The notes under the pieces were generated by a model. That model ran no database searches. It was not told the DNA's origin and saw nothing but the letters and a program-made list of their open reading frames with translations. A DNA stretch of 64,000 nucleotides from Candidatus Levybacteria bacterium RIFCSPHIGHO2_01_FULL_40_16. GTDB lineage: Bacteria; Patescibacteriota; Microgenomatia; Levybacterales; UBA12049. Below, piece after piece: positions 1 through 64,000 of this stretch. How positions within the stretch are numbered: the stretch's first letter is position 1; each line of letters begins with the position of its first letter. The DNA is taken from the NCBI GenBank assembly GCA_001783805.1, contig MFNS01000001.1, positions 128,649 to 192,648 on the forward strand. The letters run 5' to 3'. The position numbers and the translations under genes were made by a program.

Positions 1-395
1 CACTTGAACTTCCCAAAAACAAGATCACGCACCGTATCCGCAATCCTATAAATACTACGAAAAGGAAATATCCAAATGGGGGAATAAGGTTCCCGTAATA
101 GCTTTTGGTGCAGGCCCCACAGGCAGAAATGTTCTTTACAGACGCAAAGGAATGTCCACAAAAGAGTCTTTTGAGAGACTCAAAAAAGCGGCAGGATTAT
201 AGAATCCATTTTTGATTGACAAAATAAGGGCTTGGAATATTATTCGACTTATGGGAAAGCGAGGAGTAGAATTGGAAGATTTAGGAAGTAGTAAGCAAAA
301 AAATAAAAAAAAGCGGAAAAAGGAATGTTAGAATAATTTGACTTCTTGGGCGCGGGGAAAATGTTATCATATTTTTTTTGTGATATAGTTAGGTA

Positions 396-863
396 GTGAG
401 ATTAAATCTACCGAAATTAATTGTTTCAATTGCGCTTCCTCTTATTGTTGGTTTTTCAGGTTCTGTTTTTACTGTTTCCGCGGTTCCTACTTGGTATGCA
501 ACTTTGAATAAACCCTCTTTCAGTCCGCCAAACTATCTTTTTGGTCCTGTTTGGACGATTTTGTATATTCTTATGGGAATTTCATTGTATTTTCTCTGGA
601 CCGCCAAGAAAAAAGGAGAAGGAAAAGCAATAAAATTATTCCTAATTCAATTGGTGTTAAATTTTTTCTGGTCAATAATATTTTTTGGATGGCATAATCC
701 GCAAGCGGCTTTTCTCGAAATTATTTCTCTTTGGATTTTTATTTTTCTGACAATCCGCCAATCATTACTTATTTCCAAAACTTCGGCCTATCTTCTGTAT
801 CCTTACCTTGTCTGGGTAAGCTTTGCCTCAATCCTAAATCTTTCCATAGTCCTCCTTAACTAA
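396..863 (+). CDS. tspO: TspO/MBR family tryptophan-rich sensory protein (5-TM membrane protein)
   Basis: ORF translation has the TspO signature WYATLNKPSFSPPNYLFGPVWTILYILMGISLYFLW and multiple hydrophobic helices. The start is GTG at 396, with no in-frame ATG nearby. Confidence 0.8.
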   Translation: MRLNLPKLIVSIALPLIVGFSGSVFTVSAVPTWYATLNKPSFSPPNYLFGPVWTILYILMGISLYFLWTAKKKGEGKAIKLFLIQLVLNFFWSIIFFGWHNPQAAFLEIISLWIFIFLTIRQSLLISKTSAYLLYPYLVWVSFASILNLSIVLLN

Positions 864-915
864 TTTCCTATTGTTTTAGCTTGAATATTTGTTTTTTTAA
901 TGATACTCTACCATT

Positions 916-1194
916 ATGACAATAGAGATGATAGGGAAAAAAGGGCCATTTGGACTGATTAAAAGTCGAAAGGAGGTTTTTCCTTCAAAGCCGTATTCTT
1001 TTATTCCTCCACCCGGAATTTCAAAAAGAGCTATTGAGATTGTAACATCAGATGTAATAAGAGTATGTGACGTTTCAATCAATAACGGAAGTTTACGGGT
1101 CAAATGTTTAAGTGAAGAGCAAATCAATGAGGCAAAATTAACAATTCCCGGAAAAAATGGGAAATCTGTCAAGCTTAGATGGAGACAGGGTTGA
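916..1194 (+). CDS. hypothetical small protein (uncertain; overlaps an antisense ORF 897..1247)
   Basis: 92-aa ORF in the 360-bp gap between tspO and the DUF763 gene. No recognisable motif. Two mutually exclusive ORFs lie on opposite strands, so one or neither may be real. Confidence 0.25.
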   Translation: MTIEMIGKKGPFGLIKSRKEVFPSKPYSFIPPPGISKRAIEIVTSDVIRVCDVSINNGSLRVKCLSEEQINEAKLTIPGKNGKSVKLRWRQG

Positions 1195-1225
1195 TAAATT
1201 TCTTCTTTAGTGCTACCTTGATTGT

Positions 1226-2413
1226 ATGAGAAGAGGGGTAGCCACATTCACATTAGATAGCGGGCGTTGTCCTCCATGGCTTTTTCAAAGAATGGTGGCG
1301 TTGGGGCGGGAAATTATTTATGTCTTAATTGACGAATATGGTCCGGATGAATTCGTCAGAAGGATTGCCGATCCGGTCTGGTTTCAATCTTTGGGAACAA
1401 TTCTGGCTTTTGACTGGAATGCGTCCGGCTTAACGACTATTCTGACAGCCGCCCTGAAAGAAGCAATCCGCGGAGACGAACGAAATCTCGGGTTGTTTAT
1501 CTGCGGAGGAAAAGGCAAAACCTCGCTCAAAACTCCGGTCGAGATAGAAAATTGGGGACGAATACTTAATTTCGATATTGAACAAACTCGCGGCCTCAAA
1601 TTTAGTTCCAAAATGGCCGCCAAAGTAGATAGTTCTCTGATCCAAGACGGTTATTCAATCTATCATCACGCCTTTATTTTTTCCCGCAATGGAGCATGGG
1701 CCGTAGTTCAGCAGGGAATGAATACAGCAAGTTCATCGGCAAGGAGATATCATTGGGGTGATGAACTTGATCTCAAAACTCAAAGCTCAAAACTCAAAGC
1801 TAAGAATTTTACTGAAGAACCACATACGGGTATTGCCTCTCAAGTGTTTGAGAAAAATGTTTTAAACTTGGTGGCCAAGAAAAGCAGAAAGAATAAAGAT
1901 ATTGCCACGCAACTTATTTCCTCAAGTTATATGACGGTAATGAAAAATATTCAATTGCTAAGGTCGCATTTTTCAAGTCTTTCTCGGTCAATAACCCTGA
2001 GAAACGGGGCAGAACAACTAAGTATTTTGCAGTTGTCCGACGAACACTTCAGGACTCATCCGGTTATTCTTGAAGATTTTGGGAAAAGTAAATACCTGGA
2101 AAAAATAATTCAGAAAGTCTGCTTCGAAAAGCCTCAAAATTACGAGCAATTCCTCGCCACCGAGGGTGTCGGGCCCAAAACTGTCCGCGCTTTGTCTTTG
2201 GTATCGGAGGTAATCTATGGAGCGGATCCTTCCTATGAAGATCCGGCCAGATACAGTTTTGCCTTCGGCGGAAAGGACGCCATTCCGTATCCCGTGGACA
2301 AGCCTATCTATGACAAAACCATTTCTTTGCTGGAGCGGGCAATAAACCGATCGAAAATCAATCTTTTCGAAAAGCAGAAGGCTCTGCGCCGCTTAGACAA
2401 AGTTTACAAATAA
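1226..2413 (+). CDS. DUF763-family protein
   Basis: N-terminus RCPPWLFQRMVALGREIIYVLIDEYGPDEFVRRIADPVWFQSLGTILAFDWNASGLTT resembles the conserved DUF763 N-terminal block as I recall it. Carries an in-frame heptamer repeat at 1772-1799 encoding LKTQSSKLKAK. Confidence 0.55.
   Translation: MRRGVATFTLDSGRCPPWLFQRMVALGREIIYVLIDEYGPDEFVRRIADPVWFQSLGTILAFDWNASGLTTILTAALKEAIRGDERNLGLFICGGKGKTSLKTPVEIENWGRILNFDIEQTRGLKFSSKMAAKVDSSLIQDGYSIYHHAFIFSRNGAWAVVQQGMNTASSSARRYHWGDELDLKTQSSKLKAKNFTEEPHTGIASQVFEKNVLNLVAKKSRKNKDIATQLISSSYMTVMKNIQLLRSHFSSLSRSITLRNGAEQLSILQLSDEHFRTHPVILEDFGKSKYLEKIIQKVCFEKPQNYEQFLATEGVGPKTVRALSLVSEVIYGADPSYEDPARYSFAFGGKDAIPYPVDKPIYDKTISLLERAINRSKINLFEKQKALRRLDKVYK
1772..1799 (+). 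repeat. heptanucleotide tandem repeat (CTCAAAA/CTCAAAG)x4 inside the DUF763 CDS
   Basis: ctcaaaactcaaagctcaaaactcaaag, in-frame, encoding LKTQSSKLKA. Confidence 0.8.
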
Positions 2414-2428
2414 TAGTATAATATCCCA

Positions 2429-3436
2429 ATGGCACAGCTATTCGGATTAGTTCTTTTGTCTCTTTTTATAACCGGGACACTTCTCATTCCCTTTATTGAT
2501 TTTCTTTACAAGATGAAATTCCGCCGCGCCAAACAGAAAACTGTGGATATGTTCAATAAGCCCACGCCTACCTTTGACAAATTTAACAATTGGAAAGCCG
2601 GTACGCCATTCGGTGGAGGAATATTGATTATTGCCGTTGTTTGTGCGCTAACCTTCTGGGCATACGGGATACTTGGTACAAGCATTAATGGCTGGGAAGT
2701 AGCTACGATTATGCTGACTTTTATCGGTTTTGGAGCGTTGGGTTTCTACGATGATTTCAGGAAACTGGTTGACGGACACGGAGGGTTTTTTGGCCTGAAA
2801 TTCAGACATAAATTCGCAATTCAGTGGGCCTTGGCGCTTGGAGTAGCCGCAATCATGTATTTTCAGCTGGGATACTCTTACATTTTCATTAGAGGCTTTG
2901 GGTTGGTGGCTCTGGGATTGTTATTTATTCCTTTTGCCGCTTTTGTAATTGTGGCTTTTGCAAATGCTTTTAATATTGCAGACGGCTTGGACGGTTTGGC
3001 ATCGGGACTGTTGTTAATTTGTCTGGCGGCATTTTTAGCAATTACTTCCAATCAGCTGGATCAGCCTCTGGGAATATTCGTTGCGGTTCTGATGGGCTCG
3101 GTTGGAGCGTTCCTGTATTTCAATATTTATAAAGCCAGAATTTGGCTGGGAGATGTGGGGGCCTTATCTTTGGGAGCAGCCTTGGCGGTAATCGGACTGT
3201 TAACCGGCAAAGTTATTGCTTTAGCATTTATTGGAGGAGTATTTATTATCGAAATTGCCTCATCTCTAATTCAAATCATTTCAAAAAAGTTTTTCCACAG
3301 AAAAATTTTTTCGGTTTCCCCTTTTCATCTTCTTTTACGGCGAAAAGGTTGGGATGAGCCGAAAATAGTGATGCGGGCTTGGCTTTTGGGATTTCTTTTT
3401 GCTATTCTTGGATTATATATCGCTTTTATTCAGTAA
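2429..3436 (+). CDS. mraY: phospho-N-acetylmuramoyl-pentapeptide transferase MraY
   Basis: Polytopic membrane protein with the MraY motifs NAFNIADGLDGLASG and DVGALSLGAALA. Sits in a division/cell-wall gene cluster. Confidence 0.9.
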   Translation: MAQLFGLVLLSLFITGTLLIPFIDFLYKMKFRRAKQKTVDMFNKPTPTFDKFNNWKAGTPFGGGILIIAVVCALTFWAYGILGTSINGWEVATIMLTFIGFGALGFYDDFRKLVDGHGGFFGLKFRHKFAIQWALALGVAAIMYFQLGYSYIFIRGFGLVALGLLFIPFAAFVIVAFANAFNIADGLDGLASGLLLICLAAFLAITSNQLDQPLGIFVAVLMGSVGAFLYFNIYKARIWLGDVGALSLGAALAVIGLLTGKVIALAFIGGVFIIEIASSLIQIISKKFFHRKIFSVSPFHLLLRRKGWDEPKIVMRAWLLGFLFAILGLYIAFIQ

Positions 3437-3455
3437 TTCATCTTCGTAATTCGAT

Positions 3456-4523
3456 ATGAAAAAAAATGACATTTCTCTATTGATTTCCGTTGTAATTCTC
3501 ACTTTTTTCGGACTTTTTATGATTTATGATGCGTCGAGTTTTGTAGCTTTTAGGGATTTTGGAGATAAATATCATTATGTTAAAGATCAATTTATCTGGA
3601 TAGTGCTTGGGCTGGGGGCGTTAACTTTTTTTTCTTTTTTTGATTATCATAAATTACATGCTTTAGCACTGCCTATACTTTCGGGAGCTTTAGTGCTTTT
3701 AATTCTGGTTTTTGTTCCCGGCATTGGGGTTAATCTTTTAGGGGCCAACCGTTGGATCAATCTAGGGGCTTTTCTTTTACAGCCTGCGGAATTCGTCAAG
3801 CTTGCCTTAGCAATCTATCTGGCAGCCTGGTTCTCTCACAAAGAGAAGGGCAGGCTGCCCGCATTCTTACTCTTGATGGGATTGGTTTTGGGATTGGTGA
3901 TTAGCGAACCGGATATGGGAACAACGGCGGTAATTTTAGCTGAAGGACTAATAATCTATTTTTTGTCGGGAGCCAATATTTTTTATTTTTCCATCATAGT
4001 TCCCCTACTTGGGTTCTTGGGATTTTTATTTGTAAAATTCTCTTCTTATCGTGCAGAAAGACTGGAGTCATTCTTGAACATTGACTCAACCTTACAGTCT
4101 TCTTCTTATCACGTCAAGCAAATTCTAATTGCTTTCGGATCGGGCGGTTTATTGGGAGTAGGATTGGGAAATTCTTTGCAAAAATATGCCTATCTTCCCG
4201 AAAGCACAACGGATTCTATTTTTGCGATTGTTGCCGAGGAGTTGGGCTTTGTCGGGGCAGTCGCGCTAATTCTATTTTTCATTTTTATTATTTCCCGCTG
4301 TTTTAAAATTGCTGTTAATGCCAAAGATAATTTTGGGAAACTTTTGGCAGGAGGTATCACAACTTTTATAGCAATCCAAACAATTATTAATCTATCTGCC
4401 CAAACAGTACTGGTTCCTTTGACCGGCATTCCTTTACCCTTTATTTCCTATGGGGGCTCAAGCTTGATTGTTGATCTGACTGCAATCGGAATTCTTTTGA
4501 ATATTTCCAAACAAGGAAGCTGA
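3456..4523 (+). CDS. ftsW: SEDS family peptidoglycan polymerase FtsW
   Basis: SEDS motifs (MIYDASS N-terminus, PLPFISYGGSSLIV C-terminal block). Located between mraY and murG. Confidence 0.85.
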   Translation: MKKNDISLLISVVILTFFGLFMIYDASSFVAFRDFGDKYHYVKDQFIWIVLGLGALTFFSFFDYHKLHALALPILSGALVLLILVFVPGIGVNLLGANRWINLGAFLLQPAEFVKLALAIYLAAWFSHKEKGRLPAFLLLMGLVLGLVISEPDMGTTAVILAEGLIIYFLSGANIFYFSIIVPLLGFLGFLFVKFSSYRAERLESFLNIDSTLQSSSYHVKQILIAFGSGGLLGVGLGNSLQKYAYLPESTTDSIFAIVAEELGFVGAVALILFFIFIISRCFKIAVNAKDNFGKLLAGGITTFIAIQTIINLSAQTVLVPLTGIPLPFISYGGSSLIVDLTAIGILLNISKQGS

Positions 4524-4534
4524 CAGACCTTATT

Positions 4535-5665
4535 ATGAAGATTGTTATAATTGGCGGACATTTGGCGCCGGCCCTGTCTGTCTTGGAGGCATTGCCGAAA
4601 AATACGCAAATTCTTTTTATCGGCAGGAAATATGCCTTAGAAGGGGATAACACTTTATCTTTGGAATACGAGACAATTTCCGGCTTAGGCATTCCCTTTG
4701 TCGGTTTGAATACGGGAAGATGGCAGCGCAAACTTACCGAATTTACCATCCTTTCCTTATTGAAACTTCCTTTGGGAATTATTAAATCTTTTTTAATCTT
4801 AATTGATTTCAGGCCGGACGTTGTGTTGGGATTTGGAGGATATGTCTCTATTCCCGTAGCGTTTTGCGCTTTCTTACTTAGAATCCCGGTTGTGATCCAT
4901 GAGCAGACCATGGGGGCAGGTGTTGCCAACCGGCTGATTTCCCGGTTTGCTAAAAAAATTTGCATATCCTGGAATTCTTCAAGAAAATATTTTCCGAAGG
5001 ACAAAGTTGTAATGACCGGAAATCCCATACGTAAATTCTTAATCTTGGAATTGCCCTCGGGAAAGTTCTCAATTTTTGGCAACAAATTACCGACAATTTA
5101 TATTACGGGCGGCAGTTCCGGGTCGCATTTCATCAATGTCTTAATTGAAGAAATAATCAAAGAGCTTCTAGTTACCTACAATGTTGTTCATCAAGCCGGA
5201 GATACTCATGAATACCGTGATTTTGACCGTCTGAAAATCTTGAAAGAGAATTTGCCCGAGAGCCTGCGCGAAAACTATATCTTGGAAAAATTCATTAATC
5301 CGTCCGAGATTGGGGATTTGATAAATTTGTCGTCTCTAATTATTGCGCGCTCCGGCATGAATACTATTACGGAGTTAATCTATTTCGAAAAACCGGCTCT
5401 TTTAATTCCTCTGCCTTTTTCCCAAGGCGGAGAACAAACAAGGAATGCTAAATTTTTAGAAAAAATTGGACTGGGTATTGTTCTGCCCCAAGCAGGCTTA
5501 AATGGAAAAAAGCTCTTGCAGGCAATTGAGCTGATATTCCGCAATATAGATAAATATAAGATAAATAATAAAGAACGCAGAAGTTTTCCTGTAAAAAGCG
5601 CAGCGCACAATATAATTTCGGTAATAAATTATGCCTATGAATCCAAGACAGCAAAAAAATCTTAA
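4535..5665 (+). CDS. murG: undecaprenyldiphospho-muramoylpentapeptide beta-N-acetylglucosaminyltransferase MurG
   Basis: N-terminal GGHLAPALSV and the ITGGSSGS nucleotide-sugar binding block typical of MurG (GT28). Sits between ftsW and ftsA in the division cluster. Confidence 0.85.
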   Translation: MKIVIIGGHLAPALSVLEALPKNTQILFIGRKYALEGDNTLSLEYETISGLGIPFVGLNTGRWQRKLTEFTILSLLKLPLGIIKSFLILIDFRPDVVLGFGGYVSIPVAFCAFLLRIPVVIHEQTMGAGVANRLISRFAKKICISWNSSRKYFPKDKVVMTGNPIRKFLILELPSGKFSIFGNKLPTIYITGGSSGSHFINVLIEEIIKELLVTYNVVHQAGDTHEYRDFDRLKILKENLPESLRENYILEKFINPSEIGDLINLSSLIIARSGMNTITELIYFEKPALLIPLPFSQGGEQTRNAKFLEKIGLGIVLPQAGLNGKKLLQAIELIFRNIDKYKINNKERRSFPVKSAAHNIISVINYAYESKTAKKS

Positions 5666-6026
5666 GAGAAAATTTGCCGCGTATATTTTACTGTTAGGAA
5701 TATTAGGATTTATTGCGTTTTTTTTAAATACATTTTTTGTCTCAGGCAAGCCATTGTTCATCAGCCCAGTCGGCAAAATAAATATTAACCGAGCAGAGGT
5801 TGAAAAGATTCTCAAGAACAATCATGTATCATTTTCCAAAATAATTTCGGAGAATAATTCTTACTTGGTTGATATTTCCAATAACGGACAGGTTCGGCTT
5901 TCTTTGGATAAGGACATTGGACAGCAAATATCCTCTTTACAAAGAATACTCATTCAGCTTACAATAGAAGGTAAGCCATTCAAGAGCATAGATTTTAGGT
6001 TTGCAGAACCTATCATCTCCTTTTAA
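5631..6026 (+). CDS. ftsQ: short FtsQ/DivIB-like cell division protein (N-terminal TM plus POTRA-like segment)
   Basis: 131 aa with a basic N-terminus, one TM helix and then a small extracytoplasmic domain. Sits in the canonical ftsQ slot between murG and ftsA but is much shorter than typical FtsQ. Confidence 0.4.
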   Translation: MPMNPRQQKNLKRKFAAYILLLGILGFIAFFLNTFFVSGKPLFISPVGKININRAEVEKILKNNHVSFSKIISENNSYLVDISNNGQVRLSLDKDIGQQISSLQRILIQLTIEGKPFKSIDFRFAEPIISF

Positions 6027-6033
6027 TAAAAGT

Positions 6034-7326
6034 ATGAGTGAGGGTAAAATAATTGTAGGCGTTGATATCGGTACCTCAAAAATTGTCACCATCATTGCCA
6101 GGGTTGATGAAGAGTTCGTCAACGTCCTGGGAGTTTCCGAAGTTCCTTCCCGCGGAGTCAAAAAAGGCCAGATTGTCGACATTAAAGAAGCGGTAGAATC
6201 CATAAATAATTCGCTGGATGGGGCGGAAAGAATGGCGGGACATTCAGTAGGGAGTGTCGTGGCTTCAATCGGAGGAAGTCAAATCGAGTCACAAAATTCC
6301 AGGGGCGTTGTGGCTGTCTCTTCATCTGCAGGCGAAATCACAGAAAGTGATCTTGCCCGGGTAATTGATGCTGCCAAAGCTGTCTCTCTTCCCTCCAGCC
6401 GTCAAATTCTTCACGTTCTTCCCCGCAATTATGCGGTAGATGGACAAGAAGGAATAAAAGATCCCCTTGGTATGATTGGAATAAGACTGGAAGTTGATAC
6501 GCATATTATCTCGGCTGCTTCTCCGTCTTTGAGTAATTTGGAAAAAGTTTTTTCTCAAGTCGGCATTGATATCGACGGCGTTGCTTTCAGCGGATACGCG
6601 TCAAGTCTCGCGGTTTTATCCGAAACAGAGAAGGAGCTAGGGGTTGTGCTGGTAGATATTGGAGCGGGAACAACAGATATTTCCATTTATTCCGAAGGAT
6701 CGGTTGCTTATTCTTCTGTCCTGGCAATTGGGGCAAGGCATATTACCAATGATCTGGCAATAGGGCTTCGGATTTCTTTGGAATCCTCGGAAAAGATAAA
6801 GATCTATCTGTCTAATATGTCAAAAAGACCCAAAATTGAAAGATTAGGAGAGACTTTTGAAAGAGAGGCCAGGAATATTGATGAAATAGATTTAAGTTCT
6901 TTGGGACTTACCGAAGATTTGCGGAAAGTTTCCCATAAAACACTAACTGACGGAATAGTTAGACCGCGACTTAATGAGATTTTTACCATGATCGGAATGG
7001 AAATAAAAAGATCAGGATACGCGGGCCAGACTCCTGCGGGAATTGTAATAACCGGGGGAGGGGCATTAACGGTCGGGGCAGCGGATAGCGCGAAAAGAAC
7101 CTTGGCAATGCCGGTTCGAATTGGAACTCCAATTAACATCAAGGGGTTAATTGATGAAATACAGTATCCTTCTTTTGCCTCCGTTGTCGGATTGGCGGTT
7201 TTCGGGGCAACTCTGGATATTAAACCGTCTTTGCCTTTCGGACTAAGCCTGCCTTCGTTTGGAAATTTGGGTATTAATCGGATATTTTCCAAAGTTTTTA
7301 AATTTATAAAATCTTTTCTGCCCTAA
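6034..7326 (+). CDS. ftsA: cell division protein FtsA (actin-like ATPase)
   Basis: IVGVDIGTSKIVTII phosphate-1 motif, DIGAGTTDISIY and GIVITGGGAL actin-fold motifs. An alternative TTG start at 6001 is possible. Confidence 0.9.
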   Translation: MSEGKIIVGVDIGTSKIVTIIARVDEEFVNVLGVSEVPSRGVKKGQIVDIKEAVESINNSLDGAERMAGHSVGSVVASIGGSQIESQNSRGVVAVSSSAGEITESDLARVIDAAKAVSLPSSRQILHVLPRNYAVDGQEGIKDPLGMIGIRLEVDTHIISAASPSLSNLEKVFSQVGIDIDGVAFSGYASSLAVLSETEKELGVVLVDIGAGTTDISIYSEGSVAYSSVLAIGARHITNDLAIGLRISLESSEKIKIYLSNMSKRPKIERLGETFEREARNIDEIDLSSLGLTEDLRKVSHKTLTDGIVRPRLNEIFTMIGMEIKRSGYAGQTPAGIVITGGGALTVGAADSAKRTLAMPVRIGTPINIKGLIDEIQYPSFASVVGLAVFGATLDIKPSLPFGLSLPSFGNLGINRIFSKVFKFIKSFLP

Positions 7327-7382
7327 ATGGACTCATTGACTTTTGCGAAATTGGGTGTTAGGATAAGTTGAATCGATAACTT

Positions 7383-8501
7383 ATGTTAATCAAACCTCAA
7401 ACAACTAACTTTGCCAAAATCCGGGTTTTGGGTATAGGCGGAGGAGGAATGAATGCGCTCAATTCCATGATTAAAATTAGCGAGGTTAAAGGGGTTGATT
7501 TTATTTCCGTAAATACCGATGCGCAGGTTCTTCTGCTGTCGCAATCCCCAACCAAAATTCAAATTGGAGAAAATCTTACCAAGGGTTTGGGTAGCGGCGG
7601 AAATCCGGATATCGGACGTCAGGCCGCCGAGGAATCTTATGAAAAAATAAAAGAATTTATTGATGGGTCGGACATGGTTTTTATCACAGCCGGTATGGGA
7701 GGCGGAACCGGTACTGGAGCAAGTGCGGTAATTGCCAGAGCCGCAAAAGAAGTTGGCGCTTTGACTGTGGCAGTTGTGACCAAGCCTTTTGCTTTTGAAG
7801 GAACCAGAAGAATGGTCGTGGCAGAAGACGGGATCGAAACTCTCCGAGACAAAGTGGACACGCTCATAGTTATTCCCAACCAAAGAATTCTGGATGTAGT
7901 TGACAAAAAAGTATCCCTTCTTGAAGCCTTTAGAATTGCAGATTCCGTACTAACGCAAGGGGTGCAAGGAATCTCCGATTTAATTACAATTCCGGGACTA
8001 ATCAATGTTGATTTCGCAGATGTAAAAGTCATTATGAGTAATGCCGGGTCGGCTTTGATGGGAATTGGTACCGGAGTTGGAGAAAATAGAGCGCAAACCG
8101 CAGCCCGCAGCGCAATTGCGTCTCCGCTTTTAGAAATTTCCATGGATGGAGCCAGGGGAGTTCTGTTTAACATTACCGGCGGGCCTGATTTGACAATGAC
8201 GGAAGTTGATGAGGCTGCCAAAATTATCTCCTCTGCTGCTGATCCTGATGCAAATATTATTTTCGGCGCGACAATTGATGAGGCAATGCATGACCAGATA
8301 AAAATCGCGGTTATTGCAACAGGTTTTGATCACGCCAGACAAACTCTTAAAGAATTTGTCAAGCCCTTAATAAGTCCGGTTGAGCCAAAACAGGAGTTAG
8401 CAAATGATACTCCGCAAGCGCCAAAACCGCAGGAAACGCCTGTTGAAGACAATAGCGACGACGCCTGGGACATCCCCGCATTCCTAAGACAGAGAAATTA
8501 A
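7383..8501 (+). CDS. ftsZ: cell division GTPase FtsZ
   Basis: Tubulin signature GGGTGTG ([13 protein letters not shown]), the NTDAQ motif, and an acidic C-terminal tail ending [10 protein letters not shown]. Confidence 0.95.
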
Positions 8502-8505
8502 ATTT

Positions 8506-8817
8506 ATGGAAGCTGGAAGACCGATTTTAGATAAAGGTAAACTCTACGAATTGACAGGAAAAGAGCAGGTTTTATTTTCTCTGTCTATCGGCTATGAACG
8601 TACTAGCAAAAAAGAAATAGAAACCGATTTAAAACTCAAAGAACTTAGGAAAAAGATTTCAAGTATAGCTAAATTTATGAATGAGCAAGTCATGCCGGAG
8701 GATTCATCATCTCTTGGTGCTGGCGATTATTATCGTGACGTTAGAATTGTAGTTAGACGGGATCCAATTACTGGACGTATGACAAAGGGATTTACTCTGA
8801 TCGGTGTTGTAAGATAA
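8506..8817 (+). CDS. hypothetical protein (co-directional, 5 bp after ftsZ)
   Basis: 103-aa ORF tightly coupled to the ftsZ stop. No recognisable family. Confidence 0.45.
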   Translation: MEAGRPILDKGKLYELTGKEQVLFSLSIGYERTSKKEIETDLKLKELRKKISSIAKFMNEQVMPEDSSSLGAGDYYRDVRIVVRRDPITGRMTKGFTLIGVVR

Positions 8818-8849
8818 TATCTCTTAATATAATTTCTCCGCCGGAGGAA
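8818..8849. terminator. possible bidirectional terminator hairpin between convergent genes
   Basis: TCTCCGCCGGAGGA forms a short GC stem (CTCCG/CGGAG) flanked by A/T-rich sequence on both sides. Weak. Confidence 0.25.
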
Positions 8850-9290
8850 CTAACTATTATTTAAGCTTCTTAGGTCTGAGAAGTTTTTTAGATAAAACCA
8901 AACCGCAACCAGCACAGTCAGTACACTGATGATCCAGCCAAAATAGTCCCCATAGAAAATGTGGTAAAAAGTGGATGTGGAATCAAGGACGATCGGATAC
9001 CATGAATAAACAACATTAATTAAATTAAATAACGACAAAAGGCAATAAATAATTAAATAAGTTTTGGCTTGCTTACTTAAGCCTATTGCCACAGCCAGCA
9101 AGGGAAACACCGGATACATATATCTGTCATGCATGCCGGGAAGAAAAAGGAAAACCAGAAAAGCAAAAAAGAAAACAAGAATAAAGATAAGAGCAAATTT
9201 ATTTATTTTCCATTTCATTTTTAAATCATACATTAAGAAAATAGAAAAGTAAAAATAAGAAATGTTAATTCTTGACTTATCCCCATTCAA
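8850..9290 (-). CDS. hypothetical integral membrane protein
   Basis: 146 aa with several hydrophobic helices. Convergent with the previous gene. AT-rich. Confidence 0.45.
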   Translation of the reverse strand: MNGDKSRINISYFYFSIFLMYDLKMKWKINKFALIFILVFFFAFLVFLFLPGMHDRYMYPVFPLLAVAIGLSKQAKTYLIIYCLLSLFNLINVVYSWYPIVLDSTSTFYHIFYGDYFGWIISVLTVLVAVWFYLKNFSDLRSLNNS

Positions 9291-9326
9291 TTGCTAATCT
9301 TAAGACAGAGGAATCGGTTGTCTATA

Positions 9327-9640
9327 TGAATAAAGAATCTGAGAATAAAGATTCTGATGTTCCGGAAACATCTCTAAATTTAGAAGAGCTTCAAAGAAGA
9401 AAGGATCGATTTCCGCAAGCTTTAGTTGGTCTTTCTCTTGCAGAAAAGCTTGCCAAAGCAAGCGGGAGTACTCATATTTATGAAAAATCACGGAAAAAAG
9501 GCGATAATCTGGTAATACTTGCGGTTGATAAACAGACAATACGGGCGATAAATGGGGGAATTAAAAAAATGTATATGGGTTTGGTTCAAGCCGGGCAGAA
9601 AAAATTTGCAGATAAAATTCTCCAAGAGAATAAGAAATAA
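9327..9640 (+). CDS. hypothetical protein
   Basis: ORF 9272..9640; the ATG at 9327 (MNKESENK...) is the more plausible start. Charged, no TM helix, no recognisable motif. Confidence 0.4.
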
Positions 9641-9749
9641 CCCCAGCAAAAAGCATCTTTAGGACGGGTGATGTAATTATAGGTTAGGAAAATATTAGCC
9701 GCAACAAACGCATAAAACCAAAATTGAAAAGGAGTTAGACCAAAACCGG

Positions 9750-10646
9750 CTAGTCTCTTAATTTTTTATAAAAAATTACCGCAAATATGCTTATAATTAT
9801 CAGCCCGATTATTGTGAATATCCATAGCCACAGATGGGACGGTTCGGGTTCCTTGATGCTAACTCCGATGATCATTGTGCCATTGCTTCCTGCTACATTG
9901 ATAATTTCTTTTGAAAGTACAACGCCTTTTTGCGAGAGAGTCAAGACATGTACTCCTTGAGGAACTTTATCAAACTGAAAGCTGTCACTTGCTATCCTCG
10001 CCCCCTGAATATTGGAATCAAGAAAGGCATTGGCATCCGATAACGCAAGAGCCTTTGACGTAGAAACGTTGTAAATAATTGAATAAAGCATTTCCCCTTT
10101 AGGCCCGATAATTGGCGCTTGAATCGGAGTCGGCTGGCTTGACGATCCAACATTTGGACTTTGAATAATTATGTAGCTGGCATTTCCTAAAGAGCTTAAT
10201 ATGTCTGCAGCGCCCTTTTGGGACTTCAAAGAAGCATTGGAAAGAGCAATGGTGCCAACGCCTTCCGCAGCGGCTTTTAGCGCAAGAGTATATACGGTAC
10301 AGCCAGTTCTGGAACCTCCCAAAATGACTCCCGCAAAAGACTGATTTGTTGAGGTTGGTGTACGGACAAAAGCAAAGCCGCAGTCGCCGATAGTCAGAGA
10401 CTGTACAGTGAGAGACGGACTAATATTCACGGTTGATTTAGCAGCGTTAAATGCAATACCGCCGCCGTTAATATTGACAGCAACTTGAAATATATCTCCC
10501 TTTTTGTAGGTAGACGTATTGGGGGTAATATTGATACTTCCTCCGGCTGCCACCATTTTTGGCGTAGTTACGTGTATCGCAATTGCTGTAAATACGGCTA
10601 AAAACAAAATTAAAAATTTATACTTAGTTTCCATAAGCTTTTGCAA
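9750..10646 (-). CDS. cohesin-like domain surface protein with C-terminal TM anchor
   Basis: N-terminal signal/TM. The module NINGGGIAFNAAKSTVNISPSLTVQSLTIGDCGFAF...FAGVILGGSRTGCTVYTLAL is paralogous to the module in the adjacent gene. Hydrophobic C-terminal anchor WIFTIIGLIIISIFAVIFYKKLRD. Confidence 0.55.
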   Translation of the reverse strand: MQKLMETKYKFLILFLAVFTAIAIHVTTPKMVAAGGSINITPNTSTYKKGDIFQVAVNINGGGIAFNAAKSTVNISPSLTVQSLTIGDCGFAFVRTPTSTNQSFAGVILGGSRTGCTVYTLALKAAAEGVGTIALSNASLKSQKGAADILSSLGNASYIIIQSPNVGSSSQPTPIQAPIIGPKGEMLYSIIYNVSTSKALALSDANAFLDSNIQGARIASDSFQFDKVPQGVHVLTLSQKGVVLSKEIINVAGSNGTMIIGVSIKEPEPSHLWLWIFTIIGLIIISIFAVIFYKKLRD

Positions 10647-11808
10647 GAATTGAGAAATCGGTTAAATCAATAAGGCCATCGTTATTCATGTCGGACAAGG
10701 CATAATTAAGATTACCTATATTTTCCCAATCTGTTCCAAACATGGAAAGGTCTGTCAGATCTATAATGCTATCGCCGTTAATATCGCCGGGCCTATGAAC
10801 ATTAATAGTAATACTCACATTCGAACTTTTATTACCGAGATTATCCTGACCGTAGACAATAAATGTATTTGAAGCAAGTGTCAGGGTTGCCGGATATTGC
10901 CAGGTTGTTGAAGTTGGGTAAGTTGTAAGACTTGCATCACTATTTATGTAAACGCTTGCAACAATTATATCTTTAGCTCCCGTTAGGTTAAGTGAAATAG
11001 AATAGGTATCTAAGGGCTGTTGATCAATTGTCGGTGGAGGAACAACCGCAATTGTTGGGGCAGGAGTCGGAGTGTCGGTTGGGACAGACGTTGGAGTGGG
11101 GGTTGGGGCAGGTGTTGAAGTTGGGGTTGGGACAGGTGTTGAAGTTGGGGTTGGGGAAACAACAGGATTAATGGTGTACGAGCCGCTTTGCAGAGAAAGA
11201 AGTATTTCAGAGTTATTACTGTAGGCTTTTACGGAACCTTTGCTTAAAGTAATAGTACCGGTTCCCGCTCCATTTGCCGAAAGAGTAAGTGAGTAAAGAA
11301 TACATTGTGTTGAAGATCCATTTAAAATAGCCCCTGCGAAGGATGGATTACCGGGTGTAGGAGTTGCTTTTTGATTGGGAAAAGTGAAGTTGCATCCTCC
11401 GGAGGGTGCAGGCACAATATCGAGTGTCTGTACAGTGAGATTGCTAGAAACTGCAACTGCTGCTTGGGCCGCGTTAAATGCTTGTCCTCCCCCGGATATC
11501 ACAAGATTAACTATAAATTGCTGGCCGATTGAGTAAGACCCGGACGGCGGAGAAACACTAATAGTTGCAGTTTTATTTGCTGCAGCATTGGGAATAAAGA
11601 TCTGCTTGTTGGCTACAATAAAAGGAGTAGAAAAAGCAATAAGCAAAAAAATGACAATAGTAAATTTTAAAAATCTATCCAGCGATATAAATTCATCCCA
11701 AAGACTTTGTAGAATATTTTCTGTAGGTTCAGTGTCTTTGCCTTTGTACCTGGTTCTAACTGAAATAATCTTCGGCATATTTAGCCTATGTTTATAGTAT
11801 AGTGTCAA
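10624..11808 (-). CDS. secreted cohesin-like domain protein with Pro/Thr linker and C-terminal type-I dockerin
   Basis: Paralogous module VISGGGQAFNAAQAAVAVSSNLTVQTLDIV...FAGAILNGSSTQCILYSLTL. PT-rich linker PTPTSTPVPTPTSTPAPTPTPTSVPTDTPTPAPT. C-terminal duplicated Ca-binding dockerin repeats DINGDSIIDLTDLSMF and DMNNDGLIDLTDFSIL. Confidence 0.6.
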   Translation of the reverse strand: MTLYYKHRLNMPKIISVRTRYKGKDTEPTENILQSLWDEFISLDRFLKFTIVIFLLIAFSTPFIVANKQIFIPNAAANKTATISVSPPSGSYSIGQQFIVNLVISGGGQAFNAAQAAVAVSSNLTVQTLDIVPAPSGGCNFTFPNQKATPTPGNPSFAGAILNGSSTQCILYSLTLSANGAGTGTITLSKGSVKAYSNNSEILLSLQSGSYTINPVVSPTPTSTPVPTPTSTPAPTPTPTSVPTDTPTPAPTIAVVPPPTIDQQPLDTYSISLNLTGAKDIIVASVYINSDASLTTYPTSTTWQYPATLTLASNTFIVYGQDNLGNKSSNVSITINVHRPGDINGDSIIDLTDLSMFGTDWENIGNLNYALSDMNNDGLIDLTDFSILAKAYGN

Positions 11809-11866
11809 AAGTAGCAGTTTTTGTCAACTGGTTAACTCAAGGGATTTTATTTTGTGTGGAATTAGT

Positions 11867-12667
11867 TTATTTCTGGGCCAGGATGACGAAGGTGAAGAGC
11901 TTGTTTCCATTGCCAAAATCGCGTTCGTACAAGGCTATGTGTCCGTTGTTTCTTAATTCGCGGCCCCAATCGCTGCGGTTCTCAAAATCACCCTCCAAGA
12001 TTCCCAGGGAAACAGACAAGCCAAACGGCAATTTCTGGGTGCTACTTTGGAGAGTTGAAGAGGTATCAAGATGGGCGTAAATTATTTCCAGTTCCTCATA
12101 GTCGTGAGCATTGGGATGCTGGTTTGACTCCGGGCTGCTGGTATAATCCATGCATGTTCCCATGTTGGAATTACTAAAATTCTCATCCTGATGGTCCAAT
12201 CCTAAAGTATGTCCGACTTCCTGACACATGACCAGATTCTTCCAGGCAGTCGTGTTGTACGGTGCGTTATTAAAATAAGTATCATTAACTTTCGTCACAC
12301 CTTTACTAATGTGTACTCCGCTCACCCAAATTTGCGCTAAACCAAGCCAGCCGTTATTGCCGTATTTACTGTTGCAGACCTCTACGCGTCCGCTGGTTGC
12401 CCGGCAATTTCTAGGCTTGGTTAAGCCCGGGACAATATTCGTATCAAGAACGGATGAGATACTCCAGTCGGAAGATGTGCTTGCAAGATGCGGATCCCAG
12501 GTTGAGGAAAGGTTGTCTCCGAGATTCAGAGTGAAAGGATTGCCGGTGCGTGCCCAGTGGTAACCGCCCCACGAATGGTTTGCGGCAACGCCTTTGGCAA
12601 AAGTGGTCAGAAATAACACCGCGCTCAGAATAACTAAGAGAAGTAAACGCATTCTGATTTTTAACAT
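11867..12667 (-). CDS. secreted metzincin-like zinc metalloprotease (variant QExxHxxGxxH motif)
   Basis: Signal peptide MLKIRMRLLLLVILSAVLFL. Motif VMCQEVGHTLGLDHQDE aligns to the metzincin HExxHxxGxxH with Gln at the first His position. The cag codon was verified in the DNA. Confidence 0.55.
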   Translation of the reverse strand: MLKIRMRLLLLVILSAVLFLTTFAKGVAANHSWGGYHWARTGNPFTLNLGDNLSSTWDPHLASTSSDWSISSVLDTNIVPGLTKPRNCRATSGRVEVCNSKYGNNGWLGLAQIWVSGVHISKGVTKVNDTYFNNAPYNTTAWKNLVMCQEVGHTLGLDHQDENFSNSNMGTCMDYTSSPESNQHPNAHDYEELEIIYAHLDTSSTLQSSTQKLPFGLSVSLGILEGDFENRSDWGRELRNNGHIALYERDFGNGNKLFTFVILAQK

Positions 12668-12810
12668 TCTGTAAATATGCTAGCAAAGATTTTCACGTAA
12701 ATCAAGTCAGGAATTCAATAATTCAGCACTTTTTGTTAGAGAGGTTGACAACAAGCTTAGTTTGTGAAAATATTATTATAGGGTTAAAAAAAATTAGGAG
12801 GTGAAATAAA

Positions 12811-13362
12811 ATGGCAAAATCAGGAATAAAGAGAAGCCCGTATTTGTTATCTGCAATCTTGGGTTGGGCTATAGGAGTCTTTCTGCTTGTTTTTATTATT
12901 AATAATCAAACTAACAGCAACGTTAAGGGAGTAAGCACAGGATTTGATCAGTACGGCTACAACAGAACTGCAAGAAATTTTGTTGGTCCTGCCGATGGAG
13001 TAGATAGGGTGTTAGATGGCAAAGTTTGGGGAGATTCCACATATGCCAAAGATAGATTGGTCATGAAATGGAATGCAGAATGGGATAAGGGAAATGCTGA
13101 AGGTTGGAAGAAACCGCCATATAATGCCTGGACCGACAATGAGTGGAATGGAATGGTTCCAAACGGTAGCGGTGAAACCTGGCATTACAAGATAGTTTGG
13201 GTAGGTCCTTGTGGCGCAGCCGGAATACCAGTGTCAAGTGGTGGATATTGCATTTGGGGACAGTTTGCAGTCATTCTCTCTCAAGGAACATTTGCCGGTC
13301 AACATTTCTGGGATGTGTTGGCTAGACCTGCCGGTTACGGATCTTATTATTCTATTCCTTAA
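12811..13362 (+). CDS. secreted/anchored Trp-rich hypothetical protein
   Basis: Strong SD AGGAGGTGA eight nt upstream of the ATG. N-terminal TM/signal (LLSAILGWAIGVFLLVFII). Trp/Gly-rich body with no known family. Divergent from the protease gene. Confidence 0.5.
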   Translation: MAKSGIKRSPYLLSAILGWAIGVFLLVFIINNQTNSNVKGVSTGFDQYGYNRTARNFVGPADGVDRVLDGKVWGDSTYAKDRLVMKWNAEWDKGNAEGWKKPPYNAWTDNEWNGMVPNGSGETWHYKIVWVGPCGAAGIPVSSGGYCIWGQFAVILSQGTFAGQHFWDVLARPAGYGSYYSIP

Positions 13363-13451
13363 ACGGCATAATTTGTTCTAAACAAAATTTATTCTGGAAT
13401 AGAACAGTCCATCTGGGAAATCTGGTGGAGGTTTGTGTGGAAAAAAGAGAG

Positions 13452-14066
13452 TTAGAAGCCGAGTTTTTCCTTGACGAAGATTAAAGTTATCCGATTGGGA
13501 ACAATCTCTTTATTAATTATTAATAATTTGCTGACATTGCTTCTTTCCATGCCGTATGCTTTTTTCACTCTTTCCGATTCAAGAGGTAAAACATAATCAT
13601 AAATTCTCTTCATGCCCTCTTCCAAATTGGCAACAATTTTTTGTGTTCCGACCACCCAGAGCACATGGGAAGCTCCATAAACGTAGGCCGGCAATTGGCT
13701 GCCCGTATTTGAGGCAATTAATACTTTCCCGTCCCCTGTAACCGCGTGGACACTGCCAATGGCGTATTCCGGAGCTGCACCCATTTTCTGCATTTCCCTG
13801 CCTTGGGTTTTTCTATCCATTTTTTCCAGCTTTACTTTTACCGAATTATATTTTCCGGATTCGTTTATTTCCTTTGGAAGTTCCAGCGTATCAATTGTAG
13901 TTGAGGACATATTCATTACTTCAGCATTTTGAGGTAATAATTCCAGTACTTTTTTCTTAGCCTCCTGACCATTTTCGACAACTATTGCATTTATTCCGTT
14001 TGCTTTTAAAGCTTCAATTGTTTTTTGAATATCCTCCGGACTTGCCAATTCTCCCCAATCTTTCAT
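13452..14066 (-). CDS. LUD (lactate utilization C-like, DUF162) domain protein
   Basis: About 200 aa, with IGSVHAVTGDGKVLIASNTGSQL and YGASHVLWVVGTQKIV blocks resembling LUD-domain proteins. Confidence 0.5.
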   Translation of the reverse strand: MKDWGELASPEDIQKTIEALKANGINAIVVENGQEAKKKVLELLPQNAEVMNMSSTTIDTLELPKEINESGKYNSVKVKLEKMDRKTQGREMQKMGAAPEYAIGSVHAVTGDGKVLIASNTGSQLPAYVYGASHVLWVVGTQKIVANLEEGMKRIYDYVLPLESERVKKAYGMERSNVSKLLIINKEIVPNRITLIFVKEKLGF

Positions 14067-14122
14067 AGCTTAATCATACCACACTTCTTGATACGTCATT
14101 CCTTTTAAGCTACAATTAATCC

Positions 14123-17107
14123 ATGAAACCCGTAAAACAGAATATAAATTTTCCGGAATTAGAAAGAGAAATTCTAAATAGATGGCAGGAGAAAGGAATT
14201 GTAAGAAAGTATTTAGAAAAAAATAAAAACTCAAAAGAAAAATTTTCTTTCCTTGATGGTCCGATCACCGCAAATAATCCAATGGGAGTTCATCATGCTT
14301 GGGGAAGGACATATAAGGATTTGTGGCAGAGATTCTGGAATATGCGGGGAAAAGCTCAAAGATTTCAAAATGGGTTTGACGAACAAGGGCTTTGGGTTGA
14401 AGTGGAAGTGGAAAAAGAATTGGGGCTGAAAAATAAAAAAGACATTGAAAATCTTGTTCCGGGAGACAAATTTAAAAGTCTCGTAAAATTTATTAATCTT
14501 TGCAAGCAAAGGGTTAAAAAATTTTCGGGAGTCCAGACAGAACAAAGTAAGCGTTTGGGATACTTCATGGATTGGGACAAATCCTATCACACCTCCTCCG
14601 ATAAAAATAATTATGCGATCTGGAATTTCTTAAAAGTTGTCCACGAAAAAGGTTGGCTGTACAAAGGCCGTGACTCTGTTCCCTGGTGTCCGCGCTGCGG
14701 AACCGCAATTTCCCAGCACGAGATTTTGACAGAGGAATATAAAAATATAACCCACGATTCGATCTATGTTGAATATCCGATTAAAAACAGGAAAAACGAA
14801 TATTTAATTGCTTGGACAACAACGCCCTGGACTTTAATTGCCAATATAGCTCTTGCCGTAAATCCCAATTACGATTACGTAATTGCAACAGGGGAAGAAA
14901 AGGGAAATATATATTATCTGCTTAAAGAGAGCGCGGAAAAATTAGGTCTTAAAATCAAAAAAAATATTAAAGGAAAAGATTTGATCGGACTAAACTATTC
15001 TTCTCCTTTTGATAATTTACCAAAAGTGAAAAAAACACTGGGGAAATATCTGCATCAAGTTATTGCTACAGACGAATTAATTCTGCCAATCAGTAAAATT
15101 GAAGGAACAGGAATTATCCATATCGCCACCGGATCGGGAAGCGAAGATTTTCAGCTTGGTAAAAAAAACAATTTACCGGTAATTGAAGTTATTGACGAAG
15201 GAGGGAATTATCTGGATGGTTTTGGAGAATTTAGCCAAAAAAATGCCAAAAGGCATCCCGAATTAATCATTGACTTTCTTAAATCTTTCGAAAATGGCAA
15301 CTACTTTTTCCTAACGGAAAAATACACCCATAGGTATCCGACTTGCTGGAGATGTAAAACGGAATTGGTTTGGCGAGTGGTTGACGAATGGTATATTGCG
15401 ATGGATAAAAAACCCAGCTCAAAGTTCAAAGCTCAAAGCTCAAGGCCAGAGAATAAAACTTATAGGGAGCAAATGGTTGAGGTGGCAAAGAAGATTAATT
15501 GGATTCCCGATTGGGGTTTGGATCGCGAACTGGACTGGCTTAAAAATATGCATGATTGGTTGATTAGTAAAAAAAGATATTGGGGGTTGGCTTTGCCAAT
15601 TTGGGAATGTCATAAATGCGGAAATTTCGAAGTGATTGGCGGAAAAGAGGAGCTTAAAAAACGTGCAGTTAAAGGTTGGGGAGAATTTGACGGCAATAGC
15701 CCGCACCGGCCTTGGGTGGACTTGGTAAAAATTAAGTGCAGTAAGTGCGATGAAGTTGCTTCCCGAATTCCTGATGTGGGAAATCCCTGGCTGGATGCGG
15801 GAATTGTTCCGTTTTCCACCCTGCCGAAAGAATGGTTTCCGGCAGATTTCATAACGGAGAGTTTCCCCGGGCAGTTTAAAAATTGGTTTTATTCTCTGAT
15901 TGCAATGTCCACTGCGCTTAAAAAAATCAATTCCTTTAAAACGGTTTTGGGGTTCGCATCGGTCAGAGATGAAGCAGGCGAAGAAATGCACAAGAGTAAA
16001 GGAAATGCAATTGAATTTAATGAGGCAGCGGATAAAATCGGCGTTGATGTAATGCGCTGGATGTATTTAAGACAGGATCCCGAACAAAATCTCAATTTTG
16101 GAGTCAATGCCGCTGACAATGTCAGAAGACAATTTCATTTAATGTTGTGGAATGTATATAATTTCTTTATTTCCAATGCCATTGCCGACAGCTGGACGCC
16201 TCAGGGGATGGAAAAACAATCGGAAAACGTTCTGGACAAATGGATAATATCCAGGCTAAATAAATTAATTAAGGTTGTTACTGCGTCACTTGAAAAATAT
16301 AATTCCTTTTCTGCCGGGAATGCTATTGAAAATTTTCTCAGTGATTTGTCACTTTGGTATGTCCGCCGGTCACGCGAGAGAATCGGATTGTCTGCCGAAG
16401 ATGCAAAAGACAAAAATAATTGCTATCAAACTTTATGGGAGGTTTTAGCCAGCCTTTGCCAAATTCTAGCGCCTTTCACGCCATTTATGGCAGAAGAAAT
16501 GTATTTAAACTTAACGAATAAGGATTCGGTGCATTTAAGTGCTTGGCCGGAAGTCGGAGATATCGATGAAAAGCTGGAGCAGGAGATGGATTTTGCCAGA
16601 AAAATTTGTGAAATGGGGCATGCAAAAAGAAAAGAAGCGCTGATTAAAGTCAGACAACCCCTGGCACAATTAACAATTAATAATTCGCAATTAACAATTA
16701 ACGGCGAGATAGTTGAGCTGATTAAAGACGAATTGAATATTAAAAAAGTGGTTTTTGAAAAAGGAAAAGGAGAAATGTCAGTGTCCCTTGATGTAAATTT
16801 AACCAAGGAATTGAAAGAAGAGGGGAAAGCGCGGGATATTGTAAGAATGATTCAGGGCGAGCGGAAAAAAATAGGGACAGCATTGGATGAAAAAATAGAT
16901 GTTGTCCTCAAGGATTGGCCAAGAGAATTCGAAAATGAAATAAAAAAGAAAGCAATGGTTGCAACCTTAAAAAAGGGAAATAATTTTGAGGTTGTCCGCA
17001 AACCCCGCATCGACAGTCATGCATTAGAAACGCTTAACTTTTCACATCGCGCATCTTCGCTAAGTCCACGCTCAAATAAACGTGGCATTGTGGTGCGGGG
17101 TAAATGA
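14123..17107 (+). CDS. ileS: isoleucine--tRNA ligase (class I, type 2)
   Basis: HIGH-region variant PMGVHHAWGRTYKD, KMSKS variant MHKSKGN, four Cys knuckles (CPRCG, CWRCK, CHKCG, CSKCD) and a CP1 editing region. Contains in-frame heptamer repeats at 15419-15446 and 16686-16720. Confidence 0.95.
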   Translation: MKPVKQNINFPELEREILNRWQEKGIVRKYLEKNKNSKEKFSFLDGPITANNPMGVHHAWGRTYKDLWQRFWNMRGKAQRFQNGFDEQGLWVEVEVEKELGLKNKKDIENLVPGDKFKSLVKFINLCKQRVKKFSGVQTEQSKRLGYFMDWDKSYHTSSDKNNYAIWNFLKVVHEKGWLYKGRDSVPWCPRCGTAISQHEILTEEYKNITHDSIYVEYPIKNRKNEYLIAWTTTPWTLIANIALAVNPNYDYVIATGEEKGNIYYLLKESAEKLGLKIKKNIKGKDLIGLNYSSPFDNLPKVKKTLGKYLHQVIATDELILPISKIEGTGIIHIATGSGSEDFQLGKKNNLPVIEVIDEGGNYLDGFGEFSQKNAKRHPELIIDFLKSFENGNYFFLTEKYTHRYPTCWRCKTELVWRVVDEWYIAMDKKPSSKFKAQSSRPENKTYREQMVEVAKKINWIPDWGLDRELDWLKNMHDWLISKKRYWGLALPIWECHKCGNFEVIGGKEELKKRAVKGWGEFDGNSPHRPWVDLVKIKCSKCDEVASRIPDVGNPWLDAGIVPFSTLPKEWFPADFITESFPGQFKNWFYSLIAMSTALKKINSFKTVLGFASVRDEAGEEMHKSKGNAIEFNEAADKIGVDVMRWMYLRQDPEQNLNFGVNAADNVRRQFHLMLWNVYNFFISNAIADSWTPQGMEKQSENVLDKWIISRLNKLIKVVTASLEKYNSFSAGNAIENFLSDLSLWYVRRSRERIGLSAEDAKDKNNCYQTLWEVLASLCQILAPFTPFMAEEMYLNLTNKDSVHLSAWPEVGDIDEKLEQEMDFARKICEMGHAKRKEALIKVRQPLAQLTINNSQLTINGEIVELIKDELNIKKVVFEKGKGEMSVSLDVNLTKELKEEGKARDIVRMIQGERKKIGTALDEKIDVVLKDWPREFENEIKKKAMVATLKKGNNFEVVRKPRIDSHALETLNFSHRASSLSPRSNKRGIVVRGK
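15419..15446 (+). repeat. heptanucleotide tandem repeat (CTCAAAG-like)x4 inside ileS
   Basis: ctcaaagttcaaagctcaaagctcaagg, encoding SSKFKAQSSR in a segment of IleRS between WYIAMDK and REQMVEVAKKINWIPDWG. Confidence 0.8.
16686..16720 (+). repeat. heptanucleotide tandem repeat (CAATTAA)x5, one variant unit, inside ileS
   Basis: caattaacaattaataattcgcaattaacaattaa, encoding LAQLTINNSQLTING. Confidence 0.8.
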
Positions 17108-18180
17108 GACGCTCACTTTTTAATATTGACTGGGGATTGTTAGCTCCGGTAATTGTTTTGGTAATCCTAAGTTTAACCACTATTTTTTCCCTGGATCTAA
17201 ACTTATTCAAAAGCCAGTTTACTTTCTTTATTATCGGAATCTTCGCTTTTTTATTCTTTTCTCAAGCAAATTACAGGACCGTAAGACTCTACGGGTTACC
17301 GATTTACCTAATTTCTATTGTTTTGTTAATTATAGTTATAATTATTGGAGTTGAAGCCAGGGGGGCTGTCAGATGGTTCACGCTTTTTGGATTTAGAGTG
17401 CAATTTTCGGAGATTCTGAAACCCTTCCTGGCAATTTCTCTTTCCGGATATCTTTCTTCCAGGAATGATTATTCTTTAAAAACTTTATTTATGGTAATTT
17501 GTTTTTTGCTGCCGGTTGCTCTCTTGGTTTTTTGGCAGCCGGATCTGGGAAACACCCTAATCTATGTTTTGGTAACAATTATTGCGCTCATAGTTTTTGG
17601 TTTTCCTTTTAGATTCTTTTTTTTAGGATTAGTTTTTTTATCAATACTTTCTCCCATCTTTTGGAGATTTTTACATGATTATCAAAGACAGCGGATTTTG
17701 ACTTTTTTAAATCCCAGTGACCCTTTGGGATTGTCTTATAATGCCATTCAGTCGGTTATCGCTGTAGGATCAGGAATGCTTTTGGGCCGCGGATTAGGGT
17801 TGGGAACACAATCCGGCCTTAGGTTTCTGCCTGAACGGCATACTGATTTTATTTTCGCGACTTTATCCGAAGAATTAGGACTGATTGGCGCAGTTTTGCT
17901 GATTATAACTTTTACATTTTTGCTGTACAAAATTTTCGCAATTTTCCGTGGGCAGGATGAGTTATTCTCTAAAACATTTTCTGCAATTGCATTTTCCTTA
18001 ATTTTTCTCCAATTTTTTGTAAATATAGGTATGAATATCGGAATCCTTCCCATAGTTGGAATAACTCTCCCTTTCGTCTCCTATGGAGGAAGCTCTTTAC
18101 TTTCCAACTTTATTCTTCTTGGAGCACTCTCCGGCATGAATAGAGGAAATTCATCGCATAAAGTCCTGGAAATTAAGTAG
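17104..18180 (+). CDS. rodA: SEDS family protein (RodA-like peptidoglycan polymerase)
   Basis: Second SEDS paralogue with IDWGLL near the N-terminus and the C-terminal LPFVSYGGSSLLSNF block. Start overlaps the ileS stop (ATGA). Confidence 0.8.
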   Translation: MRRSLFNIDWGLLAPVIVLVILSLTTIFSLDLNLFKSQFTFFIIGIFAFLFFSQANYRTVRLYGLPIYLISIVLLIIVIIIGVEARGAVRWFTLFGFRVQFSEILKPFLAISLSGYLSSRNDYSLKTLFMVICFLLPVALLVFWQPDLGNTLIYVLVTIIALIVFGFPFRFFFLGLVFLSILSPIFWRFLHDYQRQRILTFLNPSDPLGLSYNAIQSVIAVGSGMLLGRGLGLGTQSGLRFLPERHTDFIFATLSEELGLIGAVLLIITFTFLLYKIFAIFRGQDELFSKTFSAIAFSLIFLQFFVNIGMNIGILPIVGITLPFVSYGGSSLLSNFILLGALSGMNRGNSSHKVLEIK

Positions 18181-18203
18181 ATTTTTTGGTATAATTAATT
18201 TTT

Positions 18204-18530
18204 ATGGAATACGCAATCGTAAAAATAGGCGGAAAACAATATAAAGTCTCCAGGGGCTTAGTAATTGAGGTTGAAAGACTTGACTATAAGCCCGGAGAGA
18301 AATTTTCTTTGGAAGAAGTCCTTTTATACGTTTCCGATGGCAAGGTCAGGTTAGGCAAGCCCAGAGTTAACGGCGCCACAGTTAAAGCGGAAGTTTTGGA
18401 GCATTTTAAGGGAGAGAAACTGCGGATTGCCAAATTCAAGGCAAAAGCCAAATACAGAAGAGTAACCGGGCACAGGCAATATTTAACGAAAATCAAAATT
18501 CTTGATATCTTGACAGCTGTAAAAAAGTAA
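18204..18530 (+). CDS. rplU: 50S ribosomal protein L21
   Basis: MEYAIVKIGGKQYKV N-terminus typical of bL21. Followed by rpmA as in the conserved rplU-rpmA pair. Confidence 0.9.
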   Translation: MEYAIVKIGGKQYKVSRGLVIEVERLDYKPGEKFSLEEVLLYVSDGKVRLGKPRVNGATVKAEVLEHFKGEKLRIAKFKAKAKYRRVTGHRQYLTKIKILDILTAVKK

Positions 18531-18567
18531 CGTAATATAGGATTAATTTTCACCGGAACTTAAATAT

Positions 18568-18816
18568 ATGGCACATACAAAAGCCCAGGGAGCAGTTAAA
18601 GGAAATAGAGATTCCAGATCAAAACGTTTGGGCGTTAAGCTCTATAGCGGACAAAAAATTATAGCCGGAAACATTATCGTCCGGCAAAAAGGAACGAAAA
18701 TCTTTGGAGGCAGTGGGGTTTCCATGGGGAATGATTTTACTCTTTTTGCGATAAAGGACGGAATTTTGAATTTTAAAACTTCTCGCGGAAAGAAAATTGC
18801 AGAAGTAAATCCGTAA
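18568..18816 (+). CDS. rpmA: 50S ribosomal protein L27
   Basis: MAHTKAQGAVKGNRDSRSKRLGVKLYSGQ is the canonical bL27 N-terminus. Confidence 0.9.
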   Translation: MAHTKAQGAVKGNRDSRSKRLGVKLYSGQKIIAGNIIVRQKGTKIFGGSGVSMGNDFTLFAIKDGILNFKTSRGKKIAEVNP

Positions 18817-18829
18817 TAGAAAATAATTT

Positions 18830-19657
18830 ATGGATAATACGAATACCCAGAGTGAGATCCATGAAATCGAAGTCAATCTGCTCCAATCCAATCCTCTTCA
18901 GCCCCGCGGAGCAATTACGCCTCAATCATTGAATGATTTAATTGATTCGATAAGAGAGCAGGGAATTCTCGAACCTTTGGTTATCGCCAAGACTCCGGCC
19001 GGATATCAAATTGTTGCAGGGGAAAGACGCTGGAGAGCGGCAAAACTACTTGGCCTTTCCAAAGTCCCGGTTGTAATTAAAGAAACTACGCCTCAAGGCA
19101 TGCTGGAAATGTCTATTGTCGAAAACGTACAAAGAGAAGACCTTAACCCGATTGAAAGGGCATTGGCATATAAAAGATTAATTGACGAATTCGGTCTTGG
19201 GACAAATGAAGTTGCCAGGAAAGTTGGAAAGTCCGCTCCAACAATTTCAAATACAATCAGACTTTTGTCTCTTCCGGATGCAATCAAGGATGCTCTTGTC
19301 GCCGGGGTAATTTCGGAAGGACATGTCCGTCCTTTGATCTCCTTGGGAGATCCGGCTCTGATGCTGGAATTGTTCCGAAAAATATTGCGCGAGAATAGCA
19401 CAGTCAGGCAGACCGAAGAAGAGGCTAGAAAAGCTAAAGGGGAAATCCAGAAGAAAGAACCGCGTACGGTTGAAGATAGATTATGGATTCCCGAGCTGGA
19501 CGGAATGGCAAAAAAAATTGCAGAAAAACATAACCTTGATAAGGTAACAATTTTTCAATCCAGCAAAAAAGCCAAAATATTAATCGAAATAAGAGGGGAC
19601 GTGGAGGTTACGGGGCCTAAGATAAAAACAATCAATAAACTTTTGCTTGGAACATAA
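18830..19657 (+). CDS. parB: ParB/Spo0J chromosome partitioning protein (no adjacent parA)
   Basis: ParB box GILEPLVIAKTPAGYQIVAGERRWRAAKLLGL and an HTH region. Stands alone after rpmA, with no ParA gene upstream. Confidence 0.85.
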   Translation: MDNTNTQSEIHEIEVNLLQSNPLQPRGAITPQSLNDLIDSIREQGILEPLVIAKTPAGYQIVAGERRWRAAKLLGLSKVPVVIKETTPQGMLEMSIVENVQREDLNPIERALAYKRLIDEFGLGTNEVARKVGKSAPTISNTIRLLSLPDAIKDALVAGVISEGHVRPLISLGDPALMLELFRKILRENSTVRQTEEEARKAKGEIQKKEPRTVEDRLWIPELDGMAKKIAEKHNLDKVTIFQSSKKAKILIEIRGDVEVTGPKIKTINKLLLGT

Positions 19658-20218
19658 TTAATTATGCGGGTTATTAACCACCCCCATCCTGTTTAGCGGC
19701 CAGTAAACGAAAAAAGATCTCCCAACAATAGATCTAAGCGGAACAAAGCCCCATTCTCTGGAGTCCGAACTGCCATTCCTATTATCACCCATAACAAAAT
19801 ATGAGTCCGCAGGCACCAGCACACTGGCATTCTCTTTAAGAAATGATCCTCCATAGGTTTTTACGGAAGAAGGTAGATACTCATTCTGGTTAAGAAGCTG
19901 TTCGTTTACATAAACATCTCCGTTTCTGACCATTATTCGATCTCCCGGAACCCCTATCACGCGTTTTATATAATCTTTTTCAGAGTCATTTGGCGCCTTA
20001 AATACGATAGTATCCCCATATTTCGGCTGACCGAATTTGAGAGCAATTATATTGGTTAAAACGTATTGTTTATCAAGGAAGGTTGGATACATGGAATTTC
20101 CACTGACTTGAAATGGACGGAATAAAAAAACATATATCACCAGAAAGACTGCAAAAACCAAAAGCAGGGTTTGAATTGTATCCAGTAAGAAACCATAAAT
20201 TTTTCTTAAAAATTCCAT
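19658..20218 (-). CDS. lepB: signal peptidase I
   Basis: SPase I boxes GNSMYPTF and GDNRNGSSDSREWGFVP. The ORF was trimmed to the internal ATG at 20218, because the longer ORF would read through the tRNA locus. Confidence 0.85.
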   Translation of the reverse strand: MEFLRKIYGFLLDTIQTLLLVFAVFLVIYVFLFRPFQVSGNSMYPTFLDKQYVLTNIIALKFGQPKYGDTIVFKAPNDSEKDYIKRVIGVPGDRIMVRNGDVYVNEQLLNQNEYLPSSVKTYGGSFLKENASVLVPADSYFVMGDNRNGSSDSREWGFVPLRSIVGRSFFVYWPLNRMGVVNNPHN

Positions 20219-20283
20219 AAAACTATTGTGCTTGATTTGCTTTCCTTTGTCAATGCGAAGCGGATGTTGTAAAATGGTGTTGA

Positions 20284-20467
20284 GGACCCGTGGTTCAGTG
20301 GTAGAACGCTTCATTCACACCTGCCCGACTTTGTGAATGGACTTGTAGTTCAGAGGTAGAACGCTCGCTTCACATGCGAGAGCTCGATGGTTCGAGTCCA
20401 TCCAAGTCCACACAAAGTCCAGTCAGGCGGGTTGAAGAGGTCAGAGGTTCGAATCCTCTCGGGTCCA
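20284..20467 (+). tRNA. interrupted outer tRNA-Val(CAC)-like gene with a 112-nt insertion at anticodon-loop position 37/38
   Basis: The two halves form a perfect cloverleaf, so both halves are clearly tRNA-derived. It is uncertain whether the outer gene is expressed or spliced.
- Acceptor GGACCCG/CGGGTCC.
- D-arm GTTC-AGTGGTA-GAAC.
- Anticodon stem CTTCA/TGAAG, loop TTCACA|T.
- T-arm AGAGG-TTCGAAT-CCTCT.
- 5' half 20284-20319, 3' half 20432-20467. Confidence 0.5.
20339..20410 (+). tRNA. tRNA-Val (anticodon CAC), complete, nested inside the insertion
   Basis: Manual cloverleaf: acceptor GGACTTG/CAAGTCC, D-arm GTTC-AGAGGTA-GAAC, anticodon stem CTCGC/GCGAG with loop TTCACAT (CAC), variable AGCTC, T-arm GATGG-TTCGAGT-CCATC, discriminator A. 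No encoded CCA. Confidence 0.85.
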
Positions 20468-20469
20468 CT

Positions 20470-21270
20470 GTGGATATATGCTTGATTTGTAAGACAGAAG
20501 ATAAATATCCTCTTTGTAGGAAATGCGCTAAAAAACCTTTTTTGGTTGAAAGAGCAAGGCAAATTCTCGCCAGCATAAGCGATCTTGATTCACTAAGGAA
20601 GATGTACGATTCAAAATATGCCGAAATCAAAAATTTAAATACGTCTTCTTTCTGGAACAGCAAGTTACAGGAATCAAAGCTGGGCAAACAGGACGGCATG
20701 ACTAAAGATAGGGTGAAAACAGCATTCGGATTTTTGCCAAGAAACGCCAAAAGGGTTTTAGATATTGGTGCGGGAAATGGATTTATTGAAGAATTGTTGA
20801 ACCGGAAGAATGTTAAAATCTTTGGCAATGATATCTCGGACGTTTCTATCAAAAATTTGAAAAATAGATTTAGGGGTCAATTCCGCAAGGAGTCAATCTA
20901 CAGAATGAGGTATTCAAAAAGATTTTTTGATGCTATTTTTGCTCTTGAGGTGTTGGAGCACGTTGCGCCAAGCAAGATCTTTAATTCTCTGAAGAAAATT
21001 AGAAAAATTTTAAGGATTAATGGATCGCTCATAATCTCGGTTCCCACAAATGAGGGTTTGGAGAAAATGAAAAACAATCCTAGCGGACACACCAGAACTT
21101 ATACGGAGAATCTAATAAGAGCCGAGTTAAAGATTGCAGGCTTCAAAATTCTCAAACTAAAAACATTATACGCTTTTAAGAGTTTTTATGGTTTTAAGAA
21201 AATTTCCTCAAAAATTCTGCGAAACAGGTGGAAGCCCAATGATATAGTTGTTTTGGCAAAAATTGCATGA
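20470..21270 (+). CDS. class I SAM-dependent methyltransferase with N-terminal Cys4 zinc ribbon
   Basis: The listed ORF 20374..21270 begins inside the tRNA locus, so it was trimmed to the GTG at 20470. N-terminal CLICK...CRKC. Methyltransferase motif I VLDIGAGNGFIEELL and motif block LIISVP. Confidence 0.65.
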   Translation: MDICLICKTEDKYPLCRKCAKKPFLVERARQILASISDLDSLRKMYDSKYAEIKNLNTSSFWNSKLQESKLGKQDGMTKDRVKTAFGFLPRNAKRVLDIGAGNGFIEELLNRKNVKIFGNDISDVSIKNLKNRFRGQFRKESIYRMRYSKRFFDAIFALEVLEHVAPSKIFNSLKKIRKILRINGSLIISVPTNEGLEKMKNNPSGHTRTYTENLIRAELKIAGFKILKLKTLYAFKSFYGFKKISSKILRNRWKPNDIVVLAKIA

Positions 21271-22292
21271 ATATTTTATTTTTTTCCCGTCGATTTTATC
21301 CCCATATAGGGGGAGTTGAGAAGCATGTTTTGGAAATTAGTCGGAACCTGATCAATAAAGGTCACAAAGTTATCGTTGTTACGGAACAGCATGCCCGTAA
21401 CTCTAAAATACAGGAAAATATTGAAGGAATTGATGTATTTAGGATTCCCAATCTAAGCGAGGGGTGGTTTAAGAAAATCCAGATTTGGAATTGGTTTTGG
21501 GCAAACAGAAAGCTTATAAAAAATGCAGACATTGTTCACTGCCATGACGTATTTTTTTGGTATTTACCGTTTAAATTTATATTTCCTTTTAAAAAAATAT
21601 TCACAACCTTTCATGGATATGAAGGTTACCCATTAACGTCAAAAGACATTTTAGTCCATAAAATATCGGAGAAATTATCAATGGGAAATATTTGCATTGG
21701 GGATTTTATTAAAAAATGGTACGGTACAAAACCAACTTTTGTTTCATACGGAGGAGTTAATAAAGTTAAAAGCGAAAAGTTAAAAGTTAAAAGTTCCGAA
21801 GGAGCGGTTTTTATCGGAAGACTTGACGAGCAAACGGGAATAATAACGTATGTTAAGGCGGTTGAGATAATCAAGAAGAAAATTCCAAATTTTGATTTTC
21901 TTATAATTGGAGATGGAAAACTTAAGACTGAAATTAGTGAAAAAATAAAAATATTGAAGCCCCGGAGCAATGCGGAAGAATACTTTAGAAAATATAGTTT
22001 TGCTTTTGTATCAAGATATCTCTCCATATTGGAAGCAATGGCTGCAAAAAGATTGGTCTTTGCAGTTTACGATAATCCTCTTAAGGAGGACTATTTAAGA
22101 ATGGCTCCTTTTTCGAAATATATTACAATTTCAAGTTCCCCATCCGAATTGGTTTCAAAAATTTCTTTTTATCTCGATAATCCTAGAGCTCAAGAGAAAA
22201 TGGTTAAAGAAGCAAATGCTTGGGTAAAAAAATATACTTGGGAAGAAATGACGGACATGTATTTAAAACTTTGGAAATCCGGAACGCATTAA
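21267..22292 (+). CDS. glycosyltransferase family 4 (GT-B)
   Basis: N-terminal MNILFFSRRFYPHIGGVEKHV typical of GT4/GT1 retaining transferases. Contains the heptamer repeat 21764-21791 (KVKSEKLKVKS). Confidence 0.75.
   Translation: MNILFFSRRFYPHIGGVEKHVLEISRNLINKGHKVIVVTEQHARNSKIQENIEGIDVFRIPNLSEGWFKKIQIWNWFWANRKLIKNADIVHCHDVFFWYLPFKFIFPFKKIFTTFHGYEGYPLTSKDILVHKISEKLSMGNICIGDFIKKWYGTKPTFVSYGGVNKVKSEKLKVKSSEGAVFIGRLDEQTGIITYVKAVEIIKKKIPNFDFLIIGDGKLKTEISEKIKILKPRSNAEEYFRKYSFAFVSRYLSILEAMAAKRLVFAVYDNPLKEDYLRMAPFSKYITISSSPSELVSKISFYLDNPRAQEKMVKEANAWVKKYTWEEMTDMYLKLWKSGTH
21764..21791 (+). repeat. heptanucleotide tandem repeat (AGTTAAA)x4, one variant unit, inside the GT4 gene
   Basis: agttaaaagcgaaaagttaaaagttaaa, encoding KVKSEKLKVK. 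Confidence 0.75.
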
Positions 22293-24038
22293 ACCAAATG
22301 CAAGCAGAATAATGAAAGAAGACAGACTAATTAATGATGATAATTTACGCACATTAGTATCCTGAAAAATCACTTCTACCCGATATAATCCCTTATCTAA
22401 ATTGAAAGTGATTACTCCCGGATAATTTGGATTCATAAAACTGAATGGATATAAATTGCCGTTTACTTTGACAATCCAATTTGGGAAGTATAATGTATTT
22501 TCTTTAAAGGCCGCATTTCCTGATGTTACGCGAATTGAATAGGCATGCTTATTGGGCCCCCTAAGCCCCTCAGTAATATTTGCTTTTCCTTGGAGAATAT
22601 CCATGTGCGGGACAACTCGCTGATTGATGTTAAATTTGTCAGAGTTAACCCATATCGTTGTTCCCGGGCCAATTTTAGCCATAGTTTGAGGTAAATCATG
22701 TAAAATAGCGGAATCCGTTAATAGGGGGAGCATTTTTCTATTGCCCCAGTTAAGCATGGTCGTTGTGACTGCAAGCAGACACAAAGCGATAAGGAATTGT
22801 TTATTGGGAATATTTTTTATCACAATGCCTGCAATTATCGACATAAAGAATGAAGTTAATAAAAGCAATCTAAATGAGAATTGGAAGGAGTTAATTAAAG
22901 GAACAGTTTTCCATATTGGGCTTGAAACGGATTGAGTTAGAAAAAGAAGAATCAGAAATGAAATGAGAGATATTAAGTATAGATTTTTTTCCTTAAATTT
23001 TTCTTTTAATTTTTTAAAAAATAAATAAATTGAAAACAAAATAATGGCCCATTCAACATAGCCTACGATAAAAGAGAGTTCTCCCTTGTGTCCTTGGAAT
23101 AGGAATCCCCATCCCCATGGTGAATAGAAGAGCTGATCCAGAGAAATAAATGAAACAACACCTTTTGTTAATAAATTTGTGTATTTTGCCTCTAAAATGG
23201 CAGGCAGCCAGTAAAAAGAAGACAGAATTATTCCGAATATTAAAGAAAAAATACTGTTAAATATAAAATAAAATTTTTTCTTATTTTTATTTAGGAAAAG
23301 ATACAGGCAATAAATTGCAATAAACGGCGTTGAAATAAGTGATATTGCCTGATGTGAAAGTATGAGAAGCGAAAAACTTACACTAGACAGAAAGAACCAT
23401 CGAAAAGTAAGGTTTTCTGACATTTTTTTTATTGTCAAAAAACAAAATGGCAGTATTGCAAACGCAATTACTTCTCCAATTGCCACTCTAAAATGTAAAT
23501 CCACAAGGTGGTAGGGAGAAAAAAGATAAAATAACGCGGCAATAAATGCGGAAAATTTATTCTTAATCTCCTCCTTTATGAAAAAATACATTGTAATTCC
23601 CGACGTAATAAATGAGAAAGCTAGAATAATTTTAAGACTATTAACAAAACTAAATCCTAGAAAATGAAAAAATGCGGTTAGGTAATAAGGCAAGGGGTAA
23701 GCGAAAAGAAAAAGCGGGTAACCGTAGCCGTAAATCATTTCGCTACTCCAGCGAGGAATGAAAACCCCTTCTTTTAAGGATTCATAAAACGACATCGCAA
23801 ATCCTGCATGCAAGCTTAGGTCTCCGCTTTCATATGACCCTTCTCTAAGAACGCTAATAAGAGGTAGGAAAGAGACGAGAATTAAAAGAAAAAATAGATT
23901 AATATTGCGTTTTGGGTAGACATATTTATAGGCTATTATCCCCAACAATAATAGCGTAGAAAATATTAAATTTACTACGATCATTCTGTAAGGGTCCGGC
24001 ATATGGATTATGGTATAGTATAAGAAATAAATAAGCAA
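22263..24038 (-). CDS. large polytopic membrane protein, probable GT-C fold glycosyltransferase
   Basis: 591 aa with more than 12 predicted TM helices, an N-terminal extracytoplasmic loop with acidic residues (EGSYESGDLSLH), and a long C-terminal soluble domain. Architecture resembles ArnT/PMT/YfhO-type enzymes. Confidence 0.5.
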   Translation of the reverse strand: MLIYFLYYTIIHMPDPYRMIVVNLIFSTLLLLGIIAYKYVYPKRNINLFFLLILVSFLPLISVLREGSYESGDLSLHAGFAMSFYESLKEGVFIPRWSSEMIYGYGYPLFLFAYPLPYYLTAFFHFLGFSFVNSLKIILAFSFITSGITMYFFIKEEIKNKFSAFIAALFYLFSPYHLVDLHFRVAIGEVIAFAILPFCFLTIKKMSENLTFRWFFLSSVSFSLLILSHQAISLISTPFIAIYCLYLFLNKNKKKFYFIFNSIFSLIFGIILSSFYWLPAILEAKYTNLLTKGVVSFISLDQLFYSPWGWGFLFQGHKGELSFIVGYVEWAIILFSIYLFFKKLKEKFKEKNLYLISLISFLILLFLTQSVSSPIWKTVPLINSFQFSFRLLLLTSFFMSIIAGIVIKNIPNKQFLIALCLLAVTTTMLNWGNRKMLPLLTDSAILHDLPQTMAKIGPGTTIWVNSDKFNINQRVVPHMDILQGKANITEGLRGPNKHAYSIRVTSGNAAFKENTLYFPNWIVKVNGNLYPFSFMNPNYPGVITFNLDKGLYRVEVIFQDTNVRKLSSLISLSSFIILLAFGLMRSGFPKF

Positions 24039-24039
24039 T

Positions 24040-24843
24040 ATGTTTCGAAAATTACTTCATGAAATAAGTGCAGAGAGAATGGATGCGGAAAATCCTTTAT
24101 TGCCGCCATTTTTTTATCAACAACAAAAAGCATATTCCTTTTGTATGAAATTTGCTAAAGATAAAGATGTTCTGGAAGTTGGAAGCGGGAGTGGATATGG
24201 TACTTATCGATTGGCAAAGGTTGCCAGTAATATTTTAGGAATAGATAGCAGTGAATTGGCTGTCAATAAAAGTAAGGAAAAATATAAAGCTGATAATCTC
24301 AATTTCATTTGGTCTAAAATAGAAGACTATAGAACAAAGCAGGAATTTGATGTTGTCATTGCTCTACAGGTACTAGAACATTTAGAAAAACCGGAATTAT
24401 TTTTGAGAAAAGTAGCAGCTATCTTAAAAAAGGAAGGTTTATTGTTAATAACCACTCCCAACAGCCAAACCCAATCATATAATGAAAATCCGTATCATTA
24501 TAAAGAATATTCTTTTGGAGAATTACGAAATTTTTTCTCAAAATACTTTAGAGAGGTAAATCTCTATGGAATTTCCGGAAACAGCGAGGTAAGAAACTTT
24601 GAGAGAGCGAGGAAAGACCATGTGCTTAGCCTATTGAGTGGGGATAGATTTAAGCTGAGAAGATTTCTTCCCAGAAAAATTAAACAGTTAGCTTTCGATT
24701 TAATTGCATATTTGAATAGATTTTTATATCAGCAAAGAGATAGAAGACTAAACCGAGAAATTTTAGAAGACGATTATAAGATTGCTAAAGAAAATGAACC
24801 CAACCCAATTGACATCATCGCTGTTTGTAGGCATTTAAGATAA
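24040..24843 (+). CDS. class I SAM-dependent methyltransferase
   Basis: Motif I VLEVGSGSGYGTYRLA, post-I DVVIALQVLEHL, LLLITTPN block. Confidence 0.7.
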   Translation: MFRKLLHEISAERMDAENPLLPPFFYQQQKAYSFCMKFAKDKDVLEVGSGSGYGTYRLAKVASNILGIDSSELAVNKSKEKYKADNLNFIWSKIEDYRTKQEFDVVIALQVLEHLEKPELFLRKVAAILKKEGLLLITTPNSQTQSYNENPYHYKEYSFGELRNFFSKYFREVNLYGISGNSEVRNFERARKDHVLSLLSGDRFKLRRFLPRKIKQLAFDLIAYLNRFLYQQRDRRLNREILEDDYKIAKENEPNPIDIIAVCRHLR

Positions 24844-25740
24844 CCCCTTGACCTGCTGAAATCTATTTTTTGCATAAAGAAATAATTCAAAAGTTGTAAA
24901 TAAAGAAAATCTTATCAAAATTCCCAAATATACAAGGAGATTTATCAGAAAAAATTTTCTTTGTGCGTGGTGTTTGTTGTAATACTGGAACATTCCTTTA
25001 TGAAAATTTAATAATGATTTGATTTTGAATTGCCTGGTTGTTCCTCCATGCATATGTTTTACTTTAATCTCTGGAAAATAATAAACGTTCCAACCTGCTT
25101 TTATTGCTCTATAGCAATAGTCGATGTCTTCACTATATATGAAGAATCTTTCGTCTAGATAGCCAATTTTTTTGGTTAGTTTTTTTCTTATGAGCATAAA
25201 GGCTCCCATTATACACTCGACTCTTGCAATTTCATCATCCGGCAAATGAGTAAGATAATAATTCAGGGATTTAATCTTTGGAAATATCTTATATAGTCCA
25301 ATTGTTTGAGAAAATACGTTTATTATTGTTGGTAAAGAGCGTTTGCAAGGTAAATCCAGAGACCCATCATGTTTTATTATTTTGCAACCGGAAATGCCTA
25401 TATTGGGATTTTTGTCCATAAATTTTATTATTAAATCCAAAGAAGAATCTTTCGTGAAGATAACGTCTGAGTTTAAGTGAAGAATATATCTGCTTTTAGA
25501 CAATTTGGTGCCGATATTATATGTTTTACTGTATCCTAAATTTTCTGTATTTTCTTTAATCTTAATTTTTGGAAACTTTTTCCTGACCATCTCTACGGAT
25601 TTATCAATTGACCCATCATCGACTACAATAATTTCAAAACTGATGTTCTTGGTATTTCGATATACGGAGGATAGAGTTCTTTTTAATAATTTTTCAGTGT
25701 TATAATTTCCGATAATTATTGATACGTCAAATTGTTTCAT
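24835..25740 (-). CDS. glycosyltransferase family 2
   Basis: VSIIIGNYNTEKLL...EIIVVDDGSIDKS GT-A/GT2 N-terminal fold with a DxD-type region (LHLNSDV). Confidence 0.8.
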   Translation of the reverse strand: MKQFDVSIIIGNYNTEKLLKRTLSSVYRNTKNISFEIIVVDDGSIDKSVEMVRKKFPKIKIKENTENLGYSKTYNIGTKLSKSRYILHLNSDVIFTKDSSLDLIIKFMDKNPNIGISGCKIIKHDGSLDLPCKRSLPTIINVFSQTIGLYKIFPKIKSLNYYLTHLPDDEIARVECIMGAFMLIRKKLTKKIGYLDERFFIYSEDIDYCYRAIKAGWNVYYFPEIKVKHMHGGTTRQFKIKSLLNFHKGMFQYYNKHHAQRKFFLINLLVYLGILIRFSLFTTFELFLYAKNRFQQVKGLS

Positions 25741-25826
25741 TTGTAATTATTGAATTTTATCATTTATTCTTTAGAAAAGTAAATTAGTTATTATTTGATG
25801 CTATAATATGAATTATTGTCCTAGAT

Positions 25827-26777
25827 TTGAGTATGAAAGTTTCATTTATCGCTACGGTTTATAATGAAGAAAAATCAGTACTGCTATTATTAAAATCTAT
25901 ATTCTCTCAGTCCAGACTTCCGGATGAAATTATTATTGTTGACGGCGGTAGTCGCGACCGGACGGTCGCTAAAATTAAGAATTTAAAATTAAAAATTAAA
26001 AATTATAATGGGAAGTTTAAAATTATTGTAAAAAAAGGGAATAGATCGGTTGGCAGGAATGAAGCGATAAAAAATTCGAGCAATGGAATTATTATTTGTT
26101 CGGATGCAGGATGCATACTCGACAAGAATTGGGTTAAGAACATCATAGAGCCTTTTATAAATCCAGGTGTGGATGTGGTTGCCGGATATTACAAAGGTAA
26201 CGCTAAAACAATTTTTCAAAAATGTTTAATTCCCTATGTTTTAGTGACGGAAGATAAAATTAATTCTCAAAACTTTCTTCCCGCCACCCGCTCAATGGCT
26301 TTTAAAAAGTCAATTTGGGAGAAAGTAGGTAGATTTCCTGAGGAATTTAGTAATAACGAAGATTATGTTTTCGCTAAAAAATTAAAAAAAATTTCCGCCA
26401 ACATTGTTTTTGAAAAAAGTGCAATAGCTTATTGGATGCCAAGGGACAACTTAAAAGATGCCTTTGCAATGTTCTACCGTTTTGCAAAAGGCGATTCCGA
26501 ATCCCGTATTTTTAGACCAAAGGTATTTCTAATTTTTCTCCGGTATATTCTCGGTTTGACTCTTTTGTCATTATTTTTTCTTTTAAAGTCAGACTTAATA
26601 CTTAATACTTTATACTTAATACTTATTATCTATGTCCTTTGGTCGATATTAAAAAATTATAAATACGTCAAGGATATCCGTGCAGTTTTATTTCTCCCTT
26701 TATTGCAAATTATTTCCGATATCGCCGTAATGCTGGGTACAATTGCAGGATTATTTTCTTTTGTAGACCTCGACTAG
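25827..26777 (+). CDS. glycosyltransferase family 2 with C-terminal TM helices
   Basis: VSFIATVYNEEKSV...EIIIVDGGSRDRT GT2 motifs and a C-terminal hydrophobic segment. Contains heptamer repeats at 25972-26006 and 26594-26628. Confidence 0.75.
   Translation: MSMKVSFIATVYNEEKSVLLLLKSIFSQSRLPDEIIIVDGGSRDRTVAKIKNLKLKIKNYNGKFKIIVKKGNRSVGRNEAIKNSSNGIIICSDAGCILDKNWVKNIIEPFINPGVDVVAGYYKGNAKTIFQKCLIPYVLVTEDKINSQNFLPATRSMAFKKSIWEKVGRFPEEFSNNEDYVFAKKLKKISANIVFEKSAIAYWMPRDNLKDAFAMFYRFAKGDSESRIFRPKVFLIFLRYILGLTLLSLFFLLKSDLILNTLYLILIIYVLWSILKNYKYVKDIRAVLFLPLLQIISDIAVMLGTIAGLFSFVDLD
25972..26006 (+). repeat. heptanucleotide tandem repeat (AAATTAA)x5 inside the GT2 gene
   Basis: aaattaagaatttaaaattaaaaattaaaaattat, encoding KNLKLKIKNY. 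Confidence 0.7.
26594..26628 (+). repeat. heptanucleotide tandem repeat (CTTAATA)x5 inside the same GT2 gene (TM region)
   Basis: cttaatacttaatactttatacttaatacttatta, encoding LILNTLYLILI. Confidence 0.75.
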
Positions 26778-28286
26778 ATGAGCGCCATCGGCTATAACCG
26801 AATAAATTACCTTATAATTTTTTCTAATCTTACTATCGTTAAAACCCTCTCTGATAATATTATAAAAATTTACCACAACAAAATCATAAGCTTTATCATC
26901 TTTATAGGGAATTAGCGTTCTTCCGTGAAGATCAGGGAGTATATGGTTTGGACTTGTGGCGATACCTACGGTTGCGTCAATTGGTGCATTAATATTCAAA
27001 TAATCAAATGACTCATTAATGCCTTCCCCCCACCACCCAAGCTGGAATAAGCGTTTTTCATAGACGTTTTTAGCTCCGCCAACGACAATATTAAAATAAT
27101 CTATGTAATAAGGCGTAATCCTTAAAAGGATGATAAATTGGTAGATAAATAACGGGATTAAAAATAATATTTTATAATTGATTTTTTTTACTAACTTTAT
27201 TACAACAGCTTCAAATCCCATTGCCGCAATTAACGCAAAGGGTATCATGATTTGAATAATATATCTGATTCCGTGTTCGCGTTTTGGGTAAAAGGACATG
27301 ATAAAAGGAATACAAAACCAAAGAATAAGCGAATACCAGATCCAATTCCTGGATCTATTAATCTTAATAGCGCCGATAAGCGCAAAAAGTAAAATTATCA
27401 AGGGGGTGGTAATAATAAAATAGACAAAGTAATACGGGATCGGGGTAAGCATAAGACGGCCGAAAAAAACTTCAGGAATTGATCTTGCCGCATTAACCCT
27501 TAAATTCATAAAGTAATTAAATTCCCATTCCAGGTGAAAAAAAGGCATTGGCCAAAAGAGAAAAAAGGTTAAAAAAGCTATACCAAAAGTCCCGAGTGTC
27601 TTATAAAAAACAGATTTTATATTCTTATCTTTCAGACTATGGTTTCTTATAAAAAGAATAATAAGCATCATTGGCGGAAGCATAATATGTGTTTCCCGCG
27701 CTAACAAAGCAAGTCCTAGGGTAATGCCCGAGAAAATCATTCTTTTTCTATTCGGTTTTTCAAGGAAAAGAAAGAACGCGAACATGCTGGCAGTAAAAAA
27801 GAACAGTCCAAGGGGTTCAAGCATGGCAATTTGGGAATGCCCTAACGGAATTGGCAGCATTGAAAAAATCATTCCCGCGGTAAAGCCGGAATATAAGGAA
27901 ATATATCTTGCGCCAATCAGGAAAACCAAAACCGCTGCAAAAGAGGTTAAAAAAACAGAAAGCATTCTGTCGTAAGTCAGATCATAGTTGTAAATCGGAA
28001 ATCCCTTATTATCCCAGCCTTTGATGTCCGGTATCGAGGCAATACCCCTTAAATATCTTGCAAGCGGAGGGTGATCGGGGGTGCCTTTCCACCAAAATTC
28101 ACTGCCAAAATCAAGATTTTTTGCGTCTCTGATATAATGCCACGCATAATCTACAAGCAGTGATTTCTCGTCCCACATTTGACCCGCTTTATTCAAATTC
28201 CAGACTCTTAGCGAAAAAGCCAAAAGAAAAATTAAAAGAGAAAGTAACGGTATAGCATATTTAATTAAAGTGTTTCTTAAATTCAT
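26751..28286 (-). CDS. GT-C glycosyltransferase, family 39/83 (PMT_2/ArnT-like)
   Basis: First periplasmic loop with the DE motif (QMWDEKSLL) and GTPDHPPLARYL. About 12 TM helices. Confidence 0.7.
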   Translation of the reverse strand: MNLRNTLIKYAIPLLSLLIFLLAFSLRVWNLNKAGQMWDEKSLLVDYAWHYIRDAKNLDFGSEFWWKGTPDHPPLARYLRGIASIPDIKGWDNKGFPIYNYDLTYDRMLSVFLTSFAAVLVFLIGARYISLYSGFTAGMIFSMLPIPLGHSQIAMLEPLGLFFFTASMFAFFLFLEKPNRKRMIFSGITLGLALLARETHIMLPPMMLIILFIRNHSLKDKNIKSVFYKTLGTFGIAFLTFFLFWPMPFFHLEWEFNYFMNLRVNAARSIPEVFFGRLMLTPIPYYFVYFIITTPLIILLFALIGAIKINRSRNWIWYSLILWFCIPFIMSFYPKREHGIRYIIQIMIPFALIAAMGFEAVVIKLVKKINYKILFLIPLFIYQFIILLRITPYYIDYFNIVVGGAKNVYEKRLFQLGWWGEGINESFDYLNINAPIDATVGIATSPNHILPDLHGRTLIPYKDDKAYDFVVVNFYNIIREGFNDSKIRKNYKVIYSVIADGAHLVEVYKRK

Positions 28287-28323
28287 TTAATCAATATCAA
28301 TATATCATACATTATATTTTTTA

Positions 28324-29121
28324 TTGATTTTCTCCACGGACTGCGCCTATAATAGACTTCATAAAGAAAGGATAATCGTGAGAAAGAAAAAAGAAAAAAA
28401 AACCTACTCTTTTAATGATGATATTGAAAGTAGCGGCCGTTATCAATATACAAATTTCAATAATTATTCAGCGTATATCGCCACAAAAAAACAATCCGAA
28501 GAACTGATAAAATTACTAAAAGATCATGCTTCAAAAAATATTAATATTTTGGATGTAGGATGCGGTGACGGCACATTTACATTTGAAATTTTAAAAGAAG
28601 TTAACCCTAAAAAAATAATCGGATTCGACTACGCTCAATCCGCGATACGCGTTGCGAATAAGTCGGTTGAGCCAAGAATGCAAGGTAAGATAGAATTTTT
28701 ACATAGAGATGTCTATAATGTGCATAAAATGTTTAAGAAAAATTCTTTCGACGTTATAGTAATTAGAGGTGTCTTACATCATCTAACTAGACCAGAACAG
28801 GCAATTAAATCACTCAGAAACCTTTCAAATAAAATTATAGTATTGGAACCAAACGGGTTCAATCCTATCTTAAAATTCATAGAGAATACATCTTCATACC
28901 ATCTACGCCGCGGAGAAAAATCGTATTGGCCTCCGACGATTAATAAATGGTTTGAGAATAATGGCTTTAGAACAAGAAAACAATTATTTTTCAGTATTGT
29001 TCCGTATTTCTGTCCCAAAAATGTTGTAAAAATATTAAAGTTTATAGAGCCGGTTATGGAGAAAGTGCCATTCTTAAAATTATTTTATTGCGGAACAAAC
29101 CTAATTTATTATGAAAAATAA
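28324..29121 (+). CDS. class I SAM-dependent methyltransferase
   Basis: Motif I ILDVGCGDGTFTFEIL, post-I FDVIVIRGVLHHL. Confidence 0.7.
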   Translation: MIFSTDCAYNRLHKERIIVRKKKEKKTYSFNDDIESSGRYQYTNFNNYSAYIATKKQSEELIKLLKDHASKNINILDVGCGDGTFTFEILKEVNPKKIIGFDYAQSAIRVANKSVEPRMQGKIEFLHRDVYNVHKMFKKNSFDVIVIRGVLHHLTRPEQAIKSLRNLSNKIIVLEPNGFNPILKFIENTSSYHLRRGEKSYWPPTINKWFENNGFRTRKQLFFSIVPYFCPKNVVKILKFIEPVMEKVPFLKLFYCGTNLIYYEK

Positions 29122-30724
29122 CATATTCTTAATTATTCTGATTGCATTGTATGGTGTCGTGATGTTTTCGGTTATTTCGTGGGGAGTGCCAACAGGAACG
29201 CGTCCGTTTACCTACAATATGGATGAGTGGCACCAGCTGGAAGCTGTGAGGGCTCTTTTTACTCGGGGTACTCCCAATGTTCCGGGCGCTGCGCATGGAT
29301 CAATTTTTCAATTTCTTGTATCCGGGATTTATCTGATTCCCTTTGTTTTTCTCGGACTTGTTAATCCTTTTACAATTCATTCATCAATCGATAATCCTGC
29401 AATGCAGGAGCGGTTATTTGTCATTTTGCGTTCAAACACTTTACTGTTTGGAGTTTTGTCAATAATTGTAGTTGCAATAACTGCAAAAAAATATCTTAAG
29501 ACCAATCCCGCTTTTGCCGCAATTCTAATGATGGGAACTCCCATTTGGCTGACACTAAGCAGTTATTTTAAGTATGATGTAGCATTGATTTTTTGGATTG
29601 CACTCTCCTTATTCTTCCTTTTGAGATATGCAAAAAAACCTACTTTAAGAAACTTTATTTATTCTGCGATTCCTTGCGCCTTATCGCTTGCGACGAAAGT
29701 CTCTGCCGTTCCAATGCTGATAATTTATTCTTTTAGTTTTTTTTGGTTTACTCCACATTGGCGTAAAAATTATAAATATCTAGTATTGGGAATTATTACT
29801 TTTCTAGGAATTTTCATAATCTTAGGGGTTCCTGATCTAATTTTTAGATGGAGTGATTATTCGGAATATTTGTCTTCAAATCTGATTACCGCCGTACAAA
29901 ACGATAACAATTATCTATTAGGAGTTTCAAATAAATGGATTTACATTCTCTTTACAATATTTCCAATGATTTTTGGTCACATTTTCTATGTATTATTTTT
30001 TATAACCTTCATATATTGGTTTATTAAAATAATAAAACTATTTCAAGTAAAAAAACATGTTAATTATAAAAGTGAGATTTTTTTATTTTTCTCGTTAAAA
30101 ATTTTTCTTTTATCTTTGGTCCCTTTGGGCTTGGGGGCAACGGGAAACAGATCGCTAGTTCTTCTCCCGTTTTTCGCATTGTTATCGGCAAAATTTATAG
30201 CTAATATTCTGAAGCTTAAGAAATATAAGCTGTATCTCGTTATCTCAATAAGTATTTTGATATTGCTGCAATTTCATGAATCGTCAGTAGTAATTACTGC
30301 AAAATACAATAAAAGTGCTCTACAAAGATCATCAGATTGGATAGTTAAAAATATACATAAGGACACAGTTGTTGGCATAGAAAATATACCAATTTATCAA
30401 ACGCTTCCGGACATCATGCTTAAAGAATATTATTTAAGTACATCAAACAAGCATGTAAAAACAAACTACGCGTATGAAATTGTAAATTCATTATCGGAAA
30501 AACTTCCCGAGGTTGTGATTATTACCAATAGATATATGCATGAGGAATTCGTAATAAAATCCCCAAAGAAAGATCTGTTAAAACGTCTTAAAAGAGAAAA
30601 TTATAAAGTTGTTGGTGAATTTATGCCAAACCCGCAATTGTACAAACTTTTCTATAACGATTTAGATTATTATCAATCAGGTTTAAATTTTGTATTCCCG
30701 GTGACAATATACGAGAAAGGCTAA
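29111..30724 (+). CDS. polytopic membrane protein, probable GT-C glycosyltransferase
   Basis: N-terminal TM helix followed by a loop with YNMDEWHQLEA (DE motif), then many TM helices and a C-terminal soluble domain. Confidence 0.55.
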   Translation: MKNNIFLIILIALYGVVMFSVISWGVPTGTRPFTYNMDEWHQLEAVRALFTRGTPNVPGAAHGSIFQFLVSGIYLIPFVFLGLVNPFTIHSSIDNPAMQERLFVILRSNTLLFGVLSIIVVAITAKKYLKTNPAFAAILMMGTPIWLTLSSYFKYDVALIFWIALSLFFLLRYAKKPTLRNFIYSAIPCALSLATKVSAVPMLIIYSFSFFWFTPHWRKNYKYLVLGIITFLGIFIILGVPDLIFRWSDYSEYLSSNLITAVQNDNNYLLGVSNKWIYILFTIFPMIFGHIFYVLFFITFIYWFIKIIKLFQVKKHVNYKSEIFLFFSLKIFLLSLVPLGLGATGNRSLVLLPFFALLSAKFIANILKLKKYKLYLVISISILILLQFHESSVVITAKYNKSALQRSSDWIVKNIHKDTVVGIENIPIYQTLPDIMLKEYYLSTSNKHVKTNYAYEIVNSLSEKLPEVVIITNRYMHEEFVIKSPKKDLLKRLKRENYKVVGEFMPNPQLYKLFYNDLDYYQSGLNFVFPVTIYEKG

Positions 30725-30741
30725 ATGGGCTATAATGCGGT

Positions 30742-31965
30742 ATGGGTTATTCGGGTAATGTTATAAAAGGAGCTTCTTGGATGAGCGGATTTAGGATCTT
30801 TACGAGAGCACTTTCTTTCTTGAAGATGGCAGTGCTAGCCAGAGTATTGACCCCTTCGCAATTTGGTATTTTCGGCATTGCAACACTTGTTTTAATGCTT
30901 CTTGAAATGCTTACGGAAACAGGTATAAATATTATTCTAATTCAATCAAAAAATAAAATTGACGAATATATCAGTTCAGCTTGGATAGTTTCTATTATCA
31001 GGGGTATATTTATTAGCTTGTGTATTATTCTGTCAACTTCTTTCATAACCTCTTTTTTTAATGCGCCCGAAGCATTTAACATTTTGCTTTTAATTAGCGC
31101 AATACCATTCATTCGGGGATTTATTAATCCCGCCGAAGTAAAATTGCAGAAAGATTTAAAATTTCATTATGAATTTTGGTTCAGGACTTCTATTTTTACT
31201 TTTGACGTAATCGTGACTCTAATTCTCGTAGTTTTAACTCGTTCCGTTTATGGTCTTGTGTGGGGATTGATGGCGGGAGCTTTGCTTGAAGTTGCAATTT
31301 CTTTTATTTTGATAAGACCGTTACCGAAGCTGAATGTCCGTAAAAATTACTTTAAGGAAATCTTTCACAAAGGAAAATGGGTAACGGCTTACGGTTTTTT
31401 TAATTATATTGCTCAACAAGGAGGCAATATCGTAGTTGGAAGGGTTATGGGGGCATCCGCATTGGGAATTTATGGAATTGCCTACAATATCTCGACTCTT
31501 CCGATATCTGAAATTACAGACGTAATCAGTAAGGTAGTTTTTCCTGTCTACGCGAAAATAGCGGGAGACATACAAAGATTAAAGTCTGCATTTATTAAGA
31601 GTACATTGGTCATTGCTTCATTAACAACAATAATGGGCGCAGTTCTTTTCTTATTCCCAAGTCAGATAATCACTATTGTTTTGGGAAGCAAATGGTTATC
31701 CGCTATTCCCGTTTTAAAAATACTCGTAGTCTATAGCGTACTTAGGGCGATATCGGGATCAGCATCGGCGTTATTTTTGGGAGTAGAAAAACAAAAATAT
31801 GTGACCAACATGACGTTTCTACGTTTTGCCGGACTTGCTATAACAATTTATCCTCTGGTTAAAATGTTTGGTTTAGTTGGTGCGGGATATTCCGCTTTAA
31901 TTTCCGTGATCGTTGAGATTCCTGTTATTGCGTATTACGTTGTTAAAGTTTTCAAAAATAAATAA
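30742..31965 (+). CDS. wzx: oligosaccharide/polysaccharide flippase (Wzx/MOP superfamily)
   Basis: About 12 TM helices, with a typical Wzx N-terminus (basic loop, ARVLTPSQFGIFGIATLV) and GKWVTAYGF...VVGRVMGASALGIY blocks. Confidence 0.7.
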   Translation: MGYSGNVIKGASWMSGFRIFTRALSFLKMAVLARVLTPSQFGIFGIATLVLMLLEMLTETGINIILIQSKNKIDEYISSAWIVSIIRGIFISLCIILSTSFITSFFNAPEAFNILLLISAIPFIRGFINPAEVKLQKDLKFHYEFWFRTSIFTFDVIVTLILVVLTRSVYGLVWGLMAGALLEVAISFILIRPLPKLNVRKNYFKEIFHKGKWVTAYGFFNYIAQQGGNIVVGRVMGASALGIYGIAYNISTLPISEITDVISKVVFPVYAKIAGDIQRLKSAFIKSTLVIASLTTIMGAVLFLFPSQIITIVLGSKWLSAIPVLKILVVYSVLRAISGSASALFLGVEKQKYVTNMTFLRFAGLAITIYPLVKMFGLVGAGYSALISVIVEIPVIAYYVVKVFKNK

Positions 31966-33090
31966 ATGAAAATTGCAGTATTTTATAATTTAAAATTCAG
32001 CGGAGCAAAGCGAACCGTACAAGAACACGTAAAAGGATTAAAGGCCCTTGGGCACACTGTTGATGTGTATACTACCGATGAAGAGCATGATATTTTTGAT
32101 CCAAGAAATGTTGCCAGTAATGAATATAGATATGAATACCGGCAAATAATAGTTTACATTCCGCTTTTGAAGCGTATTGTCAGAGATTTAAGTGATTTTG
32201 ACGTACTTAAATCGATTCACAGAAAAATTGCACTAGACATAGACAACAGAAATTATGACATTGTTCTTGTTCATACGGACAGAATGACGCAAGCTCCGTT
32301 TATTTTGCGTTTTTTGAAAACGAAAAATGTTTATTTCTGTATGGAACCGTTAAAAATGGTTTATGAATATGGCTTGAGGATTCCCGATAACCTTTCCGTT
32401 TTTAATAAGATATATGAAGCATGGAATCGATATATGCGTAAAAAGATTGACAGGAAGAATGCTAGAGCTTCCGATTTCTCAATGGCAATAAGTTATTTTG
32501 GAAGAGAATTGATGATTCAGGCTTTTGACCTATATCCAAAAATTTCTTATTTAGGGGTAGATACAGAAAAATTTAAAAATTTGAATATTCCTAAAAAAAA
32601 CCAAGTTCTTTTTGTTGGTCAAAAATTAAAACTTAACGGATATGAACAAGCGCTGGAAGCAATTAAGCTCATTCCTGAAAAAATCAGGCCGGAATTAAAA
32701 ATTCTCTCAATATCAAAAAACAGCCGTGAACGGTTGTCGGATGGAGAGATAATAAAATTATATAATGAATCTTTGATTACCTTATCATTAAGTAACCTTG
32801 ACACGTTTGGGCTTGTAGCACTTGAATCACTGGCATGTGAGGTTCCCGTGATTGCCTTTAATGTTGCAGGCTATCGGGAAACGATGATAAATGGGGAGAC
32901 CGGATATCTCGTTAATTTTTCGGCTCAAGAAATTGCCAATAAAATAACAAAACTTTTAAAAAATCCAAAACTTAGAACTGTGATGGGAAAAGCAGGAAGG
33001 AAATGGGTTGAAGAACAATGGACATGGAAAAAACAGATTAAAAATCTTGAAACATTACTTATTGAATATGCAGGCAATAAGAGAAGCTAA
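31966..33090 (+). CDS. glycosyltransferase family 4
   Basis: C-terminal GT-B motif LACEVPVIAFNVAGYRETMINGETGYLV (E-x7-E region). Confidence 0.8.
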   Translation: MKIAVFYNLKFSGAKRTVQEHVKGLKALGHTVDVYTTDEEHDIFDPRNVASNEYRYEYRQIIVYIPLLKRIVRDLSDFDVLKSIHRKIALDIDNRNYDIVLVHTDRMTQAPFILRFLKTKNVYFCMEPLKMVYEYGLRIPDNLSVFNKIYEAWNRYMRKKIDRKNARASDFSMAISYFGRELMIQAFDLYPKISYLGVDTEKFKNLNIPKKNQVLFVGQKLKLNGYEQALEAIKLIPEKIRPELKILSISKNSRERLSDGEIIKLYNESLITLSLSNLDTFGLVALESLACEVPVIAFNVAGYRETMINGETGYLVNFSAQEIANKITKLLKNPKLRTVMGKAGRKWVEEQWTWKKQIKNLETLLIEYAGNKRS

Positions 33091-33916
33091 AAATTATAAG
33101 GTAAAAGAAAGTTTTCTAATCCACTTTCTTGAGAAATATTGGTTTATCCCGTCTGACGTGTTGCAGCGGGGGGTAGAAGCAAACATTTGGGATTTGTGTA
33201 GTTTTAAAAAACCGATACTTGATATCGGAATTGGGAATGGACAAATGAGTAATTTTATTTTTAAGAATAGCCCGCAGATAGATGTCGGGATTGATTTGGA
33301 GGAAGGCGGTCTGGAAAGCGCTAGGAAAACAAACAAATACATAAAAGTGCTTCAAGCTAATGCAGAGAACATGCCTTTTAAAAACGCATCGTTTAATTCC
33401 GTTGTCAGCAATAGTACGTTTGAACACATCGTTAATGACCTTAAGGCGATATCAGAAGTATCACGTGTCTTAGAAAAGGGCGGCCTGTTTTTTACAACTA
33501 TACCAAGTGGATATTTGCAAAAATGGATCTTGGAATATGAAAAAGTGAAAAATAAAGCAAAATCGCAAGAAAATTTAAGGATTTTCAATAAAAGAGCAAA
33601 TCACCTGCATTATAGATCCCTAGCTAATTGGAAAAAGATCTTTAGAGACAATAGCCTTAAGCTTGTGTTCCATAAATATTATTTTCCAAAAAAAACCGCT
33701 TTATTTTGGTACAAACTTTTTAAAATATTTACCTATAAATTGCACGGTCGTGAAATGTGGTCAATTATTGTCAATTCTAGAATAACTAAATTTATTCCTA
33801 AAGATCTGGTGATAAAATATTTGAAAAATATGCTTTTGAAAAACGTTTATGAAAAAGGTTTTTTTGTCAATTCCGGTAATGGCGCTCAATTATTTATGAT
33901 AGTAAGAAAGATATAG
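33068..33916 (+). CDS. class I SAM-dependent methyltransferase
   Basis: Motif I ILDIGIGNGQMS, VLEKGGLFFTTIP block. The listed ORF starts at 33008; the internal ATG at 33068 reduces overlap with the upstream GT4. Confidence 0.65.
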   Translation: MQAIREAKNYKVKESFLIHFLEKYWFIPSDVLQRGVEANIWDLCSFKKPILDIGIGNGQMSNFIFKNSPQIDVGIDLEEGGLESARKTNKYIKVLQANAENMPFKNASFNSVVSNSTFEHIVNDLKAISEVSRVLEKGGLFFTTIPSGYLQKWILEYEKVKNKAKSQENLRIFNKRANHLHYRSLANWKKIFRDNSLKLVFHKYYFPKKTALFWYKLFKIFTYKLHGREMWSIIVNSRITKFIPKDLVIKYLKNMLLKNVYEKGFFVNSGNGAQLFMIVRKI

Positions 33917-33927
33917 TTGTTAAACTT

Positions 33928-36126
33928 ATGGTATCGATAATAATTGTCAATTATAGGGTTGAAAAAGAATTGACGGTTTGCATTTCTTCTATTTTAGAGT
34001 CAAAGCCGAAAGTAAAATTTGAAATAATTGTTGTTGATAATAGCTCAAGCGATAGGTTGAGGGAAGACTTAAGAAAAATCTCTCAAATAAAATATATAAG
34101 AAGCAAAAGAAATATTGGATTCGGAGCAGGAAACAATCTAGGCAATAAATTTGCATCAGGAAAATATCTATTTTTCTTAAATCCGGATACGATCGTAAAA
34201 AAAAGCGTTGTCGATGTCCTTTATAATTTTATGGATAATAATTCAAGCGCTGGCATGATTGCACCGCTTCTTCTTGATCCTTCTGGAAATACATATCCCA
34301 ATCAGGGAAGTAATGAGTATAATTTAGTAAGCGCTTTAGTTACGGAGTCTTTTATAAATAAACTTTTCCCCAATAATCCAATCTCAAAAAACTTTTTTCA
34401 CAAAAATTGGGCAAAAAATGAAACTGAGGAATTTGATGTTGTTCCGGGTACTGCGTTTATGATTTCTAAAGATCTTTTTGAAAAAATCGGAATGTTTGAT
34501 GAAAAATTCTTTTTATATTTTGAAGAATACGATTTGGCAAAAAGGATAAAAGAACTGGAATATAAAAATTATATTGTTCCGCAGGCAAAAGTAATACATG
34601 TATGGGAAGCGAGCGCTAAAAAAAGAAAAGATATAAATAATATTTTTTCTCAAAGCCGTCATTATTTTTTTAAAAAAAACTATGGAGCGCTTTTTGCCTC
34701 AATTGTCAACATTGTCTCAAGCATAGGTAAATTTGAGTTTATTTTAGGTTTCATTCTTGGTATCTCCGTCTTTTTGAGTTTATTCAGAATTAGAGAATTA
34801 ATGATTTTTATAGGTGATCAGGGGTGGTTTTATCTGTCGGCCAGAGACATGCTGATAAACGGCCAAATTCCGCTTGTGGGTATTGCTTCAAGCCATCCCT
34901 GGCTGCATCAAGGCCCATTCTGGACATACTTGCTGGCTTCTTTTCTTTGGATATTTCACTTTAATCCTGTTTCGGGAGCATATCTTACCGCTTTTCTAGG
35001 AGCTTTATCGGTTTTGATGATGTATTTAGTCGGATCAGCTCTTTTTTCAAAAAGAGTAGGTTTATTGGCGTCCTTATTTTATGCAACATCACCTTTGATA
35101 ATTTTCTATATGCGGTTGCCATATCACACGAGTCCAATTCCTTTTTTTGTTCTGATTTATATTTTTTTCCTAAATAAAGTCGTCCAGGGCAAATCAATTT
35201 ATCTGCCGATGACATTAACACTGTTAAGCATTCTTTATAATTTTGAAATCGCAACTTCTACTCTTGGAGTGGTTCTCGTCGGGGTGTTAATATGCAAAAT
35301 AATTAAAAAAAAGATTCTTATTAATAAAATTTTAAATAAAAAAATTGTAATATTGTCTGTAATTGCATTTATAACTCCCCTATTGCCTATGATATTGTAC
35401 GACGTGAAAAATGGATTTCCGCAAACTTTAAAATTTGCTGCCTGGAGCCTCTATAGATCGGTTTCGTTGTTTGGGGATAATCCGCAACAAACGTTTTCAA
35501 TAAATAAAATTATTATCATGTTTAATTTTTTATTTATTAATTTTACAAAAATAATTTTTGTTCAAAGTAATTTAGTTTCCTTAATAATTCTTTTATTCTT
35601 GATAGGTTGGGTTATCTATATGCGGTTGAAGAAAAAAAAAGCCGGCTCATTCAGTTTAGTTTTCCTTTTGGTTTTCATTCCACTTATGCTTGTTATTTTT
35701 AATCAAGTTCCGTCGGATGCATATCTTCCTATATTTTTTCCAACTATAATTCTCCTTTTATCCGCATTTATAGATTTTATTATGAATAAAAAAGCAATGT
35801 TTATTCCGGTATCTATCCTTATAATCATCTTAGCTGCGGGCAATATTAACTTTATGTTAAAAAATGATTTTGCGTTTGATAAACCAAGCAAGTTATTTAC
35901 CCTAGATAACCGTTTGCAGGCAGTACATCAAATATTGGATATAACAGGAAATAGAAACTATAATTTAAAAGGTAAAGGACAGGGAAGTCAATTTGAAAGT
36001 TTTACCATGAATTACGAATATCTGGCCTGGTGGTTAGGCCATGGGCCGTCAACGAATAACGAAAATCTTAGGATATATGTATCGGAATCCGTAAAAGGTA
36101 TAAAAATAGAGGAAGATAATAAATGA
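33928..36126 (+). CDS. bifunctional glycosyltransferase: N-terminal GT2 fused to C-terminal GT-C (PMT_2/ArnT-like) membrane domain
   Basis: N-terminus VSIIIVNYRVEKEL...EIIVVDNSSSDRL (GT2). After about residue 270, about 12 TM helices with the loop FIGDQGWFYLSARDML (DE-like motif). Confidence 0.7.
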   Translation: MVSIIIVNYRVEKELTVCISSILESKPKVKFEIIVVDNSSSDRLREDLRKISQIKYIRSKRNIGFGAGNNLGNKFASGKYLFFLNPDTIVKKSVVDVLYNFMDNNSSAGMIAPLLLDPSGNTYPNQGSNEYNLVSALVTESFINKLFPNNPISKNFFHKNWAKNETEEFDVVPGTAFMISKDLFEKIGMFDEKFFLYFEEYDLAKRIKELEYKNYIVPQAKVIHVWEASAKKRKDINNIFSQSRHYFFKKNYGALFASIVNIVSSIGKFEFILGFILGISVFLSLFRIRELMIFIGDQGWFYLSARDMLINGQIPLVGIASSHPWLHQGPFWTYLLASFLWIFHFNPVSGAYLTAFLGALSVLMMYLVGSALFSKRVGLLASLFYATSPLIIFYMRLPYHTSPIPFFVLIYIFFLNKVVQGKSIYLPMTLTLLSILYNFEIATSTLGVVLVGVLICKIIKKKILINKILNKKIVILSVIAFITPLLPMILYDVKNGFPQTLKFAAWSLYRSVSLFGDNPQQTFSINKIIIMFNFLFINFTKIIFVQSNLVSLIILLFLIGWVIYMRLKKKKAGSFSLVFLLVFIPLMLVIFNQVPSDAYLPIFFPTIILLLSAFIDFIMNKKAMFIPVSILIIILAAGNINFMLKNDFAFDKPSKLFTLDNRLQAVHQILDITGNRNYNLKGKGQGSQFESFTMNYEYLAWWLGHGPSTNNENLRIYVSESVKGIKIEEDNK

Positions 36127-36869
36127 TTAGCGTAGTAATTTTAACAAAAAATGAAGAAGAAAATATCGCAAGATGTCTGGAGTCAGTCAGATGGTGCAAT
36201 GAAATTATTATCGTTGATGATAATTCAACTGATAGAACTATTGAAATTGCTAAAAAATATAAAACAGCAATATACTCGCGTACATTAAATAATGATTTTT
36301 CGTCTCAACGCAATTTCGGATTATCCAAATGCAAAAACGAATGGATGCTTTTTCTCGATAGTGACGAGGTAATTTCGGATCCGTTAGTTTATGAGATGCA
36401 AAACGCAATTAGCCTTAAAGATCAAAATTTAAGAAACTTTAACGGATTTTATCTCAGAAGATCGGATTTTATGTGGGGAAAACGCCTAGAACACGGAGAA
36501 ACAAATATAAAATTATTAAGATTGGGAAGAAAAGGAACGGGCATTTGGAAAGGTATCGCTCATGAGAGATGGAATATTGAAGGTTTGGTTGGAAATTTGA
36601 TAAATCCCATACTTCATTACCCTCACAGAAATCTGGAAGAATTCCTTAGGGAAATAAATTTCTATACGGACATTAGGGCAAAGGAATTAAAAGATAAAAA
36701 CGTTAAGGTGTTTTTCTGGTCGATACTTTTATACCCCATAGGCAAATTCTTAGTTAATTATTTTATCAGAGGTGGATTTCTAGATGGAATTCATGGTTTG
36801 GTTATCGCAATAACTATGTCCTTCCATTCATTTTTGGTTAGGGGTAAGTTGTGGATAAGAAATGAATAA
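36123..36869 (+). CDS. glycosyltransferase family 2
   Basis: ISVVILTKNEEENIARCLESV...IIIVDDNSTDRT and the DSDE (DxD) motif. Confidence 0.8.
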   Translation: MISVVILTKNEEENIARCLESVRWCNEIIIVDDNSTDRTIEIAKKYKTAIYSRTLNNDFSSQRNFGLSKCKNEWMLFLDSDEVISDPLVYEMQNAISLKDQNLRNFNGFYLRRSDFMWGKRLEHGETNIKLLRLGRKGTGIWKGIAHERWNIEGLVGNLINPILHYPHRNLEEFLREINFYTDIRAKELKDKNVKVFFWSILLYPIGKFLVNYFIRGGFLDGIHGLVIAITMSFHSFLVRGKLWIRNE

Positions 36870-38085
36870 GAATAATGGGATAAAAAAATGCCGCTCCTGC
36901 TTATCTAAAAAATTAATAGACATTCTTTCTTTAGGGGAACAATGCTTATCGGATTTTCTGGTGGACGACAAAATGCCCAAGAAGTATCCCCTGGATTTAG
37001 TTTTATGTACCGAGTGTGACTTATTGCAGTTAAAAAACACCGTTCCGCAAAAATTTTTATATACCTCAAGGTATGGCTATAGATCAGGAATAAACAATAC
37101 GATGAAAAATGAATTAAAAAGAATTGTTGAAGTTTCGTTGAGCAAAATTAATACTAATAAAAAAATAGTAGCATTGGATATAGGCGCAAATGACGGAACA
37201 TTACTAAGCTTTTATCGTAAGAATATATTCAAGATTGCAGTTGAGCCAATTAAGAAATTTTCATCGGAATGCCGTAAGCATGCAGATGCTGTCATAAATG
37301 ATTTTTTTAATTATGAATCTTATAAAGCAAAGCTAAAGAATGTGAAGGCAGATATTGTTACGGCTATCTCCTGTTTTTATGACATAGATGATCCAAATAA
37401 ATTTGTGTCAGATGTAAGCAAAGTGCTGGACGAGAATGGATTATTTGTTATATCTCAGAACTATTTGGTTGGAATGCTGAAGAATAATGCGTTTGACAAT
37501 ATGGTACACGAACACCTTGAGTATTATTCTCTTTTATCTCTTGAAAAATTAATGGCAAGACACGGCTTAGAAGTTTTTAATGTAGAAAAAACGCAGATTA
37601 ACGGAGGAAGCTTTATAACCTTTATTTCTCATAAAAATATGAGAACGGTTGGCAAATCTGTAATTAAATTGAGAGAATACGAAAAAAATTTAAAACTTAA
37701 CGAATTAAAAATCTATAATGATTTTGCAAAAAGAGTTAGAGAAAATAGTAAAGATCTTTCTAATTTAATTACAAAATTAGCGAAAGATAAAAAGAAAATT
37801 TATGTATACGGCGCATCAACTAGGGGAAATACGTTGTTGCAATTTTACAATTTGGATAATAAACTGATTAAGGCTGCAGTTGAGCGTAATCCGGAAAAAT
37901 GGGGAAAGAGAATTTCGTCTTTGAATATTCCTATTATTTCCGAGCAAGAGGCAAGAAAACAAAAGCCTGACTATATGTTGGTTTTACCCTGGTTTTTCAA
38001 AGAAGAATTTTTACAAAGAGAGAAAAATTATTTAGATTCAGGAGGACATTTTATATTTCCATTACCTAAAATTCAAATAATCTAA
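36862..38085 (+). CDS. SAM-dependent C-methyltransferase-like protein (N-terminal Zn-binding domain)
   Basis: N-terminal CRSC...CTEC putative zinc-binding domain, methyltransferase core ALDIGANDGTL, and a C-terminal domain as in sugar C-methyltransferases (TylC3/NovU-like architecture). Confidence 0.65.
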   Translation: MNKNNGIKKCRSCLSKKLIDILSLGEQCLSDFLVDDKMPKKYPLDLVLCTECDLLQLKNTVPQKFLYTSRYGYRSGINNTMKNELKRIVEVSLSKINTNKKIVALDIGANDGTLLSFYRKNIFKIAVEPIKKFSSECRKHADAVINDFFNYESYKAKLKNVKADIVTAISCFYDIDDPNKFVSDVSKVLDENGLFVISQNYLVGMLKNNAFDNMVHEHLEYYSLLSLEKLMARHGLEVFNVEKTQINGGSFITFISHKNMRTVGKSVIKLREYEKNLKLNELKIYNDFAKRVRENSKDLSNLITKLAKDKKKIYVYGASTRGNTLLQFYNLDNKLIKAAVERNPEKWGKRISSLNIPIISEQEARKQKPDYMLVLPWFFKEEFLQREKNYLDSGGHFIFPLPKIQII

Positions 38086-39287
38086 TGAAAAAAATATTCA
38101 CTGCTATTCTATTTCTGTTTCCATTAGGGGAAATTTTACGCTTAGATTTTGCCAATGGGGTTTCTCTCAAGCCTTTAGACATTGGAGTGGGAATTATCGT
38201 AGTTTTGTGGGCAATATTTAAAATGGCAAAAAAAGAAAAAATAAAGCAAAAACGTGTTTATGTTCCGATCCTTCTATTTGCTGGATCGGGAGCGTTATCA
38301 TTATTGATTAATTATTCTAATTTGACAATTAACCAGTTTTTCATATCCTTAACGTATTTGGTAAGATGGGTTGCTTATGCAGGAATATTTTTTGTTGTCA
38401 GTGATTTCGATAAGGAGTTTAAGGAAAGAATATTAAAGTTATTAATTGTTATCGGTTCTTTAATTGTTGCTTCAGGATATTTGCAATATATTTTTTATCC
38501 CAACCTTAGAAATTTGTTTTATTTAGGGTGGGATGAGCATATGTACAGAATATTTTCCGTATTTCTTGATCCAAATTTTGCCGGAGCTTTTTTTGTTTTA
38601 TTTTTTTTGTTCTTAATAAATTTATTCCTGAAGCGAAAAAGTATTCCAATAGCTTTACTTTCATTCGTAACTTTAGGTGCGGTCTTCTTAACGTTTTCCA
38701 GAAGCGCGTTAATTATGCTTGTCGTAAGCTCGAGCCTATTATTTGTACTTATGAATAGAAAAATATTAATAGTTTTTTTGTTAGTAATTATTCTATCAGT
38801 ATTAGCAATATCATCAAGAAATTTCAATATTGAGAACATTAATTTATTCAGAGTTGCTTCATCAGAGGCCCGTATCGAAACAACAAGAAATGCCATAAAG
38901 ATAATACAAGATCATCCAATTCTCGGAGTTGGATTCAATGCCTATAGATATGCCCAGTTTCGATATGGGTTTCGTAATGAAGCAAACCCTATAAGTCACG
39001 CTGATGCCTCACCGGACAACAGTTTCTTATTTATTATGGCTACTACGGGGATTGTAGGTTTTATCTTATATTCGTTTTTGTGGCTTAGGTTACTCGAAAA
39101 TGCTTCTATTTTAGCTATTGCTTCAGTTGCGGGAGTATTCATAGACAGTCTGTTTATTAATGGCTTATTCTATCCTTTTATTGCGCTGTGGCTTTGGATA
39201 ATTTTAGCTCTTTCAATAAATCCAGCACCCTCCTCTCGAAGCGTTAAATTCAAACAGAAGAAATACAGACCTAAGCGTGCCGGTTAA
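38085..39287 (+). CDS. O-antigen ligase/polymerase family membrane protein (WaaL/Wzy-like)
   Basis: About 10 TM helices, the TFSRSALIMLVVSS block typical of the O-antigen ligase domain, and a periplasmic loop with HPILGVGFNAYRY. Confidence 0.7.
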   Translation: MKKIFTAILFLFPLGEILRLDFANGVSLKPLDIGVGIIVVLWAIFKMAKKEKIKQKRVYVPILLFAGSGALSLLINYSNLTINQFFISLTYLVRWVAYAGIFFVVSDFDKEFKERILKLLIVIGSLIVASGYLQYIFYPNLRNLFYLGWDEHMYRIFSVFLDPNFAGAFFVLFFLFLINLFLKRKSIPIALLSFVTLGAVFLTFSRSALIMLVVSSSLLFVLMNRKILIVFLLVIILSVLAISSRNFNIENINLFRVASSEARIETTRNAIKIIQDHPILGVGFNAYRYAQFRYGFRNEANPISHADASPDNSFLFIMATTGIVGFILYSFLWLRLLENASILAIASVAGVFIDSLFINGLFYPFIALWLWIILALSINPAPSSRSVKFKQKKYRPKRAG

Positions 39288-39291
39288 TCAC

Positions 39292-40839
39292 TTAGTTTTT
39301 AAAAGGTGTTGGATAAAAAAACAGCTGACTTAAAGGATCAAAATAATCGATTCGATGTCTGTTATATTTTAAGATCGGAATCTCCGGATATAACGATTTT
39401 TCTTTTGAAAGAATTTTATAAATCTGAATACCTGCGTCCTCGTCGATTACCGCATACTTTTTAATTGAGTATGAGGAAATTAAATCTTTTAATTCGTAGT
39501 TTTTCGCATACGAAAGAGATAATGGAAAAAGAAATGGTCCCGAATATATCCCATATGGGTCAGATAAAGCTTGAGATGTAATAAATATCGGTTTTTTATT
39601 TTGTAAATAAGTATCAATCATTTTCTCGAGCTTCTCATGGTTCCACCCGGGTTGATTTATAAATATAATTTCGTCTGAGTACTGGCCTTCAACCTGAGGA
39701 CGTGCAAAATGGCTTTCGATTAATAAACCCTTAGGAAGTGTTTTAACAAATTTGCCCATTTCAAGATAGGGTATGGGTTGAGTCAATAATGATAATGCAG
39801 ACATAGAAACGAAAAGTAAATATCCGATTACCATTAGTATCAACATTCCCCTTTTTTTTAAAAGTATTGCGACAAGCAGCGAGAAACCAAATCCAGCGAT
39901 TATCCCATGACGTCCAAAAAGAAGCGGATCAAACCATTGACTTGTAATAATCAATGGAAAAATCCATAAAAACGTAATAATAAATAAATTTATATTTTTT
40001 CTAAATATTCTTATGAGCGAAATAGTTCCTAAGATAAATATAAGAGAAGCATTATTTTGTAAAACAGAAATTAATACGTTTCTGATAAATCTAAGAATCG
40101 TTATTGAAGATGAGACATTTGGTATAAGCTTTATATCTTCTCTAAATAAATATTGATATATTCCATTTTGAATTGACTCATGGAGAGCGTAAGAGACAAA
40201 GAGGCCATTCGTTAGAATGACAAGGGTAATAGTTAAAAACATTGATAATATTATTACGGCAATCTTCTGTTTGTTTAGAAAATACACGATTGATAAAAAT
40301 AGCGGTGTCCATAAAATGACTAGCGGATTAGTAAGCAATGCTAATCCAAATAATAAGCAACCAATAAGAATACGGAAATTTGAACGAGTTTTATTTTTTA
40401 CATACGAAGCAGTAAGGTATAATGAAATAAGAAAAAAATAAACGTACGTTGACTCGGCCATTATGGAAACATTCGTTATCCAGTAAAGAGGCATTAACGA
40501 GCTAATAATTGTTGCAATTATTGCTATTTTCTTACTTGTAAGGATTTCAACCAACCGATAAAAACAGTAGAGAGAAATTGCCGAAAAAATTATTTGCGCA
40601 AAAATAACCGCAAAAGATGGATTAATGTTTAAAAATTCGGCAATGTGGAATACCGGCCAAAACAAAATAATATATCCTGCGTGGAAAGGTATGTGTCCGG
40701 AAGCAATTGCCTGAAAATAATTTGAATATGCAAATCTCTCTAAATATTCGGGTGAGTCAAAAAAAACAGGAAGAGAATTAATAAAAGTTATTCGGGATAA
40801 AACAAAGATACAAAGCAGAAAAAAAGTTTTTAACTTCAT
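39292..40839 (-). CDS. polytopic membrane protein, probable GT-C glycosyltransferase
   Basis: First loop FFDSPEYLERFAY (acidic DE-like motif) after TM1. More than 11 TM helices and a C-terminal soluble domain. Confidence 0.5.
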   Translation of the reverse strand: MKLKTFFLLCIFVLSRITFINSLPVFFDSPEYLERFAYSNYFQAIASGHIPFHAGYIILFWPVFHIAEFLNINPSFAVIFAQIIFSAISLYCFYRLVEILTSKKIAIIATIISSLMPLYWITNVSIMAESTYVYFFLISLYLTASYVKNKTRSNFRILIGCLLFGLALLTNPLVILWTPLFLSIVYFLNKQKIAVIILSMFLTITLVILTNGLFVSYALHESIQNGIYQYLFREDIKLIPNVSSSITILRFIRNVLISVLQNNASLIFILGTISLIRIFRKNINLFIITFLWIFPLIITSQWFDPLLFGRHGIIAGFGFSLLVAILLKKRGMLILMVIGYLLFVSMSALSLLTQPIPYLEMGKFVKTLPKGLLIESHFARPQVEGQYSDEIIFINQPGWNHEKLEKMIDTYLQNKKPIFITSQALSDPYGIYSGPFLFPLSLSYAKNYELKDLISSYSIKKYAVIDEDAGIQIYKILSKEKSLYPEIPILKYNRHRIDYFDPLSQLFFYPTPFKN

Positions 40840-41546
40840 TAAGGAGAATATGTCACTTTTAATTCCTTTTCATTCTTGTTTCCTGCCAGATCGGTTGCTG
40901 TAATTTTTATTTTATTTTCTCCGTTTTGAAGAGGAAGACTGTAGGAAAAATTGCCATTATCATCTGTTATTGCCCAGAAACCGTTAACGGTTACTTTTAC
41001 ATCCGTATCCGTTGTGCCCTTGATGTTTGCGCTATTCTGATCCTTGGAAAAAGATTGATTATCGGATGGAGAGCTAATATTAAGGAATGGAGGAGCTTTT
41101 TTGAGAATTATTGTTAGAGACTGAGAATAATCGCTTTCCTTGTCATTCTCAATTGCTTTTGTTTTTATTATATTTTCGCCGGTTGAGATTGCTTTCTTGA
41201 ATGAAAAACTTCCATCGTCTTTAGTTTTGGTTTCGTCAACCGGATTTCCATTTATGTATAAGCTTATGGTTTGATTTTTCGCAGAAAATCCAGAGATTAT
41301 AATGTTTGCACTTGCAGTTGCCTGAGGAAGTGAATTAAGTATCGGGGGAGCAATGAAAATTGGATTTTGATTCTGGAATTGCTCCTGATTAGTTCTTGAT
41401 CCCGAAAGAAAGAGGCTAAGATTAGCCAAGAAAGGAATTCCAAACTTAAATATCAAAAGAATTATGAGGACAATACCAAGAATACTTAATACAAGATTTT
41501 TCTTAGTTTTTTGCTCTAATCTTCGGGATAGTCTTGATCTGACCAT
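40839..41546 (-). CDS. membrane-anchored protein with extracytoplasmic Ig-like/beta-sandwich repeats
   Basis: Basic cytoplasmic N-terminus and a single TM helix (LVLSILGIVLIILLIF). Repeated segments rich in S/T/N/K with motifs such as NGNPVDETKTKDDGSFSF and DDNGNFSYSL, typical of Big-like domains. Confidence 0.5.
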   Translation of the reverse strand: MVRSRLSRRLEQKTKKNLVLSILGIVLIILLIFKFGIPFLANLSLFLSGSRTNQEQFQNQNPIFIAPPILNSLPQATASANIIISGFSAKNQTISLYINGNPVDETKTKDDGSFSFKKAISTGENIIKTKAIENDKESDYSQSLTIILKKAPPFLNISSPSDNQSFSKDQNSANIKGTTDTDVKVTVNGFWAITDDNGNFSYSLPLQNGENKIKITATDLAGNKNEKELKVTYSP

Positions 41547-41558
41547 AATTTACTCCAG

Positions 41559-41630
41559 AGCCGATGGTGGGAATCGAACTCACGACCTAGTGTTTACGAA
41601 ACACTTGCTCTACCACTGAGCCACATCGGC
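41559..41630 (-). tRNA. tRNA-Thr (anticodon CGU)
   Basis: Reverse complement folds as a tRNA with one A.C mismatch in the T-stem: acceptor GCCGATG/CATCGGC, D-arm GCTC-AGTGGTA-GAGC, anticodon stem AGTGT/ACACT with loop TTCGTAA (CGT), T-arm GTGAG-TTCGATT-CCCAC. Confidence 0.75.
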
Positions 41631-41676
41631 ACAAGGATATTCTACAATAAAATAGGGCTAAATTGGAAGTCATTGA

Positions 41677-42300
41677 TTATTGCTTCTTCTGAAGGAATTT
41701 CTTTCCGTGTCCGACAATAGTATTGATTGGTACATTTTTTTTACACAGAGGACATTTATTAGCGGGAAATGCTTCAGCTTTAAAAATACCCAGCTGTGAT
41801 AAGGGAGCCCCGATTGATTTTGAGATTACTTTTTCAGGGTTGCGATTTATCATCACACAAACCGCAATTACTTTCCCTCCGGCTTTTTTTACACTTTTTA
41901 CTACTTTTGCAACAGATCCTCCTGTAGCTGTAAGATCCTCAACAATCAATACTTTTTTATTTTTAACCAATTTGTCATAACCGCGTTTAAATATCTGGTC
42001 ACCTTCTTCATCTTTTTCTGTAAAAACCCCAAGAACATCTTTATTTTTTAATTTCGATAGGTGATATGCTGTCCATTGGGAGAGGATAATTCCGCCAACC
42101 GAAGGTCCGACAATAACATCAATATCTTTATTTTTAAATTTTTTCGCAAATAATTTGCAGACTTGGGAGGTCATCTTGGTATTGGGATAGAGCATGTCTT
42201 TACGAACATAGACACTGCCATGTTTTCCGGATGTGTATACGAAATGATCACCGGTTTCAATTGCCTGAATATCTTTTAAGATCTTAACAACATTTCTCAT
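41677..42300 (-). CDS. pyrE: type I phosphoribosyltransferase, likely orotate phosphoribosyltransferase
   Basis: PRPP-binding motif KKVLIVEDLTATGGSVAKVV. Translationally coupled (4-bp overlap) with pyrF. Unusual C-terminal CPLCKK extension. Confidence 0.6.
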   Translation of the reverse strand: MRNVVKILKDIQAIETGDHFVYTSGKHGSVYVRKDMLYPNTKMTSQVCKLFAKKFKNKDIDVIVGPSVGGIILSQWTAYHLSKLKNKDVLGVFTEKDEEGDQIFKRGYDKLVKNKKVLIVEDLTATGGSVAKVVKSVKKAGGKVIAVCVMINRNPEKVISKSIGAPLSQLGIFKAEAFPANKCPLCKKNVPINTIVGHGKKFLQKKQ

Positions 42301-43094
42301 CGATATTTATTTATTTCCTCAATCAGCTTTAAGGCTTCAAGCCTTGGATTAGCTGAAAAGATTATCTCACGGGAGGAGCTGATTATCAAGCCAGATTTGT
42401 TTTTAGTTAAGCCTACTTGAAGAGTTTTCTCTAAATCTCCCCCTTGCGCGCCGATACCGGGAATTAAAAAAAACATCTCCGGAGCAATTTTTCTAACTTT
42501 GCGCAATTGTTCCGGCCACGTTGCTCCGACAACCATTAAGCAATTTTTATAAATTTCATTCCAAACAGTTACTTTTTCTGCGACTTTTATGTAAAGAGGT
42601 TTCTTATTAATTATTAAATCTTGAAAATCTCCGGCTCCCGGATTGGAGGTTCTCGCCAAAATAATAATTCCCTTATCTTTACGTTCCAAAAATGGTTTTA
42701 GCGAGTCGAATCCCAAAAAAGGATTAACCGTTACCGCGTCTGCCAAATAAACATCAAATACCTCTTTAGCGTATTGGGTTGCTGTGGACCCGATATCTCC
42801 TCTTTTGGCATCCAAAATTACGGGGATGCTCGGATGCTTAAGGTGAATGTACTTAATTGTTCGGATTAGAGCCTTGATACCGGGTATGCCATGTGATGCG
42901 TAAAACGCAAATTGAGTCTTATAACAGCAGACCAAATCGGAAGTTTCATCAATAATCTTTTTGTTGAATTCAAAAATCGGATTTTTCTTTTTTAAAATAT
43001 GCTTGGGAATCTTATCTAAATCCGGATCCAATCCAATGCACAAAAGTGAATTATTTTTTCTAATAATATTTGCTAACTTCTGTTTGAAAGTCAT
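42297..43094 (-). CDS. pyrF: orotidine 5'-phosphate decarboxylase (type 2)
   Basis: LCIGLDPDLDKIP and VILDAKRGDIGSTA catalytic Lys/Asp blocks. Confidence 0.85.
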   Translation of the reverse strand: MTFKQKLANIIRKNNSLLCIGLDPDLDKIPKHILKKKNPIFEFNKKIIDETSDLVCCYKTQFAFYASHGIPGIKALIRTIKYIHLKHPSIPVILDAKRGDIGSTATQYAKEVFDVYLADAVTVNPFLGFDSLKPFLERKDKGIIILARTSNPGAGDFQDLIINKKPLYIKVAEKVTVWNEIYKNCLMVVGATWPEQLRKVRKIAPEMFFLIPGIGAQGGDLEKTLQVGLTKNKSGLIISSSREIIFSANPRLEALKLIEEINKYR

Positions 43095-43196
43095 ATAAAT
43101 TCATTCTTGTATTTCATATAGTTTACTAACTTGTGCTTGTTAATGCAACAGGTTACTTGCTTTGCGTCTAACGGATTTGAGATAATAACCAACATT

Positions 43197-44306
43197 ATGT
43201 TCAAGAGGATAGTCAGTCCCATTCTTGACAGACTTGATTCGGAAACATGGCATAATCGGGCGCGCGAACTTCTTCATTTGTCTGAGATTTCTCCTTTTAC
43301 ACTTAAACTATTAGAACTATTTGCCTATAAAGGGAAAAGGATTTTCAATGAAAGGCTAAAAGTTAAGATAGAGGATATAGAATTTGATAATCCGCTTGTT
43401 GTCGGAGCGGGCTGGGATAAGGTAGGCCGCGCAGTTAAAGCTCTTTATAGATTGGGATTCGCAGGTGTTGAGGTAGGTACGGTTCTTCAATATCCCCAGC
43501 CTGGAAACGCTAAGCCAAGACAATTCGTGCTCGCACCGGGAGTGGCCTTGAATAGATTGGGGTTTAATAGTCCGGGAATGAATATTGTTGCCAATAATTT
43601 AAAAAGATATAAAAACGGCAGCGCCGTTGTCGGAGTAAGTATCGGGAAAAATAAAAATGTGCCGAAGAAAGATGCTCCGAAAGCCCACAGCGCAGTTATT
43701 AAAAAATTATATAAATATGCAGCTTTTTTCGTGATAAACGTCTCTTCCCCCAATACTCCGGGGCTTCGTCAATTACAGGATAAGGCTCCTCTCGCTAAGA
43801 TTGTTAAAGCTATAAACAGGGCGATGGATAAAGTTGGGAAAAGAAAACCCCTATTCGTTAAAATCGCACCTGATTTAACAAATAGTGCCGTAGACGATGT
43901 TATAGAAGTAGTGATTGAAAATAAATTAACAGGAATAGTAGCTACTAACACTACAAACAATTCCGACATAAAAGCAAAATATGGTGAAAAATGGAGGAAT
44001 CAAATGGTCGGAATAAGCGGAAACGATAAAGATTTTAGACAAATGGCTACCGATAAAATCGCCTACATCTACAAAAAAACAAGGGGAAGAATTAAAATAA
44101 TCGGCGTAGGCGGAGTCAACGATACAAAATCAGCACTGGAAAAAATTATGTCAGGAGCAAGCCTTCTTCAAATTGTTACCGGCATTCGAGGTGAAGGCAC
44201 TTCTTTGCCCGGAAAAATTAATCAAGGAATTTTAGATTATCTGGATAAAAAAGGGATTGAAAATGTTGAGAGAATTGTGGGAATACGCGCCAAAAAATTA
44301 CATTAA
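43197..44306 (+). CDS. pyrD: dihydroorotate dehydrogenase (Ser-base, class 2-like)
   Basis: N-terminus MFKRIVSPILDRLDSETWHNRARELL parallels the PyrD N-terminus. Has NSPGMN and INVSSPNTPGLR (catalytic Ser) motifs. Start placed at the internal ATG 43197; the listed ORF starts at 43131. Confidence 0.8.
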   Translation: MFKRIVSPILDRLDSETWHNRARELLHLSEISPFTLKLLELFAYKGKRIFNERLKVKIEDIEFDNPLVVGAGWDKVGRAVKALYRLGFAGVEVGTVLQYPQPGNAKPRQFVLAPGVALNRLGFNSPGMNIVANNLKRYKNGSAVVGVSIGKNKNVPKKDAPKAHSAVIKKLYKYAAFFVINVSSPNTPGLRQLQDKAPLAKIVKAINRAMDKVGKRKPLFVKIAPDLTNSAVDDVIEVVIENKLTGIVATNTTNNSDIKAKYGEKWRNQMVGISGNDKDFRQMATDKIAYIYKKTRGRIKIIGVGGVNDTKSALEKIMSGASLLQIVTGIRGEGTSLPGKINQGILDYLDKKGIENVERIVGIRAKKLH

Positions 44307-44710
44307 ACGTTTTTTGTGCCTTGTGGCAACTCTGAGTTCCAAAATTGCCTTGATCATTTCCGCCTGCGCAATTCTCAATTCATTGTCGGTTGATTTCTCA
44401 CTCATTACTTTCTCCGCGCGTTTTTTTGCTTCCATTGCCCGAGCTACTTGAATGTCTTGGGCTTTTACCGCGTATTCTGCAAGAATACTTATTTTGTTAT
44501 GCTGAACTTCCAAAAATCCGCCTGTGATTGCCAGATATTCTTGTTTAGCTCCTTTTTTTATGATTAGTTCTCCCGGATTCACTTGGGTGAGGAGATTGAT
44601 GTGGTTGGGAAGAATTGCAATTTCTCCATTTTCGGTCGGAACAACAACTTCATCAACTTCATCTTTGTAGATTACTTTCTCGGGCGTGATTATTTCAAAA
44701 AGAAGATTCA

Positions 44711-44711
<1 letters not shown>
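44298..44711 (-). CDS. atpC: F0F1 ATP synthase subunit epsilon
   Basis: MNLLFEIITPEKVIYKDEVDEVVVPTENGEIAILPNHINLLT matches the F1-epsilon N-terminal beta-sandwich. Last gene of the atp operon. Confidence 0.85.
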
Positions 44712-46967
<2,256 letters not shown>

Positions 46968-46969
46968 AG

Positions 46970-48478
46970 CTATTCAAATCTTTTCTTAAATTCTTCTACT
47001 GCTTTAGATACCTGCTTTAAGGTTTGTTCGGTTGGTTTTTCGCCTGTTGATAAGAGTTCTAGCACTTTTGGATGATTTTTCTTAACAAAGTCATGCATTT
47101 CCTTCTCAAATCTTTGAAAAGAGTCGATTGGGACATCGTCCATCAAGCCGCCTGTTACAGCGTAAATACTTAATACCTCTAAATTTTCCGTAAGCGGGAA
47201 ATATTGAGGCTGTTTGAGAATTTCAGTTAATCTTTTTCCCCGGTCAAGTTGTTTTTGAGTGGCGGCATCTAATTCGCTTCCAAATTGCGCAAAAGCCGCC
47301 AATGAATTATATTGAGCAAGTTCCAGTCTTAATTTGCCGGATACGGATTTAATCGTTGGTGTTTGAGCTGCTCCTCCAACCCTGGATACAGACTGCCCGA
47401 CGTTAATAGCCGGTCTTATCCCCGCATAAAAAAGATCGGTTTGCAGGTATATCTGGCCGTCGGTAATAGAAATAACATTGGTCGGAATATAGGCGGAAAT
47501 ATCATTGGCCTGTGTTTCGATGATGGGAAGCGCAGTGATTGAGCCATTTCCGTTTTCCTTATTCAATTTAACTGATCTTTCCAAAAGCTTACTGTGGAGG
47601 TAAAATATATCTCCGGGATACGCTTCTCTTCCGGCGGGCCGGCGTAAAACCAGGGAAATTTGCCGATATGCCCAAGCATGTTTAGTAAGATCATCAAAGA
47701 CAACCAGAACGTCTTTTCCTTTTTCCAGAAAGTATTCCGCTATTGCTATTCCTGCATAGGGAGCAAGATATTGCAAAGCGGCCGGGTCGGAAGCGCTTGC
47801 GGATACGATTATGCTATAACCCATTGCATCCTCAGAGCTTAACTTGTCAAGAATTTGGGCAATTGTACTTCTCTTCTGTCCGATCGCGACATAAACGCAG
47901 ATAACCGGTTTTTTATTAAATTTTTGATTTATTATGGTATCAATTGCGATGGCGGTTTTTCCTGTTTGCCTGTCTCCAATGATTAGTTCCCTTTGTCCCC
48001 GGCCGATCGGAATCATGGAATCAATTGCCTTAACCCCCGTTTTAAGAGGGACAGAAACGGGTTCCCGATCAACAACACCGGCTGCAATTTTTTCCAAAGG
48101 CATATCTTTACCTTTTTTTATCTTGGGTTTATTGTCCAGAGGGTTTCCTAGGGGATCGATTACTCTTCCCAATAATTCTTCGGATACTTCAATTGAAAGC
48201 ATTTCTCCGGTTGTTTTCAGAGTGTCTCCCTCCCTTATGCTTGATGCCTCTCCCAGCAGTATTATAGAAGCGTTGTCTTCATCCAGATTTAAGATAGTGC
48301 CATTGTTTCCATTCTCAAAGATTACTTTTTCCCCCATAATTGCGCGGGAAAGTCCGGTTGCAACCACTACTCCATCGGTATTTTTGATAACCGTTCCTAC
48401 ATTTTGCGTTTTGACATCACCGCCAAATGTCATTAGCTTTTTTTCTAATGTTTCGATAATTTTGTTATTGTCAATCAT
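46970..48478 (-). CDS. atpA: F0F1 ATP synthase subunit alpha
   Basis: P-loop GDRQTGKTAIAIDTIINQ. Conserved alpha-subunit length and order. Confidence 0.95.
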   Translation of the reverse strand: MIDNNKIIETLEKKLMTFGGDVKTQNVGTVIKNTDGVVVATGLSRAIMGEKVIFENGNNGTILNLDEDNASIILLGEASSIREGDTLKTTGEMLSIEVSEELLGRVIDPLGNPLDNKPKIKKGKDMPLEKIAAGVVDREPVSVPLKTGVKAIDSMIPIGRGQRELIIGDRQTGKTAIAIDTIINQKFNKKPVICVYVAIGQKRSTIAQILDKLSSEDAMGYSIIVSASASDPAALQYLAPYAGIAIAEYFLEKGKDVLVVFDDLTKHAWAYRQISLVLRRPAGREAYPGDIFYLHSKLLERSVKLNKENGNGSITALPIIETQANDISAYIPTNVISITDGQIYLQTDLFYAGIRPAINVGQSVSRVGGAAQTPTIKSVSGKLRLELAQYNSLAAFAQFGSELDAATQKQLDRGKRLTEILKQPQYFPLTENLEVLSIYAVTGGLMDDVPIDSFQRFEKEMHDFVKKNHPKVLELLSTGEKPTEQTLKQVSKAVEEFKKRFE

Positions 48479-48821
48479 AATTTTGTTCGATGTAGTTTAC
48501 GATTTTATCAAGAGAATTCTTTAATGTGAATTCGTAAACAATGTCATTATCAATAATTTGTACGCCTAGCATAAGGGATGGGTCTTTTTTAAGAACAATT
48601 TTTTTATGGGGAAAAAGGTTTTCAAATTTTTTTAAGCTTTGACTGCTAATCGGGGCTGAAATAGTAAGGTTTTTTTTCTTTTCTGCCAACTTCAATCCAT
48701 TGATGTATTTTTTTAAATCTGACCGGCTAATCAAGGAAGCAATTTTATTAACTTTTTTTTGGTCCAAATTGCTATTTCTATAACTTGCTAAAATTAAATT
48801 TTTTATATTCTTAGAATTCAT
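48471..48821 (-). CDS. atpH: F0F1 ATP synthase subunit delta (short form)
   Basis: Sits in the operon between atpF and atpA. C-terminal OSCP-like block LMLGVQIIDNDIVYEFTLKNSL. Only 116 aa versus about 180 typical. Confidence 0.55.
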   Translation of the reverse strand: MNSKNIKNLILASYRNSNLDQKKVNKIASLISRSDLKKYINGLKLAEKKKNLTISAPISSQSLKKFENLFPHKKIVLKKDPSLMLGVQIIDNDIVYEFTLKNSLDKIVNYIEQNYD

Positions 48822-48823
48822 AT

Positions 48824-49327
48824 TTAATTAGCCTTTTTGATTTTTTTTAAGGCTTGTGAAATTACCTGTTCCTGCTCTTTGGATGAGAAAAATTGCCTCA
48901 AGGCCTTTTCTAGAAAAGCCACTGCCAATTTGCTGGTGCTTAACGCAAGTCTTTTTTCTGTTTCTATAGTCTCCTTGGCTATTTGTTCTCTGGTATCATT
49001 TAATAATTTCTCTGTTTGTTTTTTAGCTATCTCACTCATTCCCCTAGCTATTTCTAACGATTCCTGCTTTGCATCTTCGATAATTTTTTTGGATTGAAGT
49101 TGTGCTGTTCTTAAGATATTTTTTTCTTCAATAACTACTTTCTCAAGTTTGATTCTCGCATCTTCCGCCTGTTTCAAGCCTTCCCTAATCGTGATTTGTC
49201 TTTTTTTTAATACCTCAAGAATCGGTTTGTAAAGAAACTTTTTTAGTATAAACAATACAATCAAAAAATTAAATATCTGAGCGCCCAAAAGAACAGGATT
49301 TAACCCAAATTTTTCTACTATTTCCAT
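48824..49327 (-). CDS. atpF: F0F1 ATP synthase subunit b
   Basis: N-terminal TM helix (LGAQIFNFLIVLFILKKFLYKPI) followed by a long charged helix. Confidence 0.8.
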   Translation of the reverse strand: MEIVEKFGLNPVLLGAQIFNFLIVLFILKKFLYKPILEVLKKRQITIREGLKQAEDARIKLEKVVIEEKNILRTAQLQSKKIIEDAKQESLEIARGMSEIAKKQTEKLLNDTREQIAKETIETEKRLALSTSKLAVAFLEKALRQFFSSKEQEQVISQALKKIKKAN

Positions 49328-49340
49328 AAATTAATTATTA

Positions 49341-49418
49341 TCATTCTGAGCAAAACAAAGAATCCCATAAGATCCTTCTCAAACTTTGCCTGATCAGGAT
49401 GATTCCCTTAAAGCGGAA

Positions 49419-49420
<2 letters not shown>
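49341..49420. repeat. degenerate related palindromic element, copy C (atpF-atpE intergenic)
   Basis: TCATTCTGAGC...GAATCCC...GATCC...CCTGATCAGGATGATTCCC plus an extra GATTCC/GGAATC hairpin. Shares the TCATTCTGA and CAGGATGA cores with copies A and B. Confidence 0.45.
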
Positions 49421-49628
<208 letters not shown>

Positions 49629-49688
49629 TCACCTCCTTTATCGTTAATTAGTTTATTCTACACCATCAAATATACTCACGCAACCATC

Positions 49689-50414
49689 TTAATGGGCTTT
49701 ATTATGTGATGTTGTCAGAATCGCCATGAAAGCCATAGTTAACATTGAAAAAACAAGCGCTTGAACAATTCCGACAATCACTTCTAGCATTAGGAATGGT
49801 AAAGGAAATGCGAAAGCAAAGATTGAAGATACTGTTATCAGCACGACTTCTCCTGCGTAAATATTACCGAATAACCTGAAAGAAAGAGAGACAACTTTGG
49901 TTATTTCGGAGATAATTTCAAGAACTCCGATAAAAAGATTAATGGGATTGAAAGAAAAATACCGACTAAGGTAATCCTTTATTCCGATTGTTCTGATGCT
50001 TAACACGTGAGTAGCAGCTACAGAGACAAGCGCCAAACCAAGAGTGGTGTTTAGATCACTGGTTGCACCCCTAAAAAGCGGTACCAGTTCATGTCCATGA
50101 AAAAAACCGATCGTTCCGACTCCTGGGATAAGTGCGCTCCAATTAATGAATAATATGAATAGGAAGAACGTTATGAAATAGGGGAAAATTTTAGAAGCAG
50201 CATTCTGGCTGACTGATTCTGTTAGGCTGTAGAATGTTTCAACTACCCATTCGGAGATATTTTGAACGGGATTGCTGGGGATAGAAGTTATTTTTTTGCC
50301 CACATAGAGAGCTCCTCCGATCAAAATTATATCTACCAGAAGCGTGTCCAAAAGAGTATTGGAAACTGGAAACTTTCCTATTTTAAAGATTATCTCCGGC
50401 GCAAAAGACAGCAT
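49689..50414 (-). CDS. atpB: F0F1 ATP synthase subunit a
   Basis: Contains the essential Arg region LSFRLFGNIYAGEVVL. Confidence 0.9.
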   Translation of the reverse strand: MLSFAPEIIFKIGKFPVSNTLLDTLLVDIILIGGALYVGKKITSIPSNPVQNISEWVVETFYSLTESVSQNAASKIFPYFITFFLFILFINWSALIPGVGTIGFFHGHELVPLFRGATSDLNTTLGLALVSVAATHVLSIRTIGIKDYLSRYFSFNPINLFIGVLEIISEITKVVSLSFRLFGNIYAGEVVLITVSSIFAFAFPLPFLMLEVIVGIVQALVFSMLTMAFMAILTTSHNKAH

Positions 50415-50448
50415 TCAGATTAAATTTTAAAGGTAATGTTTGCGTATG

Positions 50449-53400
50449 TCAAGAATCTAAATGGTTAACCGACGAGATTTTTTCGGCAATAATCGAAGGG
50501 AGATCGTTTTTTGTGTCCAAGTGCCCCTCGACGATTATCACGGAATCTCTAACCAGCAAACTTTTATATTGTTCAAATGTCCGCGGGAAAACTACGCATT
50601 CCACTGAAATACCCTTTTCATTCGCTATTACCAAAAAAGCCATTTCACTATTATTTTTTTTCGTAAATATTCTCCTTATGGACTCAATTATTCCGCCAAT
50701 TTTTATTTTGGCACCTTCTTTCTCTTCCGGAAGGTGTTCAATTTCATGGGAGATTGCGGATTTGACGTAAATAAGATTATCCAGCTGCGGATGTGATGTC
50801 AAATAAAGACCAAGAAATTCTTTTTCAAAAGCCAATTTTTCATTTGGGGAAAAATCATCAACGGAGTTATCAAAACTTTTATCTTCCGTTTTTACGCCAT
50901 CTTTTTCATTAAAGAGGCTGGTTTGACCTTCTTTTTCTTGTTTTCTTTTCTTGTGCGCTTTATCAACAATTTCAGGGTAATACATTAATAGGCTGGCTCT
51001 GTTTCCAAAAGTGTCCATTGCACCAGCCTTGATCAAGCTTTCAATTGTTTTTTTATTTACAGGCCCAAGATCAACTCTAAAACAAAAATCACCGAACGAT
51101 TTAAATTTCTCATCCTTACGGGCATCCAAAATGCTTTTTATGGCCGCTACCCCAACATTTTTAATAGCGGTTAGTCCAAATCTGATATTTATTTTATTTT
51201 CAATGGAAAAATCACTATGCGATTTATTGATATCTGGAGGAAGTATAGTAACCTTTAAGCGCCTGCATTCGGCAACTGCCTGAGCAATTTTTTCATTTTT
51301 TACAGGTCCAGTTGTGCCGCGGGACTCCGCGGTTAAGAGCGCTGTCATAAATTCAACCGGATAGTGAGCTTTAAGATAAGCAGTTCGAAAGGCAATTGTT
51401 GCGTATCCTGCGGCATGAGCTTTATTGAAGCCGTATCCCGCAAACGGTTCAAAGAGAATCCAAAACTCTTCAGCTTTTTTTCTTACCATTCCGTTGGCAA
51501 TGCACCCTTCTACAAATTTGTCGTGTTGCTTTTTCATGTCAGCGGTAATTTTTTTGCCAATCGCTTTCCTAAGCTTATCTGCCTCAAGCCAGGAGTAACC
51601 CGCCACTTTTATAGCGGTTAAAAGTACGTCGTCCTGGAATGTAATAACCCCATAAGACTCTTTTAAGATGTCCGAAAGACGGGGATCTGGATATTTTATT
51701 AGAGAAGGATTGTGTTTTCTTCTGATAAATTCCGGAATGTTTGCCATAGGGCCCGGCCGATACAGCGCAACCATGGCTTGAAGATCAAAGATACTCGTTG
51801 GTTTTAGATCTTTAATGTATCTACGCATCCCCGAAGATTCGAGCTGAAAAATTCCGGTTGTTTCACCGGAGGAAAGCAATTCATACGTTTTTTTATCTTC
51901 GTAGGTAACCGTTGATAAGTCTATATTTTTTTGTTGGTTTTCCTTTATGAAACGAAGTGATTCCTGGATGATGGTTAAGTTTCGTAGCCCTAAAAAGTCG
52001 ATCTTCAACAGCCCAACCCCATCTTCTCCGACAGTATACATATCATACTGAGTGATGATTTTTTCCCCATTCGTTTCTTTTTGAAGAGGCGTATACTCGG
52101 TTAAGGGTTTATCCGCAATGACTACTCCTGCGGCATGCATGGAAGCATGTCTGGCGACTCCTTCCAGTCTTTTTGCCAAATCGAGAAGTTTTCTTGTTTC
52201 TGGCTCGGATTGGTAAGCTATTTTTAACTCAGGGCTTTGGTCTAAAGCTTTTTCAATAGTCATAGCGCGTCCCTGCCAACCCGGAGGAATCATTTTTGAA
52301 ATTCTGTCAGGACCCGAATAAGGCATGCCTAGCGCGCGTCCCGTGTCTCTGACTGATCCTCTGGCTTCCATAGTTCCAAAAGTAATTATTTGCGCAACTT
52401 TATCCCGGCCGTATTTTTCCGTCACGTATTCGATGACTTCATCACGTCTATTATCAGCAAAATCCAAATCTATATCTGGCGGTGATGGACGCATTGGGTT
52501 AAGGAATCTTTCAAATGGCAGCTTAAAAAATAAGGGATCAACGTCGGAAATTTCTAAAGCATATGAGACAATTGATCCTGCATTTGATCCTCTTCCTGGT
52601 CCAACCGTTATGCCGTGAGACTTAGCCCAATTAACAAAATCCGCTACAATTAAAATATATGTTTCATAGCCCTTTTTAAGGATGACCGAAAGCTCGTATT
52701 CAGTTCTCTCCTTTATTTGTTCTGTAATTTTTTTATATCTTTTCTTGAGCCCTTCTTTGACTTGCTCTTGAATGTATTCAGCGGGGGATTTGGAGTTGGG
52801 AACGTCGAAAACAGGCATGATCCATTTGCCTAGAGTTATCTCAATGTTGCACATATCGGCGATTTTTACGGTATTTTCGATTGCAGCGGGCGTTTGAATA
52901 AAAAGTCCGGTCATTTCTTCCTGAGATTTTATATAAAAATCCGGAGAAGAAATCATCGAAAGTTTTCTGTTTTTTGTGTCAATGGTCGTTTGAGTTTGTA
53001 TGCAAAGAAGAATTTCTTGAGCCTGCGCATCGGACGGGCTAACGTAGTGATTGTCATTAGTTGCAACCAGAGGTATCCCCAATTTTTGAGAAAGGTTAAT
53101 TAGCTTTTCGTTTAAGGCGTCCTGATCTTTAACGTCGATATGTTTTTGAATCTCCAAGTAAAAGTTATCCTTACCGAAAATTTCCGAAAGAGTTTGGGCT
53201 CTTTTTTTTGCAGTTTCCTCTTGATTCTGCAGTAACGGTTCTGAGACGAACCCATTCACGCAGGAGCTTAGACAAATTAATCCTTCATGGTGTGTTTTCA
53301 GAAGTTCCATGTCTGTTCTAGGTCTGTAATAATATCCCTCAAGATTGGCAATTGAGATTATTTTCATTAAATTTTTATAACCCACATTGTTTTTTGCCAG

Positions 53401-53673
53401 AAGGATTAAATGGTTGGAGTCTGTGTCCAATCCGGCTTCTTTGTCGTGGCGTGATCTCCGTGACACATAAATTTCGCAGCCAATAATCGGCTTTATGCCT
53501 TCGTCAATGCAGATTTTGTAAAACTTTATTGCCCCGTACATATTGCCATGGTCAGTTATGGCAATTGCCTTCATTCCTAGCTCTTTGGCGCGGCCTACCA
53601 TATCTTTTATTTTTGAAAGCCCGTCCAAAAGTGAAAATTCACTATGATTATGAAGATGTACGAAGTCTGCCAT
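50449..53673 (-). CDS. dnaE: DNA polymerase III subunit alpha
   Basis: PHP domain N-terminus MADFVHLHNHSEFSLLDG, polymerase core, and an OB-fold C-terminus. 1074 aa. Confidence 0.95.
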   Translation of the reverse strand: MADFVHLHNHSEFSLLDGLSKIKDMVGRAKELGMKAIAITDHGNMYGAIKFYKICIDEGIKPIIGCEIYVSRRSRHDKEAGLDTDSNHLILLAKNNVGYKNLMKIISIANLEGYYYRPRTDMELLKTHHEGLICLSSCVNGFVSEPLLQNQEETAKKRAQTLSEIFGKDNFYLEIQKHIDVKDQDALNEKLINLSQKLGIPLVATNDNHYVSPSDAQAQEILLCIQTQTTIDTKNRKLSMISSPDFYIKSQEEMTGLFIQTPAAIENTVKIADMCNIEITLGKWIMPVFDVPNSKSPAEYIQEQVKEGLKKRYKKITEQIKERTEYELSVILKKGYETYILIVADFVNWAKSHGITVGPGRGSNAGSIVSYALEISDVDPLFFKLPFERFLNPMRPSPPDIDLDFADNRRDEVIEYVTEKYGRDKVAQIITFGTMEARGSVRDTGRALGMPYSGPDRISKMIPPGWQGRAMTIEKALDQSPELKIAYQSEPETRKLLDLAKRLEGVARHASMHAAGVVIADKPLTEYTPLQKETNGEKIITQYDMYTVGEDGVGLLKIDFLGLRNLTIIQESLRFIKENQQKNIDLSTVTYEDKKTYELLSSGETTGIFQLESSGMRRYIKDLKPTSIFDLQAMVALYRPGPMANIPEFIRRKHNPSLIKYPDPRLSDILKESYGVITFQDDVLLTAIKVAGYSWLEADKLRKAIGKKITADMKKQHDKFVEGCIANGMVRKKAEEFWILFEPFAGYGFNKAHAAGYATIAFRTAYLKAHYPVEFMTALLTAESRGTTGPVKNEKIAQAVAECRRLKVTILPPDINKSHSDFSIENKINIRFGLTAIKNVGVAAIKSILDARKDEKFKSFGDFCFRVDLGPVNKKTIESLIKAGAMDTFGNRASLLMYYPEIVDKAHKKRKQEKEGQTSLFNEKDGVKTEDKSFDNSVDDFSPNEKLAFEKEFLGLYLTSHPQLDNLIYVKSAISHEIEHLPEEKEGAKIKIGGIIESIRRIFTKKNNSEMAFLVIANEKGISVECVVFPRTFEQYKSLLVRDSVIIVEGHLDTKNDLPSIIAEKISSVNHLDS

Positions 53674-53691
53674 ATCGTATTAAGTATAGAG

Positions 53692-55014
53692 TTATTTCAA
53701 TTTCATTTCCAGAGCAATTTTTATCTGATTGGCGTCTCCCTTGGGGAAATGTTGTTTTGCTTTTCCGAGTAAAAATCCAATAGCTTGAACTTTACCTGTT
53801 TTGTAGTCATTGACCGCTTTGGGGTTTTCATTGATGACTTTATTGATAATTTCACTTAGTTTCTTATTGTCAAGGATATTTATTTTTTTAGAAATTACAA
53901 TACATTTAATTAATTCTGCCGGCATTATGTTCTCAATATCGATTTTTTTGTTTATGATTACATTGGTAATTTGCTTTGCGTTTACTTCAAAAGTTTTCCC
54001 AGCTCTTACAGCTTCTTCAAAATAATTAGACAATTCCTTTTCTCGGGTCAAAATTTCCGCGTCATACCTTGGTAAACCATAATTTTTTGTAAATCTTACA
54101 AGTTTTAAGTCCGGCAATTCCGGCATTTGAGATTTGAAATTTGAGATTTGAAATTCCGATAATCGTATCGGCGGGATGTCCGGTTCCGGAAAGTAACGGT
54201 AATCATTCGCTTCTTCTTTGATTCTTTGGGAAACGGTTTTTTGTTTATCTTCATTCCATCCGCGCGTTTCCTGAACTGGCGTTTTTCCCACATTCAAAAT
54301 CTCCGTTTGTCTTTTAATTTCATATTCAATTGCCTTTTCTACAAATCGAAATGAATTAATGTTTTTAACTTCAACTTTATAATTTGGCAATTCGCTTTTG
54401 AGTTTTGAGTTTTGAGTTTTGAGTTCGCGAAGTGATATGTTGGGTTCAAGGCGCATGTTGCCTTCCTCCATGTCTGCGTTGGAAACGCCAAGATAGCGGA
54501 CGATTTGCTGAAGTTTTTTCAGGTATTCCACAACTTCTTTGGCGGTTTCAAAATCCGGTTCTGTCACAATTTCAACCAAAGGCACTCCGGAGCGATTAAA
54601 ATCTATCAATGAATCATCGCCTTGATGAGTCAATTTGGCAGTGTCTTCTTCCATGTGTACACGGGTAATGCCAATCTTTTTGCCGTTTGATAGGGCAATA
54701 ACCCCTTTTTGGCAAAAGGGCTGATCGTACTGACTTATTTGGTAGCCTTTGGGTAAATCGGGATAGAAATAGTTTTTCCGGTCAAATTTTGAAAAATTGG
54801 CAATTTTACAATTTAACGCCAGTCCAATCATGATGCACCAGTCAATAGCTGTTTTATTCGGGACAGGCAAAGCGCCGGGAAGACCTAAGCAAACGGGGCA
54901 GGTGTGAGCGTTAGGTTTCTTACCAAAATAATCCGCGGAACAACCGCAAAACATTTTAGATTTTGTTTTTAATTCAACATGAACTTCCAGTCCGATTACC
55001 GTTTTATAGATCAT
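53692..55014 (-). CDS. gatB: Asp-tRNA(Asn)/Glu-tRNA(Gln) amidotransferase subunit B
   Basis: MIYKTVIGLEVHVELKTKSKMFCGC N-terminus, NRSGVPLVEIVTEPD, and a C-terminal YqeY-like tail. Two in-frame heptamer repeats, at 54127-54154 and 54396-54423. Confidence 0.95.
   Translation of the reverse strand: MIYKTVIGLEVHVELKTKSKMFCGCSADYFGKKPNAHTCPVCLGLPGALPVPNKTAIDWCIMIGLALNCKIANFSKFDRKNYFYPDLPKGYQISQYDQPFCQKGVIALSNGKKIGITRVHMEEDTAKLTHQGDDSLIDFNRSGVPLVEIVTEPDFETAKEVVEYLKKLQQIVRYLGVSNADMEEGNMRLEPNISLRELKTQNSKLKSELPNYKVEVKNINSFRFVEKAIEYEIKRQTEILNVGKTPVQETRGWNEDKQKTVSQRIKEEANDYRYFPEPDIPPIRLSEFQISNFKSQMPELPDLKLVRFTKNYGLPRYDAEILTREKELSNYFEEAVRAGKTFEVNAKQITNVIINKKIDIENIMPAELIKCIVISKKINILDNKKLSEIINKVINENPKAVNDYKTGKVQAIGFLLGKAKQHFPKGDANQIKIALEMKLK
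54127..54154 (-). repeat. heptanucleotide tandem repeat (TTTCAAA/TCTCAAA)x4 inside gatB
   Basis: Plus strand tttgagatttgaaatttgagatttgaaa. Coding strand encodes EFQISNFKSQ. Confidence 0.8.
54396..54423 (-). repeat. heptanucleotide tandem repeat (CTCAAAA)x4 inside gatB
   Basis: Plus strand ttttgagttttgagttttgagttttgag. Coding strand ctcaaaactcaaaactcaaaactcaaaa encodes LKTQNSKLKS between conserved GatB blocks (SLREL...ELPNYKVEVKNINSFR). Confidence 0.85.
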
Positions 55015-55026
55015 AATTTTCTCCTT

Positions 55027-55092
55027 GTCATGCTGAATTTAGTTCAGCATCTCCCTTTTTGGGTAGATCCTGAAACGAGTTCAGGATGACAC
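55027..55092. repeat. double-hairpin palindromic element, copy A (gatA-gatB intergenic)
   Basis: GTCATGCTGAA-tttag-TTCAGCATC ... GATCCTGAA-acgag-TTCAGGATGACAC. About 80 percent identical to copy B. Ends at the gatA stop codon and lies just upstream of the gatB SD. Confidence 0.7.
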
Positions 55093-56507
55093 TAGAGTAT
55101 GGGTTTCATTTTGTGCCATTCCGTTGTCTGTTCGTATGCATGTCCGATTTGAAATAATTTAGCTTCTGAAAACTGCTGACCCAGAATTTGCATTCCAACG
55201 GGAAGGCCTTTTGAGAATCCAATTGGAACGGAAAGTCCCGGAATTCCTGCCAAATTAGCAGTGACAGTAAGAATATCTGATAAATACATTTTCAATGGGT
55301 CATTAATTTTTTCTCCCAATTTCCAGGGAAGGGTTGGGGAAACAGGAGAAATAATTGCATCAACTTGCTTGAAAGCATTTTCAAAATCCTGTTTTATTAA
55401 AGTCCTGACCTGCATTGCTTTTCTATAATATGCATCATAATATCCCGCAGAAAGCGTAAATGTTCCCAACATAATTCTTCTTTTAGCTTCTTCACCGAAA
55501 TTCTGCCTTACAGAACCAAAACGAACCCCATCGTATCTTGCTAAATTTGAGGATACTTCTGACGGCTGGATAATATAATAACAGGCGATCGCGTAATCGG
55601 AATATTTTAAATTAATATCTATAATCTCTGCTCCCAAATCTTTTAATTGTTTTTCAGCGAAAAGAAAAGGCTTTTTTACTTCATCATCAACATTCTCCAA
55701 ATCTTTTCTGCTTATTCCGAGTTTTAATCCTCTTATTCCCTTTTTTAAATCTTTAAGATAGTCTGGAACAGGTTTACTTGAAGTTGTTGCGTCGTTTGCG
55801 TCTTTACCTGCAGTAACATTTAAGAATAATGCGGAATCTTCAACTGTCTTTGTAATATGTCCAATAGAATCAAGGGAAGACGCCATTGAAATAATTCCGT
55901 ACCTGCTGACTCTTCCGTAAGTTGGTTTTAGTCCGACAATATTGCAAAAGCTGGCCGGTTGCCTGCTAGAACCGCCAGTGTCGGTACCTGTAGCGGCGAT
56001 ACACATGTCAGACGCTACAGATACAGCTGAACCGCTTGAAGATCCTCCAGGCACGTACTCTTTATTCCACGGATTTTTAGTCGGACCAAAATCAGAATTT
56101 TCCCCAGATGCACCGTGTCCCCATGCGTCATGGTTTAATTTTCCAAGAATTATTGCGCCCGCATCTTTTAATTTCTTAACAACAGTCGCATCATATTCGG
56201 GAACATAATCTTTTAAAACATTTGATGCTGCAGTTGTTTTCATTCCCTTGGTTGAAAATAAATCTTTCAAAGCAATGGGAATTCCGAGCAGCGGCTTAGT
56301 CTCCCAGGCCTGGCCTTGCGAAGCTAAATTGTCAGCTTTTTTCGCTTGCTCCAACGCATCTTCTTCAGTGATAGTGATAAATGCATTTAATTCTCGATTG
56401 TGCTTTTTTATTTGCTCAAGACAAGCCTTCGTCAATTCAACCGATGAAAATTTTTTTGCTTTCAATCCCCCTTTTGCATTTTTAATTGTAAGTTGGTTTA
56501 GCTCCAT
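55092..56507 (-). CDS. gatA: Asp-tRNA(Asn)/Glu-tRNA(Gln) amidotransferase subunit A
   Basis: Amidase signature GGSSSGSAVSVAS with the catalytic Ser-cisSer-Lys context. Confidence 0.95.
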   Translation of the reverse strand: MELNQLTIKNAKGGLKAKKFSSVELTKACLEQIKKHNRELNAFITITEEDALEQAKKADNLASQGQAWETKPLLGIPIALKDLFSTKGMKTTAASNVLKDYVPEYDATVVKKLKDAGAIILGKLNHDAWGHGASGENSDFGPTKNPWNKEYVPGGSSSGSAVSVASDMCIAATGTDTGGSSRQPASFCNIVGLKPTYGRVSRYGIISMASSLDSIGHITKTVEDSALFLNVTAGKDANDATTSSKPVPDYLKDLKKGIRGLKLGISRKDLENVDDEVKKPFLFAEKQLKDLGAEIIDINLKYSDYAIACYYIIQPSEVSSNLARYDGVRFGSVRQNFGEEAKRRIMLGTFTLSAGYYDAYYRKAMQVRTLIKQDFENAFKQVDAIISPVSPTLPWKLGEKINDPLKMYLSDILTVTANLAGIPGLSVPIGFSKGLPVGMQILGQQFSEAKLFQIGHAYEQTTEWHKMKPIL

Positions 56508-56539
56508 AACAATTTAACAATTTATCAATTTAACAATGA

Positions 56540-56821
56540 TTAGTCTTCGAGTATTGCTTTTACTTTAAAAAATCCATTATGTTGGGACTTTGTGTTTGAT
56601 AAAGCTTCTTCTTGGGTTAAGGAGTTGATTGCCTTATCTTCTCTTGTGACATTTTCCAGTCCAGTCACTTGGGAGGTTGTTTCGACGTTTTTTGTATCTA
56701 CTTCTTTTAATTTCTCAAAGTAGTTGAGGATTTCGGAGAGTTGTTTTTCAAACTTTCTTTCTTCTTCGGGTTTTAAAGGTAAATTTGCCAGTTTTGCAAC
56801 ATGAGGAACATTTATTTTCAT
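56540..56821 (-). CDS. gatC: Asp-tRNA(Asn)/Glu-tRNA(Gln) amidotransferase subunit C
   Basis: MKINVPHVAKLANLPLKPEEERKFEKQLSEILNYFEKL is the canonical GatC N-terminus. First gene of the gatCAB operon. Confidence 0.85.
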   Translation of the reverse strand: MKINVPHVAKLANLPLKPEEERKFEKQLSEILNYFEKLKEVDTKNVETTSQVTGLENVTREDKAINSLTQEEALSNTKSQHNGFFKVKAILED

Positions 56822-56883
56822 AGAACCATTATATTTACTTCTTTCGTAATCCGCAAGCCATATTAAGCAGAATATGGTAAAAT

Positions 56884-57627
56884 ATGAATTGCGAATTAGC
56901 CAATAAAGCTTATATGGAAGACAAAACTATTCTAAAGGAGACGACTAAGCCTGAAGTATTATCATATTATGAGGTAAAACAGGAACTTAGAAAAACGCTG
57001 CTTGTTGACTTTGATAATGCCTTAGTTGATCTTTTTGGTCTGCAAAATCGTTTTTTTCATAAAACCGTCGATCAAGAAAATCAAAAAACTGTCTTTGTAA
57101 CCGAATCTGAAGTTGAAGAAGAAAAAACGTTAATTGAACTTTATAAATATAAGCACGAAGGTCATTGGAACTATTCCTTAATGGTCAAGGGCGTTGAAGA
57201 GAGCACCCGTAGGCGGTTGGAGTTAAAATTTGAACGTTCTGTCATGCGTTTACGTTCTTCTGGACAAGAAAAAGACGAGATTTTCGATTCATTATGGTTC
57301 CTCAATGAAGGAAGTATCGCCATGGATAATGAGGACATAAAAGCAATACCGGAGAAATTCCTAAATAGCACGAAAAACTCTCCCAAAATTTATTTCTCAA
57401 GTACGCTGGGCCCTGACGGCAATAGATTCGGATCATTACAATTATCTATAGCTGGGACTTTAGGAAGCAGCTGGGGATTTGATATACACAGGGGAAGCAA
57501 TAATATTTTATCTAAAATAGGCCGTGAGAGGGCTTGGGAAATTAAATTACCTAACTATTTACGGACGTTTGGGGCCAAGGGGGAAGAGACTAATTTATCT
57601 AGATCCGTTTTTAGACCAGTCTCCTAA
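56884..57627 (+). CDS. hypothetical soluble protein
   Basis: 247-aa ORF with no TM helix and no recognisable motif. The ATG follows immediately after a TGGTAAAAT extended -10-like element, so it may be leaderless. An alternative ATG lies at 56914. Confidence 0.45.
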   Translation: MNCELANKAYMEDKTILKETTKPEVLSYYEVKQELRKTLLVDFDNALVDLFGLQNRFFHKTVDQENQKTVFVTESEVEEEKTLIELYKYKHEGHWNYSLMVKGVEESTRRRLELKFERSVMRLRSSGQEKDEIFDSLWFLNEGSIAMDNEDIKAIPEKFLNSTKNSPKIYFSSTLGPDGNRFGSLQLSIAGTLGSSWGFDIHRGSNNILSKIGRERAWEIKLPNYLRTFGAKGEETNLSRSVFRPVS

Positions 57628-57648
57628 TTATCTCATCGCGAGCTTTTG

Positions 57649-57663
57649 TTTCTAGAGAATCGT
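57649..57663 (+). repeat. 15-bp direct repeat TTTCTAGAGAATCGT (left copy) flanking ORF 57728..58060
   Basis: Matches 58097-58111 (TTTCTAGAGAATCAT) at 14 of 15 positions. Contains the TCTAGA palindromic core. Confidence 0.6.
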
Positions 57664-57727
57664 TAAGATAGGTGCATAATGGTGATTAGGAAAGTTATAG
57701 TTGACGGGAGAATTTTAAAGTGGCAGA

Positions 57728-58060
57728 ATGGAACTTATGTTAACAAAAAAAGATATTAAGCAAATAATGCAGGGAGCTTTGAGAGAGTTCTTTGAGACCT
57801 TAGTCTTACAATATTTCGAGCATAACGAAAAGGAACATGGGGAAATGAAGACAATTCTTAAGTCGCACGATAAACGCTTTGATGATCTCGATAGTCGTTT
57901 TGACAGTCACGACAGGGACATTGATCTGATTCAGAGGAAATTGGAAAAGAGTGAGGATGATCATGAAGAAATTTTCAATAAACTTGAAAAAATTGACGGA
58001 CACGTCCAGGGTCAAGAAATAAGAATTTCAAAATTGGAAGACGTAGCCAGCATTATTTGA
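57728..58060 (+). CDS. hypothetical acidic coiled-coil protein
   Basis: 110 aa, highly charged, with a heptad-like pattern (KLEKSEDDHEEIFNKLEKIDGH). Flanked by 15-bp direct repeats TTTCTAGAGAATC(G/A)T at 57649-57663 and 58097-58111. Confidence 0.45.
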   Translation: MELMLTKKDIKQIMQGALREFFETLVLQYFEHNEKEHGEMKTILKSHDKRFDDLDSRFDSHDRDIDLIQRKLEKSEDDHEEIFNKLEKIDGHVQGQEIRISKLEDVASII

Positions 58061-58907
58061 TTTTCATCTTCTGAAGAATACTTTTTTTGGCGCATTTTTC
58101 TAGAGAATCATCGAGGGGATTTGGTACAATATTTTTATTGTATTTTTTTTCAAGGGCAATTTTAATTAATAAATCCGTGAACTGCGGATTTTTTGGCAGA
58201 ATTGGGCCGTGTAAATACGTTCCGAAGCTGTTTTTATAAACCGCACCTTCGGTTTCGTCCCCCGCCTGCCACGACTTGCCGTCTGGTATGGCGGGCAGGT
58301 CTCCATTATTTCCGTATCCCTTAATCACTTTTCCGAGTGGTTTAACCGATTTCCCCAAGTAAGTTCTTCCTCCATGATTTTCGAAACCCACCAGCGCTTG
58401 CTCATTGTCATTCTGACGAAGGTCAGAATCTCCTTTTGTATGAGATCCTGAAACAAGTTCAGGATGACACGGACTAATGGCGATGTTGCCAATTAAGCGG
58501 GGTTCATCGGGACCCGGGTTTTCGGTATATAGATCGAGAATATTTAAGCCTTTAATAATTTTTCCATCTGCTTCTCTATAATATTTTCCCAGGAATTGGT
58601 ACGCGCCGCAGATATAGAGTCCGGGGATTCCATCTTCAATCATCTCTTTTAATGCTTCACGCTTTTTTAATAAATCATAAGCGACAATTTTTTGCTGTTG
58701 ATCCTGTGCCCCGCCCATAAATATCAAATCGCACATTTTCAACTCATTAATCTTAAATTCTAAATCAAGCAATTTAATTTCAACTTTAATCCCGCGCCAT
58801 TCGCAGCGTTTTTGCAAAACAATAATATTTCCCCGGTCTCCGTATGTTGACATTAACTCCGGGTATAACCAGCCGATTACTAAATTGTATTTTGTATTAT
58901 GTATCAT
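58053..58907 (-). CDS. gatD: lipid II isoglutaminyl synthase glutaminase subunit GatD (CobB/CobQ-like GATase)
   Basis: Collinear with GatD: LYPELMSTYGDRGN, catalytic Cys context GLYICGAYQFLGK, VGFENHGGRTY, GTYLHGPILPKN. Carries a 26-aa in-frame insertion (SPCHPELVSGSHTKGDSDLRQNDNEQ) encoded by the palindromic element at 58407-58470. Confidence 0.8.
   Translation of the reverse strand: MIHNTKYNLVIGWLYPELMSTYGDRGNIIVLQKRCEWRGIKVEIKLLDLEFKINELKMCDLIFMGGAQDQQQKIVAYDLLKKREALKEMIEDGIPGLYICGAYQFLGKYYREADGKIIKGLNILDLYTENPGPDEPRLIGNIAISPCHPELVSGSHTKGDSDLRQNDNEQALVGFENHGGRTYLGKSVKPLGKVIKGYGNNGDLPAIPDGKSWQAGDETEGAVYKNSFGTYLHGPILPKNPQFTDLLIKIALEKKYNKNIVPNPLDDSLEKCAKKSILQKMKIK
58097..58111 (+). repeat. 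15-bp direct repeat TTTCTAGAGAATCAT (right copy)
   Basis: Right partner of the 57649-57663 repeat (same TTTCTAGAGAATC motif with the TCTAGA core). Lies 37 bp downstream of the 57728..58060 stop and inside the 3' end region of gatD. Confidence 0.6.
58407..58470. repeat. double-hairpin palindromic element, copy B (in-frame inside gatD)
   Basis: GTCATTCTGAcgaagGTCAGAATC ... GATCCTGAAacaAGTTCAGGATGACAC. Translated in the gatD frame with no stop codon. Confidence 0.7.
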
Positions 58908-58927
58908 GTATCATGTATCATGTATTA
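58886..58927 (-). repeat. heptanucleotide microsatellite (TGTATCA/TGTATTA)x6 spanning the gatD start codon and its 5' region
   Basis: tgtattttgtattatgtatcatgtatcatgtatcatgtatta. The gatD ATG (58907) and first seven codons (MIHNTKY) are encoded by the repeat. Confidence 0.8.
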
Positions 58928-58936
58928 AGTATAAAA

Positions 58937-60265
58937 TTATAGAATCTTCTTTCCTGTCAGAATTTTTCTTACGTCAAGCATGGCTGAATAGGTCGGTAAA
59001 ATATATAAAATCTCGTCTTTTAGTGTTGCGATTAAGGCATCGAAAACAGCCTCTTCAAGATTTTCTATAATTTTAAATTTTGAACTGTAATTTTGACTTT
59101 TGACGTTTGAATTTTGAGCTTTAGAAGAATATTTTAAACGTAAAGCCATATCAAAAGCCCGATCACCGGAAATCAAAATATTTTTAAATTTAGAAATGTA
59201 TTCCTCTGTGTCAGCATCCCAGATCCAGGAAACGTCTCTTCCGTCAGGAATGCGGTCATTCAAAACCAACAATAAATTCTTGGCATTTAACCTGACAATT
59301 GTTTTTAAAGATTCGTTAAGGCTTGTGGGATTTTTTGACAGGAAAATCTGTATTTTTTTTCCATAAACATTCAATATTTCCTGTCTGCCAAAAGCCGGCT
59401 TAAAGTCTTTCAAAGAGGATATAATTTTTTCATTGCTAAAGCCAATCTCTTTTGCCAAAAGAACAGCAGCATTAGTATTGTATTTATTGTAGTCTCCGAA
59501 CAAAGGATAAATCGGCGAAGAAGTAAATGTTTTTTGCGGATGTTTAAGTCCACAGTTATCGCAATGCCAATTACCAAGATGTGAGAAATATGCAGAGTCG
59601 TAAGCTAATTTTCGGCCGCAATTCGGACAATAAGTTGAATCAGAAGCATGTTGGGCTTTATTAATACCATTTGCCGGATTAATTCCAAAGTATTTTACAG
59701 TTGCACCTTTAAGGTGTAAGCCTAAATAAGTTATTTGCGGATCATCAGCATTCAATATTAGGGTTGTTGCGCTATTTAATTTCTTCAAAGCTTCGCGCCA
59801 TTTACTGGCGATAGTATTTATTTCTCCATATCGATCCAATTGATCGCGGAATAAATTTAAAAGAATTATAAAATTAGGATCGGCTATTTCCTTCAAAATC
59901 AACGGAAGCGTATTTTCGTCAATTTCAAAAATCGTATAATCATAATTTAATGTACAAAGTACGTTGCTATGTAGCAGCATACTTGAAGCAATGCCGTTGA
60001 GAAGGTTTGCGCCACCTTCATTTTGGAAGACGCGGTAATTATTTTTTTTCAAAATAGTTCTTATCAGTTTGGCAGTAGTTGTTTTTCCGTTAGTTCCGGC
60101 AATCAAGATAATTTTTAATTTTGGATTATGCTTTAAAATTTGCTTGATAAAGTTTGGATTTATGGATAAGGCAATATGCCCCGGCCAAGTTGACCCCGAT
60201 CCGAGATTAAGTAAGCGACTAAAGGCTGAGAGTAATTTACCAAGCAGGATCAATAATAAATTCAT
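58937..60265 (-). CDS. murT: lipid II isoglutaminyl synthase MurT (Mur ligase family with zinc ribbon)
   Basis: N-terminus LILLGKLLSAFSRLLNLGSGSTWPGHIAL, Mur ligase P-loop IAGTNGKTTTAKLI, and the Cys4 ribbon CPNCGRK...CDNCGLK characteristic of MurT. Start trimmed to ATG 60265 from the listed 60364. Confidence 0.8.
   Translation of the reverse strand: MNLLLILLGKLLSAFSRLLNLGSGSTWPGHIALSINPNFIKQILKHNPKLKIILIAGTNGKTTTAKLIRTILKKNNYRVFQNEGGANLLNGIASSMLLHSNVLCTLNYDYTIFEIDENTLPLILKEIADPNFIILLNLFRDQLDRYGEINTIASKWREALKKLNSATTLILNADDPQITYLGLHLKGATVKYFGINPANGINKAQHASDSTYCPNCGRKLAYDSAYFSHLGNWHCDNCGLKHPQKTFTSSPIYPLFGDYNKYNTNAAVLLAKEIGFSNEKIISSLKDFKPAFGRQEILNVYGKKIQIFLSKNPTSLNESLKTIVRLNAKNLLLVLNDRIPDGRDVSWIWDADTEEYISKFKNILISGDRAFDMALRLKYSSKAQNSNVKSQNYSSKFKIIENLEEAVFDALIATLKDEILYILPTYSAMLDVRKILTGKKIL
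59078..59119 (-). repeat. heptanucleotide tandem repeat (NNTCAAA)x6 inside murT
   Basis: Plus strand ttttgaactgtaattttgacttttgacgtttgaattttgagc. Coding strand encodes SSKAQNSNVKSQNYSSKFK near the MurT C-terminus. Confidence 0.7.
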
Positions 60266-60294
60266 TGATATATTATATCCTATGACATTGAAGA

Positions 60295-61194
60295 TTACAT
60301 TGAGCGGAGGATCTTGATGCGTTCTGCGATTGGCGGATGAGTATTGAAAAGACTTGTGAACCAATGCTTGGAATTAGCGTGAAGCTTAAAGGGATTTGAG
60401 ATGTATAGGTGTGCGGTAGCATTATTGGCAGCTTCAAGAGGTTCTTTGTCTCTGGAAATTTTTTCCAGAGCAGACGCCAAACCTTCGGGATAACGTGTTA
60501 AAAGAGCTCCTGATGCATCGGCGAGAAACTCTCTTTTTCGGGAAACTGCAAGTTGAATTAAGGTTGCAATAATAGGAGATAAAATCGCAAACGCGATTCC
60601 AATTAATAAGAATATGCTTTGAGAGCTACCCCTGTCATCTCTTCTTCTTCCACCCCCGTACCATAAGCTACGCATGAAAAAATCAGCCAGAAGTGCCACT
60701 AAACCCACCAAAATTACGACAATCGCCATAAGTCTGATATCGTAATTTCTTACATGGGAAAGCTCATGGGCAATAACTCCCTCAAGTTCAACCCTATTTA
60801 ATCTTCCTAGAATCCCTGTTGTTACGCAGACAACGGAATGCTTTGGATCTCGTCCCGTAGCAAATGCATTAATAGCCGAATCCTCGATAATGTAGATTTT
60901 AGGCAACGGAGTTCCTGCGCCAATGCAAAGATTTTCGACTATCCTGAAAAGTTGAGGATTATCAGCTTTTTTAATTTGTTTGGCTCCGGACATTCCCAGA
61001 ATCATTTTGTCTGAGTAATAATAACTTGAAAAAACCATGATTCCTGAAAAAATAAGTCCTATTCCCGCGTACGATAAGCCGTAACCTGATGCTTTACCAT
61101 AGACAAAAAGAATAGTGGTTATGAAAATAACAAACAAAAACATTATTAACCAGGTCTTCGTTTTGTTTGAAGATATCTGAGAGTAAATGTTCAT
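60295..61194 (-). CDS. htpX: zinc metalloprotease HtpX (M48)
   Basis: HELSHVRN zinc-binding motif and four TM helices. Confidence 0.9.
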   Translation of the reverse strand: MNIYSQISSNKTKTWLIMFLFVIFITTILFVYGKASGYGLSYAGIGLIFSGIMVFSSYYYSDKMILGMSGAKQIKKADNPQLFRIVENLCIGAGTPLPKIYIIEDSAINAFATGRDPKHSVVCVTTGILGRLNRVELEGVIAHELSHVRNYDIRLMAIVVILVGLVALLADFFMRSLWYGGGRRRDDRGSSQSIFLLIGIAFAILSPIIATLIQLAVSRKREFLADASGALLTRYPEGLASALEKISRDKEPLEAANNATAHLYISNPFKLHANSKHWFTSLFNTHPPIAERIKILRSM

Positions 61195-61197
61195 ACT

Positions 61198-61749
61198 TTA
61201 GAACGAAACTTTAACAGATTTTCTTTCAGATTCAGTTGCCGCAAAGAATTCCTCTTGTCTAAATCCAAACATATTCCCAACTATGTTTCCTGGAAAATTT
61301 ACCAAGATTGAGTTGAAGCTTGCGACGTTGGTATTGAAAAATTGTCTTGCGTAGGCAATTTTTGCCTCAATATCTGAAAGTTCTTCCTGTAATGCTAGAA
61401 AATTTTTACTTGCTTTGAGATCCGGATATGCTTCCGAGATTGCAATCAAACTTTTCAAAGCCTGAGACAGCATATTGTCCGATTGCGCTTTTTCCGCAGT
61501 TCCTTTGGCATGCATCAGAGATGCTCTTGCTTTAGTAACATTTTCCAGTAATTCTTTTTCGTGTTTGGCATAACCCTTAACAGTTGAAACAAGATTCGGA
61601 ACTAAATCAATTCTGCGTTTTAGTTGAACATCTATTCCGCTTAGTGACTCTTTAATTCTAACTTTTCCAGTTACTAGGGAATTATACGTAGTCCAAACGA
61701 ACAATGCTATTAAAACAACTGCAATAATTATAATTAAATTAAAATCCAT
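61198..61749 (-). CDS. lemA: LemA family protein
   Basis: N-terminal TM helix then a conserved LemA body (YNSLV...IDVQLKRRIDLVPNLV). The LemA-HtpX pairing is common. Confidence 0.85.
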   Translation of the reverse strand: MDFNLIIIIAVVLIALFVWTTYNSLVTGKVRIKESLSGIDVQLKRRIDLVPNLVSTVKGYAKHEKELLENVTKARASLMHAKGTAEKAQSDNMLSQALKSLIAISEAYPDLKASKNFLALQEELSDIEAKIAYARQFFNTNVASFNSILVNFPGNIVGNMFGFRQEEFFAATESERKSVKVSF

Positions 61750-61764
61750 TATTTATTCACCTCC

Positions 61765-63531
61765 TTACATTTTTATCCATTTTATAAAATCTTCAAATTC
61801 CAAGGTATTAATTATATCACTTTTTGTTGCCCAACCCCGTCTTGCCATTGCTACACCATATTTCATGAGATTCATTTGGCGAACTTCATGGCTGTCGGTG
61901 TCGATTATAAGTTTAACTCCATTCTTAACTGCTTCCATAATTAAGGGATCGGGTAAGTCAAGTCTATTCGGCCAGCTGTTAATTTCCAAGGCTTTATTAT
62001 TTTTTTTGCAAAAATCAAAAATTTGGTCAAAATCCAATTCATATCCAGGACGTTCGTTAAGCATTCTTCCCGTAGGATGCGCAAGGATTTTTGCTTTTGG
62101 GTGACTTAATCCTGCCAAAACTCTCTTCGTCATCTCTTGCTTATTCGTTGAAAACGAACTATGAATCGAGACAATTGCGCCATCAAGAAGCTCCAGTGAT
62201 TTATCGTCAACAGCAAGTTTTCCCGAGCTCAAAATATCTATTTCGAGTAATTTAAATATTTGAACATTTTTAATACTCGAAGAAATGTGTTCAATATATT
62301 CATTTCTTCTTGCAATTAGAGAGTATATTTCATCTTTACTATGCATAGAAATGCTCGGATTATGCTCGGAAAAACCAAGATATTCGTATTTTAGTTTTTT
62401 TGCGTATTCAGCCATTTCCTTGATGTCTGTTTGGCCAAGATCATGGCTTGGCTCAATAGGAAAGTTGGAATGAATATGCAAATCCCCCTTGATATCCGAC
62501 AACTCAACTAATTTGGGAAGCTTGTGTTGAATGGCAAGCTCAATTTCGCCTTTGTTTTCCCTCATTTCCGGCGGAATCCAACTCATCTCCAGAAAATTAT
62601 AAAATTTCTCTTCAGTAGCGTATTTCATGAGCTTTCCATTTTTTTTCAGGTCTTTTATTCCTCGTTCCGAAAGCGAAAGGCCTTGCTTTAAAGCATACTC
62701 ACGCAGGCGCACATTATGGTCTTTGCTGCCCGTGAAGTGTTGTAAAAGTGCTCCAAAGCCTGCGGGAAACGCAACCATGAGATCGATTTGCCTGCCGCCG
62801 GATGTTAATATTGAAGCTGTTTCAGAACCTTGTTCAACAACTCTTTCTTTGTAGGGATAGGCAACAAAATGCGCTATGGCTTCCTTGGGACTGCTTGTTG
62901 TCACAGCGATGTCAATATCACCGATTGTAGGCATCATTCGCCTAATGCTACCTAAAGGAATAGCCTCAATTATTGCAGGAGATTGTTTTAGATAGGAAAT
63001 AATTTTTTCTGCGATTTCAGTTGCAAACGGAAGGATCATTCTGGTGGTTTTTCCTTTGCCTTCTTTATATTCAAAAAGAGCCCTAAGTATATCCTGTTCC
63101 GATTTTTCCCCAAAAGTTGGAATTTTGGCAATTTGGTGATTTTTAGCCTTGATAATTAGGTCTTCGATAGCGGTTTCGGGATTATTCAGTGACAATTTCT
63201 TAGCCAATTTGTAGGCTTTTTTGGGACCGATGGAAGGAACGTACATTAAGACAAAAACAGATTTTGGTATTCCCCTTAGAACAGCATTGAAGTGGGAAAC
63301 TGATCCTTTTTTGAATAATTCTTCCAGCCTTGATTGGATGGTCGCGCCTATGCCTGGAAGAGTTTGTAATTTTCCTTCTCTATATATGTCCTTAATCTCG
63401 GTCGTAGAGGACGCAATTGCCTCCGAAGCTTTTTGATAAGCTAAGATTTGAAAATAAAATTTCTTACTGTCTTTGATTGAATAGGCCGCGGCAACCTGCC
63501 TGAAAAGGCGAGTTATTTCCTGATTACTCAT
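61765..63531 (-). CDS. polX: family X DNA polymerase with C-terminal PHP domain (PolX)
   Basis: N-terminal HhH/pol-beta-like region (GIGATIQSRLEE, GSIRRMMPTIGDIDI nucleotidyltransferase Asp pair). C-terminal PHP motifs GDLHIHSNFP, FSEHNPS, IDTDSH. Confidence 0.85.
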   Translation of the reverse strand: MSNQEITRLFRQVAAAYSIKDSKKFYFQILAYQKASEAIASSTTEIKDIYREGKLQTLPGIGATIQSRLEELFKKGSVSHFNAVLRGIPKSVFVLMYVPSIGPKKAYKLAKKLSLNNPETAIEDLIIKAKNHQIAKIPTFGEKSEQDILRALFEYKEGKGKTTRMILPFATEIAEKIISYLKQSPAIIEAIPLGSIRRMMPTIGDIDIAVTTSSPKEAIAHFVAYPYKERVVEQGSETASILTSGGRQIDLMVAFPAGFGALLQHFTGSKDHNVRLREYALKQGLSLSERGIKDLKKNGKLMKYATEEKFYNFLEMSWIPPEMRENKGEIELAIQHKLPKLVELSDIKGDLHIHSNFPIEPSHDLGQTDIKEMAEYAKKLKYEYLGFSEHNPSISMHSKDEIYSLIARRNEYIEHISSSIKNVQIFKLLEIDILSSGKLAVDDKSLELLDGAIVSIHSSFSTNKQEMTKRVLAGLSHPKAKILAHPTGRMLNERPGYELDFDQIFDFCKKNNKALEINSWPNRLDLPDPLIMEAVKNGVKLIIDTDSHEVRQMNLMKYGVAMARRGWATKSDIINTLEFEDFIKWIKM

Positions 63532-63594
63532 AAACCCATTCTAAGTTATTGTTGTATAGAATTCAATTATTTGTTAAAATAGGTAAGGAAGCGA

Positions 63595-63806
63595 GGGGCC
63601 GTAGCGCAATTGGTTAGAGCGGAACGTAAAACGTTCCAGGCCTCCCTGCTTGCCCCGTAAGATTGCGGGGAAATGGGCTCGTAGTGAAGTTGGTCTATCA
63701 CGTCTCCCTGTCACGGAGAAGATCGCCGGTTCGAATCCGGTCGAGCCCGCAATCTGTGGGGTCACGGAGGAGGTTGCGGGTTCGAGTCCCGCCGATCCCG
63801 CAGCGT
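63595..63806 (+). pseudogene. degenerate outer tRNA-Asp-like gene split by an insertion that carries the functional tRNA-Asp
   Basis: The 5' part GGGGCCG-TA-GCGC-AATTGGTTA-GAGC-G then an extra hairpin GGAACGTAAAACGTTCC, then CCTCC-CTG. The 3' part (G)TCAC-GGAGG-AGGTT-GCGGG-TTCGAGT-CCCGC-CGATCCC-G parallels the inner tRNA-Asp 3' half. The acceptor halves are imperfectly complementary. The inner tRNA is bracketed by inverted repeats CCCC..GATTGCG and CGCAATC..GGGG. Confidence 0.35.
63675..63749 (+). tRNA. tRNA-Asp (anticodon GUC), complete, nested inside a degenerate tRNA-Asp-like gene
   Basis: Manual cloverleaf: acceptor GGGCTCG/CGAGCCC, D-arm GTGA-AGTTGGTCTA-TCAC, anticodon stem TCTCC/GGAGA with loop CTGTCAC (GTC), variable AGATC, T-arm GCCGG-TTCGAAT-CCGGT, discriminator G. 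Confidence 0.85.
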
Positions 63807-63829
63807 AATACCTCAAAATATTTCAGCTA

Positions 63830-63858
63830 TTGCCTTTTTAAAATAATAGTTGTATAAT
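63830..63858 (+). promoter_or_regulatory. near-consensus sigma70-type promoter (TTGCCT-N17-TGnTATAAT)
   Basis: -35 TTGCCT at 63830-63835, a 17-nt spacer, and an extended -10 TGTTATAAT with TATAAT at 63853-63858. Lies upstream of the ATG at 63896. Confidence 0.45.
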
Positions 63859-63895
63859 CCTGCCACAAGAACTGCCTCGAATAAAAATGCTTCTA

Positions 63896-64000
63896 TGCCA
63901 AAAATAAATAAAAAGTCCAGGAGAAAAACTGTAAAGGCAAAAATACAGAAAGATATACAAAAAGGAATTGTAAGTCGCTTGAGGTTTACAGAATCATACA
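63896..64000 (+). CDS. partial CDS (5' end only), basic N-terminus MPKINKKSRRKTVKAKIQKD...
   Basis: ATG at 63896, about 37 nt downstream of the predicted promoter. Lys/Arg-rich N-terminus, possibly a small ribosomal or nucleic-acid-binding protein. Runs off the window end. Confidence 0.3.

Follow-up and report, generated by a model that had tools for sequence, protein, structure and literature searches.

Arrays of tandemly repeated heptanucleotides occur far more often than expected by chance in the DNA of a Candidatus Levybacteria MAG (CPR/Microgenomates), an ultrasmall groundwater bacterium. These arrays are genuine, and they are probably best explained by a lineage-wide misalignment of DNA synthesis in a 7-nt register, occurring in situ and filtered by selection. 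In appearance they point to habitual copying slippage in the lineage and away from both mobile elements and gene switching.

A scan for period-7 arrays of at least three copies identified eight in the 64,000-nt stretch of DNA analyzed (the window), whereas 30 sequences simulated with a third-order Markov model contained 0.03 on average. The same scan detected no array with a period of 5, 6 or 9–15 in the window, and one with a period of 8. Tandem Repeats Finder (TRF) listed ten period-7 arrays, nine of them genic (DUF763, ileS twice, gatB twice, murT, and three in two glycosyltransferase genes) and one in a spacer (Table 1). The original prediction concerned the DUF763, murT and gatB arrays and the first ileS array; TRF and sequence inspection placed all five where they had been reported, in the genes named (DUF763, PF05559, 3e-115 in Pfam; IleRS, GatB and MurT for the others) and with the same peptides. 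The four to six units claimed were measured at 3.9–4.4 copies, and the single motif gave way to at least six unit types in the window, with ACAATTA, AAAGTTA, AAAATTA, ACTTAAT and TGTATCA in addition to the CTCAAAG type. Rfam covariance models at the gathering score matched three tRNAs in the window and none of the arrays, and hairpins were not in excess (22 versus 23.2 expected). The period-8 array, the only one in the window with a unit of at least 5 nt other than 7, may or may not result from the same process. The phenomenon is broader than first described, with five further arrays in the window and a bias extending across relatives.

Table 1. Tandem arrays in the window, with repeat units given in the sense orientation for genes.
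Position	Strand	Location	Repeat	Peptide	Basis
1772-1801	+	DUF763 gene (1226-2413)	(CTCAAAA/CTCAAAG)x4.3; alternating, 14-nt period, 100% match	LKTQSSKLKA	TRF, sequence, frame, Pfam
15416-15446	+	ileS (14123-17107), site 1	(AGCTCAA)x4.0; 90% match	SSKFKAQSS	TRF, frame, alignment
16666-16702	+	ileS, site 2	(ACAATTA)x5.3	AQLTINNSQLTIN	TRF, frame, alignment
21762-21795	+	GT4-family glycosyltransferase (21267-22292)	(AAAGTTA)x4.9	KVKSEKLKVKSS	TRF, frame, Pfam
25971-26005	+	GT2-family glycosyltransferase (25827-26777)	(AAAATTA)x5	KIKNLKLKIKNY	TRF, frame, Pfam
26593-26625	+	same GT2 gene (25827-26777)	(ACTTAAT)x4.7	DLILNTLYLILI (hydrophobic stretch)	TRF, frame
54125-54155	-	gatB (53692-55014), site 2	(TTCAAAT/CTCAAAT)x4.4; window strand ATTTGAG and ATTTGAA alternating, 14-nt period, 100% match	EFQISNFKSQM	TRF, frame
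54396-54425	-	gatB, site 1	(CTCAAAA)x4.3; window strand TTTTGAG, 100% match	ELKTQNSKLKS	TRF, frame, alignment
56507-56537		gatC-gatA spacer	(TAACAATT)x3.9; period 8		TRF, own scan
58885-58932	-	murT-gatD spacer, extending across the gatD start codon (58907)	(ATACATG/ATACAAA)x6; window strand TGTATCA		TRF, own scan
59078-59122	-	murT (58937-60364; called from 60265 in public records)	degenerate (NTCAAAA), x4.4 to x6; window strand TTTTGAC-like, 80% match only	KAQNSNVKSQNYSSK	TRF, frame, alignment

In 80 related metagenomic loci (963 kb), 51 period-7 arrays were found where chance predicts 0.33, and the counts for periods 5, 6 and 8–15 matched expectation; gatB homologues account for 26 of these arrays, leaving 25 without them. 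Other periods, which would have refuted the original prediction if equally common, are thus not so in either the window or the relatives. Most of the relatives' arrays are in ORFs (35, with 16 in spacers), although, per base, spacers are 8- to 26-fold denser in arrays (about 0.29 per kb of non-ORF sequence versus 0.039 per kb of ORF, or about 0.011 outside gatB). The arrays, their spread over coding and spacer sequence and their density in spacers argue for a genome-wide process subject to selection. Orthologous sites recurrently carry arrays; their units are mostly different, being uniform inside each array and lineage-specific between relatives, and the presence or absence of arrays is patchy even between close relatives.

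The gatB and ileS arrays had been considered to behave as insertions, and the prediction hinged on their peptides not being ancestral; ortholog alignments gave a mixed answer, with insertions of 6–12 aa in variable loops at gatB site 1, ileS site 1, murT and DUF763, and no change in length at gatB site 2 and ileS site 2. The gatB site 1 loop is 6 aa longer than the minimal Levybacteria form and 7 aa longer than that of Thermotoga and Aquifex GatB, and of all loops in the AF2 model of GatB it has the lowest confidence (residues 201–205, pLDDT <50). The ileS site 1 loop exceeds the majority form, KKDESGK, by 10 aa, and the murT array adds 12 aa relative to MurT of the relatives L127, L129 and L130. 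The DUF763 array is a net insertion of 27 nt (9 aa), absent from an 83%-identical ortholog (L370), which reads GAT GAG TTG GGG AGG AAG, with no target duplication seen at this empty site.

At gatB site 2, 120 homologs and the solved structures PDB 3al0_B and 3h0l_B have the length seen in the window, and the array occupies a confident helix of the AF2 model (residues 287–295). Its TCTCAAA x4 aligns base by base with the non-repetitive TCTCAGA TTGAAAA ACTTAAA TCCCAAA of the relative L130, and other lineages have different in-situ arrays at this site (GATTAAA, CAGTTAT, ATCAAAT). Between two other relatives (L209 and L210), four substitutions gain or lose two perfect gatB units with zero indels. 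The equal length, the base alignment and this change by substitution only suggest an origin in situ. Existing sequence was likewise rewritten at ileS site 2, where mutations in the third and fourth copies keep the TAA of the unit from creating an in-frame stop; many relatives have 7-aa internal repeats at this site, such as KFSIFNSKFSI and ELRIKNLELRI. The units also track local composition, those of the glycosyltransferase region (31–34% GC) being C-poor, which counts toward an in-situ origin.

The window's (AGCTCAA)n at ileS site 1 is replaced, in unchanged register, by a perfect (AAATCAA)x4.6 in an 81%-identical ortholog (L371). The gatB site 1 array is unaltered in three relatives (L127, L128 and L152), and neighboring lineages have CTCAAAA, ATCAAAA or GTCAAAA units. 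These register-matched, uniform and lineage-specific units are consistent with concerted evolution. Change in steps of whole units is suggested by the murT-gatD spacer array, which has two units fewer in L129 than in the window, and by gatB site 1, where a length difference of exactly +21 nt separates L139 from L141.

On the reading preferred here, the arrays would be short heptanucleotide microsatellites: misaligned DNA synthesis, through slippage or transient misalignment, would both create them in situ and keep their units uniform. Such synthesis would strongly favor a 7-nt register in Levybacteria and other Microgenomates and would be active genome-wide. Purifying selection in genes would then spare arrays that keep the frame, are stop-free in all three sense-strand frames and encode a tolerated peptide, either hydrophilic and located in a variable loop at the surface (gatB site 1, ileS site 1, murT, DUF763) or near the replaced sequence (gatB helix 287–295, ileS site 2). 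As 7 is coprime to 3, successive units of an array fall in each of the three frames in turn, and the resulting peptides are circular permutations of one heptapeptide, hence the probable origin of the look-alike S/K/Q/N-rich peptides in unrelated genes. The absence of stop codons in different frames was rightly noted, and loses its value as a clue to an element because any array of at least 21 nt is necessarily read in three frames, such that no unit giving a stop could persist in a gene. An array inside an essential gene would be frozen, since a one-unit change would be a lethal frameshift, and could later change only by substitution, intra-array conversion or three-unit steps.

Such a selective filter is supported by the peptides of 18 of 20 coding unit types, whose hydrophilicity exceeds the weighted median for stop-free heptamers, by the lack of a TCAAA core in all 16 spacer arrays of the relatives, and by the loop and helix placement of the gatB arrays. 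Five of the nine coding arrays in the window share this core (P = 0.02 conditioned on stop-free, AAA-containing units; P = 7e-7 unconditioned), and the filter therefore explains most, not all, of the recurrence of the motif.

Several findings count against misalignment. None of the factors tested accounts for the 7-nt preference. The lengths of perfect period-7 runs show two peaks, the second at 30–33 nt and inflated by homologous gatB arrays; this distribution is non-geometric, unlike that predicted for simple stepwise slippage. The net length changes (+18, +27, +30 and +36 nt) are not multiples of 21. Finally, at least four genomes with a GatB identity of 64–72%, scattered over a neighbor-joining tree, carry an identical (ACTCAAA)4 at gatB site 1, and only about 55% of their identical-residue codons match elsewhere in gatB; strong homogenization, recombination or recurrent creation would be required.

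These scattered identical arrays would fit a small cassette, templated or mobile, by which about 30 nt (4.3–4.6 heptamers) are written in one event and then decay by point mutation; the writing could be done by an activity that an element encodes or by templated DNA synthesis where a break has occurred. This explanation seems rather unlikely. It accommodates the clustering of perfect arrays at 30–33 nt, with few of two or three units, in ORFs and spacers alike (the modal length of the relatives' spacer arrays is that of their ORF arrays), but homologous gatB arrays (26 of 51) inflate this mode. CTCAAAR arrays with an equal length mode are found in many phyla, but in viral contigs, composition-matched control heptamers formed 40 and 14 stretches versus 33 for CTCAAAA. 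One relative (L204) has three arrays with a common AAAGATT unit, but units otherwise differ from site to site in one genome, and the sharing of units within genomes is non-significant (16 of 58 pairs versus 10.9 expected, P = 0.1). The complete absence of the DUF763 array from the closest relatives, the gathering of other small repeated elements in array loops and the hairpins nested within arrays also fit a cassette, whereas the lack of terminal inverted repeats, the lack of a target duplication at the empty DUF763 site and the similarity of the arrays to the sequence replaced at sites without length change do not. The original prediction left open an element or a slippage hotspot; the hotspot filtered by selection fits best, and the mobile element is weakened by units that differ between sites and follow local composition, by the likeness of arrays to replaced sequence, by the empty site free of duplication and by the viral controls.

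It is doubtful that the arrays are selected nucleic-acid motifs, that is, candidate sites for a protein that binds heptamers in single or double strands, such as an OB-fold protein of the cold-shock or S1 type acting on mRNA, placed wherever coding constraints permit. The DNA identity at gatB site 1 exceeds the prediction from synonymous divergence, a start codon lies 1–9 nt downstream of five of the 16 spacer arrays of relatives, the gatD start codon is overlapped by the spacer array in the window, and there is a parallel with the TAACTGA repeats of Beggiatoaceae (PMC4679880). Against this, the units have no common core, TCAAA-type spacer arrays are lacking, the arrays lie at arbitrary depth within ORFs and are patchily distributed even in close relatives, and no Rfam family matched.

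Selection at the protein level for flexible S/K/Q/N-rich linkers, with DNA periodicity as a by-product, is very unlikely. Four of the five arrays originally noted do encode hydrophilic loop peptides, but no peptide demands perfect nucleotide periodicity and identical codon choice. This reading is largely refuted by the arrays in spacers and by the period spectrum, in which 7 alone is enriched and not 6, 9 or 12, the easiest periods for encoding repeats; the membrane stretch at 26593–26625 is, moreover, hydrophobic.

The arrays are not contingency loci, as had been predicted, because they are identical in six independent assemblies of the population (99.98–100% identity); population variants (cluster members) differ only by point substitutions located elsewhere and are of equal length. 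An exact match to the GatB protein occurs in 28 indexed blocks of the collection, and 24 contigs carrying it were read. The genes ileS, gatB and murT are essential core genes of translation and cell-wall synthesis. On/off switching of the neuO type is thus highly improbable: a heptanucleotide repeat within a coding region is indeed the neuO architecture (PMC3046976), but the hosts are essential housekeeping genes, and each array has only about four units. An assembly or sequencing artefact is considered excluded, given that the array-bearing sequence agrees across ENA, JGI and NCBI assemblies from different samples, the arrays are in frame and many other genomes have homologous arrays.

Known systems resemble these arrays to different degrees. 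Rickettsia palindromic elements are repeated DNA found in frame in unrelated housekeeping genes, and, like the arrays, they provide peptide segments at structurally tolerant positions of conserved proteins and so bring new protein sequence into a reduced genome (PMC10969869). They are about 150 bp long, palindromic and presumed mobile, with conserved family sequences (PMC10969869), whereas the arrays are about 30 nt long and non-palindromic, consisting of direct repeats only, with no target duplication at the empty DUF763 site and no family consensus (units differ by site, and control heptamers are equally common); presence or absence with net insertion applies to four sites, and two others show replacement. 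The direct TAACTGA repeats known from marine Beggiatoaceae and from some cyanobacteria and Bacteroidetes have been discussed in terms of heptamer binding by CspB and a role in translation (PMC4679880). They also have a patchy phylogeny and two to six short copies, often just 5' of start codons, a position shared here by the gatD array and the five spacer arrays of relatives; they consist of one intergenic heptamer, kindred heptamers being rarely repeated, whereas the arrays have many units and are mostly genic (PMC4679880).

The neuO poly-psi VNTR of the Escherichia coli K1 prophage CUS-3 is a coding (AAGACTC)n translated as RLKTQDS heptads; its 7-nt unit, not a multiple of three, is read in three frames as a 7-aa repeat, as here, is one base off a rotation of CTCAAAA, and gives a peptide nearly like LKTQNSK (PMC3046976). 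It is hypervariable (2–93 copies) and switches a dispensable surface-modification gene on and off (PMC3046976), whereas the Levybacteria arrays have about four units, fixed in the population across six assemblies, and lie in genes that are not dispensable.

Heptanucleotide repeats are the most abundant class of long SSR in most bacterial genomes, according to Mrazek (2007) as summarized in PMC4679880 and PMC4692102, and one proposal ties the heptamer excess to how long a stretch of DNA the polymerase holds; examples include tandem heptamers of Calothrix and Nostoc and GGGNATC of Xanthomonas and Nostoc (Mrazek, Guo and Shah, 2007, via PMC4692102 and PMC4679880). In these summaries, such SSRs are mainly intergenic, with genic ones in multiples of three, whereas nine of ten arrays in the window and 35 of 51 in relatives are in ORFs, though spacers are denser per base; the arrays are also short (about 4.4 units), with essential genes among their hosts. 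A literature search found no report of such arrays for this CPR lineage. As far as these summaries go, the two have in common a 7-nt unit, an excess over neighboring unit lengths, diverse units, variable copy number between relatives in spacers, whole-unit length polymorphism (the spacer array and gatB site 1) and slippage as the proposed origin. The 7-nt preference may be read as a known bacterial bias.

Period-7 arrays were placed by Tandem Repeats Finder, in agreement with the raw sequence, at all five sites of the original prediction, each within a long ORF (DUF763 (PF05559, E = 3e-115), IleRS, GatB or MurT), and the ORF translations match the peptides read earlier. The reported arrays measure about four copies rather than the four to six first described, and the idea of a single shared motif does not hold, as arrays of ACAATTA, AAAGTTA, AAAATTA, ACTTAAT and TGTATCA are also present in the window. 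The proposed specificity for period 7 is borne out. With the fixed thresholds of the array finder, eight period-7 arrays of at least three copies were found in the window, versus 0.03 in 30 third-order Markov simulations; the same scan gave one array of period 8 and none of periods 5, 6 and 9-15. The null model is blind to codon structure, for which the other periods serve as a control, and with these periods as internal controls the period-7 bias of the window is real. The period-8 array, located in the gatC-gatA spacer, is the only array in the window with a unit of at least 5 nt and a period other than 7.

Coordinates of heptamer arrays and other features in the window and in related metagenomic loci (L-numbers)
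Feature	Sequence	Position (strand)	Unit	Method
DUF763 gene array	window	1772-1801	CTCAAAA/CTCAAAG alternating, 14-nt period, 100% match	Tandem Repeats Finder
ORF with dockerin-like repeats	window	10624-11808 (-)		
24-nt repeat	window	11054-11156		
ileS site 1 array	window	15416-15443	AGCTCAA x4.0, 90% match	Tandem Repeats Finder
ileS site 2 array	window	16666-16702	ACAATTA	
Low-GC region	window	~20000-42000		
GT4 glycosyltransferase array	window	21762-21795	AAAGTTA	
GT2 glycosyltransferase array, first	window	25971-26005	AAAATTA	
GT2 glycosyltransferase array, second	window	26593-26625	ACTTAAT	
Orientation and skew change	window	39287-44000		
gatB site 2 array	window	54125-54155 (-)	ATTTGAG/ATTTGAA alternating, 14-nt period, 100% match	Tandem Repeats Finder
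gatB site 1 array	window	54396-54425 (-)	TTTTGAG x4.3, perfect	Tandem Repeats Finder
gatC-gatA spacer array (period 8)	window	56507-56537	TAACAATT x3.9	
murT-gatD spacer array	window	58885-58932	TGTATCA	
murT array	window	59091-59122	TTTTGAC-like x4.4, 80% match	Tandem Repeats Finder
PolX-family polymerase	window	61765-63531 (-)		
Start-codon-adjacent spacer array	L137	5847-5877		
Start-codon-adjacent spacer array	L140	2617-2649		
Start-codon-adjacent spacer array	L151	2282-2311		
Start-codon-adjacent spacer array	L188	10230-10253		
Start-codon-adjacent spacer array	L198	6230-6253		
Coding array	L204	2951-2980	AAAGATT	
Spacer array	L204	7917-8000	AAAGATT x12	
Array after gatD start codon	L150	~7508-7560	AATCGTC	

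The low-GC region (down to 31-34%) spans glycosyltransferase and membrane-protein genes. The units follow local composition: the arrays in its glycosyltransferase genes lack the C-containing core. Genes change from the + to the - strand at about 39.3 kb, and the cumulative GC skew flattens at 42-44 kb; a terminus of replication or a site of rearrangement may lie here. The 24-nt repeat, encoding the Pro/Thr-rich linker PTPTSTPVPTPTSTPAPTPTPT of a secreted protein with C-terminal dockerin-like repeats, belongs to the ordinary in-frame repeats and has no relation to the heptamers. The PolX-family polymerase, which has a PHP domain, is syntenic with the murT-gatD-gatCAB-dnaE cluster in several Levybacteria loci (L001, L129, L130). 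The gene for Pol III alpha occupies 50449-53673 of the window.

The gatB and ileS arrays had been described as behaving like insertions. Of the five reported arrays, comparison with homologs shows four (gatB site 1, ileS site 1, murT and DUF763) to be net insertions in variable loops, whereas gatB site 2 shows no change in length. At gatB site 1, the segment after EPNISLR varies between about 6 and more than 30 residues in 120 Levybacteria-type GatB homologs; the window form exceeds the minimal form of this comparison (KEGETS) by 6 aa, and the Thermotoga and Aquifex proteins (PDB 3al0_B, 3h0l_B) by 7 aa. This is the least confident loop of the AlphaFold model (pLDDT <50 at residues 201-205; model mean 82). 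The gain is 10 aa at ileS site 1 over the majority form KKDESGK, 12 aa in murT relative to three relatives, and 9 aa in DUF763, where four of the nearest relatives (80-83% identity) have no array and the empty site, GAT GAG TTG GGG AGG AAG, has no duplicated target. Net length changes at the insertions (+18, +27, +30 and +36 nt) include no multiple of 21. At gatB site 2, length is constant in every homolog and in both solved structures, and the array encodes a confidently modeled helix (residues 287-295, AlphaFold); length is also unchanged at ileS site 2 relative to orthologs.

We consider it reasonably likely that the arrays arise by misaligned synthesis in place, with a preference for 7 nt, followed by selection. 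The gatB site 2 arrays resemble the sequence that they replaced, which would be evidence for an origin in place: the perfect TCTCAAA x4 of L127 matches the non-repetitive TCTCAGA TTGAAAA ACTTAAA TCCCAAA of L130 base for base. In other lineages, the same helix is encoded by ATCAAAT, GATTAAA, CAGTTAT or AAATATT-type period-7 arrays, and in many by none. At ileS site 1, the (AGCTCAA)n of the window stands in the same register as a perfect (AAATCAA)4.6 in L371 (81% identical); two of seven positions differ in every unit, yet each array is uniform within itself. Neighboring lineages carry CTCAAAA, ATCAAAA, GTCAAAA, CCCAAAT or TTAACAA arrays at gatB site 1. Arrays change by substitution and by whole units: between L209 and L210 (87% DNA identity), four substitutions create or destroy two perfect units with no indel, the 35-nt array of L141 exceeds by exactly 21 nt the loop of its relative L139, which is non-repetitive, and L129 has two units fewer than the window in its murT-gatD spacer array. 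Few indels of at least 6 nt were found between loci of 82-94% identity, in a comparison aimed at an excess of 7, 14 and 21. The murT-gatD spacer array places three ATG codons 7 nt apart, in three frames, directly after the murT stop; gatD is opened only by the third (58907), and L129 has fewer units. This array may affect murT-gatD translational coupling.

The phenomenon is lineage-wide. In 80 metagenomic loci sampled through gatB (GatB relatives of 50-79% identity, 963 kb in total), 51 period-7 arrays were found, against 0.33 expected, and all other periods of at least 5 were at expectation; the loci are centered on one gene, and gatB itself holds 26 of the 51. The remaining 25 comprise 9 in ORFs and 16 in spacers. 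Densities of about 0.29 arrays per kb in non-ORF DNA, 0.039 in all ORFs and about 0.011 in ORFs outside gatB fit a genome-wide process whose products are mostly purged from genes by selection. Coding arrays are denser in the window genome than in these relatives (nine in about 60 kb). Five of the 16 spacer arrays stop just short of the following start codon, at a distance of 1-9 nt. Two of these five, the (AAATTAG)n arrays of L137 and L151, are close to identical in sequence and belong to different genomes.

It had also been proposed that these are not ordinary contingency loci, and the available assemblies agree. The window is 100% identical to contig MFOW01000003.1 of GCA_001782525.1, and to ENA and JGI assemblies from the same groundwater population; the six assemblies compared show few differences, none inside arrays, and the full-length GatB and IleRS cluster variants are one or two substitutions apart with length unchanged. 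With differences confined to the outside of arrays and variants of equal length, the arrays are fixed rather than hypervariable. L140 (JGI Ga0209323_10032466, a 3.6-kb contig) was rejected as an independent carrier of the gatB array: a 1.8-kb stretch that takes in the first half of gatB matches the window at 99.6% identity, and beyond it identity falls to about 64%. Either recombination or chimeric assembly produced this contig.

Since 7 and 3 are coprime, an array of at least 21 nt is translated in all three frames and must be stop-free in each. Its peptide is one heptapeptide in circular permutation (LKTQNSK from CTCAAAA; ELKTQNSKLKSELPNYK is an example of an array-spanning segment). The similar stop-free peptides noted in different frames are thus accounted for by arithmetic and survival. 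The stop filter by itself has little power (1608 of 2340 heptamer necklaces survive it), and TCAAA-containing units represent only 2.2% of the composition weight. Peptides of 18 of the 20 coding unit types lie above the weighted median hydrophilicity (mean hydropathy -1.10 vs -0.05). Where a T precedes the A-run of a Lys codon, TAA and TGA are avoided only as TCAAA, which is found in 20% of stop-free units containing AAA. Hydrophilic peptides and this constraint explain most of the motif. The TCAAA core is common to five of the nine coding arrays of the window (P = 0.02 under a stop-free plus AAA model) and absent from all 16 spacer arrays of relatives. Stop avoidance and base composition were rejected as the full cause of CTCAAAR, given the 2.2% weight and a P value of 0.02 even with AAA imposed.

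Three observations do not fit simple slippage and leave room for either of two other readings. The lengths of perfect period-7 runs have two peaks, the second formed by arrays of 30-33 nt and partly made up of homologous gatB arrays counted repeatedly; spacer arrays have similar lengths, and a maximum at 32-33 nt is seen for CTCAAAR arrays across many phyla. The window, L127, L128 and L152 share an identical (ACTCAAA)4 at gatB site 1; their GatB proteins are 64-72% identical and fall in separate parts of a simple neighbor-joining tree of about 400 columns; elsewhere in these gatB genes, identical residues share a codon in only about 55% of cases. The third is the lack of multiples of 21 among the net insertions. 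Selection may act on the array DNA or RNA itself, or the arrays may come from a templated, single-event process. A template predicts unit sharing within genomes, but this is not significant (P = 0.1), and the same result gives no significant support to genome-specific preferred units, which would point to a template. L204, in which AAAGATT is the unit of a coding array, of the gatB site 2 helix and of an 84-nt spacer array (the longest found), is an anecdotal case.

It is improbable, although bimodal lengths, an array that scattered lineages share unchanged at one gatB site and nested hairpins are in its favor, that a dedicated Microgenomates process writes heptamer tracts of about 30 nt in single events, the tracts later receiving small hairpin insertions; if true, it would be an active lineage-specific source of new peptide segments in conserved essential proteins. 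The gatD array of L150, directly after the start codon, contains a nested 21-nt in-frame insert with the hairpin CCCGAT TAA ATCGGG, present in L150 only (vs L139 and L141). Protein alignments suggest similar nested inserts in arrays of GatB (P0023), IleRS (P0151, P0189, P0200, P0209) and DUF763 (P0257, P0272, P0273). The loop at gatB site 1 acts as a general sink for small insertions in relatives (L138, L165, L149, L167, L208 and L205), with hairpin-like CCTCTCCCTCAGGGAGAGG in L138 and L165, inserts of the GTCATTGCGAGG...GACGAAGCAATCC type in L149 and L167, and CCCCCTTCCTGAAGGGGG in L208; relatives also have 9-nt arrays, AATACTACA, encoding NTTNTTNKQ. At the equivalent of gatB site 2, L129 (10001-11347) and many GatB homologs (including P0002-P0008, P0010, P0011 and P0013) carry QIRQLADQ and no heptamer array. 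This segment, encoded by CAAATCCGCCAGCTGGCGGATCAA with the perfect 18-nt palindrome ATCCGCCAGCTGGCGGAT, has the length of the array and the same CAAAT flanks, and is scattered over the GatB tree. General template switching that also makes perfect palindromes, a possibility raised by this palindrome, is not supported for the window genome, with 22 hairpins with stems of at least 8 in the window versus 23.2 expected. CTCAAAA was dismissed as a special universal element: a genome-collection scan found it in more than 120 stretches in many phyla, and composition-matched controls behave similarly in viral contigs (three-unit arrays: CTCAAAA 33 stretches, TCCAAAA 40, TCACAAA 14; hexamer CTCAAA 69, octamer 3).

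Bacteria have been known since 2007 to carry 7-nt repeats in excess, and CPR genomes provide a natural experiment on its cause: the bias reaches essential genes, in which one-unit changes are lethal, and orthologous sites have been rewritten repeatedly, independently or in concert, in dozens of lineages. Both the origin of arrays (stepwise growth, jumps of three units, or length-neutral conversion) and the limits on them thus become measurable. For reduced genomes, this is a simple route to lineage-specific peptide insertions in GatB, IleRS and MurT. The SK/Q/N-rich segments are DNA-level products rather than conserved functional motifs. Since identical arrays are found in lineages that are not sisters, these segments can distort alignments and phylogenies.

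According to the passages of two later papers that relay Mrazek 2007, in most bacterial genomes no class of long SSR is more abundant than heptanucleotide repeats, a connection with the DNA stretch held by the polymerase has been proposed, and repeats found within genes have units that are multiples of three (PMC4679880, PMC4692102). In neuO, (AAGACTC)n is translated as RLKTQDS heptads and acts as a phase switch with 2-93 copies (PMC3046976), whereas the window arrays are fixed at about four copies. The TAACTGA repeats of Beggiatoaceae lie mostly just upstream of start codons (PMC4679880), a position shared by the five start-codon-adjacent spacer arrays of relatives. Rickettsia palindromic elements are similarly inserted in-frame in housekeeping genes, but they are 150-bp palindromes (PMC10969869). 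Among the papers listed by a literature search on heptamer repeats in CPR, Patescibacteria or Microgenomates, none contained a heptamer term. Small dispersed repeats were reportedly described in Nostoc by Elhai and colleagues in 2008. Here the known heptamer bias extends to essential genes, where the arrays are short, fixed and in-frame and undergo concerted evolution at orthologous sites.

Follow-up and report, generated by a model that had tools for sequence, protein, structure and literature searches.

Two adjoining genes, here called A and B, lie on the minus strand of the 64-kb stretch of DNA that was analysed (hereafter the window), which belongs to Candidatus Levybacteria, a member of the Microgenomates group with a genome of ~776 kb. 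A preliminary description of this DNA had already reported an adjoining minus-strand pair in a CPR-like genome, and the open reading frames sit exactly where it had placed them. The longest of these frames span 9750-10646 for A (298 aa) and 10624-11808 for B (394 aa, with a TTG start at 11808). The true starts are most likely ATG 10634 for A and ATG 11778 for B (MPK...), since the genes were deposited in this form and these starts match all homologues. The features of the pair are as follows.

9750..10634, minus strand: gene A, 294 aa; hypothetical protein A3B47_00025 / OGH24839.1
10548..10634, minus strand: A, predicted signal peptide, residues 1-29; Ala at -1 nearly invariant (…MVA/AGG)
10161..10541, minus strand: A, predicted cohesin-fold module, residues 32-158; pLDDT 90-97
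9855..10094, minus strand: A, stalk, a second beta-sandwich, residues 181-260; CarboxypepD_reg / EMC7-like
9768..9833, minus strand: A, C-terminal transmembrane (TM) anchor, residues 268-289, then basic tail KKLRD
10624..11778, minus strand: gene B, 384 aa; hypothetical protein A3B47_00020 / OGH24840.1
11611..11664, minus strand: B, core of the N-terminal TM helix, hydrophobic residues 39-56; AF2 helix 35-61
11164..11574, minus strand: B, predicted cohesin-fold module, residues 69-205; pLDDT ~98; paralogue of the A module
11038..11163, minus strand: B, Pro/Thr-rich linker, residues 206-247; pLDDT < 50 for 209-243 (disordered)
10801..11037, minus strand: B, Ig-like beta-sandwich ('mid'), residues 248-326; abuts the dockerin, in an X-module-like position
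10627..10797, minus strand: B, dockerin, residues 328-384; two 12-residue Ca loops (DINGDSIIDLTD, DMNNDGLIDLTD) and two helices
10624..10634, minus strand: 11-nt A/B overlap, the end of B (…Y-G-N-stop) over the ATG of A; ATGGAAACTAA

An identical 11-nt overlap recurs in three other loci of the family (L001, L002 and L012), which suggests that B and A are translationally coupled. Promoter and terminator sites between 9200 and 13000 were no commoner than in shuffled sequences. The pair is located among cell-division genes, and an island of envelope-glycan genes lies about 10 kb away. A metalloprotease and a Trp-rich secreted protein next door had been pointed out at the same locus, but they are not conserved with the pair: they recur beside it only where this one genome is present in further copies, and we therefore do not count them as components.

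Protein A consists of a signal peptide, a cohesin-fold module, a linker, a beta-sandwich stalk, a C-terminal TM helix and a KKLRD tail. Its signal peptide is probably cleaved after residue 29, A29 being conserved in at least 90% of the aligned A-type homologues. The stalk corresponds to PF13620 in homologues and has structural matches in 6ww7_G and 9c7v_B. As had been noticed from the start, the protein ends in a hydrophobic membrane anchor (residues 268-289), which is spanned by helix 267-293 of the predicted model.

Protein B is built in the order N-terminal TM helix, cohesin-fold module, Pro/Thr linker, Ig-like module and dockerin. The linker and the beta-rich region that follows it, both previously pointed out, are recovered in the sequence and in the predicted model. 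The Ig-like module is weakly related to Glucodextran_B and is followed by the dockerin after a gap of only 0-3 residues, in B as in the whole family, with no linker in between. Neither this direct junction nor the N-terminal TM helix of B appears in the preliminary description. Homologues have N, H, R or Q at position -3 ahead of the module, so that the helix is probably a signal anchor that stays uncleaved, and the ~38-aa segment that precedes the helix would be cytoplasmic. Distant B-type proteins begin instead with ordinary, cleavable-looking signal peptides. Neither SLH domains nor LPXTG motifs were found in A or B, and surface anchoring would rely on the TM helices at residues 268-289 of A and 39-56 of B.

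Dockerins are defined by a duplicated 12-residue EF-hand-like Ca loop, each copy being followed by a helix (reviewed in PMC12484212). The type-I duplication described earlier for the end of B is indeed there: the loops DINGDSIIDLTD and DMNNDGLIDLTD lie 31 residues apart, helices are predicted at 341-349 and 372-381 (pLDDT 88-97), and all Ca-ligand positions are complete. Pfam Dockerin_1 (PF00404) matches B above its gathering threshold (score 27.9 bits, cut-off 22.9; E = 2.7e-6) over profile positions 1-54 of 57, and a solved dockerin, 2y3n_B, is matched with E = 1.4e-4. The same profile also matches 34 of 41 large relatives. Two 12-residue loops are found in 145/152 family dockerins, with D or N in 83-100% of cases at Ca-ligand positions 1/3/5/9/12 (position 1, D 100%; position 3, N 83-90%; position 5, D 97-99%; position 9, D/N ~100%; position 12, D 100%). 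Judged by its residues, the B dockerin has both calcium loops intact.

A and B align with 40% identity over 171 aa (BLASTP, E = 1e-22) through a shared module of ~130 aa, a paralogy far beyond chance. The paralogy claimed in the preliminary description thus stands, with module lengths of 128-137 aa rather than about 140. Its motif is also present in both proteins (GGG-x-AFNAA ... TVQ-L ... C-F ... SFAG-IL-G-S ... C-x-x-Y-L) and is kept across the family, with invariant columns P, N, C, P, S, C and G. Assignment of these modules to cohesins was borne out at the level of fold and not at that of the Pfam profile. Structure prediction gives a cohesin beta-sandwich for both modules, which superpose on solved cohesins across nearly their entire length; sequence identity to these cohesins is only 10-19%. 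Pfam Cohesin (PF00963) has no match in A or B at E <= 1, and matches 2/38 family modules (best E = 0.014), while BatD/DUF11 is weakly matched by 12/38. A profile of the module retrieves three cohesins among PDB sequences (E = 0.09-0.26); a single-sequence search of the same set gave chance-level antibody matches only, and a search of NCBIfam gave nothing useful. The preliminary description had treated the lack of a significant Cohesin match as a refutation, and formally that match is lacking. We consider this too strict and have set it aside, because the module is so distant from solved cohesins in sequence and the fold is unambiguous. According to these models, the module is a highly diverged cohesin subfamily that Pfam misses. 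Classical cohesins are not characterized by its invariant Cys pair or its FNAA motif.

The module subfamily is large, with 182 clusters (at 50% identity) at E <= 1e-30 and 2009 at E <= 1e-3. In 36 loci, of which 29 are non-redundant, an A-type gene is directly preceded by a dockerin-ending gene of the same orientation. The pairing holds in 29/29 non-redundant informative loci (Patescibacteria/Microgenomates); it is interrupted only by four truncations at contig ends and by a single case of a second A-type gene in tandem. Across 271 proteins of the family, no architecture other than A-type or module-Ig-dockerin contains the module, a restriction that links it to the dockerin in the Rosetta-stone manner. 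A and B carry one module each, and their relatives at most 2-3. In addition, large dockerin-only proteins adjoin the pair in L002, L003 and L008; L002 has dockerin-tagged GSDH-PKD and arabinofuranosidase-C-like proteins beside the pair. No further dockerin protein was found within the window.

We also compared divergence between domains in an exploratory mirror-tree analysis. Dockerin divergence correlates with that of the cohesin-like modules at r ~0.6 and with that of the fused Ig domain at r ~0.3 (bootstrap fraction at or below zero, 0.001-0.004), correlations that are confounded by rate and noise. When the comparison is restricted to the orthologous first module or to single-module proteins, the dockerin follows the A module (r = 0.61) and the module of B itself (r = 0.59) indistinguishably, with a bootstrap fraction at or below zero of 0.41. 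An apparent preference for the A module (r = 0.63) over that of B (r = 0.37) was rejected as an artefact of the divergent second module of two-module proteins.

A cohesin-like fold could occur without being a dockerin receptor. The module might instead be a generic adhesin, a glycan-binding domain or a dimerization beta-sandwich, and the dockerin might have another partner or none, such as glycans of the host or of the bacterium's own cell wall; glycan partners have been proposed for other non-cellulosomal dockerins. We regard this as quite unlikely. Cohesins make up the top 17 fold matches of either model and align over almost the whole module (120-129 residues), the module is always accompanied by a dockerin, either within its own protein or in the neighbouring gene, and the dockerin co-varies more strongly with the modules than with its fused Ig neighbour.

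Shared module, dockerin and a pair kept in 29 loci together resemble the plug-and-socket of cellulosomes, reduced to a minimum and tethered to the membrane. The analysis establishes domain identities and folds, the operon structure and the strict pairing in 29 loci. We propose, with a probability of roughly 60%, that the two-gene operon of A and B, conserved in Patescibacteria of the Microgenomates type, encodes a small membrane-tethered surface cohesin-dockerin complex, in which the cohesin of A holds the dockerin of B. Docking between A and B is what we infer from the module's fold, from domain fusion and from the strictness of the operon pairing; membrane topology, Ca-dependent binding, the identity of the partner cohesin and the biological role are proposed alongside it. 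A would be exported and held by its C-terminal TM helix, its stalk lifting a single diverged cohesin module above the membrane. The dockerin of B would then plug into a cohesin-fold module in a Ca-dependent manner, the most economical choice being the module of A, its operon partner. A would thereby act as a single-cohesin anchoring scaffoldin in which a TM helix does the work of SLH domains or sortase. B would be a miniature primary or adaptor scaffoldin, its own cohesin still available to another B or to additional dockerin proteins. Such roles correspond better to an anchoring scaffoldin with a mini primary scaffoldin than to a scaffold with an enzyme, because B is N-terminally membrane-anchored and its dockerin directly follows the Ig-like module, as in the X-Doc dyads of scaffoldins. 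Here, tethering B through A looks redundant, since both proteins appear to be anchored in the same membrane; where distant B-types have cleavable-looking signal peptides, A would be the only membrane tether encoded in their operon. Because B-type relatives carry enzyme or lectin heads, holding such domains and displaying them at the cell surface would be the task of the pair.

The choice of A as the partner has a competitor. The dockerin of B could bind B-type modules, either in cis, giving a closed, auto-inhibited form, or head-to-tail among B molecules and other module-Ig-dockerin proteins, giving a non-covalent surface chain or fibre. A would cap or anchor this at the membrane, or would pair with B through module-module contacts. 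Every family dockerin protein does bear at least one cohesin-like module of its own, two in 18-20 cases, and the dockerin co-varies as strongly with the first module of B as with that of A (r = 0.59-0.64). Moreover, the AF2 model of B reaches a pTM of 0.70 despite a disordered linker of 35 residues, which may hint at a defined arrangement of module, Ig domain and dockerin. Self-association nevertheless leaves unexplained why an A-type gene comes next in 29/29 loci, with translational coupling. A-type and B-type modules also form distinct subfamilies, the latter having an insertion of 5-9 residues, and in cellulosomes distinct module subfamilies usually accompany distinct specificities. We thus consider self-association unlikely, though worth keeping in mind.

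Returning to docking of B on A, the arrangement can be compared with several known systems. The module order of B echoes the Coh-X-Doc end of CipA from Clostridium thermocellum (CohI9-X-DocII; 3kcp, 4fl4), and Foldseek aligned ~360 columns of B to this region (3kcp_A, 4fl4). Identity is only 10-13%, however, and the dockerin of B is Pfam type-I-like and internally symmetric. CipA with its type II anchoring scaffoldins combines nine cohesins, a CBM and an SLH anchor, whereas A and B have one cohesin each, no CBM and a TM helix; the host here is a CPR bacterium, and the window is without cellulases. Likewise, the Ig-like module directly N-terminal of the B dockerin recalls the X-Doc dyad of type II/III scaffoldins, a likeness of position only. 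ScaE of Ruminococcus flavefaciens is attached covalently via sortase. Like A, it is a single-cohesin cell-surface anchoring scaffoldin (2zf9; X-Doc partners), but A has a C-terminal TM helix instead, and ScaE and its partner are not encoded as overlapping genes in a strict 1:1 operon. Around the non-cellulosomal cohesin of Archaeoglobus fulgidus, an archaeal protein with 12% identity (2xdh), we know of no conserved operon of the A/B kind. The toxin complexes of Clostridium perfringens (GH33/GH84 cohesins; 2vo8, 2w1n, 2o4e) consist of large enzymes that are secreted and lack a dedicated cohesin partner anchored in the membrane; in contrast to A/B, they have no conserved module-Ig-dockerin cassette. 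Cellulosomes, for their part, are attached to the cell surface through SLH domains or sortase (PMC12484212).

The presence of cohesin and dockerin genes in Microgenomates was already known from one passing mention. Bell et al. (2022, ISME J; PMC9123182) reported, in one sentence, expression of such genes in Cand. Shapirobacterales and read them as a cellulosome. These genes come from a MAG of the same CPR supergroup and were annotated with cohesin and dockerin domains; unlike the present analysis, that report gives no operon, architecture, fold or family analysis. A genuine cellulosome for the degradation of plant polysaccharides could also be argued from the GH44, GH16 or CBM96 domains of some family members, but we find it highly improbable for this pair. 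The Pfam search revealed no catalytic or carbohydrate-binding module in B and no CBM in either protein, and each protein has a single cohesin. No dockerin-bearing CAZyme was found within the window, and the genomic setting is one of cell division and envelope glycans. Although the B-type heads of relatives include GH16, GH44, LCAT/lipase-like, Laminin_G_3 (lectin), CBM96, beta-helix and propeller domains, most are lipase-like, lectin or propeller, not cellulases.

SEML1_0315 of the cultivated Saccharibacterium Southlakia, an essential dockerin protein (Wang et al., 2023), was considered for comparison and rejected. It is a 927-aa Ig-rich protein without an A-type neighbour, and its essentiality thus cannot be transferred. 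Attachment to a host cell, suggested earlier as a role for the pair, is speculation. One can go further and imagine a CPR-specific, wall-independent organelle for surface display or attachment, in which TM-anchored A nucleates a Ca-dependent, non-covalent 'cohesin-Ig-dockerin' chain whose links bear differing enzyme or lectin heads, replacing sortase or SLH domains in these reduced genomes and contacting or digesting the envelopes of hosts or neighbours; this extension we hold to be distinctly doubtful.

The best reading of the A/B pair is that it extends the range of non-cellulosomal cohesin-dockerin systems. Little is known of the surface organization of CPR/Patescibacteria or of the way they attach to partners, and the label 'hypothetical' still applies to the majority of their surface proteins. 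Two of these, OGH24839.1 and OGH24840.1, now gain a concrete, testable identity, and a diverged cohesin subfamily is defined that is always tied to a dockerin in a two-gene cassette. Cohesin and dockerin annotations in CPR MAGs should not be taken as a sign of cellulosomes or of the degradation of cellulose. Provided that the docking is real, the pair would offer synthetic biology a compact new orthogonal plug-and-socket, and cohesin-dockerin assembly would reach, in a membrane-anchored 1:1 format, beyond the cellulolytic Firmicutes.

The two adjacent minus-strand genes reported in the preliminary description were recovered as open reading frames at 9750–10646 (298 aa) and 10624–11808 (394 aa). 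Both products are deposited as 'hypothetical protein', the downstream one (A) as OGH24839.1 (294 aa) and the upstream one (B) as OGH24840.1 (384 aa), in records whose organism is Candidatus Levybacteria bacterium RIFCSPLOWO2_01_FULL_39; the lineage of the window is Patescibacteria group, Microgenomates group. Family alignments show that the deposited starts are common to all homologues. With these starts, the ATG of A lies within the last codons of B in an 11-nt overlap, ATGGAAACTAA, also found at three other loci carrying the pair (L001, L002 and L012). The paralogy claimed for the modules of A and B is real, as BLASTP aligns their N-proximal parts with 40% identity across 171 residues (E = 1e-22). 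The shared motif that had been read from the sequence is present in both proteins, and the hydrophobic C-terminal tail of A, the Pro/Thr linker of B and both dockerin loops of B (DINGDSIIDLTD and DMNNDGLIDLTD) were likewise confirmed. The predicted membrane topology and domain order are as follows.

9750–10634, minus strand: A, 294 aa
A, N-terminus: signal peptide, Ala at -1 nearly invariant in the family alignment
A, residues 32–158: module, followed by a short linker
A, residues 181–260: second beta-sandwich, CarboxypepD_reg/EMC7-like
A, C-terminus: transmembrane (TM) helix followed by a basic tail (AlphaFold2 model)
10624–11778, minus strand: B, 384 aa
B, N-terminal ~38 aa: putative cytoplasmic segment
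B, residues 35–61: TM helix (AlphaFold2 helix)
B, residues 69–205: module, followed by the Pro/Thr linker
B, residues 248–326: Ig-like domain, abutting the dockerin
B, residues 328–384: dockerin, two predicted helices, pLDDT 88–97 (AlphaFold2)

The N-terminal segment of B (…LWDEFISLDRFLKF…) is conserved in close homologues; distant homologues with the architecture of B have ordinary, cleavable-looking signal peptides in the alignment.

Sequence searches say little about the module. Pfam Cohesin matches neither A nor B, and the module as a single sequence gave nothing informative against PDB sequences or NCBIfam. Homologues were gathered for A (39) and B (206) and used for two family alignments and one of the module only. 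The profile of the latter reached just three PDB sequences; each is a cohesin of Ruminococcus flavefaciens, and none of the E-values (0.09–0.26) is significant. Among 38 single modules compared with Pfam, two gave a weak match to Cohesin (best E = 0.014) and 12 a weak match to BatD (best E = 1.6e-4). The AlphaFold2 models have mean pLDDT values of 88.4 for A (module 90–97) and 85.9 for B (module ~98, Ig-like domain 95–97, Pro/Thr linker <50). Searched with the B model, Foldseek independently returned cohesins (E = 6e-9 to 1e-7, probability 1.00, target TM 0.67–0.74), bearing out the fold that had been proposed, and aligned B with the CohI9-X-DocII fragment of CipA (3kcp_A, 4fl4) over ~360 columns. 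On these matches to predicted models, the common module is a diverged cohesin-fold domain, with 10–19% identity to solved cohesins; it combines the fold and a dockerin partner in the genome with the lack of a Pfam HMM match. The preliminary description had taken a missing Cohesin HMM match as grounds for rejection, which formally applies, yet we consider this standard too strict given the fold result. Family-specific invariants of the module include an FNAA motif and a Cys pair, which probably forms a disulfide.

The dockerin of B is recognized directly by Pfam Dockerin_1 (27.9 bits against a gathering score of 22.9), and the C-terminus of B matches the solved cellulosomal dockerin 2y3n_B (E = 1.4e-4). 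Two 12-residue loops occur in 145 of 152 family dockerins, spaced by 31 residues in 134, and ligand positions 1/3/5/9/12 are D/N, essentially invariant family-wide, which fits the definition of type I dockerins (PMC12484212). B itself shows the HMM match, the loops and the helices of this type. No further module or dockerin was found in the 64-kb window beyond A and B.

Against 1.84 billion cluster representatives, the module HMM matched 182 proteins at E <= 1e-30; relaxing the cut-off to 1e-10 and 1e-3 raised this to 306 and 2009. Among 271 fetched family proteins, the module has two arrangements and no others: it is joined to a C-terminal TM helix, as in A, or it belongs to a cassette of one or two modules, an Ig domain and a dockerin, in some proteins preceded by a hydrophobic N-terminal segment. 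Proteins as long as 1317 aa can also end in this cassette, and the heads of these large proteins include GH44, GH16, LCAT/lipase-like, Laminin_G_3, CBM96, beta-helix and RCC1/Kelch/PQQ propeller domains.

Loci from exact-protein look-ups, species-representative genomes and metagenomes were scanned by six-frame HMM. At 36 of them (29 non-redundant), the A-type gene is directly preceded on the same strand by a gene ending in a dockerin; the only exceptions are four A-type genes cut by contig ends and a second tandem copy at L023. The latter locus (643–2383, plus strand) has one dockerin gene followed by two tandem A-type genes, the sole duplicated anchor among the loci. Named source organisms are Levybacteria, Microgenomates or 'Patescibacteria group'. 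Three third-party-annotated MAGs (L005, CAZEGF010000023.1; L007, CAYTCO010000009.1; L008, CAYOTA010000013.1) are titled 'uncultured Gammaproteobacteria bacterium', probably a mis-assignment, since every other named source is Patescibacteria.

The most economical model is that A would be a membrane anchor with a single cohesin, and that the Ig-dockerin end of B would plug, Ca-dependently, into a cohesin-fold module, most likely that of A, since every genome has A and B as co-translated partners. For a secreted, unanchored B, the operon would encode no tether apart from A, and the cohesin of B would then be free for further dockerin proteins. We infer the binding, its Ca dependence and the biological role (enzyme display, adhesion or host contact). 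In an exploratory mirror-tree analysis of 23 non-redundant pairs, the dockerin correlated at ~0.6 with cohesin-fold modules and at ~0.3 with its fused Ig domain, a significant difference by taxon bootstrap. This supports co-evolution of the dockerin with cohesin-fold modules and counts against the rival that the cohesin-fold domain binds another ligand, which still stands. The same analysis does not separate the module of A from that of B, and self-association or a daisy chain of B stays in contention beside the anchor model. An apparent dockerin preference for the module of A in a first mirror-tree pass was an artefact.

Large dockerin-only proteins adjoin the pair at L002 (9637–16996, minus strand), L003 (7564–8433) and L008 (7577–8455). 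They have no cohesin-like module, their genes converge on the pair, and they are candidate cargo for free cohesin modules; the B-type protein at these loci has two modules. Three consecutive dockerin-only proteins, each with its dockerin at the C-terminus, comprise one of 779 aa (function unassigned), one of 910 aa with GSDH and PKD, and a partial one of 726 aa with an alpha-L-arabinofuranosidase-C-like region. A true cellulosome is unlikely: in the window we found no multi-cohesin scaffoldin, CBM, SLH/sortase or CAZyme cargo.

The metalloprotease and Trp-rich protein described next door are present, but recur only in copies of the same genome and are not part of the conserved unit. The first (11867–12667, minus strand; 266 aa, secreted) has weak zincin matches (Reprolysin_5, E = 0.004; Peptidase_M10, E = 0.03). 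Its motif, CQEVGHTLGLDH, has Gln in place of the first His of the canonical HExxHxxGxxH, and the protein is perhaps an atypical metzincin or an inactive one. The second (12811–13362, plus strand; 183 aa) has a hydrophobic N-terminal segment, and neither Pfam nor NCBIfam matches it. In Levybacteria-like genomes (window 6001–18530, L001, L010, L012), the pair lies inside or beside the cell-division/cell-wall cluster, between ftsA-ftsZ and ileS-ftsW-rplU-rpmA-parB; in other lineages it lies among glycosyltransferase genes. A convergent gene of 202–205 aa without Pfam match directly follows the A-type gene at L001 (8987–9604, minus strand) and L002 (9004–9612, minus strand), in unrelated neighbourhoods. 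In the window, G+C falls from ~0.40 to 0.30–0.34 at ~22000–42000, a surface-glycan island with GT2 glycosyltransferases, at least five PMT_2-type membrane glycosyltransferases, a Wzx-type flippase (Polysacc_synt), a Wzy_C O-antigen-ligase-like protein and a C-methyltransferase. There, a 235-aa protein (40839–41546, minus strand), adjoined by a PMT_2 glycosyltransferase gene (39292–40839), has two Glucodextran_B/bacterial Ig-like domains (E = 2.8e-19) and is matched by the HMM of the Ig-like domain of B (E = 7e-6). Cellulosomal linkers become glycosylated, and it is tempting to speculate by analogy that the island enzymes could glycosylate the Pro/Thr linker of B.

B resembles the Coh-X-Doc end of CipA in function and architecture, its Ig-like domain directly adjoining the dockerin as in an X-Doc dyad, and A resembles ScaE, the single-cohesin anchoring scaffoldin of R. 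flavefaciens. By fold, the structures nearest to the module are non-cellulosomal cohesins of A. fulgidus (2xdh) and C. perfringens (2vo8). Cohesins and dockerins outside cellulosomes are known in all three domains of life (Peer et al., 2009, as cited in PMC10066038), lone dockerins have been recorded in Omnitrophota and Saccharibacteria, and expressed cohesin/dockerin genes of a Microgenomates MAG were read as a cellulosome (Bell et al., 2022; PMC9123182). In the literature searched, we found no description of this diverged cohesin subfamily, of the strictly conserved overlapping two-gene cassette or of its anchoring by a TM helix. Docking, the key functional step, is what we infer; the domain assignment of the pair is solid and gives work on CPR surface biology something testable to start from.

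Follow-up and report, generated by a model that had tools for sequence, protein, structure and literature searches.

Genes for tRNAs are interrupted in several known ways, among them archaeal introns with a bulge-helix-bulge (BHB) motif, split tRNAs (Nanoarchaeum) and permuted tRNAs. They are also landing sites for mobile DNA: phages and ICEs are said to integrate in tRNA genes while carrying a copy of the displaced tRNA segment. Among short dispersed repeats, REP/REPIN sequences are mobilised by RAYT transposases and Correia elements are bacterial MITEs, while the Rickettsia palindromic elements (RPE) are reportedly small palindromic insertion elements, the hallmark of RPE being in-frame, translated copies in protein genes. 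In Patescibacteria, group I introns are known in the anticodon loops of tRNA genes, tRNA-Asp among them (PMC13011429).

Here we analyse a 64,000-nt stretch of contig MFNS01000001.1 (the window), in which a complete tRNA-Val(CAC) gene lies inside the anticodon loop of another tRNA-Val(CAC). A first-pass annotation made from the letters alone had placed this locus in a bacterial, CPR-like context, and its host is indeed a bacterium, Candidatus Levybacteria. Full-text literature searches turned up neither one tRNA gene nested in another nor the palindromic arms found here, and we found no account of the element family. The parts of the locus are as follows.

20247-20275, + strand: promoter of the resident tRNA-Val, sigma-70-like (TTGTCA-17-TAAAAT), located 8 nt ahead of the outer 5' end
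20284-20319, + strand: outer (resident) tRNA-Val(CAC), 5' half, positions 1-37 (ARAGORN, HMM)
20320-20431, + strand: 112-nt insert, palindromic-ended, with a tRNA gene inside; L004 and L084-L087 lack it at the orthologous site
20320-20329, + strand: left arm CCTGCCCGAC, family consensus CCTGCCCGCC (arm comparison)
20327-20335, + strand: 5' strand GACTTTGTG of a copy-specific 9-bp helix, pairing with 20411-20419
20339-20410, + strand: inner (cargo) tRNA-Val(CAC), no CCA encoded (ARAGORN, Rfam)
20411-20419, + strand: 3' strand CACAAAGTC of the 9-bp helix (minimum-energy fold)
20422-20431, + strand: right arm GTCAGGCGGG, family consensus GGCAGGCGGG (arm comparison)
20432-20467, + strand: outer (resident) tRNA-Val(CAC), 3' half, positions 38-73 (ARAGORN, HMM)
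Junction of the joined outer tRNA-Val halves: ...GCTTCATTCACA^TTGAAGAGGTC...

The outer halves had been read by hand as a flawless cloverleaf, and ARAGORN agrees: 20284-20319 joined to 20432-20467 gives a perfect 72-nt tRNA-Val(CAC) with every stem that had been listed (acceptor GGACCCG/CGGGTCC, anticodon stem CTTCA/TGAAG, T arm AGAGG-TTCGAAT-CCTCT). The second, different tRNA-Val(CAC) that had been placed in the 112-nt insert is likewise called by ARAGORN, scores 69.2 bits with Rfam and makes up 72 nt of the insert, which holds no ORF. In the intron mode of ARAGORN, a check that had been proposed, the native sequence yields the inner tRNA alone; the outer gene is called only once the inner tRNA (which leaves a 40-nt intron) or the whole insert is deleted. 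The two outer halves were matched separately (E = 6e-6 and 2e-5) by an HMM built from 68 related tRNA-Val genes. In the minimum-energy structure found by co-folding with RNAfold, one cloverleaf is nested in the other (-80.6 kcal/mol, z = -5.3, with none of 200 shuffles equally stable). Both long-range helices previously suggested to close the insert are present in it (20320-25/20426-31 and 20327-35/20411-19), and the transcript is predicted to form an unbroken rod that reaches from the acceptor stem of the outer tRNA to that of the inner one. The local hairpin noted at the 5' junction (CATTCACA/TGTGAATG) exists as an alternative fold. After removal of the insert the outer anticodon loop reads TTCACA|T, a junction at 37/38, with 36/37 and G37 equally compatible on sequence alone; the 37/38 position claimed at first thus stands for this locus but not for the family, in which sites range from 33/34 to 37/38 and include D arms.

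Relatives of the host tell the two tRNAs apart. The syntenic site between IleRS and LepB, whose comparison had also been recommended, holds an uninterrupted tRNA-Val in L004 (IleRS 70% identical) and in L084-L087 (LepB 77-79% identical). These uninterrupted genes share 97-99% identity with the joined outer halves, from which they differ by 1-2 nt, the L004 gene reaching 99%; the inner tRNA-Val has only 76% identity to the outer one and at most 80% to any of the 68 resident tRNA-Val genes. Judged by these orthologs, the outer tRNA-Val is shown to be the resident gene and the insert the derived state. The promoter element at 20247-20275 is conserved upstream of the uninterrupted orthologs and, lying upstream of the outer 5' end, is the sole promoter-like site available to the inner tRNA. 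The cargo at 20339-20410 is probably the functional gene of this locus.

The same architecture had been reported from the tRNA-Asp locus near the end of the window. This is correct insofar as a tRNA-Asp(GTC) lies inside a tRNA-Asp(GTC) shell, but the details differ: the insert sits at 34/35 (33/34 being equally possible) rather than 37/38, and the shell has an extra 19-nt hairpin and a C5.A68 mismatch.

63595-63621, + strand: outer tRNA-Asp(GTC), 5' acceptor strand plus D arm; the same sequence occurs in the uninterrupted L257 gene
63622-63640, + strand: extra 19-nt palindromic hairpin at position 26/27 of the outer tRNA-Asp
63641-63648, + strand: outer tRNA-Asp, anticodon stem 5' strand CCTCC and loop CTG
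63649-63761, + strand: 113-nt insert around the inner tRNA-Asp, with diverged arms CTTGCCCCGT...GTGGGG
63675-63749, + strand: inner (cargo) tRNA-Asp(GTC), 67.4 bits
63762-63800, + strand: outer tRNA-Asp, 3' half: loop TCAC, stem GGAGG, T arm, acceptor CGATCCC, discriminator G

The ends of this insert are related to an arm variant, CCCCGT...ACGGGG, found in L101, L123, L134 and L150, and the Asp locus is a more altered example of the Val-type nested element. A second species, L252 (PolX 81% identical), carries the same nested unit with about 98% conservation. Outside the cargo the two versions are separated by 3 substitutions and one 3-nt indel over about 130 nt, one of these differences re-establishes a base pair of the outer acceptor stem, and the conservation ends at the ends of the outer tRNA. 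The four-fold sites of PolX are only 49% identical between the same two genomes, and conservation of the unit despite this divergence requires that it spread laterally as a whole very recently or that the shell is under selection. It is possible that the Asp shell is spliced or otherwise functional. Elsewhere in the window, the tRNA-Thr gene (41558-41630) and the tRNA-Gly next to it are ordinary.

Copies of the element occur three times in the window and further in dozens of contigs. A single metagenome scan for a complete tRNA followed by the right arm and then a 3' tRNA half recovered 38 further nested loci, in tRNA genes of types Thr CGT/TGT/GGT, Val CAC/TAC, Arg TCT/TCG, Glu CTC and Ile GAT/TAT; the nested locus L019, in a tRNA-Thr gene of Woykebacteria, came from an unbiased locus set. 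The junctions of L019, L118, L132, L141, L150 and L199, where automated calling was out of register, were read by eye. In 30 curated copies the arms are conserved as an imperfect palindrome of 10 nt, CCYGCCYGCC...GGCRGGCRGG, whose G+C-rich 10-bp helix keeps one C.A and one U.G, four positions apart, in place of Watson-Crick pairs; these wobble-type pairs look like a specific recognition feature. Empty copies measure 20-43 nt and loaded ones 103-137 nt, and insertion points fall at 33/34, 34/35, 35/36 and 37/38 as well as in D arms. In all loci whose shell can be read (20 of 37 by script, 6 more by eye), the shell has the anticodon of its cargo, and in all readable cases the anticodon loop is again exactly 7 nt long once the insert is taken out. 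The comparison shows that these elements form a family with conserved arms, and we lean towards regarding it as one of short G+C-rich insertion elements in Microgenomates-type CPR bacteria.

Cassettes that are 95-99% identical sit in shells that are only 55-77% identical (for example L132/L203, L132/L199 and L089/L144), which shows that the same cassette occurs in different resident genes and speaks for mobility of the element. The shells are also shown by our scoring of stems to pair less well than the cargo tRNAs: 20 of 37 shells, still the majority, are perfectly paired at all 17 scored stem positions, against 31 of 37 cargo tRNAs (Fisher p = 0.011). The 5' half of the shell exceeds 40 nt in 9 of the 37, with extra insertions readable in most of these, and falls short of 30 nt in 4; two further loci (L134 and L173) are without a recognisable 5' half upstream of the cargo. 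No target duplication was seen at any junction, and neither a transposase or recombinase nor an autonomous, ORF-bearing copy was found, arm pairs 0.4-3 kb apart enclosing housekeeping genes alone. An integrase-type (Campbell) origin of the loaded copies and an origin by target duplication were both rejected, since neither produces the observed order of halves. A viral, phage or plasmid origin was rejected as well: the scan pattern matched 38 times in viral contigs with no inner tRNA in any match, three viral-contig patterns were without a nested tRNA, and phage and plasmid collections gave no blastn match. The copy-specific 9-bp helix is not general in the family: arm-cargo spacers are not significantly more complementary to their own partners than to mismatched ones (-3.5 vs -3.2 kcal/mol, p = 0.31), and leader-trailer complementarity was uninformative as a general detector in A+T-rich flanks.

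Empty copies occur within protein genes. One of them is in the window:

58261-58299: empty 39-nt element copy CCCGCCTGCC...GGCGGGCAGG, in frame in a GatD/CobQ-like gene, adding 13 residues

Together with a copy in IleRS of L042 and copies in two other genes, it makes up a set of four whose lengths (39, 21, 21 and 21 nt) are all multiples of three and which are read through in frame, while orthologs of the same genes are without them. By their reading frames, then, empty copies are shown to be translated in frame inside protein genes, and presence or absence of the element at orthologous sites is seen for Val, Asp, GatD and IleRS alike. In tRNA genes, elements were seen only together with a cargo tRNA: deleting single empty hairpins in silico never uncovered an otherwise intact tRNA. 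Loaded elements were never seen outside a tRNA shell, and pure selection may not be the full explanation for this confinement.

Our preferred reading, to which we assign a probability of roughly 0.55, is that of a mobile palindromic element that carries a replacement tRNA expressed from the resident promoter; it corresponds to one option of the first-pass annotation, a tRNA-gene cassette entering cognate anticodon loops, which the comparative data favour. The element would have inserted as DNA into the resident tRNA-Val(CAC), precisely between its nucleotides 37 and 38 and without target duplication, splitting that gene into two halves of a non-decoding shell. Transcription would still start at the resident promoter (20247-20275), and the outer stems, the arms and the copy-specific 9-bp helix would form one long stem with the cargo tRNA at its tip. 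RNase P, 3' processing and CCA addition would then release the cargo, which would take over GUG decoding, while shells would later decay or gather further insertions. Because the element destroys the gene it enters, survival would be limited to insertions into a gene with the same anticodon, and the inner and outer tRNAs would therefore be cognate. We infer that the cargo is transcribed and processed, that the shell is never spliced, and that a mobilising enzyme exists, with spread by transposition or by homologous replacement.

Part of this evidence could instead point to a new, protein-dependent bacterial tRNA intron, in which an endonuclease would cut both strands at the base of the G+C-rich arm helix, which it would recognise, and a ligase would join the outer halves; one gene would then give two tRNAs, the outer one spliced and the inner one released by RNase P/Z from the intron after its excision. 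The exact 7-nt loop restored in every readable case would fit, as would the intactness of most shells, the conserved arms, whose two wobble-geometry pairs are a plausible feature for a protein to recognise, and the Asp unit, conserved at about 98% including its shell where neutral sites are saturated, with one compensatory-looking change. However, splicing should make empty copies harmless in tRNA genes of every kind, and none was found in an otherwise intact tRNA. It is also at odds with this account that the cargo is always cognate, that all four protein-gene copies are multiples of three and read through, that shells pair worse than cargo with some truncated or missing a stem strand, and that the window holds neither a BHB motif nor an EndA or RtcB gene. 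We consider both the splicing and the resulting pair of tRNAs unlikely, if far from negligible; the specific proposal that the conserved arm helix is the recognition site of a bacterial RNA endonuclease/ligase, excising elements precisely from tRNA precursors, is likewise doubtful, if anything more so. Retention of the outer halves as a functional, non-decoding leader/trailer scaffold, stabilising the precursor or guiding RNase III/RNase P processing, would suit a transcript that forms a continuous rod and an Asp unit whose conservation stops exactly at the ends of the RNA. It is nonetheless improbable, given that many family members have lost one half or gained large extra inserts with their cargo intact, that cargo-adjacent spacers have no systematic complementarity, and that ordinary tRNAs of the same genomes need no such scaffold.

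The remaining accounts concern the Val locus in its original framing. The first-pass annotation had also proposed a split tRNA, its inner tRNA excised by RNase P/Z and its outer halves, ligated or not, functioning while held together by the acceptor stem, the anticodon stem and the arm helix. Such excision would leave 19 + 21 nt, about 40 nt of insert, inside the anticodon loop and therefore no normal decoding loop, and together with the decay of shells this makes the proposal very improbable. An archaeal/eukaryal-type intron, with a BHB for a splicing endonuclease to cut, has the 37/38 position of the Val locus in its favour but is contradicted by the structure and hard to credit at all. Both Val junctions sit flush with the base of a single unbroken helix (CCUGCC/GGCGGG), for which reason there is no BHB, and a search by hand on the minimum-energy pairs found no two 3-nt bulges on either side of a 4-bp helix; the anticodon forms no pairs with the 3' end of the insert (UUCA is unable to), the host is bacterial, and family members sit anywhere from 33/34 to 37/38 and in D arms. 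A Pfam scan of the approximately 50 ORFs of the window found no EndA-type endonuclease and no tRNA ligase. Finally, the concern that the locus is a chimeric join of two tRNA-Val copies draws on the breaks of related contigs L003, L086 and L087 at this site, and deserves practically no weight. The structure is real: the exact 184-nt core is present in the window and in two other, independent assemblies (NCBI GCA_001782525.1 and JGI 3300002105), its 5' junction recurs on a third contig, the Asp unit is identical in three more assemblies, and 38 analogous loci come from unrelated metagenomes.

If the mobile-element reading is true, a mobile element spares its host after landing in an essential single-copy gene by a very compact form of self-rescue: the host is not killed because the element carries a working copy of the gene it enters. 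It would also offer one concrete way in which tRNA genes turn over and are replaced laterally in reduced CPR genomes. Were the intron reading true, protein-dependent tRNA splicing would exist in bacteria, with a bearing on the origin of tRNA introns and split tRNAs, and an endonuclease/ligase acting on the arm helix would define a third kind of bacterial intron, protein-dependent and sequence-defined, with some tRNA-encoding members and with nested loci that yield two tRNAs from one promoter. For annotation, standard tRNA finders report the inner gene alone and miss the shells, and a shell also disturbs protein annotation, as illustrated by a 218-aa form of LepB that is a long ORF call running over the outer tRNA-Val half.

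Compared with known systems, the inserts resemble the group I introns of tRNA genes (PMC13011429) in phylum, in their anticodon-loop target and in being missed by standard tRNA finders. Those introns, however, are ribozymes of more than 200 nt with RF00028 matches, whereas the inserts of the window measure 112-113 nt, are mostly tRNA and match neither RF00028 (E <= 10) nor, tRNA aside, another Rfam family; L023, a group I intron that is also among the examined loci, served as positive control (50.4 bits), and a group I intron was rejected. With archaeal BHB introns, split and permuted tRNAs the Val locus shares an interruption at or near 37/38, a G+C-rich junction helix and halves able to pair. 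It differs in its bacterial host, in having no BHB and in halves that surround a complete second tRNA on one transcript, and the evidence here points to insertion at the DNA level; a split or permuted gene was rejected, the halves being collinear on one strand behind one promoter.

Phages and ICEs similarly target tRNA genes, often at the anticodon stem-loop, and supply sequence that keeps the tRNA functional. They are kilobase-sized and encode an integrase, and by duplicating just the 3' part they reconstitute a hybrid gene, whereas the element described here has about 110 nt and comes with an entire tRNA of its own, flanked by the two halves of the old gene; an integrative element of that type was rejected for the Val insert, which has 112 nt, no ORF and a complete independent tRNA between both halves. 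REP/REPIN sequences and MITEs are likewise non-autonomous, G+C-rich imperfect hairpins of 20-40 nt with conserved stem mismatches. Our elements differ from them in having no GTAG/CGTC tag, no target duplication and no associated transposase identified here, in not being extragenic and in carrying tRNA cargo. RPE, like the present elements, are short, non-coding, palindromic and dispersed, are present or absent at orthologous sites, and insert in frame into translated protein genes and into RNA genes too. The elements of this family are set apart from RPE by much shorter arms (10 nt) of fixed sequence and by a strong bias towards tRNA genes, with some copies carrying a complete tRNA nested in its cognate gene.

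The insert that splits the tRNA-Val(CAC) gene of the window is, judging by comparison with relatives, a derived state, and the complete tRNA that it carries (hereafter the cargo, nested in a split outer gene, or shell) is foreign to the site. Of 80 Microgenomates loci, 68 have a tRNA-Val(CAC) downstream of IleRS...ParB-LepB. In the closest relatives, namely L004 (IleRS 70% identical) and L084-L087 (LepB 77-79% identical), that gene is uninterrupted and differs from the joined outer halves by only 1-2 nt. The inner tRNA, on the other hand, shares 76% identity with the outer one and no more than 80% with any resident gene. It is this combination of near-identical uninterrupted genes and a divergent inner tRNA that leads us to both conclusions.

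Features of the window
19658-20314, minus strand: longest LepB ORF (218 aa), overrunning the 5' half of the outer tRNA-Val
20247-20275: resident promoter, TTGTCA-17-TAAAAT
20284-20319 and 20432-20467: halves of the outer tRNA-Val(CAC)
20320-20431: 112-nt insert
20339-20410: inner tRNA-Val(CAC)
20470: apparent GTG start of a methyltransferase gene, 2 nt past the discriminator base of the outer tRNA
58053-58907, minus strand: GatD/CobQ-like gene
58261-58299: 39-nt palindromic element, in frame in that gene
63595-63806: nested tRNA-Asp(GTC) locus
63622-63640: 19-nt hairpin at 26/27 of the outer tRNA-Asp
63649-63761: 113-nt insert at 34/35 of the outer tRNA-Asp

The first-pass annotation had proposed a flawless outer cloverleaf, a second complete tRNA within it and two long-range helices closing the insert, and this architecture stands. 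From the joined halves ARAGORN returned a perfect tRNA-Val(CAC) with the stems as claimed, and once the inner tRNA was removed its intron mode recovered the outer gene, interrupted by a 40-nt intron; each half was also matched separately by a profile of 68 related tRNA-Val genes (E = 6e-6 and 2e-5). The inner tRNA was called by both ARAGORN and Rfam (69 bits), and 20284-20468 folds at minimum energy (-80.6 kcal/mol, z = -5.3) into a nested double cloverleaf that includes both helices. Nor is the locus a chimeric join, since the exact 184-nt core recurs in two other assemblies, with the 5' junction also found in a third contig. Several contigs assembled from short reads of related organisms terminate within or beside the tRNA-Val locus: that of L003 is broken within the nested structure, and those of L086 and L087 stop within an uninterrupted tRNA-Val gene. 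At the L042 locus, the sole tRNA-Val(CAC)-like sequence detected (17024-17096, minus strand) forms a proper cloverleaf, but its D loop lacks G18G19, the T-loop consensus is replaced by GGCGGCA, and it received no ARAGORN call.

By content the window is bacterial (pol III alpha, L21, FtsW/FtsZ/FtsA, ParB, LepB, GatCAB, F-type ATPase, MurT/GatD); the host, a Candidatus Levybacteria of the Microgenomates (CPR), belongs to the Rifle aquifer series, and no nuclease, ligase, transposase or recombinase gene is encoded within the window. Public gene calls of LepB include both 186-aa and 218-aa forms (protein records P0001, P0007, P0046); the longer is probably an over-call, a consequence of the tRNA shell being unannotated. 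The neighbouring methyltransferase has a CxxC...CxxC motif in its N-terminus.

Nested tRNAs of this kind form a family. The locus set used above also includes a Woykebacterium locus (L019) in which a tRNA-Thr(CGT) shell encloses a second tRNA-Thr(CGT) and the insert ends are similar, and L067 and L050 hold remnants bearing the same junction motifs. A metagenome scan for a T loop followed by GGCRGGT and a second T loop gave at least 120 loci; because the pattern demands that a T follow the right arm and that the outer T loop be intact, the sample is biased for both features. Among the matches listed, the first T loop belonged to a complete tRNA in 38 loci, on contigs of median G+C 41%, several with Microgenomates synteny. 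Viral contigs scanned with this pattern served as a negative control, and none of the 38 matches there had an inner tRNA.

Cargo types in the 38 loci among the matches listed, with insertion points by type
Thr: CGT 7, TGT 5, GGT 2; at 35/36
Val: CAC 7, TAC 3; at 37/38
Arg: TCT 7, at 35/36; TCG 1, at 33/34
Glu: CTC 4; at 34/35
Ile: GAT 1, TAT 1; at 35/36

The insertion point is constant within each tRNA type, and inserts are 103-137 nt long. They end either in CCCGCCTGCC...GGCGGGCAGG or, as the reverse complement of that form, in CCTGCCCGCC...GGCAGGCGGG, which makes this a single asymmetric pair of 10-nt ends (arms) in two orientations, and the Val insert matches the second form at 9/10 positions in each arm. 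Position 3 of the arm helix holds 16 C.A, 10 U.G and 4 Watson-Crick pairs (Fisher p = 1e-4), and non-Watson-Crick pairs are similarly kept at position 7. Systematic complementarity of the arm-cargo spacers was not found across the family, so the 9-bp helix at the Val locus is copy-specific. Wherever the shell is readable its anticodon equals that of the cargo (20/37 by script, 6 more by eye), with one possible mismatch (L149, CCT vs TCT). Among the other tRNAs of the nested contigs, 37 are ordinary and one more is nested.

Cassettes 95-99% identical occupy shells only 55-77% identical, each internally well paired (e.g., L132/L203, L132/L199, L199/L203, L089/L144 and L152/L179); cargo and own shell are usually 59-85% identical. 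Near-identical cassettes in such dissimilar shells lead us to infer that the cassette has moved between different resident genes. The shells are also less well kept than the cargo: all 17 scored stem pairs are formed in 20/37 shells vs 31/37 cargo tRNAs (Fisher p = 0.011; rank test p = 0.001). The 5' half exceeds 40 nt in nine shells, mostly with extra insertions readable in the sequence, and is shorter than 30 nt in four; in two further loci (L134, L173) no 5' half can be recognised upstream of the cargo. In several loci (L050, L101, L131, L067) layers are stacked or halves stand alone, a pattern that recombination of repeated halves would be expected to produce. At L131 (4032-4191), cargo and shell of a nested tRNA-Thr(TGT) are 96-100% identical and the unit of 3' half plus right arm occurs twice in tandem, which suggests recombination or conversion between repeated halves.

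The same arms also occur without cargo, as empty hairpins of 20-43 nt. Four lie in protein genes, all with a length that is a multiple of three and all read through. For example, the element at 58261-58299 (CCCGCCTGCC...GGCGGGCAGG) adds 13 residues, DLPAIPDGKSWQAG, inside the conserved GNNG-x-D-TEG stretch; the segment is missing in 8/9 GatD orthologs, and in the ninth, P0122, a diverged copy occupies this place. Similarly, a 21-nt copy in the IleRS of L042 adds PPAGRAG where orthologs have a gap. Further copies lie in shell D arms (L096, L123, L157, L184 and more). Deleting single hairpins never uncovered an otherwise intact tRNA, and within tRNA genes the element was seen only alongside a cargo. 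Other hairpins were seen as well. A second tRNA-Val of L023 has a 39-nt hairpin in the D loop (~16656-16767), and two adjacent 15-nt hairpins occupy one D-loop position of tRNA-Val-like sequences at four loci (L050 16600-16810; L069 19846-19960; L049 ~16210-16270; L155 upstream of tRNA-Val(TAC)). Their stems differ by paired changes (e.g., TGAGCCAGAGGCTCA + CCGTCCTCTGGACGG vs TCGTCCAGAGGACGA + CCAGCCTTTGGCTGG), which implies either conserved structure or repeated independent insertions.

The claim that the same architecture recurs at the tRNA-Asp locus holds for the nested tRNA-Asp(GTC) itself; the position differs (34/35), and there is an additional 19-nt hairpin. Both insert and hairpin are derived: the gene is uninterrupted beside PolX in relatives L253-L256, and the 5' part of L257 is identical to the window's shell. 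The hairpin (perfect 7 bp, GGAACGT AAA ACGTTCC, unlike the G+C-rich arms) is common to the window and L252 and absent from L257. The D-stem G.A pair of the shell is native to the lineage; the acceptor C5.A68 mismatch is not. The second species, L252 (PolX 81% identical), has the same nested unit including the hairpin, with 3 substitutions and one 3-nt indel over the ~130 nt outside the cargo, although four-fold sites of PolX are 49% identical and flanks past the tRNA ends are diverged or unrelated. One of the L252 changes restores a T5-A68 pair and another breaks a T-stem pair. Either the unit has spread recently between species (e.g., a near-identical resident allele underwent homologous replacement), or selection acts on shell and spacers. 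Just downstream of its nested tRNA-Asp, L252 has ~190 nt (~700-900, reverse strand) that the window lacks, with many CCAGGC/GCCTGG palindromes and a GCAGGCAGG motif; this site seems to collect small palindromic inserts.

We favour, with a confidence that is moderate mainly because either recent spread or selection would fit the Asp locus, a hairpin-ended element that, loaded with a tRNA gene, would enter DNA with a strong preference for tRNA genes. Extra inserts number ~1 per 150 nt of 5' half in shells; on the same contigs, empty copies lying outside tRNA genes were roughly counted at ~4 in 219 kb. Insertion would inactivate the target, and only entry into a same-anticodon gene would be viable because the cargo replaces the lost function. 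Having no promoter of its own, the cargo would be transcribed from the resident promoter and cut from the long stem by RNase P and 3' processing, leaving the outer halves as by-products.

Direct tests contradict a split tRNA, a BHB intron and an assembly artefact alike. In BHB introns the anticodon side pairs with the intron 3' end and the splice sites are each held in a 3-nt bulge, whereas at the Val locus a single helix, CCUGCC/GGCGGG, has both junctions flush at its base. Neither the Val nor the Asp insert matched any Rfam family other than tRNA, while the same search matched a group I intron in a tRNA-Asp of the related genome L023 (22515-22722; RF00028, 50.4 bits), whose 5' exon ends CCTGT, the 35/36 position; group I introns of tRNA are known in Patescibacteria, with the same tRNA-Asp position reported (PMC13011429). 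A true protein-dependent intron, which we consider unlikely, would explain why the loop is restored exactly and why both the arms and the Asp unit are conserved, but it leaves without explanation the constant presence of a cognate cargo and the frame-keeping copies in protein genes. We see a real, if small, chance that the nested element is instead a new class of bacterial intron. More improbable than either is a scaffold role for the outer halves, which is at odds with the many loci that have lost one.

In the literature, we found no description of a ~110-nt element with a whole tRNA nested in its cognate gene, nor of these arms. Among known systems, the nearest to the proposed tRNA-carrying element are the Rickettsia RPE, REP or MITE kind of small palindromic insertion elements, and the nearest in logic are tRNA-targeting integrative elements, which restore their own target.
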